64,000 nucleotides of DNA from contig JAYJKW010000399.1 of the NCBI GenBank assembly GCA_035084275.1, forward strand, positions 1,550,001 to 1,614,000, in the 5' to 3' direction. The notes beneath the pieces are model-generated. The model made no database searches and was not told where the DNA came from. It was given only the letters and a program-made list of their open reading frames with translations. Positions 1 to 64,000 of this stretch are shown here, one piece after another. A program made the position numbers and the translations under genes. Within the stretch, counting starts at the first letter, position 1. Each line of letters begins with the position of its first letter. The stretch is from Hydrolagus colliei (lineage: Eukaryota).

Positions 1-13560: not shown

Positions 13561-15171
13561 CCCACGTCCTTGCCAATCGCTCCACATCCCAAATAGGTCT
13601 GATTTCAATCCCATCCTCGCCTTCATATTCATTCAAGACTTGCGCCTTCCTGACATAAGTGGTACTTGGCAGACCAAGATATGACAAGGCAGATCAACAT
13701 GGCTTTACAAAGGAGAATCGAAGCTTGGCAAAGGCTGACAGCCATTTATTAACCTTTCGACGATATTGACTCAGCATAATATGGTCTATTCCATGTCCAC
13801 CTCCCAGATCGTCGATGAGACCGTCAGGCTTTTGGACCTCAAAATGTGGATGTCTATTCCATTAGTCTCATTTTCACTCTAGCCACCTTCACCTAACTTC
13901 TCAATACAGTACTGTTCAATTGTTCCTTTGGCTGCTTTTCAATGCTTCCAGCCCCCCACCGTCTATTATCCAATACACGGCATCTAACTTCCCGCTAGCC
14001 ATGGTCATGAGTACTGACAGCGTTGATGGGAATTGGAATGCACTTAGTTACTGCTTATATTCGAAGTATCTTCGAATATGTAACGAAAGATTATTTCGCC
14101 CAAATATGTACAGTCGGCTTTCCTGCTCTCCTTCCCGCTGCTCCGACCCATCACCTTGCCATATTTTCCCCACATTGGGAGGGGTATGAGTTGGAGGAGA
14201 GCTTGGAGGAGAGATAGATGAGGTGAATTTTGAGATATACATTTGATGTTTGAACAAAGGAGGGAACGATGGCCGAAGAGAAGGTTGATAGGTCAGGAGG
14301 GGCCAGGCCGTTAGGAGCTGCACTTACACCGTGGCGATTCGGTTGTGAGGTATGATGGAAGGTGTAGACGCCTGGTGTGGTTTCTCTCTGGTGCAAAGGT
14401 GGCGCCTGGAGCGACCCACGTTTTCCTGAGGAGGAAAAGGTTGATGTTTTCATCACAAAAAGGTCTTGGCTGTTGCGCGTTTTCTTACAGAAGGAGTGAA
14501 CATATTGTAGGGTGAACCAGATGGGACAGTTGGTGCGGAAATGTTAAACACTTACTACAAAAACAGCAAAATTATATTGATAGAGTACAGTTGACCTCTA
14601 TAGAGCGCCTTTCATGTCGGGTGTAGGTCGCAGGAATGCAGGAGACGGTAACGTTGGATAACTAACGGTAGAGATAGTGTTGTAGCGAAAGATCAGATCG
14701 ATGAGATCCTGGTGCACCAACCAATCAGGATGTGAGATGCCCTGGCAACTCATTCATTGTAACCTTGATCCCGGCGAAATATTCACCTTCACCCTTTACC
14801 TCTGGTCGTCTGGCTCCAGCCTCCTGCTCATATACCCTGTGCCATCCATTCATTCTGTTGAGCAGCCAGTAAACCCAGCGGCTCTGAAATTCACTGACTC
14901 ATTCATTCCGATTTGGCCCTTCACTGAAATCCCACCCAAAAAGGTACCCTTTCGTTCATGTTTATATTCACCTCCCAGTGGCTCGTTGTCAGTCTCCTCT
15001 ATTAACAAGCGATCCGGGACACTACCCCATGTTTACTGTGTAAATCAAAACTACTGTAGAGCCCGCATAAAACGCTGGATTAATTCTCCTTTTTCAACAT
15101 TGAACATACTAATAATAATAATCTTTGTATTTAATATACAGATTTTCACGTATTCTAGATGTGGATTCCTT

Positions 15172-15410
15172 TAACTCAGTGGGTTAGAGCACTAGTCTTG
15201 CAACCACTATTCTTGTGTTTCCAATTTAGCCTGGTCAGGGAGAATCCTTGGGCAAGTTTCCTTTCTCCACACGATGATAATAATACGATCAAAAAAAGGA
15301 TAATTGATCGGTCATTTGAAATCCGGACTGTTTGAGGGGACATTGCTCTTTGCTACTGGCTGCCGCATTTAGCCTACAAATATACAGTCAATTGCAGTAT
15401 AATCTGTGAA
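15172..15410 (+). mobile_element. tRNA-derived Deu-domain SINE, degenerate
   Basis: Head 'ctcagtgggttagagcactagtcttgcaa', then 'gggcaagtttcc' and a Deu-like 'gggacattgct...ctggctgccgcattt' segment. Confidence 0.7.
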
Positions 15411-15980
15411 TCAAAAACAAAGACAACACAAACAACTTCGATTTATATACTGCCATTCGCGCCGGACGACGTCTGAGACCGCTTCACAATAACAGATCTC
15501 GGGACCGAGCCAGAGGCAGCGGTAGATACGTGAGAAAAGGCGGGATCGAAGAGAAAACACTTCTGACGCTGAGAAAAGAGATGTCGAGGCGAAGGTAGTG
15601 AGGAAGCGAATTGCAAAGCCTCGAGGCATAGTGGCTGGAGGCAGGTCACCGACGGTGGAGCGGAGGATTCGTGGGACATGGAGGAGGCCAAAAACAATGG
15701 AGTGAAGGAAAGTGGAGCTGGTGAGGATGCAGGAGTTTGGAGATTTAGGGTGTTGCATAGGAGTGAAATTATTTGAATACAATATTGAGGTTCTTGAAGG
15801 AAGTCGATCCTCTCTTGGAGAAGTAGCCAGTGAAGTCTGGCAAGGACTGTGGTAATTGCGGAGCGAAGCTTGATGCGGGTGAGAATGTGGGTGGCAGAGT
15901 TCTGAATGAGCTGCATTCTGTAGATTGTGGAGGAGGGGAGCCCGGCGAGGAGGGCATTGCAAAAGGGGAATTTTAATCAT
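15411..15980 (-). mobile_element. L2 LINE 3' fragment
   Basis: The minus-strand ORF reads QLIQNSATHILTRIKLRSAITTVLARLHWL, the typical L2 RT C-terminus. The L2 3' tail is at the left end. Confidence 0.88.
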
Positions 15981-16920
15981 TTTGAGACACAGTCTAGAAG
16001 ATGTTAAAACGCAATATCGAATGCCATCCCTAAGGGTTAGTATTATTACGTCTCAAATCGCTTCACATAATATACTGTAAATTTAATATTCTGTATTTGG
16101 GGGCTGTGTACTAAATCCCTCAATATATTTCACAGGCTCCACTCTGTTAGCCGCCGGCCTGAATAGCACTGTGTCAATGCTTGTTGTTGTGTTAAAGTGG
16201 ACCTGCTCGCCATTGATGGGAAGTTACGAAATTACCCGGACAGTGTTATAGAAACCCCGGATTATTTTGAAGCCTGAGCTGTGTTACATGCGGATTATCA
16301 CGCTTTAACTGTGTTAAACATTTCAGACCAGCGACGATGAAGTGCTGTGTTAAGCCATCACATGTAACAGCTAAAAGGTCAGTCTGGGAGAAACATAGAA
16401 TGCTTCCTCACAGAAAGCTGTGAGGATCATTGTATCTCTGCTTAATGTATCTCTGTTGAACGTTTTTGAGTCCGGTACCTCAGTGTTGACAGACATTGAT
16501 ACAACAACCATGGGACACAAAATATTTGTTTTCTGAAGAGGATATCAATCAATCAAAACCAAAATATACCTATCTATCTATATATATGTATATATATATT
16601 TGTACCTTCTGCTCTCTGGGGAAAACTGTTGGATGGTCACAAAGCTTTGTGCATCCAAACGTGACGTGGATACTTGTATTCATGAACATGATTCGAATGA
16701 TTTGAAGCGAACCTGCTCAACCATGCGGCTGTCATGATTTAGGTTCGGACAAGAGTCCAAGACCCCATGGTGGATCAGTTAGGGGATGGATCGGTATTAC
16801 CCACTAACTCGGGAGCGATTCCTCCTCCGCTCTTATGTTATTGCTATCAGTGTTCTTTAGTCAGAGCTGAATGATATTCTTCTCACAATTGTTTTCAAAA
16901 AAAAATATCTCTCTTTTTTT

Positions 16921-17786
16921 GTTAATGTTCTGGCAATTGTAATCCTTTCTCAGGGAAGGTGTGGCCTCTCCAAAGTCGTAACTCTGTATATGGAGGCCAT
17001 GGCCGTGTCAGATCTTATGGTTATTATCATCGATGTGATACTGAACCAAATCAACAACATGTATTTCCCATTCAGCTTCTTGTCGTACACCCAAGTGTGC
17101 AGATTGAGAATCGCTCTGCTGGTCTCTGCCATTCTATGTTCTATATGGCTAACAGTTGCCTTCATATTGGATCGATATGTCGCCATTTGTTGTCAGAAAT
17201 TAAAGTACAGATATTGCTCTGTAAAAACGGCAACTTTAGTAATTACAATATTGTGTGTGCTCAGCTGTGTGCAATGTATTCCAATTTAGTTTTCTTATAT
17301 TCCCCTTGTCATAGACAATATACCAATGTTTTCATTCTAAAACCCATTTTTCACACTTCTTCGTACTGGAAATTGCACAAATTTTTGATCCGTGTACTCA
17401 TTCCTGTAATAGTCTCCATTCTTATTACCCTCGTCAGTGCCCTGACTGTCAGGCAAATCATAGTGGCCAGCAGAGCCCGCAGGAGAATCCGGGGTGACAG
17501 CAGCGGGAATAATCAGAACGATCCCGAGATGGAGAAACGGTGAAAATCCATCATTTTGCTCTTCGCTATATCCGGCAGTTTTGTACTTTTGTGGACGACA
17601 AGTGTTGTGCATTCTTTCAAATGGTCACTTGTAAACTACCAATATAATCCCAAAGGCATTAGCACTACGTGCATCGTCCAACAAACTGGATACATGTTTC
17701 AGCTACTGAGCTCCTGTACGAACTCTTGTATCTATGTGTTGACTCAGAGCAAATTTAGAGAAGAGATCAATAAGATTCTAAAATGA
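16921..17786 (+). pseudogene. GPR139/142-like GPCR pseudogene (exon 2 paralog of the 6413-9431 gene)
   Basis: VNVLAIVILSQGRCGLSK...LDRYVAICCQ...CTNSCIY...KFREE is collinear with the intact gene. Lesions: TAG at 17287-17289, a 1-nt deletion near 17332, TGA at 17541-17543, and no AG acceptor before 16922 (ttttttt-g|ttaat). Confidence 0.92.
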
Positions 17787-18749
17787 CTGTTTGCTAATTA
17801 AAGTATAATAATTGAGAAAGTTTGATTGTAATTGATTTCCACACCACCAGTATCAGTTGCTGTTGCGTTAATTTCATCCAGTTCCCAACTGTCTACCAGA
17901 GAATGGAAACCATGTCATGTTGCCATCATGTGGCTTTTACATCATTTGAGATTGACAATGATGACAAACGTTATCAATTAAAACTCTCCGAACATGTGCG
18001 ACAGCTTGGCGTCAGGCTCTACCCTCCCCACTCTCCTTCCTCCCCCACATCCAGTCCCTCACCAGCACCGCCTTCTTCCATCTCTGACGGATCGCCCGTC
18101 TCCGGCAATAATTCACACCAAAATATTAAGCATTTCACGCCACCACTGTTTTTGTCGACGCTGCTGTTGGCAATTGGCTGCTGCATATCGTCCACAAATA
18201 TGCAATCAATTCATTCAACAGGATAATTTGTGAAGCGATTTGAAGCGTCGATGAATATGAAAAGCCGCTATATCAAACACAAGCTTTATTAATATTATTA
18301 CTGTAATGAAGATTATTTGAAGCAGACCAACATCAAATGACTCACTGCCCACAGAGCATAGGATTTCACAGACAGCCAACCATTGTAAATATACATCACC
18401 CTCCACGCAGGGCAGCGACTCAGAGCGCATAGCATATGCAGATAAATATAAAATCAATTTAAATCTTTCTACAACACAAGCTAGTCGGTGTTAACTAAGA
18501 TTTTAAATGACAAACAAACACTAATTGCTTTGCCAGATTTTCTGCTTCCATCTTTTGAGACGCATCAAACTTCGCTCCCCCATTACCCCAGTCATTGCGA
18601 AACAACGTTAAGCGAATACATCCCCCAATAAGAAAGAATGTAGAAACTGGAGATAGATTCTTTTTTTGGGTACATACTTGGTTAAAAATAACTTTTCAAA
18701 AACACTCAAAATACTCGCATTCTGACTGTCTTTCCAGCTCGTACAACGA

Positions 18750-18820
18750 ATCACTCACTCACTCACTCACTCACTCACTCACTCACTCACTCACTCACTC
18801 ACTCACTCACTCACTCACTC
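18750..18820. repeat. (CACT)n microsatellite
   Basis: Long perfect tandem CACT run. Confidence 0.95.
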
Positions 18821-19152
18821 GTAATGTTGATTACGTTGATCAGTTGGCCTACTTTTACGGTGCAGCTTGTACAACCGTGAGTAAATAGGTATCGCTGGTA
18901 AGAGTTTCACTGCTGTGCTGACAACATCCTTAGCTTTGTTATTACAACATTGCAGTCTCATGTTCAGAACGGAATGATTATTAATCTAAAAATAGAAACA
19001 TCTGTCTGCAAATTAATCCTGCACAAATTGTTAGTACCAATTACAAGCACTATTACCGGTACTTACATTTAGTATCGTATGATGGTCTGATGGTCATACA
19101 TATTATCAGTTGCATTAACGCACAAAATAATTCTCAAAATATAACAATATGT

Positions 19153-19740
19153 ATTACAACAACAACAAAACTTACATTTATATAGCGCCTTTCACGTCGA
19201 GAGGACATCCCAAGGCGCTGTACAGTCAGGTAGGACAAGAGCCGGGTGAGAAGGATCAGGGCAGGATGAAGAATAGTAGGAAAAGTAACTGTATTAGTGG
19301 GCGAAACGCGGCAGCCAAATTGCGCAGAGCAGTGTCCCATAATCAGTCACGGAAGTGAGACAAGGGGCAAAGGGGGGTAAAGAAGCAAAAGGGGAGGGGT
19401 TGAGGCAGGGGGAAGAAAAGCAGGAAAGTCGACTGTATATTTGTGGGCGAAACGTGGCAGCCAAATTGCGCACAGCAGTGTCCCCACAAACAATCGCGAA
19501 AATGGGGCCAGGGGAGAAAGGGGGAAAAGAGGGTAAGGGGGGGAGAGGGAGGGAAAGATGGGATGGGTTAGGGTTAGGGAGGAAGCGCGGGTAGAAAGGG
19601 GGGTAAGGAAGAGAGGGAGGGAAAGATGGGTGGGGGCAAGATCAGGAAGAGGGAGGGAAGGGGAAAAGGGAGGAGAGAATGGAGTGAGGGAAGAAGAAGA
19701 GTGAGGGAGTGAGGGAAGAAGAAGATGGGGGCAGGGGTGG
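19153..19740 (-). mobile_element. Non-autonomous element with two tandem Deu-like boxes, pyrimidine tracts and an L2-type tail
   Basis: Two 'gggacactgct.tgcgcaatttggctgcc.cgtttcgcccac' boxes on the minus strand (about 19290-19335 and 19440-19495). Collinear with the element at 27290-27760. Confidence 0.75.
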
Positions 19741-20097
19741 GGGGAATCAAACAACAATAATAAACAATCATGAACAACAAAAGCAATAATATTAACAACA
19801 AAAACAGCAACAAACAATAACCAACAATCGTCCAACAATCGTCCAGCAACCACTCCCTGTCCTCGCCGCCCGCCCGGACAATCCCTGAGATGGCGGGGAA
19901 AAAAGGGCGCGGAAAAAAGGGCCCAGTGTGGTGTCAGGCCCCAAAACTGACCGGCTCCTCAGTCGGTGAACCCGGGGACTCTGTGATGGCCCTGGCACCT
20001 CGGACACGGTATGTCTGGCCGGCTCCCACAGCAGCAGCAGCAGCAGCCCGATCGCCGTCTGGATCTCCGCGACGAGAAGATCCGTCGCTTGCAGCAC

Positions 20098-20235
20098 CTG
20101 GGCGCTCTCCCCCTCGCGGAAGACGTGCGCCACCCGCTGCCTGAGGAAAGTGCCGAGGTCGCGGCCTACCCAGGTCCTGTCGAGGGGCCACTCTTCGCAC
20201 AGCCGGAGGAAGCGCCGACGGCGAGTGGCCGCCAT
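20098..20235 (-). CDS. UQCC2: UQCC2 (MNF1) exon 1, 46 codons; isolated, possibly a pseudogenic fragment
   Basis: [46 protein letters not shown] matches the recalled vertebrate UQCC2 N-terminus ([46 protein letters not shown]). Similarity stops at CAG|GTGCTG, a weak donor. It lies in a CpG island (about 19850-20420). Downstream exons were not found. Confidence 0.88.
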
Positions 20236-20805
20236 TCCCTCCGTGATCCTCCCCGTCGTCCAAAAAGATGGTATTCGTTGGCCGACTGCCCATAGAGGAA
20301 GAACCGGCAGCGATGGAAGCCGCTCCAGCTGGTGGGCTGAGCGGTGCACAGCGTGAAAGCTCTGTCCCCGCGATCGTTCCAGCCCGAAGATCTCTAGCCT
20401 CGGGAGTGGGTGGTCCGTTTGAAAAAAATATCACTATATATCCAATATCACTATTAGATAAAATATTAGATTAAATAGATGATATAAAATATAAAATATC
20501 ATCTATCGCCAGGCGAGGTGGAGAGAGTGCAGGATAGTACCTGCACTCTCTCCACCTCACCACCAACAACAGATCGTTTTGGCGGATTGCTTCCTGGGAG
20601 AAGTTATACCTACACATTTCAGATAATAATAACAATTTGGAAAATCATTGCACGACCGATTCTGGGCAACATTTGTGCACTATTCGATTTGCATTATGCA
20701 GTGTATGATACAATTTAGTTTGTCTCCAAGACGCGAGATGCTGCTGTATTGTATTATCAGTGTTGCTATTATTCTACTGAACCGTACTGTATGTCTTTTT
20801 TCCAG

Positions 20806-21035
20806 TAATTTTGTTTGGAGGCACTATGACACTCCAGTCAACTGTGACAGTGAATGAAGGGGACGATGTGTATCTGCAGTGTAATTATACATTTGGAAGC
20901 TGCTGCACTCTGTATCTGTTCTGGTAGCGTCACTATCCCAACAAAGCTCGAGGGTACATCCCTAGCCGTCTCTCCAGGAACAGCAAACCGGACCTTGCAG
21001 AATTTGATAAAGAATGGTTATCAACAAAAGTCGTT
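20806..21035 (+). pseudogene. TCR alpha/delta-type V pseudogene V1 (3'-truncated)
   Basis: After TTCCAG the frame reads LQSTVTVNEGDDVYLQCNYTF...LFW*RHYPNKA, with TAG at 20925-20927. It is a paralog of V2. The YYC motif and RSS are missing, and a CR1 begins about 35 nt later. Confidence 0.85.
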
Positions 21036-21069
21036 ACAATGGGGAAATGAGCAATAAACCACATACAAA

Positions 21070-22579
21070 TTGAGAGTTCCAAACTCCACTCTGGCCACGA
21101 TCTTTCAATCTTCCTTGGACACGGGGGTCGTGCCAGGGGACTGGAGGATAGCTAATGTTACTCCCTTGTATAAAAAGGGGCAGAAGGACAAGCCTGGTAA
21201 CTACAGACCAGTCAGTCTAACGTCGGTAGTGGGCAAACTTCTAGAGTCCATAATCAGGGACAAGGTAGATCTTCACTTAGAAAGATATATGCTAATAAAG
21301 GACAGTCAACATGGATTTGTTAAAGGCAAATCTTGCCTTACAAATCTGATGGAATTTTTTGATGAGGTAACGGAATGGGTGAATAATGGTAGCGCAGTTG
21401 ATGTAGTTTACATGGACTTTCAAAAGGCATTTGACAAAGTGCCACATGAGAGACTTATTATGAAATTAAAGGCCCATGGCGTAAAAGGGACAGTGGCAGC
21501 GTAGATCCACAACTGGCTGCGAGACAGAAAGGAGAGAGTTGTAGTGAGCGGCTGTTTTTCAGATTGGAGGGAAGTGAGCAGTGGTGTGCCACAGGGATCA
21601 GTTTGGGGACCATTGCTGTTTGTAATCTACATCAATGATCTGGACTTAGGTGTGCGGAGTACAGTTTCCAAGTTTGCAGATGACACTAAGTTAGGGAGAA
21701 TAGTAAACAGTGAGGAGGATAGTAGTCATCTGCAAGAGGATATAGACAAATTGGTAAAGTGGGCAGACACATGGCAGATGAAGTTTAATGCAGAGAAGTG
21801 TGAGGTGATGCATTTTGGGAGAAGAAATGAAGGGAGGCTAGATAGTACAATTTTAAATGGTGTAAAGGAACAGAGAGACCTGGGGATTTGTGTTAGTGAC
21901 TCGTTCAAGGTGGCAGGACAGGTAGACAAGGCTGTTAAGAAGGCATATGGGATACTAGGCTTTATAAATAGGGGTATAGAGTACAAAAGTCAGGAAGTGC
22001 TGACTAACCTCTATAGGACTTTGGTGAGGCCTCAGCTGGAATACTGTGTTCAATTCTGGTCACCACGCTACAGAAAGGATGTGAAGGCATTGGAAAGGGT
22101 ACAACGAAGATTTACTAGGATGGTGCCAGGATTGAGGGACTTCAGCTATGAGGAGAGGCTAGATAGGCTAGGGTTATTCTCTCTGGAGCAGAGAAGATTG
22201 AGGGGAGACCTAATAGAGGTTTATAAGATCATGAGGGGTTTCGACAGGGCAAATAGAGAAAAACTATTTCCACTCGTGGGTGAATCTGTGACTCGTGGTC
22301 ACAGATTTAATATAGTTTCAAGGCCAAGTAGAGGGGAGCTAAGGAGAAATGTTTTCACTCAGCGAGTTGTTCGAATCTGGAATGCATTGCCTGAAAAGGT
22401 GGTGGAGGCTGATTCGATAACAACTTTTAAAAGGGAATTAGATCTTTATTTAGGGAGAACGGGTCTATTAGGCTATGAGGAGCGGGCAGGGCAGTGGGAT
22501 TGAATCGCTCTTTTCAAAGAGCCGGCACAGACTAGATGGGACGAATGGCCTCCTTTTGTGCTGTACAAATTCTATGATT
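21070..22579 (+). mobile_element. 5'-truncated CR1 LINE (RT domain plus 3' UTR)
   Basis: NYRPVSLTS, QHGF, GVPQGSV, KFADDTK and QLEYCVQFWSP motifs. In-frame TAG at 21502-21504. Ends in the CR1-type 'gaatggcctcct...ttctatgatt'. Confidence 0.96.
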
Positions 22580-22919
22580 TTAGTCTGGGGAATATTGCCA
22601 CGTACATTTCTTTGTTCTGTGTTTATTTACGAAGTAGGAAACATTAAAAATAAACGACAAATTATATTTATATTCTTCAGAGATAAATTCAGGTTTCGCT
22701 TCACAGGGAACATTGAAACACGAATTGTTTGTGGGAGAAACACGTGTCTGTCCTCCCACTTTTCCTAAATTGATAGTCTTCAAACCAAGGCACATGAAGT
22801 TCAATATCCGCTGGTTCAACTTTCCCTAAATATGTTGACATTAATCTATTCCACACGTCAGATCAGCTTCTGCCTTCTACCATCTGTAGACGTAGCTCTG
22901 TATGGCTGGGTGATTGGGG

Positions 22920-23360
22920 CTCCGTATGGCCGTGCTGTGTGTGGGCAGGGAGGGACTCTGTTACTTGGCACTCACAAGGACATCATTTGTTCGGGATAGT
23001 TTCTGCGTAGGTAGGGTGCTGTGTGTGCAGGGCAATTAATTATTAAGCGTGGAAGTGATAGGCTGGAGTGCCTCTATGTGGTCAGCTCAGTGACAGGGTA
23101 TTGGTGGCAATGTGTGCAGGCAGCGAATAAGGGCGGGTCACTCGGTGAACCTGACACTGAGTTGGTGGTGCTGTGGCGGTGTGGGCGGGAGCTGTGGCGT
23201 TTTTGGCGGGGTTTTGTGTTACAGACAGGCCAATGTGTGCGCTGGGCTGTGGCTGTGTGGGCGGGGCTCTGTGTGGGCGTGGTTGTGGCTGTGTGGGCGG
23301 GGCTCTCTGTGGGCGTCGCTATAGCGGTGTGGGCGGGGCTTTGTATCTGCGCGGTATAGT
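22920..23360. repeat. GC-rich degenerate minisatellite (GCTGTGTGGGCGGGGCT units)
   Basis: At least four near-identical gtgtgggcggg(g/a)gct units at 23175-23345, with more decayed copies upstream. Confidence 0.7.
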
Positions 23361-24045
23361 CACTGTGTGTCTCCACATTACTTCAGCATTCTCAATAAAC
23401 AGCCACAAGTTGGAGAGTGAATGTCAGTCACTGGATCACAATGCCCATGTGGTGGACGTGTGCTGTGCTCTCAGTAACTCTCAGCTTACTTGGCCATAAG
23501 TAATGCTTTTTTTAAAGAACTTCCTCTTTTAACCACTCTTTCAACCCAGTACATCAATCCAGAATCAAGTATATCATTCACTGCCTCCCAGACAACAATC
23601 TCCAAATACACAACCAACGTTCTCTCTGCAAACAGTGTCAATAAATACATATGACAATGTATACCCATGTCGTAGTAGCCATCGCTGCCTTGTTAGGTAA
23701 GCATTGTATGTGTATTTGTATACGAAAGTATTATCGAACGCCTATGTTTTATCGAAAAAGGTTCATAATAACACAGAAAGTGATTGACGAGTTGGAGTGT
23801 CCATTATTTCAGTGGTTAAAGCATTGGCTTCACAGCCGAGAGGATCATGCTGTATCTGACAATCCGAAAGGATTCACTGAAAGGACAGGGTGAAACATTA
23901 CACAAACCACATTTTGTTTTGCTTATTTTATTCTTTGAGTTGTTTGGAGACGTACCAACGATTTAATGAGGTGCCGTATGAAACTCAATAGCACGATTGG
24001 AATTGTTGCTGTTGTATTGAATCATAATATGTTTCTGGTTTTCAG

Positions 24046-24359
24046 GGCTTAGTGGAGGAGACTCTGTGACCCAGCTCCAATCTACTGTGACAGTGAATGA
24101 AGGAGAATATGTCAAACTGCTGTGCAATTATACAGCCACAAGCGGCGGCGATCCATATATATTCTGGTACCGTCACTTTCCCAACAAAGCTCCAAAATAT
24201 ATCCTTTACGTATACACCAGGAACAACAAGGGGAATCATGCAGAATTTGCACAAAAACGTTTCTCAACAAATTTTGATCAAGCGCGGCGAACCGTGCCAT
24301 TTGCATATATCCCAAGTGACAGTGACAGACTCTGCTGTGTACTACTGTGAGCGGAGCCA
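24046..24359 (+). pseudogene. TCR alpha/delta-type V segment V2, frameshifted
   Basis: Acceptor TTTCAG|GG, then GDSVTQLQSTVTVNEGEYVKLLCNY...IFWYRHFPNKAPKYIL...RFS. An extra T at 24300-24302 shifts the frame before HISQVTVTDSAVYYC. A leader-like stretch near 23910-23950 lacks an in-frame ATG. Confidence 0.92.
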
Positions 24360-24398
24360 CTCAGAGGCACAGATCAGTGGTCCTGCCTTACAAAATCC
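24360..24398 (+). other. Degenerate 23-RSS of V2
   Basis: CTCAGAG (heptamer with the CAC broken) + 23 nt + ACAAAATCC. Confidence 0.75.
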
Positions 24399-25019
24399 CA
24401 AATGCTGAGGCCTGCAGCTCAGTGGTTAGAGCATTCGCTTTGCAAGCGGGACCACCTGGGTTCCATTCATTGCAGAGCAAAACATTCTGTACTGTACACA
24501 AACATTCTTTATTTTACCCGCATGCCTCTGTTTGCCTCGCGGTAACTAGCAACCCGCTTGGATGTCGATTGGTGTATTAGTTGTTAGCGATAATCATCCC
24601 TTAATAGCATAATAATAACTGTTTGAGAATAAGACTACTCTATAACCAACAACAAACTAGTCATTCAATCCAATGGAAAACTGGTGAGCTGAATTGGCTA
24701 CCGTTTTTTCCACTCAATATATCGTGAATTGATTTACGATACATTCCATTCAGTATTTTCAGCTGTCTTGACTATTTGATCAACTGCAAGAATACCACAA
24801 TAATTATTGCTATATTCAATCATGTTATTGTCACTGAAAAACTTACAAACCTTTTCGTAGATGTGGAGTGCTAATCCATGTACGTGCTTTTCTGTGGTAA
24901 ATCAATATGTAGGAAAACTTAAAAATCAGAAAGCTTCGTTTATGTTGTTTAAATATAAATTAAGTCCTACAGTGTCAAATAAACTTTCCAGCAGTGAGTG
25001 GATGGAACACAGAACAACA

Positions 25020-26085
25020 ACAAAACGATTACATTTATATAAGGCCTTTCACATCAGGAGGACGTCATAAGGCGCTGGAAAGTTACTGCTTCCGACCCGA
25101 GCTGATGACAGTGATGGGAAGAGAAGGGGGATACGGAATTGTCGATGGTTCCATCGAAGTGGAGAGTCTTGAATCAAGTCTTGAAGGATGCTCTTGATGC
25201 GGCGATGCAGGGCATCATTTGAATGGAGTTCCAGCCGTTGAGGGCAGAGTCGCTGAAGCGGGTTCATGTTATAATTAAAGGTATGATATCAATCATTTGG
25301 TAGAGAAATCGAGAGACGGTTACTTGAAGTAAAATGTAGTTGAAATCTGGAACCGACATCCCAAAACGCTGTGGATACTGCATCGATTTCATTTTGAAAA
25401 CTGAGCGCCATCGATGTATGTAAGAAATGTAATTCAAGTAGAGATGAACTTCAGCCCCGGTGTAACAACAACAACAAAATTATATTTGTATTGCGTCTTT
25501 CACGTCACGCGGACGTCCCGATACGCTGGATACTCATACCGAGCTGGGGACCTGGGGTGGGGGAAGGGGGCGTGGGATGAGGGGTGGGGGAGTTTGGGAG
25601 TCGTTGTTTTGCGATGGGTCCATTGAAGAGGAGACCGTTGAGTTGAGACTTGAAGGAGGACAGGAATCAAGGGAAGCAGAGGGACTGCGGAATGGATGCT
25701 GAGGGATGTGTGACTGAAGCCTTGACCTTTCACCACGGGTTGGGCAGGTGGATCGGGAAACGTGGAGCAGGCGTGAGGCTGCTGATCGGGAGGGGGCAGG
25801 CATGTTTGTATGAGGTTACAAGTTCACTGATGTAGGGTGGGGCGAGGTTGTGGAGCGTTTTAATTGTGAGGACGAGGGTCTACAATTAGATACTCTGGAT
25901 GATGGGGAGAGAATGGAGTCGATCGAGGATGGGGCAAATAGGGTCACGGAGTTTTGAACTGTCCGCAGAATGCAAGAGAATCTCCCAACTGTCTGCGGGG
26001 GGTTGGGGGTCAATGGACATTTCCTGTTCCCATAAAGCCCATTTCCTGCAGGGCAGTGTATTACACTGAACAGCAGTGACATAGC
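25020..26085 (-). mobile_element. Cluster of degenerate L2 fragments and tails
   Basis: Recurrent 'acaacaacaaaa..tatat..gcg.ctttcac' tails, plus L2 RT C-terminal remnants on the minus strand. Confidence 0.65.
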
Positions 26086-27289
26086 TTGTTCCAGAACTGT
26101 CTGGTGACAAAAGGAACTATCCTCTAGAAAGACATTTAGGGCGAATGTGAAGAGAGGTAATGGGAGCAGGGGTCGATGGAGATGGAGATGGATGTAATCG
26201 AAAATTTGGAAAGCTTAGGGCCGAGTTTTATTCCCAATGGCAAAATAAATTCATTGCTACAAGACTGACTGTAACTAATGCTGTAACATGAATGTGACTC
26301 GTAAACACATTGAGGTTCACTGCTCTATCATCTGTCCAAAACATTATATTGAGAACATTCTGCGAACGAGGCATAGATTGGTGGCTAACCGAATTCATTT
26401 TGTCCAGCTATAACTGGTTAAATTAACGTATTGAATTAAAGTGCACACTAATCACACGTTGCCTAAAGGCGATGCAAAGAGAGAACACAAGCTGTACTAT
26501 TCATCTAGAAATATACAATGAAAATACTTTACTTGTTTTATTCTTACAATACATTTGCCTGGTGACGATCGTGCATTTGGAACTATTCCCAATGCAAATG
26601 ACACTGTATAATTGTAAATTTACTGAACTGTAGCCTGACCATTATCAACTAGATTTTACGTCATATAATATAAACGGGTAGAGGAAATAATCAAATAATT
26701 AAATTAAATTGATGGGTATGGTGAGCAGAAGGGGTGATAGGGGAACAAATATAAGCACGAATACGCCAAGCGATTGTGGAATAGATTCGCGTCTAATTTT
26801 CGAGTAAAGCTGCGAAAACATGAGGAACAGACCGGGAACGAGACGATTGTATATGCTTCCACGGGAATAGAAACGAAGAGCGAGTTCAAGACAGTCATAA
26901 AACAATTTGCTTTAAAATATCTCCATTATTCACTTGCTGTAGCTGGAAGCCACCAATAGGTGGTGAACTAAGCACACGTATAACATCAGTTTCCATTGCT
27001 GTAACTTGTCACCTGCTTTTCTGTAACTAACATCATTGGCAGCTATCACAGTTGTTTCCTGTTACAGTTGACATTGCTTCCCTCACATACACTATTGCTG
27101 CTTGGTCCGAATTACACAAAGCTTTATCAATCACTGATTAGCACAAGGCTTTTGTTGATCAAAATTGAATTTCTATGTCAATGGATGTATTTCATTGCCT
27201 TTCACGCACAAACACCATGATCGAACTCAATCTTTGTAGCACTCGCCTTGCAAGTGTGAGAGATCTGTTGTCCCTTCTTTTGCCCTGCC

Positions 27290-27760
27290 CTCTCTGTTCA
27301 CTCTGACCCCCATTTCTCCCTGATCTTGCTGTCCATCCACCTTTCCCTCCCTCTCTCTGTTACACCAGCCCAGTTTTCATTCCCTCTCCTTCCTTTCCCT
27401 CTTTACACACTTTCCCCGCATGGCCCCATTTCCGCGAATGTTTGTGGGACACTCCTATGCGCAATTTGTTGCCGCTTTTCGCCCACAAGCATGCAGTCGG
27501 CTTTTCTACTCTTTTCCCCCCTACTCCCCTTCCCCGACACCTCATTTGCCATATTTCCTCTCCTGTTAGCTTAGTCCGAATTATATTACTGTTGATGGGA
27601 CACTGCTGTGCGGAATTTGGTTGATGCGTTTCGCCCACAAAAATACAGTCAAATTTCCCACTCTTCTTCATCCTGCTCCGAGTCCTCTCCCCCTGCTCTT
27701 GTCCGTACCTTCCTGCACAGCGCCTTGAGATGTACTCTTTACGTGAAAGGGGCTGTAGAA
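27290..27760 (+). mobile_element. Second copy of the double-Deu non-autonomous element
   Basis: Two Deu-like boxes (about 27440-27490 and 27595-27650), then 'cttcttcatcctgc...ctcttgtcc..cct..ctg.acagcgccttg.gatgt.ctct..acgtgaaagg'. Collinear with the reverse complement of 19153-19520. Confidence 0.75.
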
Positions 27761-28512
27761 TCTGAATTTTGATTGATTCATTGATTGGTTGAATCCAGGT
27801 AGGTGAGGGCGAAAACTTGGTCAAGTTTCTTTACTTCAGACGGCTAATCGTAATCGCACCAACGATAATGCAATAATAACATTATACATTTCAATCCTCG
27901 ACTGTTTGTGTGTGACGCTGTTTTTCGCAATTGGCTTCCGCTTTCGCTCACAAGTATAGAGTTAATTCACTTAACAGTATATTGTGTGAAGCGCTTTTTG
28001 TGCTATCGACAAATTGTGAAAAGCGCTATGTGAAACGCAATGATTATATTTCTTACTACCACAATGTTTCCATCAAACAATTTAATTTCACTACCTTGAG
28101 TCTCGGTTGTGATATAATTATTTTAACCACTGATTTATAAGAATTCACGATTTATTAAATCATTTAAAGAGCGCCTTTCACGTCGCGAGGACAGTCCCAA
28201 TGGGATGTACAGTTGAGTAGAGACAAGAACAAGGCGGGAGGGGTCGGGAAAGGAGGAAGGAGAGCAGAGAAATTATACTTCTATTATAACAGTAAACTGG
28301 CAGAACAACAAGAAGAAATTTCCATTGTTATTTCTACGTCACAAGGCGTTGGTGCGTCATCTGACTAGTTATGTTTCACAAATCCGGTTTGAAACTATAG
28401 CCATCTGACACAGAGGCGTGTGTGTTGCTCCTCACTCTGCTTTGAGTCACAATTCAGGCCACAATCTCTCATCTCAAAAAGCTCCCATCGAATGACTTGC
28501 TCGCTTGGAATC

Positions 28513-28961
28513 ATGGAGAGTAATCACATTGCTTTCATCCTTTTAATCTTATTGGTCCTTTTATGTAAGTAATTTACTCTCGCTCTGAAGACCATTTGGA
28601 GATTTATCTCTGGTGTGTGCGTTACAGTGACTAACTTGTTCTTTCTGTCTACAGCGACAGCGAATGGAGATAATGTTGAACCATCACAGAGGGAAGTGTC
28701 TGTCACTGAAGGCCAGACTGTGACACTGAGATGGACCTACTCTGCAGGTTTCATCGGTGTTTTGATGTACTGGTACCGTCAGTATCCAGGCCAGCCTCCT
28801 CTGTACACACTGAGACATATTTATGATGGGGACACTTTCAGAGCTAAATTTGCTGAAGATCTTTTCACCACTAGATTGGACACGAGCAGCAAGACATCCA
28901 GTGTAACTGTGCTAGCTGCGACTCTATCTGATTCAGCCACATATTATTGTGGCTTTAGACG
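28513..28961 (+). CDS. TCR alpha/delta-type V segment V3 (leader 28513-28564, V exon 28655-28961); open frame, but first canonical Cys replaced by Trp
   Basis: Leader MESNHIAFILLILLVLL|GTAAGT, 90-nt intron, acceptor CTACAG. Then GDNVEPSQREVSVTEGQTVTLRWTY...WYRQYPGQPP...LSDSATYYCGFR. TGG at 28732-28734. Confidence 0.93.
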
Positions 28962-29000
28962 CACAGTGTTATCTTCAGGTTACACTACCGCACATAAACC
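28962..29000 (+). other. 23-RSS of V3
   Basis: CACAGTG + 23-nt spacer + ACATAAACC (one mismatch to ACAAAAACC). Confidence 0.95.
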
Positions 29001-30919
29001 TAGAAAAAAGAGATGATGTGTTGAATCACAGCACAGCTGTCATTCCTGTCAGTTGACCTATTTCACTACTTGTAAATTTGCTGCTGTGTCTCCCACAGGA
29101 AACACTTGATTAATTCCCAACCACATATAGTAAAATACGTGGTTTCATGTAGGCAAAGAGTTAAATACACGATACTAAATAGAACAATTGTTATTATAAC
29201 AGGTGCTGTTTCTGGAAATAATTAATGCATGAGTCAACACTGGGGATCAATGAAGATCTCCGTACATATTAAAAATATTATTTTACAACGTAGTTATTAT
29301 GTTTAGAAATCTAAATAAAAGTGCTGAATACCATTGTGATGTAAGATGGAGAAGGTGTTTGAATTATTGCAAAGCATTAGTTGGAGTAACGTTATTGAAA
29401 CAAAAATGCTTTATCCACGTGTATACATACACCAACTAGCCCAGTGTTCAGGAATGGACTCCATTAGTGAAAATGAGCCTTTAAATCCACAACTGTTTTT
29501 TCAAACTTGCGAAACATAACGTTTTCTAACCATTTTACAAACATTGGCACTTAAATTTAATTTGTTGTTCAGCCGAATGCTAGACACAATTGTTAACCCA
29601 TCACAATGCTTAGGAATAACAACAACAACAGCAATAGGAGGATTACATTTGTATCTCGGATTTCGCATCAGGAGGACGTACCAAGGTGCTGGACGTTACC
29701 TGCTTCAGACCAGAGCTGACCACAACAACAATAAAATTAGACGTAGATAGCGCCTTTCACGTCTGTGGGACGTCCCACAGTGCTGAACAGTCCGATCGGG
29801 TGGACAGTCGGAGAAGGGTGAAGGGGAAGGAGAGTGGGAGAGAGAGAAGAGTTAGGGAAGCAGCCGAAGACTTGATCGAAGAGAAAGTTCTTGAGACGCA
29901 TTGATGGATGAAAGGGAGGAATCGAAGCAGAGGGGCTGCAGGATGCAGTTCCATAGTGTGAGGGCAGAGGGGTTGAAAACTCGTCTACCGATGGTTGGGC
30001 GGTGTTACAGGACAGACTACTGGGTGGGTTGGAGGGAGTGGGGAAGAATGATTTGCCGAAGGGTCCATCGATGAGCAGAGTCTTGAGTCGAGATTTGAAG
30101 GAAACCCAAACAAAGTTGGAATTCTCATTGCATCCGCCCAACCATGGAAACACTAAATAGATTGTTGGAACATATTGTACACTCTCTCGCTCGACTCCTT
30201 CTTCTCAGTTAATTCCAGAATTTACTACGTACATTTTGGCAACGCTAAGGGTTCGAGATATCCCAGATTGTATCTTTGGTTAACTTTGGTTGGAATCTAA
30301 TCCCCTAAAGCCATGTATTGTGCCATAGGTATCGCTCTCTTGCAATCTTTCCCACTGCTTGCCCGTCTAGGATGTGCAGCTAATTGGATACAGATCAATC
30401 CTCACAAGCGAGAGAATTGGGTTCGATTCTCAGCAGTGCGAAACGATGGGCAAGTTTCCTAAAACCGCATTGTTCTCTGCATTGAAGTAATTAACAATTT
30501 GGTTGTGAATTGAAGACAGTCTCCTTTTCCGCAAATAATAATATTTTTACAATAATACGAATAATCATTTGATCACTTAACCCGTGTATTTTTAGGGTGA
30601 CGCTGCTGAGTACCACGATTTTACAAAAGTATATTCTGAATTAGCATGACAGTATAATATATGTAGTGTTTTGAGATTTGTCTGGACGATGTGGTAAGGC
30701 GCTATAATTCAAGGAAGTGTTTTGTTCTATTATTCTGATAATGTTCACATGAGGGCTTTGATTCGCAAGGTTAACAAGTGATGAGTCAGAGTTATTCCTA
30801 TCCCAATTATCTGATGAGTAACGCAGTATGAAAGCAATCGGTTGCTATATTAGGAACACAGTTGAGATGACAGTGAGGTGAAGTGAGACTGTGGGCTCCG
30901 TCAATGGCGACAATTACTC

Positions 30920-30927
30920 TGATGTCA
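30920..30927 (+). promoter_or_regulatory. CRE-like TGATGTCA motif upstream of the V4 leader
   Basis: Lies about 30 nt 5' of the V4 ATG and resembles the CRE-type decamer of TCR V promoters. CRE half-sites and a TGAGTCA also occur upstream of V3 (28335-28449). Confidence 0.5.
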
Positions 30928-30958
30928 CAGACACCAACGGCACAGACACAAAGCAGCA

Positions 30959-32281
30959 ATGGGGCTGTTTTCTGTGTGTCTTGTGCTGGGAATATTTAAG
31001 TCAGGTGAGGTGGACTTGTGCTAATTCGGTGTTCCTGCTGAAGGTCACAGCATTTCAACACTTTTTTTGAACCAGACGTAATCATTCCATTTGATGTAGC
31101 GCTTTCCACTTTTTATACACGTCGAATAGCGCTTGATGGAATATACTGTACAGTGAATTGACTCTATATTTGTGAGTGAGCGAAACGCGGCAGCCAGTTG
31201 CATTTAAAATGCATCCTTCGCAAACATTTGTGGATTGAAATGACCATTTTTTTATTGTATGTTTTGGGATGGAATATTATTAAGCGTGTCGAATAAGGAA
31301 ACTTCGCCAAGGGTTCGCCCTGACCTACCAGGATTCGAGCATACGTCTCACGCTTGTAAGACGCGTGCTGGAAACACTGAGCTGCAGTGGGTAGACCTAT
31401 AGCTCAGTATTTACATCACTTGCTTCACATGCGAGAGGGCCTGGGTTCAGTAACCGGGAGGGTGAACGCTTTGGCAAGTTTCCCTTCTGCGCCTTATCAA
31501 GCATTTTCTATGCTTACTCGACTCACAAGCCTTTCTTTACTGTCAGCAAGTTCGAATCAGTATGATTCCCCATTCAATTGAAATGAGCGAATATAAATAC
31601 AACTAATAAAAATGTCTCCACTCAATAATATTAGCTTATAGGAGGGTGGATTGTTACGAGGATAATATTGCTTTGAGAATTTTCAATGTAAATTTGACAC
31701 ATGATTCCACGACTGTTTGTGAGAGACTGCTGTGTGCAATTGCCTGCACTCTTTCGCCCACAAGATGCAGGTTAAATCACTTTATAGCCTATCCAAATAT
31801 ATAAATGACCTATTAATGGTTTATATTGTATTAGTTGATTATTATGATTCCATTAACAAGAAACTACAGGGGCATAGATCCTTTCCCTTTTGGAAGGACG
31901 GCCCAAGGCGCTGAAACATGAATTCAGCCAAAGTGTGAATAACACTTTATCGTTTCTCTGTTGCAGACCAGTGTAGTGGGGACTCTGTCAGTCAGCCGGA
32001 TGTCACGATGGTTAAGACAGAAGTAGGAAATATGACTTTACAATGTACATGTACCACCACTGAAAGCGATTACGCCCTTTCCTGGTACCGATTTACCCCA
32101 GGGAAGCCGCTAGAGTTTATATTTCTGAAATATTCTTGGAGTGACAGTCAACGCAAAGGAAGAGGATTTGGAGATCGTTTCGACACTCAGCTGTGGAAAT
32201 TAAATTATTCTACCAGTTTGTCCATCACTGAGCTGCTGGTGTCTGACAGCGCTGTGTATCTCTGTGCCATTCGACCCTCAT
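30959..32281 (+). CDS. TCR delta/alpha-type V segment V4 (leader 30959-31004, V exon 31967-32281), apparently intact
   Basis: Leader MGLFSVCLVLGIFKS|GTGAG, acceptor TTGCAG. Then DQCSGDSVSQPDVTMVKTEVGNMTLQCTCTTTESDYALSWYRFTPGKPLEFIF...SLSITELLVSDSAVYLCAIRP. Both canonical Cys and the Trp are present, with no stops. Confidence 0.93.
31070..31800. mobile_element. Two Deu-SINEs inserted head-to-head in the V4 leader intron
   Basis: Minus copy about 31070-31385. Plus copy has its head at about 31390-31495 and a Deu box near 31710-31780. Confidence 0.75.
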
Positions 32282-32320
32282 CACAGTGATAGACACAGGC
32301 CACTGACGCAGACACTTCCT
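32282..32320 (+). other. 23-RSS of V4 with a divergent nonamer
   Basis: CACAGTG + 23 nt + ACACTTCCT. Confidence 0.85.
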
Positions 32321-32526
32321 CTCGTACACACACTCTCCGTCACACACAAACAGAAATTCTTTAATCCCCCACCTCGCCCCCGGCCACACACACAACCCTA
32401 CCGTACACACACACCACATAAACATGCTCCCGCACGCACGCAGGCACCCACCACACCGACACACACCTCACACACAGAACCACACGTCACACACACACCT
32501 CCACTGTTAATAAGCAGTGCACTGAT

Positions 32527-32875
32527 TTTAATAATAATAATAATAATAATCCTTGCATTTGAAATAGCGCTTTTCACATCTTATCGACGTCCCAAAGCGC
32601 TTTACATAATATACTGTAAAGTGAATTGACTGTGTATATGTGGGCGAAACGCGGCAGCCAATTGCACACAGCAGTGTCCCACAAACAGTCGTGGAGTGAA
32701 TGACCAATTTTATTATTGTGTTTTTTTTGGACGGATTATTATTAGGCGTGTGTGTGGAGTAAGGAAACTTGCCCAAGGTTGCGCCCTGATCCGCCTGGAT
32801 TCGAACACAGGTTTCCCCAGCTTGGTCTCCCCTGCTTGCAAGACAAGTGCTCTAACCACTGAGCAACAGGAGCTC
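32527..32875 (-). mobile_element. Near full-length tRNA-derived Deu-domain SINE
   Basis: On the minus strand: an A/B-box head (gctcagtggttagagcacttgtcttgcaag...ttcgaatcc), a Deu core (gggacactgctgtgtgcaattggctgccgcgtttcgccc), an L2-like tail and (TTA)n. Confidence 0.9.
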
Positions 32876-33189
32876 CATAAACCATTTAGGTTCCTTTAGG
32901 TTCCAAAATAACTGATGATGCCGTGTTGGATGATGTTTGCTTGTATTCTTACTTATTCCATCAAAATCATTATAAACCTTTACAAACACAAACCCAACAC
33001 ATTATAAAACATCACAAACATAAACAGAGCAACACTACCAGACGACTGTTGGTTTTGAATTATTTATTTGCCTCGCAGAATTTCCGGAGAGTTGTTTTTT
33101 GGAGAATGGCCCGCCTGGTAGAGATTCCGGAGAGCTCTAAACTTCACCGACTTTAACAATAACAACAGCAACCACAACATTATACTTCC

Positions 33190-34200
33190 ATAGCGCATTT
33201 CACGTCAGCAGGACGACACAAGGCGCTAGACAGTCACTGCTTGAAACGCAAGCTGAGCACAGGTGCGGGAGTGAAGGTGACGATTAGGAATGACTGGTGG
33301 GTGCATCGAACAGTAGGGTAGGCGAAGGGCAGGTTGGTAAGGTGATAGGATGTTACAGATGTAGGCTGTGGCGAATTTGAAGTGGGCTTTAAATGCGAGG
33401 TCCCGGATCTTGAGTTGGATTCTCTGGATGATGGGGAGCCAATGAAGTCGGGCGAGAATGGAGAAAATGGTGACACGGAGAGTTGAACGGTAGTGGACAC
33501 GGGCGGCAAAGTTTTCGATTATCTTCAGAATGCGCAGGGAGGAGTTGGGAAGGCCGAGCAGTAGGGGGTTTGCAAAATGAACCCGGGATGTAGCTAAGGC
33601 CACAAATACATAGTAAATTCACTTTACCGTGTATTCTGTGAAGCGTTTAGGGACATTGATAAGATGTGAAAAGCCCTATATCAAAGCAAGGATTGTTACT
33701 GCTGTATTATAAGGCGTGGATGATAGCTTCAGCCGCTTTGGTGATGTGGTTGTGGCGGAGTCGGGCAATGTTGTGGAGATCCGGATAGCAAGAGGGTGTC
33801 ATTGCTTCGATGTGGTGAAGGAAAGATAGTTGAGTGTCGACCAAGACACCTAGGCTCCTGATTGGCTTGCTGAGTTTGAGTGTGAAACCATGGTGGTTGA
33901 TGCTACCAGCGCCTGATGCATGAAGTTGCTGGCTTGAGCCAATCAGCAGGGGATTCTATCCTTTGGACATTCAACTGCAGAAAGTTAGCTATCATCCATT
34001 ACTTCATGTCTGAAAGACATTCTGTCAAGTCACTGGTAGTTCTGGAGTCGAGGGTAGAGGCAAAGAGAGAGAGGTGGATGCTCATCCACGCACATGTGGA
34101 AGTTAACGTCTGCAGATGGTGTCAACAAGTAGGATCATGTAAAGTTTGAAAAGTAAGGGGCCGAGAGACAAAGCCTTGGTGAATATCACAGGTGACAGTG
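33190..34200 (-). mobile_element. L2 LINE fragment
   Basis: The minus ORF reads LLLGLPNSSLRILKIIENFAARV...ILARLHWLPIIQRIQLK. Confidence 0.85.
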
Positions 34201-34739
34201 TCGGTGCTAGAATAGAAACTTTTACAAAGTTCAGACCCACGGAAACCAACTATGGCGTGCCAAATCCTTCTTTAATCAAACGATATAAATGAATAGCAAT
34301 ATACAATATAGCGATACACTTAACAGATTATTATTACGAATAGTATCTATTAATGTAATGATATAAATGACTACGAAATACACATTATAGCGTGACACTT
34401 GACAAATTAAGTACCACTTTGATTCACAAAACATCTGATAAATAATCGATATAGCAATGCATTACACGGGCTGGCCATTTTTCTCCTCGGGGATAATCGA
34501 ACTCGTCCCATAGCTACCACTCCCCTGAGCGGTGTATATTTTCATACATATATATGCAACCCTAACAAACGCAAGCATTTCGTTCTATTAGACCCTGGAC
34601 TCACATAACCTACGTAGCTATTTAACTGAGCGCCAAGTACAGCCGCCTGCCTTTGCAACTGGCCCTTCACTACCTGCAAAACAGAACAACTGGAGGGACA
34701 CCCGTTCCAGCAGTTTAATGCAATAATACAATGATAACT

Positions 34740-34965
34740 TATTCAAATACAATAATATATAATATAATAATATATAATATAATAATATGCAATCTAATTA
34801 TATATAATATAATAATATGGAATCTAATTATATATCTTAATACACTAATATAATGATAATCTAATAACATTCTAGAATAATATAATCGCAAGATAATAAC
34901 TTAGCTATGACAGTAATAAAACATAAATAATAAAAATACTAAAACAACCAATTATACATATTCAG
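34740..34965. repeat. AT-rich low-complexity (TAA/TATAA) tract
   Basis: Imperfect tandem aatataat units. Confidence 0.8.
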
Positions 34966-35002
34966 TAACAATAGGGGGGGCGTGTCTCCCTGCCTCTCCC
35001 GT

Positions 35003-35170
35003 CAATCACCGGTTACCAGGGTAACACAAATGTCCCTCTCAACAGTGGATGGAGAAGACGTGCTGACGTCACGGGAGGGCGTGAAACAGGCCGCGTCATC
35101 AAACTGCTTGAACCTGTCACGTGATTGAAGTCCGAAATGGCAGCGACAGAGACAATGGGGAGAAGGTGAG
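35003..35170 (+). promoter_or_regulatory. Promoter-like cassette copy 1 (CAAT - RFX palindrome - CRE - E-box - ATGGCAGCG - donor)
   Basis: CAATCAC at 35003, GTTACCAGGGTAAC at 35012-35025, TGACGTCA at 35064-35071, CACGTG at 35118, AAATGGCAGCGACAGAG at 35135, AG|GTGAGA at 35166. Confidence 0.6.
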
Positions 35171-36599
35171 ACGCAGAGATTTCTCTACAGTCTGAAGCAG
35201 ACAGGGAGGGAGAGGGTGTGAATGTGGCAGAGAGGGAGATATATATATACTTACATAGGCTTGTGAAAGAGATACATATCATGACATATACAGGAAGAGA
35301 GAGAGAGAGAGATCACACAGCAGCCTGAGATACACTCACACACACAAACACAGGGAGATACGTGCACAGGGGGAGAGTCATCCAAAGTCTTTGTCCAACT
35401 CTGTGAAACTGGGACACGCAAACACACCCGAGAGAGGGAGACACACAGGCAAATACCCTCGCAGCCTCACATAAAGAGAGAGACGCGTTCATAGGCCTTA
35501 AACACATTGGGAGAGTGATGTAAACATACAATGAGAGAGTGGGCGGGCGGGGGGTGGTAGTGGGCGTGAGCTTAGCAACACAAATATAGAGCGAGAGGGA
35601 GGACACGCATATATGTGGGCATCAAAAATCATAGACACAGACACTCAATGGGACATGCTCTCACATATCTCCTTCCCACCCCCCCTCCCCCCTACACACT
35701 CTCCCTCTCTCATGTACAACCCCCCACCTCACACACACATTCCTCCCTCACACACTCAAAACATGTTCATCTACACAATCCCCCCGGACACACAAGCCCT
35801 TACACACAACAACCCCCCCCACACAAAATTCCCCTCACACTCAAACCTTCCCTTACAGACAACACCTCTTTACACACACACCACCTCACACACGTAACGC
35901 CCCTCAAAAATTCACAAATACATACAAGCAGGAACTCTAGTCCGTCCCCGTCCACCCGCAAATCTACCTTCACGCGCACCTACCACTATGTCACATAAAC
36001 ATACTCATTACTCGCAAAACCCATACACACAATCCATGCACACCCATCCCATACAACGTCCACTCACACACTCCTACAACACTCATACAACCCGCAAACA
36101 GTCCCCACTCACTCCTCCCCACCTCACACATATGACCGCACATATCCGGGACAACACACAACACCAAATACAAACACAAGCCTAACACACACCCCGCTCT
36201 CACACATACCCCTCATGCATCCCCATCAGACTCCCCCTTAAACACACAACACTTCCCTCACATACGCAACCACACCTCACATAAACAGCACCGTCTCATG
36301 CACAACCCCCCACCTCACACACACATTCCTCCCTCACACACTCAAAACATGTTCATCTACACAATCCCCCGGACACACAAGCCCTTACACACAACAACCC
36401 CCCACACACAAAATTCCCCTCACACTCAAACCTTCCCTTACAGACAACACCTCTTTACACACACACCACCTCACACACGTAACGCCCCTCAAAAATTCAA
36501 TCTACTCTCACACATACAACCCTCTCACACACAAACCCCACGACCATTCCCAAAGCAACCACCCACCCACATCAATCAAACTCCTTGCAACCATACATA

Positions 36600-37290
36600 A
36601 AATATCCAAAAACTTGGATGACACTAAATTAGGAGAGAGAGTCAACAGGAGGGATAACATTTTAGTTCATGACAAAAGGGGCAGTATATACGGGTAGGGG
36701 AGTGTTGCTGCAGCTGTAAAGGGCTCTGATGAGGCAGCCTCTGGAATATTTTGACTAGTTTTGGTCTCCTTATTCAAGCAAATATGTACTCGCCTTGGAG
36801 TGCGTTCAACGTAGATTCACTAGGTTTCTATCTGGGATGAGGGGAATGAGATTCATGGATAGGTTGAGCAATCTAGGTCTATATTCTCCAGAAAGTAGAA
36901 GAATTAGATGTGCTCTTATAGAAAACTATCAGATTATTAAGGAGCAAGACAGAGTACACAGTGGAAGACTGTGTATTCTGGTTGGAGAAACTGTAACCAG
37001 GGGTCACAGTCTGAAAATTAGGGGTCAACCCTTTCGCACTGAGTGGAGAAAACATTTCTTCACTCAGGTTGTTGTAAATTTATGCAACTCTCTACCCCGA
37101 AGTGCTGCGGATGCTAATTTCTTGAACATATTCAAGACTGTGATTGATAGATTTCTTGTGGATCAAGGGATTAAGGGACATCGTGATAAGGCTGATAAGT
37201 GGAGCTAGAATAGTTCAGCAATGATCATATTGAAAGGTGGTGCAGACTCGAGAGCCTGAAAGGACTACTCCTGCTCCTATTGTTGATGTT
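36600..37290 (+). mobile_element. CR1 LINE 3' fragment
   Basis: ECVQRRFTRFLSGMRG...RGHSLKIRGQPFRTEWRKHFFTQ, followed by the CR1 3' end 'ctactcctgctcctatt'. Confidence 0.9.
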
Positions 37291-38329
37291 CATACACCCT
37301 CACCCCATCGCGTGCACATATATGCCCCCCTACCTACATACATTCTCTCCGTTTCTGTGTGCATCTCTCGTACACACTTAGTCTGCCTGTGTCTCTCACA
37401 CACTCACTGAGAGAAAGAGAGACAGAGAAGGACAAACACATACCCGCTGAGACACAGTGTGAAAAAGACAAATAGAGATTCGGAAACACACACACAACCA
37501 TTCTCTCTGACCACACAACTCTGTGTCTCCTGTCATCCAAAATGACACGCAAATGCAGATATAGACAGAACCACACAATTGACACTCAACCATATACACT
37601 GCCCTCTGTTTGTCTGAGGCTTACATGCACACTGAATTACACAGAGATAGAGAGACACGGAATGAGAGACATACACATCCACAGATAAACGTTGGAATCC
37701 CCTCTCTCTGCCTCAATGTGTCTCTGTATTACTGAGACAGTAATAACATACACACACACACAGAAACACTAACATCCTCTCTTTAGACTGAGCTACACCC
37801 ACTTAGAGACACTCACACAGACCTTTTTGTTTGTCTCTCTCGCATACAGGCCTCTGTCTCTGGAAATCAGAAATCACAGATGACATTGTGCATACACTCA
37901 TTCTCTCACACGTACATACAGCGAAACACTGTACGCCACTCTTTATGTTTTTCTGTGTCTAATAATAAACTTTGCAATTGGTATAGTGCCTCATTCCGTC
38001 TTTGAGGCATCACAAAATGCTTTACTGCATGATCAATAGATTAAGGTGATTATGTTTTGTGAGCAAAATATGGAATTCAATGTCTCTGTCTTTGTGGTGT
38101 GTGAGAGTCAACGTACGTGTGTGTGTGTACATCAGACTGTGTGTATGTGATCATGTGCATGTGAGTGTGAGTGTATGTGAGAGTGTGTGAATGTTAGTGT
38201 GCCTATATGGGTGTGTGTATGTGTTGATTGCAATTAGCGAGTGAGAGGGCCTGGTCTGGATTCCTCGATGGGTTAGGATGAAATGTTGGGTAATTTTCCT
38301 GAATTCACACAAGGTTTTGTTTACCACCA

Positions 38330-38600
38330 GCACTAATACTAATAATCCTTGCTTTTGATATCGTGCTTTATCATGTGTTCTGTACATCCCAACTATCTTC
38401 ACGGATTATACAGTGAAGTGAAGTGAATGTATGTTTGTAGTAGAATCTCGGAAGTCAATTGCAGGAGAGTGTCCCACAAACAGTCGTGGATTGAAGTGAC
38501 CGATTTTGTTTTCGGGATTATTATCAGGCCTGTGTGTGGAGTAAGGAAACTTGTACAAGGTTTCGACCTCAGCTGGCAGACTCCAGTAGGTCGAAAAATG
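38330..38600 (-). mobile_element. Deu-domain SINE, partial
   Basis: Reverse-oriented Deu core, 'aaggaaacttg' and tail. Confidence 0.75.
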
Positions 38601-39754
38601 CTTGTTGGGCGAATAGTAATCGCTCTTCCTGGGTAACAATCCCTCAATCATAATACTAATAATGTTCTCACTCAATCCAGTACTGTTCATTTGATGTTGC
38701 TCTGCACAACTCAATGCTATGTTTCACCTACAAAACACAGTTACTACGCTTTAAAATATATCTTGTAAACGAAAATCTATGAGGCACCCAGAAGACGTGA
38801 TGATGCACAGTGTCCATGTCAGGCAATATTATTATCCGAAAAACATGGGGAGGGTGGAACTAACTACAGTGTGTCTGTTTGTGTGTGTGTGAATGTGTAC
38901 AAGAGAGTATCTGTGAATTCTGGTGATTAGAAATTGAGGGCTGTATGTGTGAGAGATGGAGAGACACAGACACAGAGGCCTGTGAGTATGTGGGTGTGGG
39001 TGTCTCACTCATTTTCTGTTTGAGTGTACCTCAGGCTGTAAGCAAGACAATCGTTTCAGTCTCGTTATGTTCATGACCCTCGGTAACATTAGTAGACTCA
39101 ATGGGATATCATGAGAAACAAATACTTCCTATGATCTACTCATACAGAGAAACACATTTGACTACCTGTCTCTGTGGCACACAAACAATAAAAACATTAG
39201 GTTTTTTAATCGCCTTTCATGTCGGGAGGACGTCCCAAGGCGCTGATACACAAACACACCTACACACACACACTCTGTCTCTCTGTATCTGGCACACAAC
39301 ATACCCCACCCATGTACACAAATACAAACAAATCCACTGTAAATTCATACACTTCCAGGGCAATCAATCAGCCCCAACAGCCCTCACACACACACCTCCC
39401 ACACGCATACAATGAATACCACCCCCCAACACCCCAACACCCACCTTCGAACCCAAACAAATTCACAGGGAGAGACACACACAGACAATGAAAACATTAT
39501 ATCTCTCCCTGTGTCTATTATTCGTACCCACCGCCACACAGCTCCAACTCATAAACATACACACAGACCCCCCCCCCCCCCCCCCCACACACACAGCCCA
39601 CCCTCACTCTGCAACCCATCACAACATACACACAGCACCGCCAATCTCCCCCCCCCCCCACTCACACACACACAGTGTCTCCCTGAAACTTTGCAGTGAC
39701 CAACTATTAAGTATCAAATTCCACTCTCTCTCTCTGCAGAGACTCAGAATCGCT

Positions 39755-39945
39755 CTCTCTGTCGCCGCCATGTTTGTAGTTGATTTTGTCTCGAGCCTCG
39801 CCATCAACGATAAACGCGCCTGACGTCATGACGATGTACGCCGGGCGGCTCATTGCGACGGCCCCGCCCACTGACTCCCTGGTAACCAGTGATTAGCAGG
39901 AGTGTGGCACACCCTCACTCTGTCTCCGGTAACCAGTGATTGGAA
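39755..39945 (-). promoter_or_regulatory. Promoter-like cassette copy 2
   Basis: GGTAACCAGTGATT(A/G)G occurs twice (about 39881 and 39928), TGACGTCA at 39821-39828. The minus strand reads AAACATGGCGGCGACAGAG (ATG at 39771-39769). Confidence 0.6.
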
Positions 39946-41014
39946 GGAGAGTGGGACACGCCCACAGTTATTATTATGTTAGTTACTGACAAATCTCTGG
40001 GTGGGGGGTATCAACTATTGCATTATTGACATTAATATGTTTATTTTGTTTGTATTATTGTTGTCATAATAATAAATTCGTCATTTTAATCCATGGTTGT
40101 TCCGTCATTCCAGTTCACAAATGGATGGAACATCTCACCCACAGCTACACATTAAATTTCATTATGCTGGCTATTCCGTGAAGCGCTTTTAGACGTCTAG
40201 AAGGCGTGAAACGCACTAACTTAGTGGGACACTCACTTTCAGAGGGAGACACACGTGACCCTGCGTCTGATTCCCTTTTATACAAACACACATCGATTGT
40301 GGTCATGAGGAATCACAGAGATTAACTGGAGGGCATACACATATACACTCAGCTCCCTATTCTCAGCTCACACATAGCCACTCACAACAAACAAACACCC
40401 AGACCCCTCACACACAAACAAACTCACACCCAGCCCTCACTCTCGCAAAAATTCACACACAGCGTCCTCACGCACACAAAAACATGCAGAATCCCTCACA
40501 CACACAAACACACTTACAAACCGCTGCCACATACAAACTCACACATAGCCGCCTCACACACTTGCACAGTCCACCTGCACACGCGGATCCTCGACGTGCA
40601 CAGAGCCACCTCACAAAGACAAAACCAGCTGTACACACAAACACAACACTCACACGCAACGCACTCTCACACAAACACGTACACACAGCCACTTCTCACA
40701 CACACATACTTACAGTCCCCTCTCACACACAGTAAAACATCCACACGGCCCCATCACATACAAACAAATGGACACACAAACCCCTGACACAAAGATTACC
40801 CCACACCCGTTGCACACATAGCTCCCAACGGCACATACACACACATAGAGCCCTCCCACACACAACCCACCCGCAGACACCCACCACACAACACCTCACA
40901 CACACACACACACACACAAAACCCATCACACGCAGTACACCCCATTCTCCATCATACACAGACACACACACATGTCTCTATCTACCAGTGTGACTCTCTC
41001 TCTCTTCTGAGTCT

Positions 41015-41200
41015 CGGTCTGTCGCCGACATTGCTGATGATGCTGCTTTTGTCTCTTGAGCCGCCGCCGCCAACGGGCAATACGCAAGTGACGTCATGAC
41101 GGTATACGCCGCAAGGCTGTGTGGGAGTGACCGGCCCTCTGATTCCCTGGTAACCAGTGATTGGCAGGAGTGTGGGACACGCCCACTCTGTCCTGGTCAA
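41015..41200 (-). promoter_or_regulatory. Promoter-like cassette copy 3 (tandem duplicate of copy 2, about 1.26 kb apart)
   Basis: CCCTGGTAACCAGTGATTGG at 41144-41163 plus a decayed second unit, TGACGTCA at 41088-41095. The minus strand reads CAATGTCGGCGACAGAC. Confidence 0.6.
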
Positions 41201-43835
41201 CAGTGATTGACATGTGGAGAAACCACTCCGCTCCACACATACAGCCGCCTGTCTCCCCAGCCCGAACATCACCACCACCACACACACATTCCTCTAACAT
41301 ACACAGTGCCCTCACACACGTACTAATCACAGCCCCCCTCACGCAAACAAATGTACACGTAATCAATTCACATACACAACGTCCCACAAAAACAGAGCCG
41401 CCTCTATCAAATATACACAGATGCCAGAACCCCACACCCCCAATCACAGTACCCCCAAACCCAGTCCCACAAAAATGTACACAAAGAGCCACACCATACA
41501 CATAGCTCCCCCATCCCCAGGTAAACACAACCTCCCCTCTCTCTCTCTCACACACACACATAAAGTTCCTCTCCCCCACATACAGCGCAACACTCAAACA
41601 CACAGCCCACTTATACACACATATTCTGCATTTCTGTTTTTTTTGTACTGTTGCAGGGAAATCTGTGAACCCTTTCTGTAGGAGGTTTGTGTCGTTTGTG
41701 CTGTATATCCGGTGACGATGCTCAGCTAAATCTATACGAGTGGTTTAGCTACACATCTCTCAGTCCTACAGAGGTGAAAGTAGCTCTACAAATTCAATTT
41801 TTTTTTAATGTTCAAAATTATCCCTTTCAAACGACGAGAATTGAGCTCGTGTGAACTGTAATTCAAAATGAAACTCCCTTCTCCTTTTACCGAAAGCTTT
41901 GTAGGATCTTAAACATCTGATCTGAACAATGCACAAACTGGATCCCAATCTTACCATCTCACGAGACGGTCAGAGAAGGAAACCAACAGAAACACCGACA
42001 GGGATAAAGAGAGACTGAGACTGATTCAAAAAAATAGAATAATAATTCGGTTATTTCAATCCATGACTGCTTCTGAGCATTGCATTTCACCCACAAATCT
42101 ACAATTATTTCATGTTACAATGTATTCAGTGAAGTGCGTTGAGATACATAAAACGCGTGATAAGGCGCTATATCAAAAAGAAAGATTACTAGTATTAAAT
42201 ATTGAGGCTCGATTAGTGTCCAGAGAACTGTAACTTTAAATGTTTTCGCACCCTTTGCAGGTTTGTGCTTCATATCCGGTAACGCTGCTCAGCTAAACCC
42301 ACAACAGTGGTTCAGCTAAACATCAGCCTTTGCAATGATGTACAATGTTCAAAAATAGCCCTTTCAGACAGCTTGCAATGTGCTGGTATGGATTCTAAAA
42401 CATGCAGAAACTCACTTGCCTTTTAGCAAAAAGCTTTGTAGCATCGACAACATCTTCGACATGAAATAAATTGGAACTCAAATTTATCATCTGGCATGAC
42501 AGTCCCATAGCAGCAGACGGATAGGGAGAGACAGTGAGATAGAGAGTGACTGCTTGTGTGAAGGATAGTGCGTGTGACACAGAGAGCGATAGAGACTGGG
42601 AGTTTCAGAGACCCAGAGTCAATAAGTGACTAACTAGGATTGTGAGACGATCAGTAGTAGACTGAAAGATTGAGAGTTTGAGAGAAGCAGTGTGTGAGAG
42701 AAAGCCTGATAGTTAAGTAGTGAATCGTAGTGTGAAAGACACGATATGTGTATGCATATGTATTTGCGTTTGTGTGTGAGTGAGAGAGAGAGAGAGATGC
42801 AGAGAGAGTGAACAAACGAGGGTATTCAAACAGAGACAGAAACAGACAAATAATTGGGTTTCCTTTTTTATATTGAGCAGCCTTTGCAGAGTTGTGCAAT
42901 TTAATGCTCTGATGAAGTGTCGCAACAACTGTGAATATATCTATTTAAAGTTGAACGACAGAGATCCGATTTCACAGCTCAGCCCATTTGCGTCACCCAT
43001 TCTTCCTCTTTCAGCTTCTCACAGTTTAGTCTGTTGATAGGTTTTAATTTTTGTCTTTTTAGTTAACTTCCACCAAATGAACTGAAAACTCTAATGATGA
43101 GGTTTCTGGCGAGTATTAGCCTAAGTGTCAGAGTGAGGATTTAATCTCAGATTTAGCATTATTTGAAAAAAATCTCCTTGTTTGGTATCTCGTCTGTTTA
43201 TTTTGTCAATTAACTTCAAACACTTTTTCCGTTCCACTCTTGCTAAACCGTTAGAATTTTAAATAAATCTAACTTCTCCCTACGCATTGTCTGTTCGGAG
43301 AAAGTACCAGTTTCTATAGTTTCAATATTAAATTGTGTTTCATCATCCCTGTCATAATCCGGGTACATCTCCTCTGCACCATCTCCAATGCCTTGAAATC
43401 ACTCATAGAGTTGGTGAAACTACTAATAGTTAACGCACTCAAGCCACACAGCTTGTCCTGTGCGGACACTGTTGACCTGCCATTTTTTGTCCAGTTCAGA
43501 GCATCCATCCCTCCGTTCAGGCCTCAGAGAGTTTGCAGAAACTGCAGATTCTCAGTGGGTGTGGATGTGTGTGACAGTTGTTCCAGGAAAAGAGAACATG
43601 ACCAGTTCTGCTATTCTGTAGTCAGCATAGAGAGATACTGAGTCTCAACATTTTTCTGTGGCACACGGAAGTGTGTGTTTCATGATCACAGAGATCAGTC
43701 AGATCGGGTGGTCGAGTTAGGATCAGCTCCTCAGATCTTCTCCGTATGGTTTCGCCCCAAAGACGTGGATTTCCACAGGGATACAGCAACTATCTTCCAC
43801 TGTCTGCTCCTCACCAGCTCTTGCATGTACTCAAG

Positions 43836-43860
43836 ATGAAACTGATAATCTTCTTCTTCG
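43836..43860 (+). CDS. Candidate alternative leader exon S1a of the SRCR-Ig receptor (MKLIIFFF)
   Basis: ATG AAA CTG ATA ATC TTC TTC TTC G|GTGAGT is phase 1 with a consensus donor. Joining it to the 36-nt exon gives MKLIIFFF-V-IFLDRISVEPA. Confidence 0.5.
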
Positions 43861-44289
43861 GTGAGTGAGCTTGCTGTTGCAATAATCGAAATTCCGCTCG
43901 GAAGCCTGTTGTACCCTCAAATGTGATTTATCCCCACGTCTGCTCTTTGACCTGCTCCATCTTTCACAACCACCGCATTAGCCGCCACCGTTCATCCTCT
44001 CTATTACCAACATAGAGAAATTCATCCCACATTAACTGCGCTTCGCTCACTTCCTTGCTTCTTTTATGCCATGTCTCCAGTCTCTCGATCTCATTCCTAG
44101 CACTAACGCCCATGCCCTCCATACCACCAGTTTGGATACAGATCCTTGACTTTCCACTTTGGGACGTTCATCTGCCGTTACACGCGCTGTGTACACATAC
44201 ATATTATTGTTGTTGTCCTCAACAAAGAAAGAGGAGAGAGAAGGAGAAAGGGAACAATAGATAGGAGAGAGGGAAGAATACATAGCAGT

Positions 44290-44660
44290 GAGTGGATAAT
44301 TGAAAGGAATTCCTCTGGTGGGTGAATGCAAGACAATAGGATATCGTCTATAAATTGGAAGCAGGTCAATTAAGATTTACAGCAGGAAGTATTGTTTCTC
44401 GCTCATAGCATAGTAGGAATATAGATTTCTCTCTTTATAGGTATCTTGGATGCTTGATCCATTCATTCCCTCAAGAATGAGATTGGTAGATTGTTGGTAA
44501 ATCGGATTTATGAAGCGATATGTGGAGAAAACCGGAAATTTGAATTGAACCAATTAGTTCAGATACAGATACGAATATCTGTACATATATCACACAATCT
44601 AATTCAATGGCAGAAGAAGCTCGAGTGGTTGAATGGCATATTACTGTTCCTATGTTACAA
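44290..44660 (+). mobile_element. Degenerate CR1 3' end
   Basis: 'cacaatctaattcaatggcagaagaagctcgagtggttgaatggcatattactgttcctatgtt' resembles the CR1 3' terminus. Confidence 0.7.
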
Positions 44661-45009
44661 GAATAGTGATAATGGAAAGGAAAGATAAGCTAGGAGAGGA
44701 GATACGAGTGGAAGCAGAGTTCAGGGAAAATAGTAACTCATAGGAGAGATGTGGGATAGAGGAGATGAAAGATCTTAAAAGAGGAGTGCGGTGAGTGTAT
44801 ATGAGAGAAAGGAGAGGGAAGATAAAGGAAATGAAGTAGATGAGAGGAGGGAGGATAGGCGATGTGACAGTGAGAAGAGGGAAAAGGAGGTGACAGGTGA
44901 AAGGAAAGGGGAAAGGAAAGGGAAGATAAGTTTCGGGTTTGAGGCCGTAACTGAACCACTTTCTTCTCAGAGACTCTAATCACAAACACAAACAATTGTC
45001 ACATAGGAA

Positions 45010-45040
45010 ATGGCCGTTCAGACATTGTGCGCGTTTTTAT
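45010..45040 (+). CDS. Candidate leader exon S1b of the SRCR-Ig receptor (MAVQTLCAFL)
   Basis: 31 nt, phase 1, donor T|GTATGT. Joining it to the 36-nt exon gives MAVQTLCAFL-L-IFLDRISVEPA. Confidence 0.6.
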
Positions 45041-45384
45041 GTATGTGTGTGTGTGAAGGGGGTGGGTCTGTGAAAGAGATTTATGTTCAGTCCCTCTCCC
45101 CCTGCTGTTCTCAACGAAACTGTGCAAGAACACACAATCCATCGTTTCAGTGCTGCTGTTCGTTCCTCTGCAGCAGATGCATATTCTATCCCCTATCCCT
45201 GCTCTCTCCAAATCGCGTCTTTGATTGTGTTCACTCCCCGCACTTTAGCCTTTTTGGTCATGACTTTAAAAGGCTGACCTATAGTTACTGATAATGATGG
45301 AGCGAGATGCAAGGTAGATCAGCTAAATGATTGTATGAATTACTGTATTAATGATTCATTTTCTAACTTTTTGTTGTTGTTCAG

Positions 45385-45420
45385 TGATATTTCTGGATAG
45401 AATCTCGGTGGAACCAGCAG
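45385..45420 (+). CDS. 36-nt signal-peptide mini-exon S2
   Basis: Pyrimidine tract ttttgttgttgttcag| then TGATATTTCTGGATAGAATCTCGGTGGAACCAGCAG|gtaagc. Exactly 36 nt, open in phase 1-1, and in frame with SRCR1. Confidence 0.8.
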
Positions 45421-47316
45421 GTAAGCTCCAATATTATTTATTCCAAAATATAGTATATATTCGCTTAGTCGTTTAGTTCCAGCATAACAAATCTGCCCAG
45501 TCACTTTAGCAAAATAGGTTTTATCTTTGCATCATTCATATTCATTTGCCACTGATGCCATCAAAGCAAGCCTACATCTTGCTTCTCTTAGTTTACACTT
45601 TATTTTGAAACTTGTTCTGTCATTCTTTGCATTCTTTCTATTCCTCGACCCCAATTGGTTGTTCTAACAGTTGCTGCCATGCCTTGATCTTGCTCCAGGT
45701 TTAATATTTATTTCCACTTATTCACTTTTCTGTTCGTTGTTTGATCGCCCTTGATGTTCACCTACATGTGATTCCTTGTTCGACGTCTATCCAATAGGAT
45801 CTGATTTACGGCCACAAATTTGATCCTTTGATCCAGCCTTCCGTGTTAAATTTTTGTTAATACTTTTTGGAATGTGTTTGTGTTTTACTTCTGTGGCGCT
45901 TGCCCTTGTGTCTTCCAATTTCTTTGCCGTTGTACCTGAGATCTTAATTTTAGTTCCTGTCATGTTATCCCATCTCCTATTATTCTGGACATGTTCGTCT
46001 GTTTCGGTGACTGTCACTGGTCATTTATTGGTAGACTTCTGTGGTTGATTATTGCCAAATCTTCATTTTCCTTTGACTCATTGGCTTGCTCCTTCCACCA
46101 TCTGTTCCTCTAGCGTGTATTCTGCAAACAATAATCTGTTGATCTATGTCCTATTGTTTTGAATTGTTATTATGTTCAGTTGTCAGAAATTGTGGCCCGT
46201 TATGACTAATTAATTTCTTAGCTACTCCCTCACTCGCTAATATTTATTTGGTTTTGTTTGCCACCTTTCCTGCAGATGTATCATATAATTCTGGGTATTT
46301 GCTACAGCTTTAGGTATCGACCACTGTCAATAAATATTTTTTCCCGTTATAACTGAAAAAATCTGTTCCTATTTTTCTCCATGCCATCATTTGTCTCTGG
46401 TAATCCTTTCAAGGTTCATGCCTTTCTCTAATTTAGCGGCTCACACATTGCTTTATATTTTTCACATTTTTAGATATATATTCGTTTTCATTTTATGTTG
46501 AAAACATATTAAAGTATCATCTTTTCTTTTTACCATATAATATAAATTGTATATGGTATCACTTTTCATACAAGTTCTTTCGCTACTGTTCCAATATCGA
46601 ATTACCTTTCCTACTGTTTCAATTTTTCTTTTTTAATACAGCATTAATTTTCATTTGCTTTCTCCATCTTTACCTTATTTGGTTCTCCCAATGTTGCATA
46701 TGCTTTGAATGCATTACACTAGTCTGTGCTTCTGTATCTAATCTGTACTGAATTACACATCTTAATTAGTAACACCATAAACATAACACCCACTCACTTT
46801 CAGTTTTATAGTTTGTTTTTTCGCTCTTTAGGTGTTCCACTGCTTCAATGCTTTGCTTCTCTTCATGATCACTGTCACTAGATTATATACTGGAGGTGTT
46901 TCTCCTTTCATATTCCATTGCTTTGGTTTCCCCAATTTTGGTTCTCCGGTTTTTTGACGTTTTCAACTCTCTTTCTTCGGTTTTTTCTGTGCTATAGATC
47001 TGCTATAACACCTTATATTTACTTGCCAATTCTCGCAAAGTACGTAAAATGCCAACATCACGGCATTGATACCATTCTTTTGTAGCTGCTGATCAACTCC
47101 TCATTCAATGTACTAATCCACATTTGCAACATCTGTACATTCTGTTTGGTTTCTCTTTTGGCCTGAATATTCTCGGCGCTTCATACACTTCATCTGCGAC
47201 ATTCCAGCTTTGCCAGGTGGCTATTTCATCTCTTTGTATTTGTGTGTCTCTCTCCATGTTTCTCGTACTTTATTCCATCTTTGGAAGATTTGAGCCTCAA
47301 ATAAGGAGGCTACTGT

Positions 47317-47645
47317 GGAGCACCTGTCTCTCAGTGTTAGACCACTTGTCTTGCAAGCGGGGAATACCAAACTGGGGAGACCTGCTTTCGAATCCAGGCA
47401 GGTCAGGGCGAAACGTTGGGCAGGTGTCCTTATTCTAATAATAATCCGTCCAAAAAAAAAAATTATAAAATCGGTCATTTCAATCCATGAATGTTTGTGG
47501 GACACTGTTGTGTGCAATTGGTTGCCGCGATGCGCCCACAAGATATGCAGTCAAATTCACTTTACAGTATTTTGTGAAGCGCTTTGTGATGTCGTTAAGA
47601 TGTGAAAAGCGCTTCATCAAATGCAAGGATTGTTATTATTATTAT
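47317..47645 (+). mobile_element. Near full-length Deu-domain SINE
   Basis: tRNA-like head, 'ttcgaatccaggcaggtcagggcg', Deu core, L2-like tail and (TTA)n. Confidence 0.9.
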
Positions 47646-47924
47646 CTGGTTTACCGATTTTAACGCCAGGTCCCTTCATTTCAAAATCGTTCCTATTAAT
47701 CTGGTACAGTTAAGGGATCGACAATCCGGCCATCTTTCTTTTTGACTCATTGTTCCATAGTTGCAATTTTTACTTATGGATCTCAGTACTGTTCACAACG
47801 ACAAAAACAACTTCGATTTATATAGCAACCTCCACGACGGACGGCGTCTCATAGTGCTTATACTCAGAAAGCACTGCAGATTGAATGATTCTTTTGGTCA
47901 ATTATGTCATGTTCAGCTTATAAG

Positions 47925-49150
47925 TATATAAAAACACAATAGTTAGGAGCAGGTGTAGGCGATTTGGCCACTCGAACCTGCCGCGGCTTTTGATAAGATC
48001 ATGGCTGATCTTCTGACCCATTTCTAATTACCTGCCCTATCCCATATATTCGAATCGTTCTATTTAAAAAAATTAACAATCTCAGCTTTGAAAATGTTCA
48101 ATTACTGAGCATCTACAGTCTTCTTGGGGTAGTGAATTCCATAAATTCACTACTCTCTGAGTGAAGAAGTGTTTCCTCAATACCGTTCTAAAAGATTGAC
48201 CCCTTAATTATAAGATGATTACCCACTAATTGTACTTCTGCTACCAGTGAGACAGTTCCTCACTGTCTACATTATCCAGCCCATTAAGAAACTTATATGT
48301 TTCAATAAGGTCTCCCCTAATGCTTCTGTACTCCAGAGAATACAGCCCTACGTTATTCAACCTATACTCATAGGTCAGTCTCCTCATCCCAGGAACCAAC
48401 CTCGTGAATCTACGCTGCACCCCATCTAAGGCAATTATGTCCTTTATTAAACAAGGAGACCAAAACTGCACACAGAACTCGGTCTCGCCAAGGCCCTTTT
48501 CACTTGCGACAAGACGTCCATACTCTTGTACTCTAAACCTTTTGCAATGAACGCTAACATGCCGATTACCTTCTGATTTGCTTCCTGCTCCAGCAAACTA
48601 ACATTTTTAGGCTGGTGTACAAGGAAAACCAAATCCCTTTGTGCACTAACATGACCTAAACCCTTCTCGCCTAGACTATATATATATTGCTATCTAGGTG
48701 AATAATGTCATACTTCCCTACCTTAAATTCCTTCTGCCACCTACTCGCCCACTCCCCTAGCCTAACTATATCCCTTTGCAATCTTTTGGCATCATCCGTA
48801 CAGCTGACTCCCCTACCTAGTTTACTGACATTCGGAAAATTAGACAAGAGAGTTCAATATCCTCGTCTGGATCATTGATGTAAATTGTAAATAGCTGACG
48901 CCCAAGCACTCATCCTTGTGGCACTCCATTAGTTGCATCCTGCCAATTCTACAATGATCTGTTTATCCCTGCTCTCTGTATTCTACCCGTTAGCCTCTCT
49001 TCGACCCATACTAATATGTTCGCATTAATCACATGGGCATTGACTTTGTGCAATAGCCTTTTGTGTGGCAATTTATCAAATGCTTCCCTAAATTCTAACT
49101 ATAGCACATCTAGTGGTTCCCCCAATTCAACATACTAGATATGTCCTCAA
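47925..49150 (-). mobile_element. CR1 LINE fragment
   Basis: Minus ORFs read QFWSPCLIKDIIALDGVQRRFTRLVPGM and IGMLAFIAKGLEYKS. The CR1 3' end is at the left. Confidence 0.92.
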
Positions 49151-49865
49151 CAAAACTCCAGAAGAATAGCTAATGATTAGTTTTGTCTTACACAACATTA
49201 CTGCTTCATAAAACTATATTCAACATACGTTTCAATATCAAATTCAATTGTCTTTTTAAGTTTGTAACCTATCCTCTTGCTTCAGGATTCAATGGGATGA
49301 GCAGGTGTAAGAATAGCAGCAGTAGTACATAGTGTTAGTTAACCAAGAGGTGAGGTGGTGGGGTGTCGAGCTTTAGAGCAGGAGGCTTATTGCACGGTCG
49401 TTGAGTTTCCCATTTGTAACTTGCTCACAGTGATCCTCAGCTCACACCACCCCCCACACACCTGCACCTATGACACTTACCCCTAGCTCACACTGACCAA
49501 GAACTCACACCGAAATATACCTTGCAGTATAATAATATAACATGCAATAATATCTAATAGTACAGAAGTGATTTTTTTCATTATATATTGATCTTTGTCT
49601 TTGCAAGTCTAGTGGCAGTCGACACAGCTAGCAATGTGATTACAATGGAACAAACGTTCATTGTCATTTTGATACAAAATTTGGGATTGTATGTCACCAC
49701 CAGCCACAGCCGACATTATAGTTACTTTTATTGTTGGTTTTATTGTTGTTGTTTTCCTTACCCTCTAGGCACCCTCGTAACGCGACAGATACCCTCCCGT
49801 ATGCATTGCGTAAATAGAAGTCAATCAGGAACCAAACTCTAACTAATGGATGGGCTATTTTACAG

Positions 49866-50189
49866 GAAATGTGAGGCTGCAGAATGGCAACAGTCAGTGT
49901 GCCGGGAGAGTGGAGCTTTACCACGATGGACAATGGGGCACAGTGAATGGCTATGGCTCCAGCGTTTATGGCTGGGATAATTTGGACGCTGCTGTGGTGT
50001 GTAAGGAGCTGGGCTGTGGAGCGGCGCTATCAGCACCAAAAGCATCTCACTTTGGGGAAGGCTCAGGTCCCATTGTGACGTATTATGTTCAATGCAGAGG
50101 CAGTGAGTCTGCTTTGAGTGAATGTCACTCAGAGCCCTGGGGTCACTATAGAAATACACACGACGATGATGCTGGCGTCATTTGCTCAG
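49866..50189 (+). CDS. SRCR domain exon 1 of the SRCR-Ig receptor
   Basis: TACAG|GA...TCAG|GTAAGT, 324 nt. GNVRLQNGNSQCAGRVELYHDGQWGTV...AAVVCKELGCG...HFGEGSGPI...VQCRGSESALSEC...DAGVICS. Confidence 0.96.
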
Positions 50190-51374
50190 GTAAGTACGTA
50201 TTTCTCTGATAACCATTTCGGTCTCACGGAAGAGGTTGTTTCGAAGATTGAAACATGTGGAGAGGAATTGATAACATGTGAGTTGAACAAAGTGATGGGT
50301 GAGCACATGTACGTAAACACATTGGGGTATTAGTACAAGGATGGGTGAGAATGGCGGTGAGAACATTGTGGTTAACAAAGGGTGCAGTGAACACTGGTCG
50401 AGTGAGTTTGGCGGAAGGGAAGATGAAAACAGTGGGTTTACGCACCACTGGGTTGGGGGAGGACACCAAGAACAACAAAATTGCAATTATAAAGCGCCTT
50501 TCATGTAGGGAAGAAGTCCCAAAACGCTGAACTGTCAGGTCGAGACACGAGCGGGGGCGCGGGGTATGTGTGTGGGGGGGAGGGGATTTCAGCAAAGGAG
50601 GCAGCACTTGTGTGCGTACCACAAGAGTCAATACAGGGACGTGAGAAAATAAAAGGTGACAATATCGGTGGCTTACGGTACGGGAAAGTTGAGTACACGC
50701 GGTGGTAGTGGGTAATCAGAGTGCGAGATGCAGCACAATCGGGGTTGAGAATATTGGAGGTGAGAACACGGCTGGGAAAACACAATACAGAGGAGATTGA
50801 GCATGGGGAAGGCAGGGATTTGAGTACAAATCGTGTTTGAGCACAGAGGAGTGAACCCAGAGGTATGTGTGTGTATGCGGGAGTGTATACAGCTGGAGAA
50901 CGCAGGAGGGCGTTTGGATATGGACAAGTGCGGTGACGCAGTTAAACATACGTTGGGGTGTCAAATCAGTGTGAGTGGAACCAGGAATCTTGAGCATATG
51001 GAAGTGCAAAGTCGGGTGAGTGATCGCATTGGGGTATCAAAGAGTGACCATAATGGGGATTATAAAAAGGTTGGGAGATGGGCCTAGCAGATGGGGTGAG
51101 CAGACGGAAGGAGCAGCGATGAATAGTTGAGCACACGAGCACAACTCGAGGTGGGGAGTAGGAGTGACTGTTGGGGGCAGGCATGAACACGGGTGTTCAT
51201 TGTAAATCAGGAGGGAGCATGACGGCAGGGTGGATGGAGTTGGGGGGACCTGGGTTGGGGGTGGAATCACAGGAGGGTAAACGATGCTGTAACAAAGTGT
51301 GGAAGCGCATTATGATTGGTGCGCGATTGGGTTGAGCACAATGTGCTCTTGTAAAGTACATCCTTGTAAAGTGG

Positions 51375-51715
51375 AGGTCCTATGGCTCAATGGTTAGAGT
51401 TCGTTTCTTGCAAGCTGGGTAGGTCAGGCTGGGGATATCTGTGTTCGAATCCTGGCAGGTCATGGCGAATCCTTGGACAAGTTTCCTTACTGCACAAGAC
51501 TAATAATAATCCCCCCAAAAAAACACAATAAAAATTGTTCATATGAATCCACGACTGTGTGTGGGACGCTGCTCTGCTCAATTAGCTGCCGTGATTCGCT
51601 CACAAATAGATACAGTCAATTCACTTTACAGTGAATTCTGTGAAGCGCTTTGGGACGTTGATTAGATGTGGAAAGCGCTGTATCAAGTGCAAGGATTATT
51701 ATATATTAGTATTAT
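51375..51715 (+). mobile_element. Deu-domain SINE
   Basis: Same head, Deu core and tail as the copy at 47317. Confidence 0.85.
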
Positions 51716-52439
51716 AAACACTCCCACTCACCCTCCTGTGCTCTCGCCTAACGTGTGCACTGATCCTGTTGTTGGCAACCGTTCAGCCGCCATATGCTCA
51801 CCCTCACACTTTTATGTGGCTCTCCAAAAATGTAATTTTGTTAGGGTGTTTAGACCGCTCACTTCTCACCCTCCCGTTATCACTACCCACTCGAAACCCC
51901 CAACCCAGATGCTGAATCCTCTGTGTCCTCAAATAATACATACAGTCTAACTTCCTCACCATCGTTCACACATCTTCCTTTGCGTTCACTCCGGCTGGTG
52001 GGAGTGGGAGTAAATCCGGTGTGAGCACATGCGAGGGTGATTGGGTTAGATCAACTAATTTGAATAAATGGAAACCGGCGTGGGCACATTTGAGAAAGAA
52101 GAGGTGGGTGAGGCGGGCAAACCCGGTGTAGCGAAGGCAACGGGTGCTGGTTTGAGGATGGAGTGAGTCAGAGATGTAGGTGGGTGCAGTGGAGTGGACG
52201 GATTTGAAGTCAATAGTAAGGATTGAAATCAATCAATTCTGGACGGGAAGCCAGTAAAGTCTGCAGGGACTGGGGTAATGGGGGAGCGAGGTTTGTTACG
52301 GGTGAGAATGCGGAGAGCAGAGATTAGAATGAGTTGGAGTTGATTGATTTTGGTTGAGAGGAATCCGACGAGGAGGGCTTTGGAATAGTAGAGGCCAGAG
52401 GTTAAATTGGCATGGAGCAGGGTTTCAGCGGCTCTTCGA

Positions 52440-53330
52440 TCTAGATATTGCCGGCAATCTTTCCCTCCCTCTCCCCCTTACCACCTTTCTCCCCTCTCTT
52501 CGTCACTGACTTTACCCAGCACGACACTTCCCTCCCTATCCAACATTATCCTCTTTCTCCCTATCTCCGCTTGCCCCATTTCCACGACTGTTTGTGTGAC
52601 ACTACAAAGTCGCTGCCGTGTTTCGCCCACAAATATACAATGAATTTTCATACTCTTCTTCTTCCTGCCCCGAGCCCGCCCTCCGCTGCTTTGTCTCTAA
52701 CTGACTGTACATCGCCTTGGGACTTCCTCTGTACGTGAATGGCGCTATAGAGATGTACGATTTTATTTCATCTGACGGAGCTGGAATAATGCGATGCTTG
52801 TGGGTGACAGGAAGAGGGGAAAGAAGAACAGTTGAGGCCGAATTACTCGCCTAGTTTGTGTACGGGTTCGAAGAGTTTTAGCGACAGGCATTGAAGGTGG
52901 AGGAGGTGAGAGGCATGCGAATGGAGAAGTGGACGGGAGCAAAACATTCAGCTGCAGGAGGTTCGCGCTCATCCAGGTCCTGATATCTGACAGGCAGGCT
53001 GCAAAGTGAGGCTGGATAAATAGATTTGGGTGTGTCATGTGGAAGTATATACCCCATGTCTGCGATTACATCGCAAAGATGGAGCATATAGATTAGGAAA
53101 ACAATGGAGCCAGGCGTGGATCCTTGGGGTACCCTGCATGTAACCAGGTGCGAGTGGGAGGAAAAGCCATCTGTGGAGCTATACTTCTGGGTTTTTTTGA
53201 GGTAGGATTCGAACCAGACAACACTGAGGTGGATGATGGAGGGCACGCGATGGAGGAGGATGGCGTGGTCGAATGTGCCAAACGCAGCGGACACCTCCAG
53301 GAAGATAAGGAGGAATAGGGAGCCCTACTC
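52440..53330. mobile_element. Deu/L2-tail element followed by a minus-strand L2 RT fragment
   Basis: The minus ORF reads SAAFGTFDHAILLHR...RVPQGSTPGSIVFLIYML, an L2 RT core. Confidence 0.75.
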
Positions 53331-53810
53331 ACAAATTGAGAGGACATTGTTTGTGACATTCATGATATTTGAAAGAGAGGTAGATATTTATTTGCGAGGT
53401 TATGCGGAGAGAGCTGGCGAGTGGGATTAAATTTCTGGTTTTAAAGAGATGGGCCTAATGTTCTCCTTTTGTGCCGGAAATTTCTATTATTCGATTATTA
53501 CATGATGCCGAGCTCCCCAGTCCACGAACTCACTTTGAAACTTAACTCCCGCTGCCCACTAGTTCAAATTGACTCCCAGCTCATATTGACCCTACTCCAG
53601 CTAACTCCGACTCGCAGAGGGGGCAGCACATGTTTTGACATGCTAAAGACACTTATTAATATCAGTACACTTAACTGCATCGTATCAAACCTCAGACGTA
53701 TTGAATCTTAGAGAATGACGCTGGACTGAAGGTCGTTCCTGATGTTCACTGTCACAGAACAGATCAGAGTCAGTATTTGCGAGATTATCCTTATTGTGTT
53801 TCAATTACAG

Positions 53811-54095
53811 ATTCAGTCCAGAAACCTACTATTTCCGTGAATTCAGATTATCGGGTGTTTGAGAGAGAGGACAAACGTGAGATCTCGTGTTCTGGAAATT
53901 ATCCTAGAAGCAAATTCTCTTTATACAGAGATGGCAATTTTATCACAACACAGCAAGCTCTAGGGATAAGCAACACGGTCACGTTCATCCCATCGGAGAT
54001 CATTGCAGGAAATTACTGGTGTAGCTATACTACACGAGTAGACAGCAAGGAGGCCACATCACCAGAGAGCGAACCAGTGCGACTGTATTTTCGTG
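53811..54095 (+). CDS. Ig C2-type exon 1 (FcR/LRC-like)
   Basis: TTACAG|AT...CGTG|GTAAG, 285 nt. DSVQKPTISV...EISCSGNYPRSKFSLYRDG...AGNYWCSY...SPESEPVRLYFRG. Confidence 0.94.
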
Positions 54096-54559
54096 GTAAG
54101 CGCAATATGTTTGAAATTGACCTATATGTTCGTTAACCAGTTGCAATCTCACAATAAGTAATTAATAGGGATCGAAAATAATGGAACGTAAATTATACTA
54201 TGATAAACGTTAACAATCGAACACGACGTATAACGATATAAAATCTATTAATATGCAATATAGTAATAAACTTGTTATACTAAATTTTGCATTCAATATT
54301 GGATAATTTTGTTGCACGCATAGCTGGAATGGATAAAGATAGTAATGGTAAAAAAATAGAATAAACGATTCATTGTTATTTTGAAAAAAAAGGATTGTAT
54401 TTCACCACCTGTCACTGCAAATATCATAGTTATTTGTATTGTTGTAGTATTGTTTACCGTCGAATCACGATCGCAATTTTACAGGTACCTGTCACGCACA
54501 TTGGGTGACTAGAAGTGAAAAGCAACTGAACTCATAATATTGAGTATTATATTATACAG

Positions 54560-54868
54560 GCAATGCAAAGCTCGTGAATGGCGGTAGCCCGTGTTCCGGG
54601 AGAGTGGAGCTTAAACAACATGGACAATGGAGGAAAATATCTGGCTTTGGTTGGAATATGAAGGCCGCAGCTGTGGTCTGTAAGGAGCTGGGCTGTGGTC
54701 ATGCGCTCTCAGCACCAGCAATCACTCACTTTGGGGAAAGCTCAGGTCGCAATGTGACTCACGATGTTCAGTGCACAGGGAGTGAGTCTACCCTGAGGGA
54801 ATGTCACTCGCATCCCTCGAGTAACCATTCAACGCCTCACGACAATGTTGCGGGCGTCATCTGCTCAG
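54560..54868 (+). CDS. SRCR domain exon 2
   Basis: ATACAG|GC...TCAG|GTAAAT, 309 nt. GNAKLVNGGSPCSGRVELKQHGQW...AAVVCKELGCG...HFGESSG...VQCTGSESTLREC...AGVICS. Confidence 0.96.
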
Positions 54869-57291
54869 GTAAATACTTCTATCTCTGATCGCCAACGGAG
54901 TACCGGGCAGGCAGTGAGAGCATAGTTGGTGGGCAGTTTGTAAATTCGGAGGGTAATTTAGGAAGGGTGAGCTGAGCAAAGTGGTGGGTGAGCATGGCGA
55001 CGCAAGGGGTTTTTCACCATCAGGAGTGTGGTGTGCACGTTGGTGGGATCAGTGGGGGAGTGAGCAAAAGGCACTTGTTGGATACAGAAGCGTTTGGTGG
55101 TGCAAACTCGCAGTTAGGAGAGAGGTTTTGCATAGGGGGCAGCATAGCAATGTGGAGCACAAGGGGCGACACAGTGACGTGAGAAACAAAATGATGATCA
55201 TAACATGGCTTATGGTACAGGAGAGTTGAACTCGCAACAACAACAAAATTATATTGATAGTGCGCGTTTCACGTTGTGTGTCCCAAGGCGCTGAACAATC
55301 AGCTCAGGAAGCAAGAGATGGGGGTGGGGATGGGGAGTGGGGGGGGGGTGATTCGATGTAGTGGGAAGGAGAGTAGGAGAGTGGGAAATGTTAGTAGGTG
55401 TGCCAATGTCGCGGTCGAAGATAAAGGTTTTGAGACCGGACTTGAAGGAGGGGAAGGAGGAGGTGAGGCGAAGGGATTGCTGGATGTAGTTCCAGAGTGT
55501 GAGCACGGATGCTGAAAGCCCGGCCACCGATGGATTGGCGTTAGGGCGGTGGACGCAGAACAGGCCAGAGTATGTTGAGTTGAGGTATCGGGCAGGCTGA
55601 TGGGGAGACAGTAGGCAGTTGTGGGTGAACACAGCGATAGATGAAGCAGAATCGATCGTGATAAAATGTGAGGTGAGTATACGACTGGGAAAAAAAAACA
55701 GTTTGGGAGTATAGAGAGGATTGAATCTATTTGGTCGGTGTGGTGGGTGTAATGTCAGAGCTCAGAGGGCGTTATCACAAGTTTTTGAAGATGTGAGGAG
55801 CACAATGGGAGCCATTAACGGATTCGTTGAGGTCACGGTTGGAGCACAGATGGAGATTTGAGCACAGGAGTGATCAGCAAAAGCAGGGAGTGAACTCAGG
55901 TGGGAATGTGCAATTCTAACTGGGGTAAGAGTGTTTCCATAGGTAGCGGGGATCAGCAATGGGGTTTGGTGAAACACACGAGTGTGAACCAAGAGGGTGG
56001 TTGTAACAGGGTGTGTAAGCATATTATAGCGTGCGGAGATTCGGTTGAGCACAGGGTGCTCCTGTCTATTACGCATACCCACTGTGCTAATCCGTTATTC
56101 TCACAGCGCGTCCACTCCAATGTGTTATTGCCTCCTGTGTGCATTTCAGCTGCGATTCACACCCACTGCATTCACCTGCCACATACTCACCCACACGCGT
56201 GTAAGATCTCAAAGACACTCTATGGATGGAATTTGGATGTTGGTCTTGTTGCTGTATGTAGCCCCAACTTTGCTCACGCTGTCGTGATCATCAACCAATG
56301 TGCTCGAATACCTCCCCTCTCCCCTCTCCCCCGCCTCCCCCCACCGTGCTCAACCCACTGTGTTGACTCACAGTGCTCTACCCTCCCTCAACCATGTTCT
56401 CTCATCATATTCTCTGATCACTTCGGAGTAGGATGGGGGGGATGGAGGGTGGAATCAAGCGAGGATGAGCAAAAGGGAGGGAAACAAACGTGGGCAGAAC
56501 TGAAATGAGTTCAATACATGCACAACGGGCCTGTGCTCATTGGCAAAGCATAGGTGGATGAGCACATGGCGGAGCAAAGTTTGCAGGCGCACATCGAGGT
56601 TAGCAAGTCGTGGCAACATAGGCAGGTGTGGGTTCATGGAGGGGTGCCATTTGGGACGGAACACAGTGAGTGTGAGCAAAGTGCGATGAGCACAGGTATC
56701 TTATCACCAAAATGTGCTATGCACACGGGAAGTGCTGTGAACACTGGAGTTGGGGCCGGGTGGATGCTGAGCAAAGGTAGCCGTGCTCGGTGTACATTGC
56801 AGTGGGTTAAGGCGAGCATGTTCGTGGCGCTGATAACATCGTAGATGTACGGGGGTGTGGACACGGGCCTTATTGAAAATACGGATTGAATACGGGTTGG
56901 AGACGACCGGGTGAACATGTGCTCATAATAGAAAAGGTTTTGCAACGGGGCGTTTCAGCAAGGGTTGATCGAGGAACAATAAATTAGGCATTTAGCGCAG
57001 GCGACTGATAACAGGGACAGTTTTTTACACTGACCCCCATTACACACTATCCGCTCCTCACTCGGAATCCTAGCTCACACTGACGCCCAGAAAAATGTTT
57101 GAATGCAGCAGAAAAACTGTCCATTCAAGACCCGGATTAATAATATTTTACATTTCCATCTTGTATTAATCCTCGGGAGGCATCAATTCTATGGGCTGTC
57201 ACTGGACTCATTGGCGATCCCGATGCACATTGGCACAGCGAAGGTGAAAGGAAGTGTTGGGGAGATTATCTTTGTTGTGTTTTGATTACAG

Positions 57292-57576
57292 ATTGGGTCC
57301 AGAAACCCAACATTTCCATGAAGCCAGATTCTCAGGTGTTTGTGAGAGGAGAGGTTGCTGAGATCTCATGTTCTGGAAATTTTCCTGGCAGCACATTCTC
57401 TTTATCCAGAGACGGCGAGTTTATCACATCACAAAAAGCTTCAGAGAATAACAACATTGCCACGTTCAACCAAACGGAGATCAGAGCAGGAAAGTACTGG
57501 TGTAAATATATTGCACGCGTAGGCAGCAGAGAGATCACATCACCAGAGAGCGAGCGAGTGCGAATCTATGTTTATG
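57292..57576 (+). CDS. Ig C2-type exon 2
   Basis: TTACAG|AT...TATG|GTAAG, 285 nt. DWVQKPNIS...EISCSGNFPGSTFSLSRDG...AGKYWCKY...SPESERVRIYVYG. Confidence 0.94.
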
Positions 57577-58081
57577 GTAAGAGAAATATCCCTCACAGTA
57601 TCATGTTTGTCGGTTCACCAGTTCAAGCCTCACAATATGCCATCGATTATCACCTCGTTAATACATCTCAGAATGCGGAGACGCAACATACTATCATTGT
57701 GGAGTCCTATACCTCAATGAATAGAGCACTCGTCTTTCTCCTCAAGCCCAATAATAATCTCTAAAGGAAAATATATTAAATTGATCATTTAATTTCACGA
57801 ATGTTTATGGGAAACTGTTCTACACAAATGGTTGCCGAATTTCGTCACACATATATATAGTCAAATCATTTTACATTATACGCATTGAATCTCGTTGAGA
57901 CGTCTAGAAGACAAGTAAAAATGGTTAGATCAAACGGAAGGATTATTATTAACATTACTAACTGTTTAATTTGTGGTGGAAATACGAATCGAATAACAAT
58001 CGTGTCCCTACTTTTTGTGAAATCAGCAGAGGTGCACGTGGGTGAGGGAACTTGCCAAAGTTTCTTCCTACCCGGGAATTT

Positions 58082-58380
58082 GTGGAGCACCTGTAGCTCA
58101 GTGATTAGAGCACTCACCTTACAAACGTGAGTCCTGTGTTCGAATCCAAGCAGATCAGAGGCAAATCGTGTGCAAGTTCCATTACTCAGCACACCTTATA
58201 ATAATCAGACTGGAAAAAACAATCGATCATTTCAAACCACGACCGTTTGTAGGACACTGCTGTGCATAAATATACAATTAATTCCCTTTCAGCATTTTCA
58301 GCGAAGCACTTTGAGCGATCGATAAGATGTGAAAAGCATTATAGAAAATGCTAGGATGATTATAATATTATTATGATTAT
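58082..58380 (+). mobile_element. Deu-domain SINE
   Basis: Head 'ggagcacctgtagctcagtgattagagcactcaccttacaa...ttcgaatcc', a partial Deu core and the tail. Confidence 0.85.
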
Positions 58381-58929
58381 TCAACTTGTGATCTCTTGCT
58401 TCGGAGCACTCATAATGACGTGACCTTAGTGCTGTGAGACGCCGTCTGGCGTGGAGGGCGCTACAAAAATCAAAGATGTTGTTGTTGTTCACCTGTTTAT
58501 TTTGTTTCGATCAGGACATGTAATTTCTTGAAATCGATGTCTCAGATAATTTAAATAATAACAATAATAAAAGTAACACTTTACATCAGACACGTGTCTG
58601 AAACATTTTCCAACGTGTGACTGTCAGTTCGTGTAGTTTCCAATTTACGCACCATAACGTCCCACGCACAGTGGTGAATTGAATTAAAATCCAATTCTAA
58701 CCGACATTTCGCAGTGCCTTTAAACTCTGCGATTCCCCAAACTTTGTATCTCGCACGCTTGGACACCAAACTGGTGAGTGTGGGTTGAAGGGAGTTACTC
58801 CAAATGTACTGTCAAACATTTAGTTTTTGATAAATGAACTTGAATGAGGAGAACTTTGGAGCGAATCAGTGGTGATGTAGATCGTATGAGAACCAAGCGG
58901 AATACTTGCAAGTCGGATCATAATTTTAG

Positions 58930-59155
58930 GGTGATGGGGCTGACTGTGGTTATGGATATTGAGGACACCAGTCCCAAAAGAATCTCAGATGGGAATGACC
59001 AATTTATCATAGTTTTCTTTCGAGGGATTATTTTTGGGTGTGTGGAGTAAGCAACTTGCCCAGGATTTCGCCCTCAAATGCGTGGATTTGGCTACACGTC
59101 ACACGCTTTTAAGACGAGCGCTCTAAACACTAAGCTACCGAACTCCACTTGGGGC
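58930..59155 (-). mobile_element. Deu-SINE 5' half, reverse orientation
   Basis: 'agcgctctaaacactaagcta' (reverse-complement head) and 'gcaacttgcccagg'. Confidence 0.7.
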
Positions 59156-60214
59156 ACTGCGATTGCCGTTTATTATCATAACATTACTTGGGATGATGTA
59201 GCAATAACAAGAAGAATAAGAACATTTAACTTACAGCAAATTATCTACAAATTGTGGTGAAGTGATCTGCTGTTCAACGATAACTTATATTGCCAAGTTA
59301 CTTTCAGTAAGGGTATGTCCTTGGATGCGTAACATTCCTGAATTGGCTACAAAGACAACAGTATATAAAACAAAATTAATTTTGTAAAGAGTGTTTCTGG
59401 TTGGAGATGGTGTGAGGGTTCTGCAGGAGGAGAATCAAGCTGGTGTGGGGCCGAACTCGCGGTGGAGCAGAGATGAGGATGCAGTTAATGTGAGTGCGGC
59501 ATTAGAACTAATAGTGCCATGAAACGGTTTGTTCTTGAAATAGAATTTGAACGAGAGGAGATAGAACCACGTCAGACCGTCCCTGTGATGGAGTATTACA
59601 TAGAATGGCTGGATTACCATTAATAATACAGGATTACCATATATATAGCACTTTTCAGGCACCTTTCAAAATTCTCAAAACATTTCACTGAATATACAGT
59701 AAAGTGAATTCGCTGTGTATTTGTGGGTGGAGTGCCGCACCAAATCGTACACAGCGGAGTCCCCCAAACAGTCATGGATTTAACTAAAAAAATGTTTTAC
59801 TTGATGTAGTATTCTAGGCTGCGTGAAGCATATAAACTTTCCCCAAGTATCGAAACGAGGGTGCTCTCTTACGAGGCGAGTTCTATAAATACTGAGCGCT
59901 ACACTGAAGCTTCAGCCTGCACTGTGACTTCAAAGATCTTCATTTTGAAACATCAACCGTCAGACTCGGAGAAGAGTGTTTGAGACACGGATCCAGACTG
60001 ATACCGAATCTCAAAGATAACATAATGAAGAACTGCTGAAATGCACTCTTAATAAAATTCGCAAAGTTCTGCTTTGTCCTCAATCTCAGAATAAACAAAA
60101 ACTACGTGACAGGCTAAAGCTGAGACTGGGGTGATTACGTAATTTGATATTGATGCCTAAATCAGAGATCAGAGCGGGAGTTTGTGAGATTATATCTTCT
60201 GTGTTTAATTCCAG

Positions 60215-60499
60215 ATCCGATGCAAAAACCCACCATTTCCATGAACCAGGCCACTGGTGTATTTTTGGCAGTGGAAAGTGCTGAGATCACGTGTTCTGGG
60301 AATTATCCTGGTAGCATTTTCTCATTATACAGAGGTAGAAACATGACCGCATCAAAAACAGCAAAACATGGTCATTCCACAGCAACATTTGTCGAAACGC
60401 AGATAACGAAAGGCAGTTACAGATGTGAATATACAAAGCAATTATACGATCGACTGCTAAGGTCACCAAGGAGTGATGTAGTGAAAATCTACGTTAGAG
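60215..60499 (+). CDS. Ig C2-type exon 3
   Basis: TTCCAG|AT...AGAG|GTAAG, 285 nt. DPMQKPTISM...EITCSGNYPGSIFSLYRG...GSYRCEY...SPRSDVVKIYVRG. Confidence 0.94.
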
Positions 60500-61135
60500 G
60501 TAAGAACGAGAGCATGAGCGTTTGCACGTCCGTTTGCAAATCTAATTGTCTTTTATCAGTTGCAGAGAAACAATAATAAGGCTTCTATCGGATACTACAA
60601 ACTTGAGACAATTTAAATGTAGATCCTCACAATTCGATTCAAATCCACTCAATCCATGGCACCTCTCTCCCTTTCCACATTTAGCCCCCTTTCCCTTACC
60701 CAATCCAATATCTGATGCATCCGATAGACTGCCACATTTATCCTTCACATATGTGACTATTTTCCCCATAGGTGGATGTCGTGCATTAAGTCAATACGCC
60801 CCCAAACTGTGGATCTCTCCCTCAATCCCACTGTCTACCCCAACACCGCACTCTCCCCATTTTCATGTCCTTTCTGAAAATATTATCATTCAACCAGCAA
60901 ATAAGGCCTCCTGTCCCCACTCCCTCCCCACTCCAACCCCCCACCGCCCCCACCCCACTCCCTGCCCCACTACCATCTCGGAGAGAATATTGATAAGAGC
61001 TGCCGAGACGTGGCAATAAATCTAAGACAAAGATAATCTCGAAGACAGTGACTGGGCTCTTGTTGAGACTCATACTCGTTAGCACAGATCAGAGCGTGTG
61101 TTTGTAAGGTCATCTTCATCTTGTTTTAACTTCAG

Positions 61136-61441
61136 ATCCACCCCAGAAACCCAGCATTTCCCTGAGGCCGGAATACCGGAATTTTGTGGAAGGGGAAAGT
61201 GTTGAGATCTCGTGTTCTGGGAACTATTCTGGGAGCAAATTCTCTTTATACAGAGAAGTGGAGACGATCATATCAACCATATCTACAGCATATAGTTATG
61301 CAGCAACACAGTCTATTTACAGGGCAAGATTTACTCCATTCAAGATCATTAAGGGGAGATACTGGTGTACATACACTAAACAAATCTACGGACGAGAGCT
61401 CAGGTCACCAGCGAGCGAGCGATTGAGAATCATTGTGAGCG
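61136..61441 (+). CDS. Ig C2-type exon 4
   Basis: CTTCAG|AT...AGCG|GTAAG, 306 nt. DPPQKPSISLRPEY...EISCSGNYSGSKFSLYRE...GRYWCTY...SPASERLRIIVSG. Confidence 0.94.
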
Positions 61442-63167
61442 GTAAGAGAGAGAGCCTGCGATCTCTCACCAATCTCTATAGTCTCATTCAATTACCGGAT
61501 TGTTTTATGACCAGTTACTGATGGACACTAATAACAACAATTTCATATGATTTCATGTAATTGAGACGCCTCTAATGGCTATGTAGGAAACATCATCGAG
61601 TAAACTCACTGAAATGTTTGTGTGTAGAACAATCGGCTATCAATCTGGTTGATGAAGAAAGGAAATTTGACAGTGTTTGTTCCATCGCCTTTGAACGTCG
61701 CCTTGACAATAAATGCGCTATACTAGTGTAGTGCTGTTGTTGGTACTATCTAACAATCAAATGCATATAATCGCCATTGGCAGACAGCGCTCTTAAATAG
61801 GGCACAGGAATTCTGGCTTCTATGAAGCAAGCGTTTAAAACGATGCGTTTTAAACCTAATTATTTTTTGTATAATAACAATATTCCTTCACGTTGAAACC
61901 ACAACACGCCTCAACCACTTTTGAAAGTACAGTGACTGATGCTTGATGGCAAACGCAACATCCGACTTATGCACAGTAAATTCGCTTGTACGAAGTGAGT
62001 TGGTATCCAACAATATTTGACATCAACAAATGGCTTTCGGATCGCGTGTGTTACAGGATACGTAACAGTCCAGGATTGGCTCCACAAACTAAAGTACCTA
62101 AAATAAAATTATTATGGTACAGCTGATTTCTGGTTGTGAGGAAGTTCCGTGGCGCTACACAGTATGCAGCTGACTTTTACAGGTCTCTGAGAGCAGGATC
62201 GAGCAGGGGTTGGGCCGAACTCGTGTTGGAGCTGAGATGAGGGTGCAGCTCGTCTGGTAGGCGAAATAGAATCAATAGCGCAAAGAAACGGTTGGTTCCT
62301 GATGTAGAACTCGAACTAGATGAGAGAGGACCAAGCCAGACACGCACAACAACAGTTTCGATTTATATAGGGGAACACCAAGCATGTCGGTGTGTCAGAT
62401 TGCTTCAACCATGTTTGGGATGGAGCATTAGTACAGACAAAGAATGGAGTACTATTGTTATTAATCATAATTACATTTATTATTATACTTTTCAGCCATC
62501 TTTCAGAATTTTTAAAGCATTTCAATAAATTCAGTGAATACACTGTAGATTTGTGGGTGGAATGTCGCAGGAAACCGCACAAAGCAGAGTCCCATAAATA
62601 ACGGCAGAGTCAGTTGTGTTTTTGCCTATCACAGAGTTCAGTAGGGGCGACTGTGCAGAAGGAATGAAAGGTGTGAATCAGGATCTTGATCGCAATCCGC
62701 CGGAAACTGACAGCCAAAATCTGACAACCTAAATATTCAATTGTACGGGATAATTGTTATTCAGGAAAGTTGGAAAATCACAAGGAGCCGCTGTATATTT
62801 ATTTCCAGCTGAATTAAACGTAGACTGAACTTTGGTTTAACTTATCTTCCAATGGAAGCTATATCCACAACGTTGTTGTCCTCCAGCGCGGCACTGGAGC
62901 AATTGCCTGCACTGTGACCTTAAATTCGTTGCCACGTGGTTTCACCCCATATTCGTCTTATTCTGAGATGAGAGTGTTTGATACGGGGCCAAACTGACAT
63001 CCAATCTCAGACAAACACTGGTAAGAGCTGCCGAGACCTGGCATTAAATATAATACAAAAAACAGTCCCAAAGGCTTTGACTGGACTCATCTTGAGACTC
63101 AAACGTAGTATCAGCACAGATCAGTGCGAATTTTTGTGACGTTACCTTCTTTTTGTTTTAATTTCAG

Positions 63168-63473
63168 ATCCGCCGCAGAAACCCATCATTTCCTTGAAAC
63201 CACAATACCGGAATTTTGTGGAAGGGGAAATTGCTGAGATATCATGTTCTGGGAATTATTACGGCAGCAAATTCTCTTTATACAGAGAAAACGAGATGAT
63301 AGCAACCACATCATCTGCACGATATAGTTATGTGGCAGCACCATTGCTTTACACAGCAACATTTACTCCATTTAAGATCATGACGGGAATTTACTGGTGT
63401 ATATACACTAAACAAACATACAGTCGAGAGCTCAAGTCGCCAGTGAGCGAGCGAGTGAGAATCTTCGTGAGAG
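63168..63473 (+). CDS. Ig C2-type exon 5 (tandem duplicate of exon 4); the gene continues beyond the window
   Basis: TTTCAG|AT...AGAG|GTAAG, 306 nt. DPPQKPIISLKPQY...EISCSGNYYGSKFSLYRE...GIYWCIY...SPVSERVRIFVRG. Confidence 0.94.
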
Positions 63474-64000
63474 GTAAGAGCGAGAGCCTGCGATCTCTCA
63501 CCAATCTCTTTGGTCTCATCCAATTACCGGATTATTTTATGACCAGTTACTGACGGACACTAACAACAACAATTTCATATGATTTCATGTACTTTAGACG
63601 CCTCTAATGGCTATGTAGGAAACATCATCGAGTAAACTCACTGAAATGTTTGTGTGTAGAACAATCGGCTATCAATCTGGTAGATAATGAAAGGAAATTT
63701 GACAGTGTTTGTTCCATCGCCTTTTGAACGTCGCCTTGACAATAAATGCGCTATACTAGAGTAGTGCTGTTGTTGTTACTATCTAACAATCAAATGCATG
63801 TAATCGTAATTGGCAGAGAGCGCTCTTAAATAGGGCCCAGGAACTCTGGCTTCTACGAATCAAGCGTTTAAAACGATGCGTCACCTAATTATTTTTTGTA
63901 TAATAACAATATTCCTTCACGTTGAAACCACAACATGCCTCAACCACTTTTGAAAGTACAGTGATTGATGTTTCATGGCAAACGCAACATCCGACTTATG

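What the first reader, a model, noticed from the sequence alone, without database searches (positions are those of the whole stretch)
43836..63473. Hybrid SRCR/Ig leukocyte-type receptor: leader-SRCR-Ig-SRCR-Ig-Ig-Ig-Ig-...
Seen: nine same-strand exons with canonical splice sites, all phase 1-1 and stop-free, join into one secretory-pathway protein with two SRCR and at least five C2-type Ig domains. Known: the Ig pattern (KPxIS...ISCSG..F.LYR.G...G.Y.C.Y...S.xS) resembles FcR/LRC-family domains (LILR, KIR, GP6, CHIR). Single-exon SRCR repeats are the building blocks of WC1, CD163/SCART, CD5 and CD6, several of which are T-cell co-receptors. The mammalian receptors I know do not interleave these two domain types. 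Inference: this is a lineage-specific or ancient pattern-recognition receptor or co-receptor. Symmetric exons would allow in-frame skipping and domain-number variation. Similar fish models may already exist under automated labels such as DMBT1-like or M130-like; I cannot check this.
Basis: partly seen in the sequence, partly recalled or inferred. Interest (0 to 1): 0.85.

Follow-up and report, generated by a model that had tools for sequence, protein, structure and literature searches.

The report
Chimaera-type SRCR/LILR-like hybrid receptor gene
The window holds the intact 5' part of a real cartilaginous-fish gene for a cell-surface-type protein that alternates scavenger-receptor (SRCR) modules with LILR/KIR-like immunoglobulin modules. 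It belongs to a large family that genome databases already predict under misleading automatic names, and I found no paper that studies it.

Summary
Nine + strand exons (43836-63473), all with AG/GT splice sites, join into a stop-free 720-residue N-terminal protein: split leader, then SRCR-Ig-SRCR-Ig-Ig-Ig-Ig. The gene runs off the right end of the window, so no transmembrane or tail exon is visible.

The Ig domains are closest to leukocyte-receptor-complex (LRC) proteins (PirB, LILRB, NKp46, KIR, CHIR, OSCAR), then Fc receptors. This holds for both sequence profile and predicted fold. The second leader exon is 36 nt, not the 21 nt typical of FcR/FCRL genes.

The SRCR domains are single-exon, group-B-like but derived. 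They have six cysteines, lack C2 and C7, and lack the Asp residues of the canonical cation-binding site.

The closest relatives (46-59% identity) are Callorhinchus milii models. The full-length ones have a transmembrane segment and two ITIMs. More distant relatives with interleaved SRCR and Ig domains occur in sharks, rays, a characin and a caecilian, labelled DMBT1-like, M130-like, IGSF1-like, A1BG-like, FCRL5 or LILRA6.

The gene is therefore a new member, from a holocephalan-specific subfamily, of an ancient, database-visible but uncharacterised receptor family. It bears on published statements that cartilaginous fish lack LRC/FcR-like receptors. Its function is inferred, not shown.

The parts
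43836..43860 (+). Leader exon 1: ATG plus 8 codons (MKLIIFFF) plus 1 nt, donor G|gtgagt, ends in phase 1.
   Evidence: It parallels the C. milii leader exon MKTFVVLLL+G|gtgagt and the P0203 N-terminus MESLFIIF.
45385..45420 (+). Leader exon 2: 36 nt, phase 1-1, encodes VIFLDRISVEPA (the rest of the hydrophobic core and the cleavage region).
   Evidence: AG acceptor, gtaagc donor. It is homologous to the 36-nt C. milii mini-exon at L001 21583-21618. Sequence up to 136 bp upstream of it aligns to C. milii loci. A 36-nt equivalent exists in Chiloscyllium.
49866..50189 (+). SRCR domain 1 exon: 324 nt, phase 1-1. Six cysteines; C2 and C7 absent.
53811..54095 (+). Ig domain 1 exon: 285 nt, phase 1-1. 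LRC-like C2-type Ig.
54560..54868 (+). SRCR domain 2 exon: 309 nt, phase 1-1. It lies 464 bp downstream of Ig1.
57292..57576 (+). Ig domain 2 exon: 285 nt, phase 1-1.
60215..60499 (+). Ig domain 3 exon: 285 nt, phase 1-1.
61136..61441 (+). Ig domain 4 exon: 306 nt, phase 1-1. It carries a 7-residue longer middle segment than Ig1-3.
63168..63473 (+). Ig domain 5 exon: 306 nt, phase 1-1. It is the last exon in the window and has a GT donor, so the gene continues beyond 64000.
49574..54156 (+). First SRCR-intron-Ig block. It is paralogous to the second block at 54285-57637.
   Evidence: 49574-50210 matches 54285-54889 at 70.5% nt; 50467-50692 matches 55117-55353 at about 70-72%; 53721-54156 matches 57202-57637 at 75%. 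The similarity includes intron sequence, so the interleaving arose by tandem duplication of an SRCR-Ig unit.
60975..64000 (+). Ig4/Ig5 tandem repeat, period about 2.03 kb. The second copy is cut by the end of the window.
   Evidence: 87% nt identity over 1005 bp. By part: upstream intron 77.5%, exon 80%, downstream intron 95%.

Best explanation
This is the 5' two-thirds or more of a functional-looking gene for a type I, secretory-pathway multidomain receptor. It belongs to a family in cartilaginous fish whose ectodomains mix group-B-type SRCR modules with LRC (LILR/PIR/KIR/NKp46)-like C2 Ig modules.

Shown directly:
- A split signal peptide (25 nt plus a 36-nt second exon).
- The domain order SRCR-Ig-SRCR-Ig-Ig-Ig-Ig, one domain per phase 1-1 exon.
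- The interleaved order arose by tandem duplication of an SRCR-Ig exon pair. The Ig4/Ig5 pair shows further Ig exon duplication, and its repeat runs into the window edge, so more Ig exons probably follow.

The source genome is holocephalan (chimaera lineage). Coding identity to C. milii is 46-59%, against about 31% to elasmobranch relatives, and intron flanks still align to C. milii.

Inferred from the nearest full-length C. milii relatives (SRCR-SRCR-Ig(2-4)-TM-tail with VTYATV and IIYANL):
- The missing 3' exons most likely encode a transmembrane segment and an ITIM-bearing tail.
- The protein would then act as an inhibitory (SHP-phosphatase-recruiting) immune receptor.
- In-frame exon skipping could vary its ectodomain length.

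Inferred from sequence: the SRCR modules of this subfamily have lost the C2-C7 disulfide and the Asp residues of the canonical dual cation site. They therefore probably bind a specific (protein) ligand rather than polyanionic microbial patterns in the Ca2+-dependent DMBT1/MARCO manner.
For: Gene model:
- Domain identities: Pfam SRCR 1.3e-51 plus Ig_2, Ig_3 and Ig_C19orf38. SRCR is closest to CD163, PIT54, CD5L, CD6 and DMBT1.
- The Ig profile is closest to PirB 7.5e-19, LILRB2 8.7e-10, LILRB1, NKp46, KIR3DL1, FceRIa and OSCAR. The 60 best PDB sequences shown include no other Ig-superfamily class.
- The predicted Ig1 fold (pLDDT 80-92) matches NKp46, LILRB4 D1 (TM 0.81, rmsd 2.3 A), LILRA5, PirB, CHIR-AB1, OSCAR and LAIR1, then FcgRIIa.

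One gene rather than several:
- The Ig1-SRCR2 intron is 464 bp.
- No homolog of the C. milii transmembrane or tail exons was found anywhere in the window.

Family:
- A word-indexed search with the Ig part found only C. milii proteins plus one unnamed entry.
- An exhaustive HMMER profile search found 1076 proteins at E<=1e-3 and 132 at E<=1e-30.
- Of about 160 scored proteins, 50 carry both domain types and 26 are interleaved.
- Named examples come from Narcine, Pristis, Scyliorhinus, Chiloscyllium, Heptranchias, Cetorhinus, Callorhinchus, Astyanax and the caecilian Geotrypetes.
- ITIM tails occur in C. milii P0035, P0082, P0121 and P0125, and in Ig-only relatives from Pristis, Hypanus, Carcharodon, Heterodontus and Mobula.
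- The 36-nt second leader exon is conserved in the window, C. milii and Chiloscyllium.

Origin: the block duplications are shown.

Intactness:
- Pairwise dN/dS among the domain exons is 0.40-0.71, except Ig1/Ig2 at 1.1.
- All 720 codons are open.

Derived SRCR: six cysteines, no C2 or C7, and no 'CDD' or 'LDD' motif in the window and several C. milii members. Elasmobranch, teleost and caecilian hybrids mostly keep 8 cysteines and, in most domains, 'CDD'. The cation-site residues are defined in PMC7043408.
Against: - No transcript evidence is available for this gene or species.
- The 3' end is outside the window. Membrane anchoring, ITIMs and the total domain number rest on paralogs or orthologs that are only 46-59% identical.
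- The same family also contains short-tailed members with no ITIM. C. milii P0126 and P0207 have an Arg at the start of the hydrophobic segment.
- Some models have no transmembrane segment at all.
- Most long elasmobranch interleaved members have short tails without an ITIM.
- The relationship of the Ig domains to the LRC is distant. The best single-domain i-Evalue against PirB is 1.3e-4, so orthology to the mammalian LRC is not established.
- The SRCR part of the structural model had low confidence (pLDDT 30-59), so nothing structural can be said about it.
- The region is rich in decayed genes. Two neighbouring V segments and both GPR139-like copies are defective, so a recently silenced gene cannot be excluded.
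Confidence: 0.6

Rival explanations
1. The product is secreted or soluble. It would be a multidomain scavenger or opsonin-like protein in the manner of mouse FCRLS, DMBT1, CD5L or A1BG, not a signalling membrane receptor.
For: - No transmembrane exon is present in the window.
- Several family models lack a predicted transmembrane segment.
- FCRLS, the only described mammalian Ig+SRCR chimera, is soluble (PMC7940838).
- RefSeq labels some relatives A1BG-like.
Against: - The closest full-length relatives (C. milii P0035, P0121, P0125) and most of the long elasmobranch interleaved proteins examined end in a transmembrane segment.
- Many of the models without a transmembrane segment are obviously partial, for example P0203 and P0124.
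Confidence: 0.15
2. It is an activating or adaptor-coupled (or signalling-neutral, short-tailed) member of a paired-receptor family, rather than an ITIM-bearing inhibitory one.
For: - C. milii P0126 and P0207 have 'GIVNVARLIVVITLPLVIIFLLV' with an Arg near the outer end of the hydrophobic segment, and a short tail.
- P0001 and P0030 have short tails.
- The long elasmobranch interleaved members have 22-40-residue tails without an ITIM.
- The domain order closest to the window's is in Chiloscyllium P0135 (SISISISIIIIII), which has a short tail.
Against: - The relatives with the highest identity over SRCR plus Ig and a complete 3' end (P0035, P0121, P0125) carry two ITIMs.
- One study reported that the FcR gamma adaptor was not found in cartilaginous fish (PMC4016189).
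Confidence: 0.2
3. It is a T-cell co-receptor functionally tied to the adjacent antigen-receptor V cluster, analogous to WC1 or SCART on gamma-delta T cells.
For: - Three germline V segments with 23-bp-spacer recombination signal sequences (RSS) lie 11-20 kb upstream on the same strand.
- By my own knowledge, WC1 and SCART are SRCR co-receptors of gamma-delta T cells.
Against: - No V segments were detected in about 290 kb of six related loci (five from C. milii, one from Chiloscyllium). The linkage is therefore not a conserved feature of the family.
- Two of the three V segments are defective: one has a frameshift, and one has Trp in place of the conserved first Cys.
- The V segments could not be assigned to a TCR chain.
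- There are no expression data.
Confidence: 0.08
4. It is an unexpressed relic or young pseudogene in a decaying, repeat-rich region. Alternatively, the exons belong to two or more separate genes.
For: - The neighbouring V segments and both GPR139-like ORFs carry frameshifts or stops.
- LINE reverse-transcriptase fragments sit in two introns.
- Ig1/Ig2 dN/dS is about 1.1.
Against: - All nine exons are open, with canonical splice sites and conserved cysteines.
- Most exon pairs have dN/dS of 0.40-0.71 at dS 0.41-0.92.
- The 464-bp Ig1-SRCR2 intron leaves no room for a gene boundary.
- Interleaved models recur in many species.
Confidence: 0.07

Closest known systems
Callorhinchus milii predicted SRCR/Ig receptors (XP_007910464 'uncharacterized LOC103191288', XP_042201871 'M130-like', LOC103173597, A0A4W3GG99 'A1BG-like', XP_007882646 'IGSF1-like')
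   Same: - 46-59% amino-acid identity.
- The same 6-Cys SRCR variant and the same Ig consensus (DPLQKPxISL...ISCSGNYPGSxFSLYRDG...AGxYWCxY...SPESE).
- The same 25-28 nt plus 36 nt split leader.
- Alignable intron flanks.
- GPR139-like genes next door.
   Different: - The C. milii 6-Cys models examined have their SRCR domains grouped at the N-terminus (SS-IIII, S-III). The window gene is interleaved (SISIIII...).
- The one interleaved C. milii model seen (P0219, S-I-S) uses canonical 8-Cys SRCR domains.
- All of these are automated predictions with no described function.
Elasmobranch, teleost and caecilian interleaved SRCR/Ig giants (e.g. Scyliorhinus canicula XP_038642640 'DMBT1-like', Chiloscyllium punctatum XP_072409711, Pristis pectinata XP_051864821, Narcine bancroftii XP_069783103, Astyanax P0065, Geotrypetes XP_033817435)
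   Same: - Interleaved SRCR and LRC/FcR-like Ig domains followed by a transmembrane segment.
- A 36-nt second leader exon and one domain per exon in Chiloscyllium.
   Different: - Only about 31% identity.
- Mostly canonical 8-Cys SRCR domains, most of them with the CDD motif.
- Much longer (1300-3200 aa), with short tails and no ITIM.
Mammalian and avian LRC Ig-like receptors (LILR/PIR, KIR, NKp46, OSCAR, LAIR1, CHIR)
   Same: - They are the best sequence-profile and fold matches for the Ig domains.
- Phase-1 single-domain exons.
- A 36-nt second signal-peptide exon. That this is an LRC hallmark is my own knowledge; I could not find it in a held paper.
- ITIM tails in the nearest relatives.
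   Different: - LRC receptors have no SRCR domains.
- The similarity is distant (best single-domain i-Evalue 1.3e-4).
- Synteny with the LRC was not shown: the neighbours here are V segments and GPR139-like genes.
[quoted passage not shown]
   Same: It is the only described mammalian protein that combines FcR/LRC-type Ig domains with a group-B SRCR domain (PMC7940838, PMC2413239).
   Different: FCRLS:
- has a gene with one exon for a type-B SRCR domain, and its SRCR-like domain is 62% identical to mouse CD5L;
- has no transmembrane segment;
- has a 21-bp second leader exon;
- is of inferred eutherian origin, by FCRL x CD5L recombination.

Here there are two SRCR domains, N-terminal and interleaved, with a 36-nt leader exon. 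The fusion is therefore independent.
SRCR superfamily group B receptors (CD163, WC1/SCART, CD5L, CD6, DMBT1)
   Same: - The SRCR domains score best against these (CD163 3e-166 summed over its domains, CD5L 4e-52, CD6 6e-34, DMBT1 5e-25).
- One exon per domain.
- The C1-C4 cysteines are retained.
   Different: - These proteins have no Ig domains.
- The window's SRCR domains lack C2 and C7 and the D/D...D/D cation-site residues (PMC7043408).

Membership tests
Chondrichthyan SRCR/LRC-like-Ig hybrid receptor family (database models only, uncharacterised) | The same Ig domain type (profile A1 consensus) combined with SRCR domains in one polypeptide. | tested here: met
   all five window Ig domains fit the profile. 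Of about 160 relatives scored, 50 carry both domain types.
Chondrichthyan SRCR/LRC-like-Ig hybrid receptor family (database models only, uncharacterised) | Split leader with a 36-nt phase 1-1 second exon, and one domain per phase 1-1 exon. | tested here: met
   Window; C. milii L001; Chiloscyllium L006.
Chondrichthyan SRCR/LRC-like-Ig hybrid receptor family (database models only, uncharacterised) | C-terminal transmembrane segment with a cytoplasmic tail (ITIM-bearing or short). | not testable with these tools
   The 3' end lies beyond position 64000. No homolog of the C. milii transmembrane or tail exons is in the window.
Holocephalan 6-Cys SRCR subfamily | SRCR domain with C1, C3, C4, C5, C6 and C8 but without C2 and C7, and a remodelled loop after 'WGTV'. 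| tested here: met
   both window SRCR domains and C. milii P0035, P0121 and P0203 are 6-Cys and lack C2 and C7 (the first SRCR of P0126 also lacks them but has 7 Cys). Most SRCR domains of the elasmobranch, teleost and caecilian relatives have 8 Cys.
LRC Ig-like receptors (LILR/KIR/PIR/CHIR/NKp46/OSCAR) | Ig domains closest in sequence and fold to LRC members. | tested here: met
   the top PDB hits are LRC proteins, with FceRIa appearing from rank 10; the top Ig fold matches are NKp46, LILRB4, LILRA5, PirB, CHIR-AB1, OSCAR and LAIR1.
LRC Ig-like receptors (LILR/KIR/PIR/CHIR/NKp46/OSCAR) | Signal peptide split over two exons, the second of 36 bp (hallmark recalled from my own knowledge, not found in a held paper). 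| tested here: met
   Exon 45385-45420 is 36 nt. Attempts to cite the rule failed.
LRC Ig-like receptors (LILR/KIR/PIR/CHIR/NKp46/OSCAR) | Ectodomain made only of C2 Ig domains. | tested here: not met
   Two SRCR domains are interleaved with the Ig domains.
LRC Ig-like receptors (LILR/KIR/PIR/CHIR/NKp46/OSCAR) | Location in the conserved LRC syntenic block. | tested here: inconclusive
   The window neighbours are antigen-receptor V segments, GPR139-like genes and LINE fragments. No LRC framework genes were seen, but only 64 kb is visible.
FcR / FCRL family, including FCRLS | Second leader exon of 21 bp (PMC7940838, PMC2413239). | tested here: not met
   The second leader exon is 36 nt.
FcR / FCRL family, including FCRLS | Ig domains of FcR D1-D5 subtypes as the closest relatives. 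| tested here: inconclusive
   FceRIa (1.2e-5) and FcgRII appear below the leading LRC proteins in both the sequence and the fold searches. No subtype-level tree was built.
SRCR superfamily group B (CD163/WC1/CD5L/CD6/DMBT1) | SRCR domain encoded by a single exon, with the C1-C4 disulfide cysteines present. | tested here: met
SRCR superfamily group B (CD163/WC1/CD5L/CD6/DMBT1) | Eight cysteines per domain and conserved dual cation-site residues (PMC7043408). | tested here: not met
   Six cysteines. The positions of D1019/D1020 read N-G and S-G, and those of D1058/D1059 read Y-Y and H-D. Placement is by alignment to canonical SRCR domains in A2. The mapping of DMBT1 residue numbers onto motifs is my own inference.
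WC1/SCART gamma-delta T-cell co-receptors | Ectodomain of SRCR domains only, and expression on gamma-delta T cells. | tested here: not met
   Ig domains make up most of the ectodomain. Expression is not testable.

The most novel reading that the evidence does not exclude
The family shows that LRC/FcR-type inhibitory Ig receptors predate the split between bony and cartilaginous fish, and that they were originally, or very early, fused with SRCR modules.

The holocephalan 6-Cys subfamily, which here sits inside an antigen-receptor V-gene cluster, would be a lymphocyte co-receptor system whose SRCR modules have been re-tooled from cation-dependent pattern binding to specific protein recognition. 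That would make it a cartilaginous-fish counterpart of both LILR/KIR and WC1.
Probability: 0.12. Interest if true: 0.8.

Novelty: new variant of a known kind. Interest (0 to 1): 0.5.

Why it matters
Two papers state that cartilaginous fish lack these receptors. [quoted passage not shown]

This gene and its hundreds of relatives show that chimaeras, sharks and rays do have large families of LRC/FcR-like Ig receptors. Many carry ITIMs, and many are fused with SRCR modules.

That gives concrete candidates for inhibitory and activating leukocyte receptors, and possibly Ig- or MHC-binding receptors, in the oldest jawed vertebrates. The origin of the LRC and FcR families becomes directly testable with domain trees, synteny and binding assays.

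The derived 6-Cys SRCR domain, which lacks the cation-site residues, is also a natural experiment on how the SRCR fold changes its binding mode.

On the practical side, the automated names of these genes (DMBT1-like, M130-like, IGSF1-like, A1BG-like, CEACAM5-like, HSPG2-like, FCRL5, LILRA6) are inconsistent and hide the family.

Tried and rejected
1. Searched the window for transmembrane, tail, short-SRCR and PRY/SPRY exons homologous to C. milii family members. Only chance-level matches appeared among those inspected (E>=2.9, all for the transmembrane/tail query). The receptor's signalling end cannot be read here.

2. Tried to type the upstream V segments as a particular TCR or Ig chain by PDB sequence search. 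The result was ambiguous, mixing lambda, VH, TCR beta and TCR alpha.

3. Tried to identify the source species through the GPR139-like ORF. There was no near-identical protein; the best hit is C. milii at 73%. The species remains 'holocephalan, not in the annotated set, or an unannotated C. milii region'.

4. Looked for conserved linkage of the family to V segments in six related loci. None was found.

5. Ran six literature searches for a description of SRCR/Ig hybrids in sharks or fish. Only FCRLS and general reviews turned up. Absence from this library is not proof of absence.

6. Tried to find a citable source for the 36-bp LRC leader-exon rule. This failed, so the rule is marked as my own knowledge.

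7. The AlphaFold model of SRCR1-Ig1, built from a 9-sequence alignment, gave a usable Ig domain but a low-confidence SRCR domain (pLDDT 30-59). No structural claim is made for the SRCR part.

8. An early tblastn table mixed two loci stored in one file. It was redone per record, and only one search is used.

9. Tandem-repeat and tRNA scans of the flanks gave nothing relevant.

Full report
**Observation**

The window has no N runs. A six-frame scan for long stop-free stretches, followed by tblastn with the candidate domain peptides, finds exactly two SRCR-like and five Ig-like exons. All are on the + strand between 49.8 and 63.5 kb.

Reading the boundaries gives these exons:
- SRCR1: 49866-50189.
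- Ig1: 53811-54095.
- SRCR2: 54560-54868.
- Ig2: 57292-57576.
- Ig3: 60215-60499.
- Ig4: 61136-61441.
- Ig5: 63168-63473.

Each has an AG acceptor and a GT donor, a length divisible by three, and phase 1-1.

The ATG at 43836 opens a 25-nt exon (MKLIIFFF plus G|gtgagt). On its own this is too short to be a signal peptide. The missing ninth exon was found by analogy with a Callorhinchus milii relative, whose leader is split into 'MKTFVVLLL' and a 36-nt mini-exon 'VIFLEGKTGECA'. The window has a 36-nt phase 1-1 exon at 45385-45420 that encodes 'VIFLDRISVEPA', with a pyrimidine-rich acceptor and a gtaagc donor.

The spliced product is 720 residues, stop-free, and begins MKLIIFFFVIFLDRISVEPA|GNVRLQNG. 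Pfam confirms two SRCR domains (E=1.3e-51) and several Ig domains (Ig_3 1.2e-20, Ig_2 8e-16, Ig_C19orf38 1.1e-15).

**One gene or several**

The introns measure 1524, 4445, 3621, 464, 2423, 2638, 636 and 1726 bp. The Ig1-to-SRCR2 intron of 464 bp leaves no room for transmembrane, tail and leader exons. tblastn with the transmembrane and tail segments of C. milii relatives finds nothing in the window. The SRCR and Ig exons therefore belong to one transcription unit, which continues past position 64000.

**How the interleaved order arose**

Self-comparison of the gene at the nucleotide level shows that the SRCR1-intron-Ig1 block is paralogous to SRCR2-intron-Ig2, intron sequence included:
- 49574-50210 matches 54285-54889 at 70.5%.
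- 50467-50692 matches 55117-55353 at about 70-72%.
- 53721-54156 matches 57202-57637 at 75%.

The Ig4 unit (60975-61971) matches the Ig5 unit (63004-64000) at 87%, and this repeat is truncated by the window edge.

Within that repeat the downstream intron is 95% identical, the exon 80% and the upstream intron 77.5%. This mosaic suggests recent gene conversion or unequal crossing-over, and hints at further Ig units beyond the window.

Pairwise dN/dS is 0.40-0.71 for most exon pairs and 1.1 for Ig1/Ig2. That is compatible with a maintained reading frame and relaxed or diversifying evolution of the membrane-distal Ig domains. The estimates rest on about 100 codons each and are noisy.

**What the domains are**

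*Ig domains*
- A profile of the five window Ig domains plus ten C. milii domains (A1) was searched against all PDB sequences.
- It hits PirB (7.5e-19), LILRB2, LILRB1, NKp46, KIR3DL1, FceRI alpha, LILRA6, OSCAR and KIR2DL. The 60 best sequences shown include no other Ig-superfamily class.
- An AlphaFold model of SRCR1-Ig1 has a confident Ig domain (pLDDT 80-92) and a poor SRCR domain.
- Foldseek places the Ig domain next to NKp46, LILRB4 D1 (TM 0.81), LILRA5, PirB, CHIR-AB1, OSCAR and LAIR1, then FcgRIIa/b.

*SRCR domains*
- They score best against CD163, PIT54, CD5L, CD6 and DMBT1.
- They are single-exon and retain C1 and C4, so they are group-B-like.
- They have only six cysteines. Alignment with canonical domains (A2) shows that C2 ('WGTVC') and C7 are both replaced, and that the loop after WGTV is lengthened.
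- The Asp pairs that form the dual cation site in DMBT1 (D1019/D1020, D1058/D1059; PMC7043408) correspond to N-G/S-G and Y-Y/H-D here. I mapped the DMBT1 residue numbers onto the 'CDD' and 'LDD' motifs myself.

**Gene-structure hallmark**

FcR and FCRL genes, including FCRLS, have a 21-bp second leader exon (PMC7940838; PMC2413239). Here it is 36 nt. The same holds in C. milii and in a Chiloscyllium punctatum relative. To my knowledge, 36 bp is the size typical of LRC genes (KIR, LILR, FCAR, CHIR). I could not find a held paper that states this.

**Relatives**

- A search with the whole product was swamped by SRCR-only proteins, but it revealed C. milii models that carry both domain types.
- Restricting the word-indexed search to the Ig part gave 11 hits: ten C. 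milii proteins and one unnamed entry.
- An exhaustive HMMER search with the Ig profile found 1076 proteins at E<=1e-3 and 132 at E<=1e-30.
- Domain mapping of the best 150 or so, plus earlier hits, shows 50 with both SRCR and Ig domains and 26 with an Ig followed by an SRCR (interleaved).

Names were retrieved for 30 of them:
- Narcine bancroftii 'uncharacterized', 2368 aa.
- Pristis pectinata LOC127566442, 3218 aa.
- Scyliorhinus canicula 'DMBT1-like', order SSISIISISIIIIII-TM.
- Chiloscyllium punctatum, order SISISISIIIIII-TM.
- Heptranchias perlo 'DMBT1-like'.
- Cetorhinus maximus 'M130-like'.
- Amblyraja radiata 'IGSF1'.
- Mobula birostris 'FCRL5'.
- Carcharodon carcharias 'LILRA6' and 'A1BG-like' (with ITIM).
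- Hypanus sabinus 'CEACAM5-like'.
- The caecilian Geotrypetes seraphini 'DMBT1-like', order SSSSISSSISSISSI-TM.
- Astyanax mexicanus 'DMBT1-like', order SSISSSISII-TM.
- Turtle, eel and skink Ig-only proteins with ITIMs.

The interleaved architecture is old and widespread among non-mammalian jawed vertebrates.

**Where the window gene sits in the family**

Its best matches are C. milii proteins at 46-59% identity (P0203 58.7% over leader, SRCR and Ig; P0121 54%; P0035 51%). Elasmobranch relatives reach about 31%.

The window's exons align to C. milii loci at 70-79% nt, and the alignments run 50-200 bp into the upstream introns. The 6-Cys SRCR variant is shared only with C. milii members. Elasmobranch, teleost and caecilian hybrids mostly have 8-Cys SRCR domains, most with 'CDD'.

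The source is therefore a holocephalan. It is either a relative of C. milii or an unannotated C. milii region, since no near-identical protein exists for the receptor or for the neighbouring GPCR.

The full-length C. milii relatives are SRCR-SRCR-Ig(2-4)-TM, with tails that carry VTYATV or VTYAVV and IIYANL (ITIM consensus), plus a terminal PVYATV or PIYATV. Other paralogs have short tails. P0126 and P0207 have an Arg at the start of the hydrophobic segment, which is reminiscent of paired activating forms.

**Mechanism**

The mechanism is partly shown and partly inferred.

Shown:
- A secretory leader.
- A modular ectodomain.
- Symmetric exons.
- A history of block duplication.

Inferred from relatives:
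- Type I membrane topology.
- ITIM-based inhibitory signalling through SH2 phosphatases.

Inferred from isoform sets of relatives (Narcine X1-X6, Pristis X1-X3):
- Domain-number variation, with the isoforms differing in length by roughly one to several domains. Exon skipping would explain this but was not checked.

Inferred from sequence:
- The 6-Cys SRCR modules no longer use the canonical Ca2+-dependent acidic site, so they are more likely to recognise a specific protein ligand than polyanionic microbial surfaces.

The ligand, the expressing cell and the signalling polarity are unknown.

**Context**

Upstream on the same strand lie three germline antigen-receptor V segments with heptamer / 23-bp spacer / nonamer signals:
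- About 24.0-24.4 kb: frameshifted.
- About 28.6-29.0 kb: CACAGTG-23-ACATAAACC, but with Trp in place of the first conserved Cys.
- About 31.9-32.3 kb: intact.

Their chain type could not be assigned.

Further upstream are two members of the chondrichthyan 'probable GPR139' expansion. The copy at 8505-9428 has an in-frame stop at 8502-8504 between the only candidate start codon and the rest of the ORF. The copy at 16861-17783 is frameshifted.

GPR139-like genes also flank SRCR/Ig genes on two C. milii scaffolds (L002 and L003). One of them is 77% identical to the window copy, which suggests a shared ancestral block.

No V segments were found in six related loci totalling about 290 kb. The proximity to V genes is therefore probably specific to this locus.

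**Comparison with the literature**

Mouse FCRLS is the known Ig+SRCR chimera. It is soluble, its gene includes one exon for a type-B SRCR domain (the domain is 62% identical to mouse CD5L), it has the 21-bp leader exon, and it is inferred to be a eutherian invention (PMC7940838). It is therefore an independent fusion.

Akula et al. 2014 (PMC4016189) reported no homologs of PIGR, FcR gamma chain or the other Fc-receptor-related genes they screened for, and no C2-only LRC homologs, in shark genomes. [quoted passage not shown]

The present family, with LRC/FcR-like Ig domains, ITIM tails and the 36-nt leader exon, argues that relatives of these receptor families do exist in Chondrichthyes, frequently fused to SRCR modules. 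I found no paper in the held library that describes them.

**Verdict**

It is a new member, from a holocephalan-specific 6-Cys SRCR subfamily and with an interleaved order, of an ancient but uncharacterised SRCR/LRC-like-Ig receptor family. That family is already visible in databases under inconsistent automated names.

Interest is moderate (0.5). The architecture is not unique. The family matters mainly as an unexploited handle on the origin of the LRC and FcR receptor families.

Noticed in passing
window 24021-24405, 28573-29013, 31939-32286 (+): Three germline antigen-receptor V gene segments with 23-bp-spacer recombination signals lie on the same strand as the receptor gene. V2 has CACAGTG-23-ACATAAACC and V3 has CACAGTG-23-ACACTTCCT. 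V1 needs a frameshift, V2 has Trp in place of the first conserved Cys, and V3 looks intact. About 4 kb spacing with no J or C exons in between suggests a translocon-type (TCR-like) locus, but the chain type could not be assigned.
   Followed up: partly
window 8433-9428 (+) and 16861-17783 (+): Two copies of the chondrichthyan 'probable GPR139' GPCR expansion. The first has an in-frame stop at 8502-8504 between the only candidate Met and the rest of the ORF. The second needs a frameshift and a stop read-through. Both are likely pseudogenes. The closest homolog is C. milii (73-77% aa), and GPR139-like genes also sit beside SRCR/Ig genes in C. milii loci L002 and L003.
   Followed up: partly
window 61442-61971 vs 63474-64000: The introns downstream of Ig4 and Ig5 are 95% identical (499/526). 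The exons themselves are only 80% identical and the upstream introns 77.5%. This mosaic points to recent gene conversion or unequal crossing-over inside the Ig array, or to fast exon divergence.
   Followed up: partly
window about 35000-41800: A 7-kb C/A-rich low-complexity tract lies between the last V segment and the receptor gene. GC skew falls to -0.38, AT skew is positive, and the ORFs read as THTHT/PHTH runs. Tandem Repeats Finder reports no regular array at score >=150.
   Followed up: partly
window 21058-22500 (+), 36759-37205 (+), 48244-48689 (-), 52881-53359 (-), 12919-13374 (+): LINE-type reverse-transcriptase fragments. Pfam RVT_1 was confirmed for 21505-22500; the others were recognised by reading their translations (LRGDLIEVYKIMRG-like tails in several). 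Two sit inside introns of the receptor gene. Short interspersed repeats at 15160-15410 and 18133-18300 match many copies in the C. milii loci at 70-75%.
   Followed up: no
L003 (C. milii MU249886.1) 1498-23365; protein P0124: A C. milii model joins SRCR-Ig-Ig to a PRY/SPRY (B30.2) domain and is labelled 'TRIM17-like'. It is either a butyrophilin-like architecture built on this family's ectodomain or a chimeric gene prediction.
   Followed up: no
C. milii proteins P0126 / P0207 (L001): These short-tailed family members have an Arg near the start of the transmembrane-like segment (GIVNVARLIVVITLPLVIIFLLV). Together with the ITIM-bearing paralogs, this hints at paired activating and inhibitory forms.
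   Followed up: no
window 11710-11784 (+): ARAGORN reports a tRNA-like fold with an undetermined two-base anticodon. It is probably a SINE or tRNA-derived repeat rather than a gene.
   Followed up: no

Follow-up and report, generated by a model that had tools for sequence, protein, structure and literature searches.

A 36-nt leader mini-exon in an SRCR/Ig mosaic gene of Hydrolagus colliei and its relatives in cartilaginous fish

A 36-nt segment of Hydrolagus colliei DNA is very probably a genuine exon, the second of two leader exons (S2) in a multi-exon receptor gene, which begins with S1, S2, SRCR, Ig, SRCR and four further Ig exons and belongs to a large cartilaginous-fish family of SRCR/Ig mosaics and Ig-only proteins with Ig domains of LRC/FcR type. 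The segment occupies positions 45385-45420 of the 64,000-nt stretch that we analysed, which we refer to as the window. Proteins of this family are already present in public databases, under automatic names only, and in the literature that we searched we found no published description of a chondrichthyan LRC or SRCR-Ig family.

Results

The mini-exon is predicted to join a short first exon to an SRCR domain

S2 reads TGATATTTCTGGATAGAATCTCGGTGGAACCAGCAG. It lies behind a pyrimidine-rich acceptor tract (...ctaactttttgttgttgttcag) that ends in cag, and its donor is CAG/GTAAGC, with gtaagc directly 3' of the exon. Split as 2 + 33 + 1 nt, the exon encodes x-IFLDRISVEPA-x in an open frame. Its last G forms a Gly codon with GA, the first two nucleotides of the SRCR1 exon (which starts at 49866, behind ttttacag), and the frame runs on into NVRLQNG...C of SRCR1. 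On the 5' side, the codon shared by S1 and S2 is GTG (Val). The predicted N-terminus is MKLIIFFF-V-IFLDRISVEPA-G-NVRL, and the spliced sequence begins MKLIIFFFVIFLDRISVEPAGNVRLQ....

A sequence-only reading of the window had described a 36-nt exon here that encodes the second half of a signal peptide in frame with SRCR1 and that is missing from the list of open reading frames. Phase, splice sites and conserved paralog exons confirm the segment as a genuine split-leader second exon, the splicing of the Hydrolagus copy itself being a prediction. The exon is indeed missing from the list, for which it is too short.

Table 1. Exons of the Hydrolagus gene in the window and copies of S2 in Callorhinchus milii
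Feature	Position	Strand	Length and phase	Evidence
S1, first coding exon, MKLIIFFF+G, signal-peptide start	43836..43860	+	25 nt	donor G/gtgagt; aligns with paralog S1
S2, leader mini-exon	45385..45420	+	36 nt, phase 1 in, phase 1 out	unique candidate; C. milii copies; paralog proteins
SRCR1 exon	49866..50189	+	324 nt, phase 1-1	Pfam SRCR E = 2e-27; splice sites
Ig1 exon	53811..54095	+	285 nt, phase 1-1	weak Pfam Ig_2/Ig_3; splice sites; family Ig alignment
SRCR2 exon	54560..54868	+	309 nt, phase 1-1	Pfam SRCR E = 6e-27; SRCR1-block duplicate
Ig2 exon	57292..57576	+	285 nt, phase 1-1	splice sites; Pfam; family Ig alignment; duplicate of Ig1
Ig3 exon	60215..60499	+	285 nt, phase 1-1	splice sites; Pfam; family Ig alignment
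Ig4 exon	61136..61441	+	306 nt, phase 1-1	splice sites; family Ig alignment; in 1-kb tandem duplicate
Ig5 exon	63168..63473	+	306 nt, phase 1-1	splice sites; family Ig alignment; tandem duplicate of Ig4
C. milii S2 copy, L001	21584	+		fuzzy search
C. milii S2 copy, L002	50014	+		fuzzy search
C. milii S2 copy, L002	22581	-		fuzzy search
C. milii S2 copy, L003	6072	-		fuzzy search

Conservation in C. milii identifies the segment as an exon

The window sequence by itself is not decisive for S2, because bare AG/GT and open-frame rules give seven candidates of 36 nt in the interval between S1 and SRCR1, among 182 of 15-90 nt. Under moderate splice criteria (pyrimidine tract of at least 0.7, YAG and a donor match of at least 7 of 9), S2 is the only open phase-1/1 candidate of 15-90 nt in this 6-kb interval and the sole 36-nt candidate on both strands of the entire window, and shuffled sequence yields 0.007 candidates per interval; these thresholds are post hoc and were loosened after an initial strict filter had dropped S2 itself.

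We accept S2 as an exon because it is conserved in paralog loci of C. milii. A fuzzy search of the fetched loci recovered four copies, each exactly 36 nt and bordered by AG and GT. The five copies (the window and four from C. milii) are 84% identical, against 43-44% for the 36 nt next to the exon on each side. At three of the four C. milii loci, as in the window, an SRCR exon lies 3' of S2 at a distance of 1-4.4 kb (1-3 kb in C. milii), and none was found downstream of the minus-strand copy in L003 within the fetched sequence.

The encoded peptide also recurs at the start of predicted C. milii proteins. P0050 begins MESLFIIF-V-IFLERKPVETA-V..., P0125 begins MKTFVVLLL-V-IFLEGKTGECA-E... and P0096, which uses an alternative first exon, begins MSQENIKCEQLKRG-M-IFLERKPVETA...; the S2 peptide is likewise present in P0199, P0310, P0372, P0371 and P0176. 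When P0125 is mapped to its own locus, VIFLEGKTGECA proves to be a separate 36-nt exon (cag/.../gtgagt). The isoforms P0050, P0096 and P0371 combine different first exons with a common S2 peptide through an xTG junction codon (V/M/V). A change between V and M at the junction, with the rest constant, is what is predicted for an xTG codon that is split at an exon boundary. In another isoform, P0176, S2 is joined to a later SRCR exon by an in-frame skip, and in C. milii P0308/P0313 a homologous leader (MKPLFLFLLL-T-TLLETRTVGTA-A) stands directly before an Ig domain.

The many candidates under bare rules would be compatible with S2 being no exon at all but an open part of a long intron that is bounded by AG and GT by chance. 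The comparative data make this very unlikely: length and phase are equal in four paralog loci, identity is far above that of the flanks, and RefSeq models of the paralogs include the S2 peptide. The uniqueness of S2 under the moderate criteria also argues against a chance stretch.

The surrounding gene is built from phase-1 modules

The first exon was found by screening upstream ATG...GT phase-1 candidates. The most likely partner of S2 is the exon at 43836-43860, which we prefer because it alone aligns, with about 150 nt of 5' flank, with the S1 exons and 5' flanks of C. milii paralogs; the aligned paralog peptides are MESLFLIF+G, MEPLFLIF+A and MKTFVVLLL+G. A second candidate at 45010-45040 (MAVQTLCAFL+T, donor gtatgt), which falls in the S1-S2 intron, has no alignment to paralog S1 and was rejected.

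The spliced model comprises nine exons with canonical AG/GT junctions and 720 open codons, and all exons past S1 are phase 1-1, with one domain per exon. The gene extends past the 3' end of the window, inside which there are no transmembrane or tail exons of the Hydrolagus gene. A search of the protein collection for a protein or transcript of the gene itself returned nothing above 61% identity, and a protein search at word-index sensitivity found relatives of the Ig part in C. milii only. The nearest relatives and the shared repeats that we examined are those of C. milii.

Dividing the model into two genes (S1-S2-SRCR1-Ig1 and SRCR2 onward) was considered and rejected, given that the gap between Ig1 and SRCR2 is just 465 nt and that the window holds no second S2. 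Several duplications lie inside the gene. SRCR2 is a copy of SRCR1 together with about 290 nt of the intron before it (70.5% over 641 nt), Ig2 is a copy of Ig1 (75%), and Ig5 stems from the duplication of a 1-kb block that holds Ig4 (87%). With both an SRCR-Ig block and Ig exons copied in this way, modular phase-1 exon duplication is directly visible.

S2 is 36 nt long in chimaeras and sharks and shorter in a teleost

The mini-exon is found beyond the chimaeras. In the bamboo shark, the gene for P0042 (L006; 13 SRCR domains and one Ig domain) has a 36-nt S2 that opens TA-TTT-CTG-G and encodes x-FLAIQQTLLSQ-x. In the horn shark, the gene for P0267 (L004; Ig-only, named 'IGSF1-like') has a 36-nt S2 of different sequence, which encodes x-HLHLLVGQGTN-x. 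S2 is thus 36 nt in seven of the seven chondrichthyan copies (window, four from C. milii, bamboo shark and horn shark), and the sequences compared indicate that this length is inherited across Chondrichthyes. First-exon length takes several values among cartilaginous fish (16, 25, 28 and 31 nt, with 25 nt in the window). A teleost gene, Gambusia P0120 (L005; SRCRx9-Igx2-TM), also has a split leader, with an S2 of 27 nt and an S1 of 37 nt. The constant 36-nt length that the sequence-only reading had looked for in paralogs and orthologs therefore holds within Chondrichthyes and breaks down outside them.

The Ig domains are of LRC/FcR type

We built a profile from 14 Ig exons of the window and the C. 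milii loci and compared it with the PDB. The top matches are PirB, LILRB2, LILRB1, NKp46, FceRIa and OSCAR; the first match outside LRC and FcR is CSF1R (E = 0.02), and FCRL5 is not among the top 60. A search with the family protein P0012 ranks PirB, LILRB2, KIR3DL1 and OSCAR highest. When the window domains Ig2-5 are used as the query, FCRL5 comes first with 60.9 bits, a score summed over a nine-domain chain, compared with 46.5 for PirB and 40.2 for LILRB2. At the level of single domains, the profile scores NKp46 (24.4 bits) and FceRIa D1 (23.6 bits) about equally.

In a tree of 75 domains, all five window Ig domains fall in a chimaera clade with support of 98/97. This clade lies on the LILR/PirB side, split from FCRL5 with UFboot 87 and SH-aLRT 81, in a tree with thin reference sampling (LILRB1/2, PirB and FCRL5) and no outgroup. 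The FCRL5 side of the split holds human and anole FCRL5, turtle domains and some shark domains, including two from the horn-shark gene with the 36-nt S2. In the best tree the window domains stand apart from the three human FCRL5 reference domains. Forcing the chimaera clade to the FCRL side costs 3.1 log-likelihood units (AU p = 0.375). In a quick tree, the chimaera clade groups with teleost SRCR-Ig and stingray domains at an SH-aLRT of 86, under the 95 cut-off.

The PDB ranking and the tree both place the domains inside LRC plus FcR, where a firm position outside these clades had been named as evidence against the sequence-only reading. Membership of the LRC/FcR superfamily is thus supported by sequence comparison. 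Within the superfamily, the tree weakly favors the LRC side, and a position with FCRL is not significantly worse in the AU test (p = 0.375).

The C. milii paralogs carry signalling features of two kinds. P0125 has NVAR, an NxxR motif, in its transmembrane segment, and P0050 has the ITIM-like motifs VTYATV and IIYANL. NxxR has been described for LRC-related activating receptors (PMC6557307). The earlier claim of an LRC-related gene is consistent with these paralogs and with the superfamily membership of the Ig domains; toward LRC proper the data only lean, with 87/81 support for the split and an AU test that does not reject the alternative.

Two readings of this placement have to be weighed. 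The first is that the family is a cartilaginous-fish LRC lineage proper, sister to tetrapod receptors of the LILR/KIR/OSCAR type, with the 36-nt S2 as a shared derived feature and with SRCR exons that entered afterwards, 3' of S2 and ahead of the first Ig exon. The length of S2 in every chondrichthyan copy examined agrees with this, as do the NxxR motif in P0125, the profile and P0012 searches, which put PirB, LILRB, KIR3DL1, NKp46 and OSCAR on top, the LILR/PirB side of the tree (87/81), and the names IGSF1-like, A1BG-like and OSCAR that the NCBI/UniProt pipeline gives to relatives. However, an FCRL-side placement survives the AU test, the top PDB match of Ig2-5 is FCRL5, and the horn-shark gene combines a 36-nt S2 with two domains on the FCRL5 side. 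In addition, the common ancestor of LRC and FcR may already have had a 36-nt S2, in which case S2 length is uninformative; LRC synteny is absent from the 64-kb window; and S1 is not of the length found in KIR/LILR. We regard an LRC lineage proper as rather unlikely.

The second reading is that the family is FCRL-related, or a stem that predates the split of LRC and FcR, with an S2 of labile length (36, 27 or 21 nt) that says little on affiliation. The 27-nt S2 of the teleost fits such lability, and the AU result, the FCRL5 match of Ig2-5, the automatic name FCRL5 of some relatives and the near-equal scores of FceRIa D1 and NKp46 are all in its favor. There is also a precedent, since mouse FCRLS is a known Ig plus SRCR mosaic of the FcR-like family (PMC2413239, PMC4016189). 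Yet S2 is 36 and not 21 nt in 7/7 chondrichthyan copies, the profile search is led by PirB and LILRB with FCRL5 outside its top 60 PDB matches, and the tree leans to the LRC side. An FCRL-related or stem position is, like an LRC lineage proper, rather unlikely.

SRCR-Ig mosaics are widespread and the fusion is old

Against a library of 1.84 billion proteins, the Ig profile retrieves 747 representatives at E <= 0.001. The best 147 of these 747 comprise 108 Ig-only proteins, 29 with SRCR first plus Ig, and 10 of other mixed layouts; some of those that contain SRCR domains show interleaved patterns like SISIISISIIIIII. Named members belong to sharks, rays, a sawfish, chimaera, teleosts, bowfin, coelacanth and reptiles, and their automatic names include IGSF1(-like), FCRL5, DMBT1-like, M130-like, TARM1, OSCAR, A1BG-like and uncharacterized. 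Since mosaics of SRCR and Ig domains occur widely among both cartilaginous and ray-finned fish, the fusion is old and not peculiar to the Hydrolagus gene.

The sequence-only reading had proposed that an Ig gene gained SRCR exons by phase-1 exon shuffling. The shuffling part agrees with the phase 1-1 borders of all domain exons and with the modular duplications. The direction is unproven, and a homologous S2 is also found on the bamboo-shark SRCRx13-Ig gene. An alternative is that the leader descends from group B SRCR ancestry (DMBT1/CD163-like), that Ig exons were acquired, and that the match to the 36 nt of LRC is coincidental. The bamboo-shark gene, in which the single Ig domain is C-terminal, would suit this course, as would the similar N-terminal layout of the SRCR-only shark proteins P0079 and P0387, the split leader with a 27-nt mini-exon on an SRCR-first teleost gene, and the SRCR-first architecture of 29 of the 147 top representatives. 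On the other hand, the horn-shark gene is Ig-only and has a 36-nt S2, in C. milii P0308 a homologous S2 peptide leads straight into an Ig domain, and Ig-only members dominate the top representatives (108/147). We consider descent of the leader from an SRCR gene improbable.

The SRCR domains of the window and C. milii have six cysteines, and the pair that aligns with WGT(V/I)C and NNC is absent from them and present in the bamboo-shark and Gambusia proteins.

Discussion

Comparison with known receptor systems

The second leader exon of KIR, LILR and FCAR is 36 bp, and the first leader exon of KIR/LILR has about 34 coding nt. The 36 nt of the Hydrolagus S2 matches the former length, whereas FcR/FCRL have 21 nt. 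Our literature search found no statement of a 36-bp LRC rule, and did find the leader rule for FCRL and the requirement for both leader exons in FCAR. FCRL leader exons follow a 30/21-bp rule (PMC2413239). In FCAR, the predicted signal peptide needs S1 and S2, and S2-less variants exist (PMC5351921).

The resemblance to LRC receptors (LILR/PIR, KIR, FCAR, OSCAR, NKp46, GPVI and TARM1, with the derived IGSF1 and A1BG) extends beyond the split signal peptide and its short phase-1 second exon. One phase-1 exon encodes each Ig-like domain, the family profile has its best PDB matches in PirB, LILRB1/2, NKp46 and OSCAR, the paralogs come in NxxR-transmembrane (activating-type) and ITIM-tailed (inhibitory-type) forms, and the multigene family is under rapid tandem duplication. 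In contrast to LRC receptors, the Hydrolagus gene has SRCR domains first and interleaved among the Ig domains, and its S1 is 25 nt instead of about 34. The chimaera Ig domains form one lineage-specific clade without D1/D2-type subtypes, and the 64-kb window contains no LRC framework genes, the neighbors being V segments with RSS and 7TM genes.

The FcR-like family (FCRL1-6, classical FcR and FCRLS) likewise has a split leader that includes a mini-exon, ectodomains of several Ig domains and ITIM or ITAM signalling, and it supplies FCRL5 as the top PDB match of Ig2-5. It differs in its leader rule (30/21 bp versus 25/36 nt in the Hydrolagus gene) and in that FCRL5 is missing from the top 60 PDB matches of the family profile. 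FCRLS comes closest in composition, with FcR-like Ig and SRCR in one protein. Its SRCR domain is C-terminal, whereas those of the Hydrolagus gene stand at the N-terminus and among the Ig domains. The mouse protein has been described as soluble (PMC2413239, PMC4016189), whereas the paralogs of the Hydrolagus gene are membrane-bound.

With group B SRCR proteins (CD163, CD163L1, WC1, SCART, DMBT1 and SSC5D), the gene has in common that each SRCR domain lies on a single phase-1 exon and that sequence similarity is strong, and the pipelines name many relatives DMBT1-like or M130-like. However, most of the ectodomain encoded by the Hydrolagus gene consists of Ig-like domains, its SRCR domains have six cysteines instead of the eight conserved, and the paralog tails are ITIM-type. 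The elasmobranch and ray-finned SRCR-Ig mosaics are closer, with the same Ig profile and architectures such as SISIISISIIIIII. The bamboo-shark mosaic has the homologous 36-nt S2, and the domains of the teleost mosaics group with the chimaera clade, at an SH-aLRT of 86 that is under the 95 cut-off. They differ in that elasmobranch and teleost SRCR domains keep 8 cysteines and that the Gambusia leader exons are 27 nt (S2) and 37 nt (S1).

A model for the mini-exon

We propose that the two leader exons divide the signal peptide between them. S1 would supply the Met, a basic residue (Lys) and most of the hydrophobic core, and S2 would complete the core with IFL and add the polar c-region (DRISVEPA). 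S2 would end at or beside the signal-peptidase site, at about EPA/G, so that the mature chain would start at about the first codon of the next exon. The presumed site (VEPA/G) has a Glu at -3, which is unusual and recurs in the paralogs (ETA, ECA and ESA).

S2 shares its 1-1 phase with every domain exon and may therefore act as a fixed adapter, behind which an SRCR or an Ig exon can follow, duplicate or be skipped with the frame kept. The C. milii proteins are consistent with a common adapter for either domain type, since the leader of P0308/P0313 is attached to an Ig domain and the S2 of P0176 to a later SRCR domain. Skipping S2 itself would also keep the frame and, by analogy with FCAR, would leave a truncated leader that is probably non-working, with export crippled.

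Implications for the origin of paired receptors

Surveys have reported no FcR-like or LRC-type (C2-only) receptors in sharks and elephant shark and have placed the origin of these receptors in bony fish (PMC4016189; 2026, PMC13337447). We tentatively suggest, at somewhat less than an even chance, that cartilaginous fish possess a large undescribed family of paired receptors (NxxR-TM or ITIM-tailed) whose 36-nt S2 and Ig domains would make it the chondrichthyan counterpart or stem of LRC/FcR, already fused to SRCR domains in the jawed-vertebrate ancestor. If true, this would overturn the published first appearance of LRC- and FcR-like genes in bony fish, and the receptor superfamily may be older than the surveys state. 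What the data describe is an expanded cartilaginous-fish family with three features of LRC/FcR type: the type of Ig domain, the split leader with its mini-exon, and the activating and inhibitory variants of transmembrane segment and tail.

The 36-nt S2, kept in chimaeras and sharks, is a character independent of the noisy Ig-domain phylogeny and offers a concrete way to trace how paired immune receptors arose. We consider the mini-exon a sound gene-structure character of moderate phylogenetic weight. If the family should instead prove to be only distantly related through its Ig domains, with a leader length that matches by coincidence, what remains would be a correct exon annotation.

Neighborhood of the gene

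WC1 and SCART are SRCR coreceptors on gamma-delta T cells. The SRCR-first mosaic recalls them, and V segments adjoin it, which raises questions of ligand recognition. Besides the V segments, which have 23-spacer RSS, the rest of the window holds a LINE and 7TM receptor ORFs. A PDB search with the 7TM ORF gave no match at 1e-5, and the 7TM gene is also present at the C. milii paralog loci.

SRCR domains and internal duplications of the receptor gene

Both SRCR domains of the receptor gene, SRCR1 and SRCR2, contain six cysteines, as do the aligned SRCR domains of the Callorhinchus milii paralogs. In the alignment, the window domains are without the cysteine pair that matches WGTVC and NNC in the bamboo-shark and teleost domains, a pair distinct from the one missing in group A domains. 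On this cysteine pattern, the six-cysteine domains are an unusual variant of the single-exon (group-B-like) type. The SRCR-Ig gene also holds nested tandem duplications, of which the duplication of the SRCR-intron-Ig unit is older than the copying of the Ig4 block as Ig5.

At one C. milii locus, L003, the predicted protein P0123 joins SRCR-Ig-Ig to a PRY/SPRY (B30.2) domain; its architecture is butyrophilin-like unless the gene model has fused separate genes. An orphan copy of S2, the 36-nt second leader mini-exon, lies on the opposite strand a short way downstream of the final Ig exon of P0123; no SRCR exon was found on that minus strand in the L003 sequence examined.

Coordinates of features in the window and in the C. 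milii loci L002 and L003
Feature	Location	Strand	Details
SRCR1; SRCR2	49866-50189; 54560-54868
1-kb block with Ig4; copy with Ig5	60975-61971; 63004-64000		87% identity
SRCR-intron-Ig unit and duplicate	49574-50210 vs 54285-54889; 53721-54156 vs 57202-57637		70-75%
P0123 gene model	L003 1498-5227	+	SRCR-Ig-Ig-PRY/SPRY
Orphan S2 copy	L003 6037-6072	-
7TM receptor ORF copies	8505-9431; 16912-17783		rhodopsin-type; Pfam 7tm_1, E = 1e-16 for the first copy
7TM homologue	L003 31265-32176	-
7TM homologue	L002 72565-73391
V-set fragment	20832-21026
V-set exon, germline	24066-24350		no heptamer
V-set exon, germline	28615-29016		CACAGTG, 23-nt spacer, nonamer-like ACATAAACC
V-set exon, germline	32008-32289		CACAGTG, 23-nt spacer, weaker nonamer-like motif
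Adjacent ORF pair	21070-22503		144 and 319 aa
Shorter fragments of similar look	13033-13377; 36795-37208; 48241-48471
CA/TG-rich tract	~35300-41700		long, low complexity, strongly strand-skewed

Neighboring 7TM receptor ORFs

The 7TM ORFs share 77% and 42-60% amino-acid identity with their C. milii homologues, and a PDB search (cut-off 1e-5) returned no relative among solved structures. The second window copy, possibly a pseudogene, is divided between two reading frames. Because the C. milii homologues adjoin SRCR-Ig paralogs at both loci, the 7TM and SRCR-Ig families seem to stay linked.

V gene segments and repeats upstream

The germline V-set exons in the window end in YYC/YLC. Since heptamer, spacer and nonamer-like motif trail two of them, these are V gene segments belonging to a locus that rearranges and whose sequence pattern is TCR-like. 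The SRCR-Ig gene starts ~11.5 kb downstream of the last segment, and the low-complexity tract, where GC skew falls to -0.38 and ORFs consist of HTHT.../PPPH... repeats, separates the two. Further upstream, the by-eye likeness of the adjacent ORF pair to LINE-type reverse transcriptase suggests that a retrotransposon has inserted next to the V-like fragment, and shorter pieces of similar look occur at three other places in the window.
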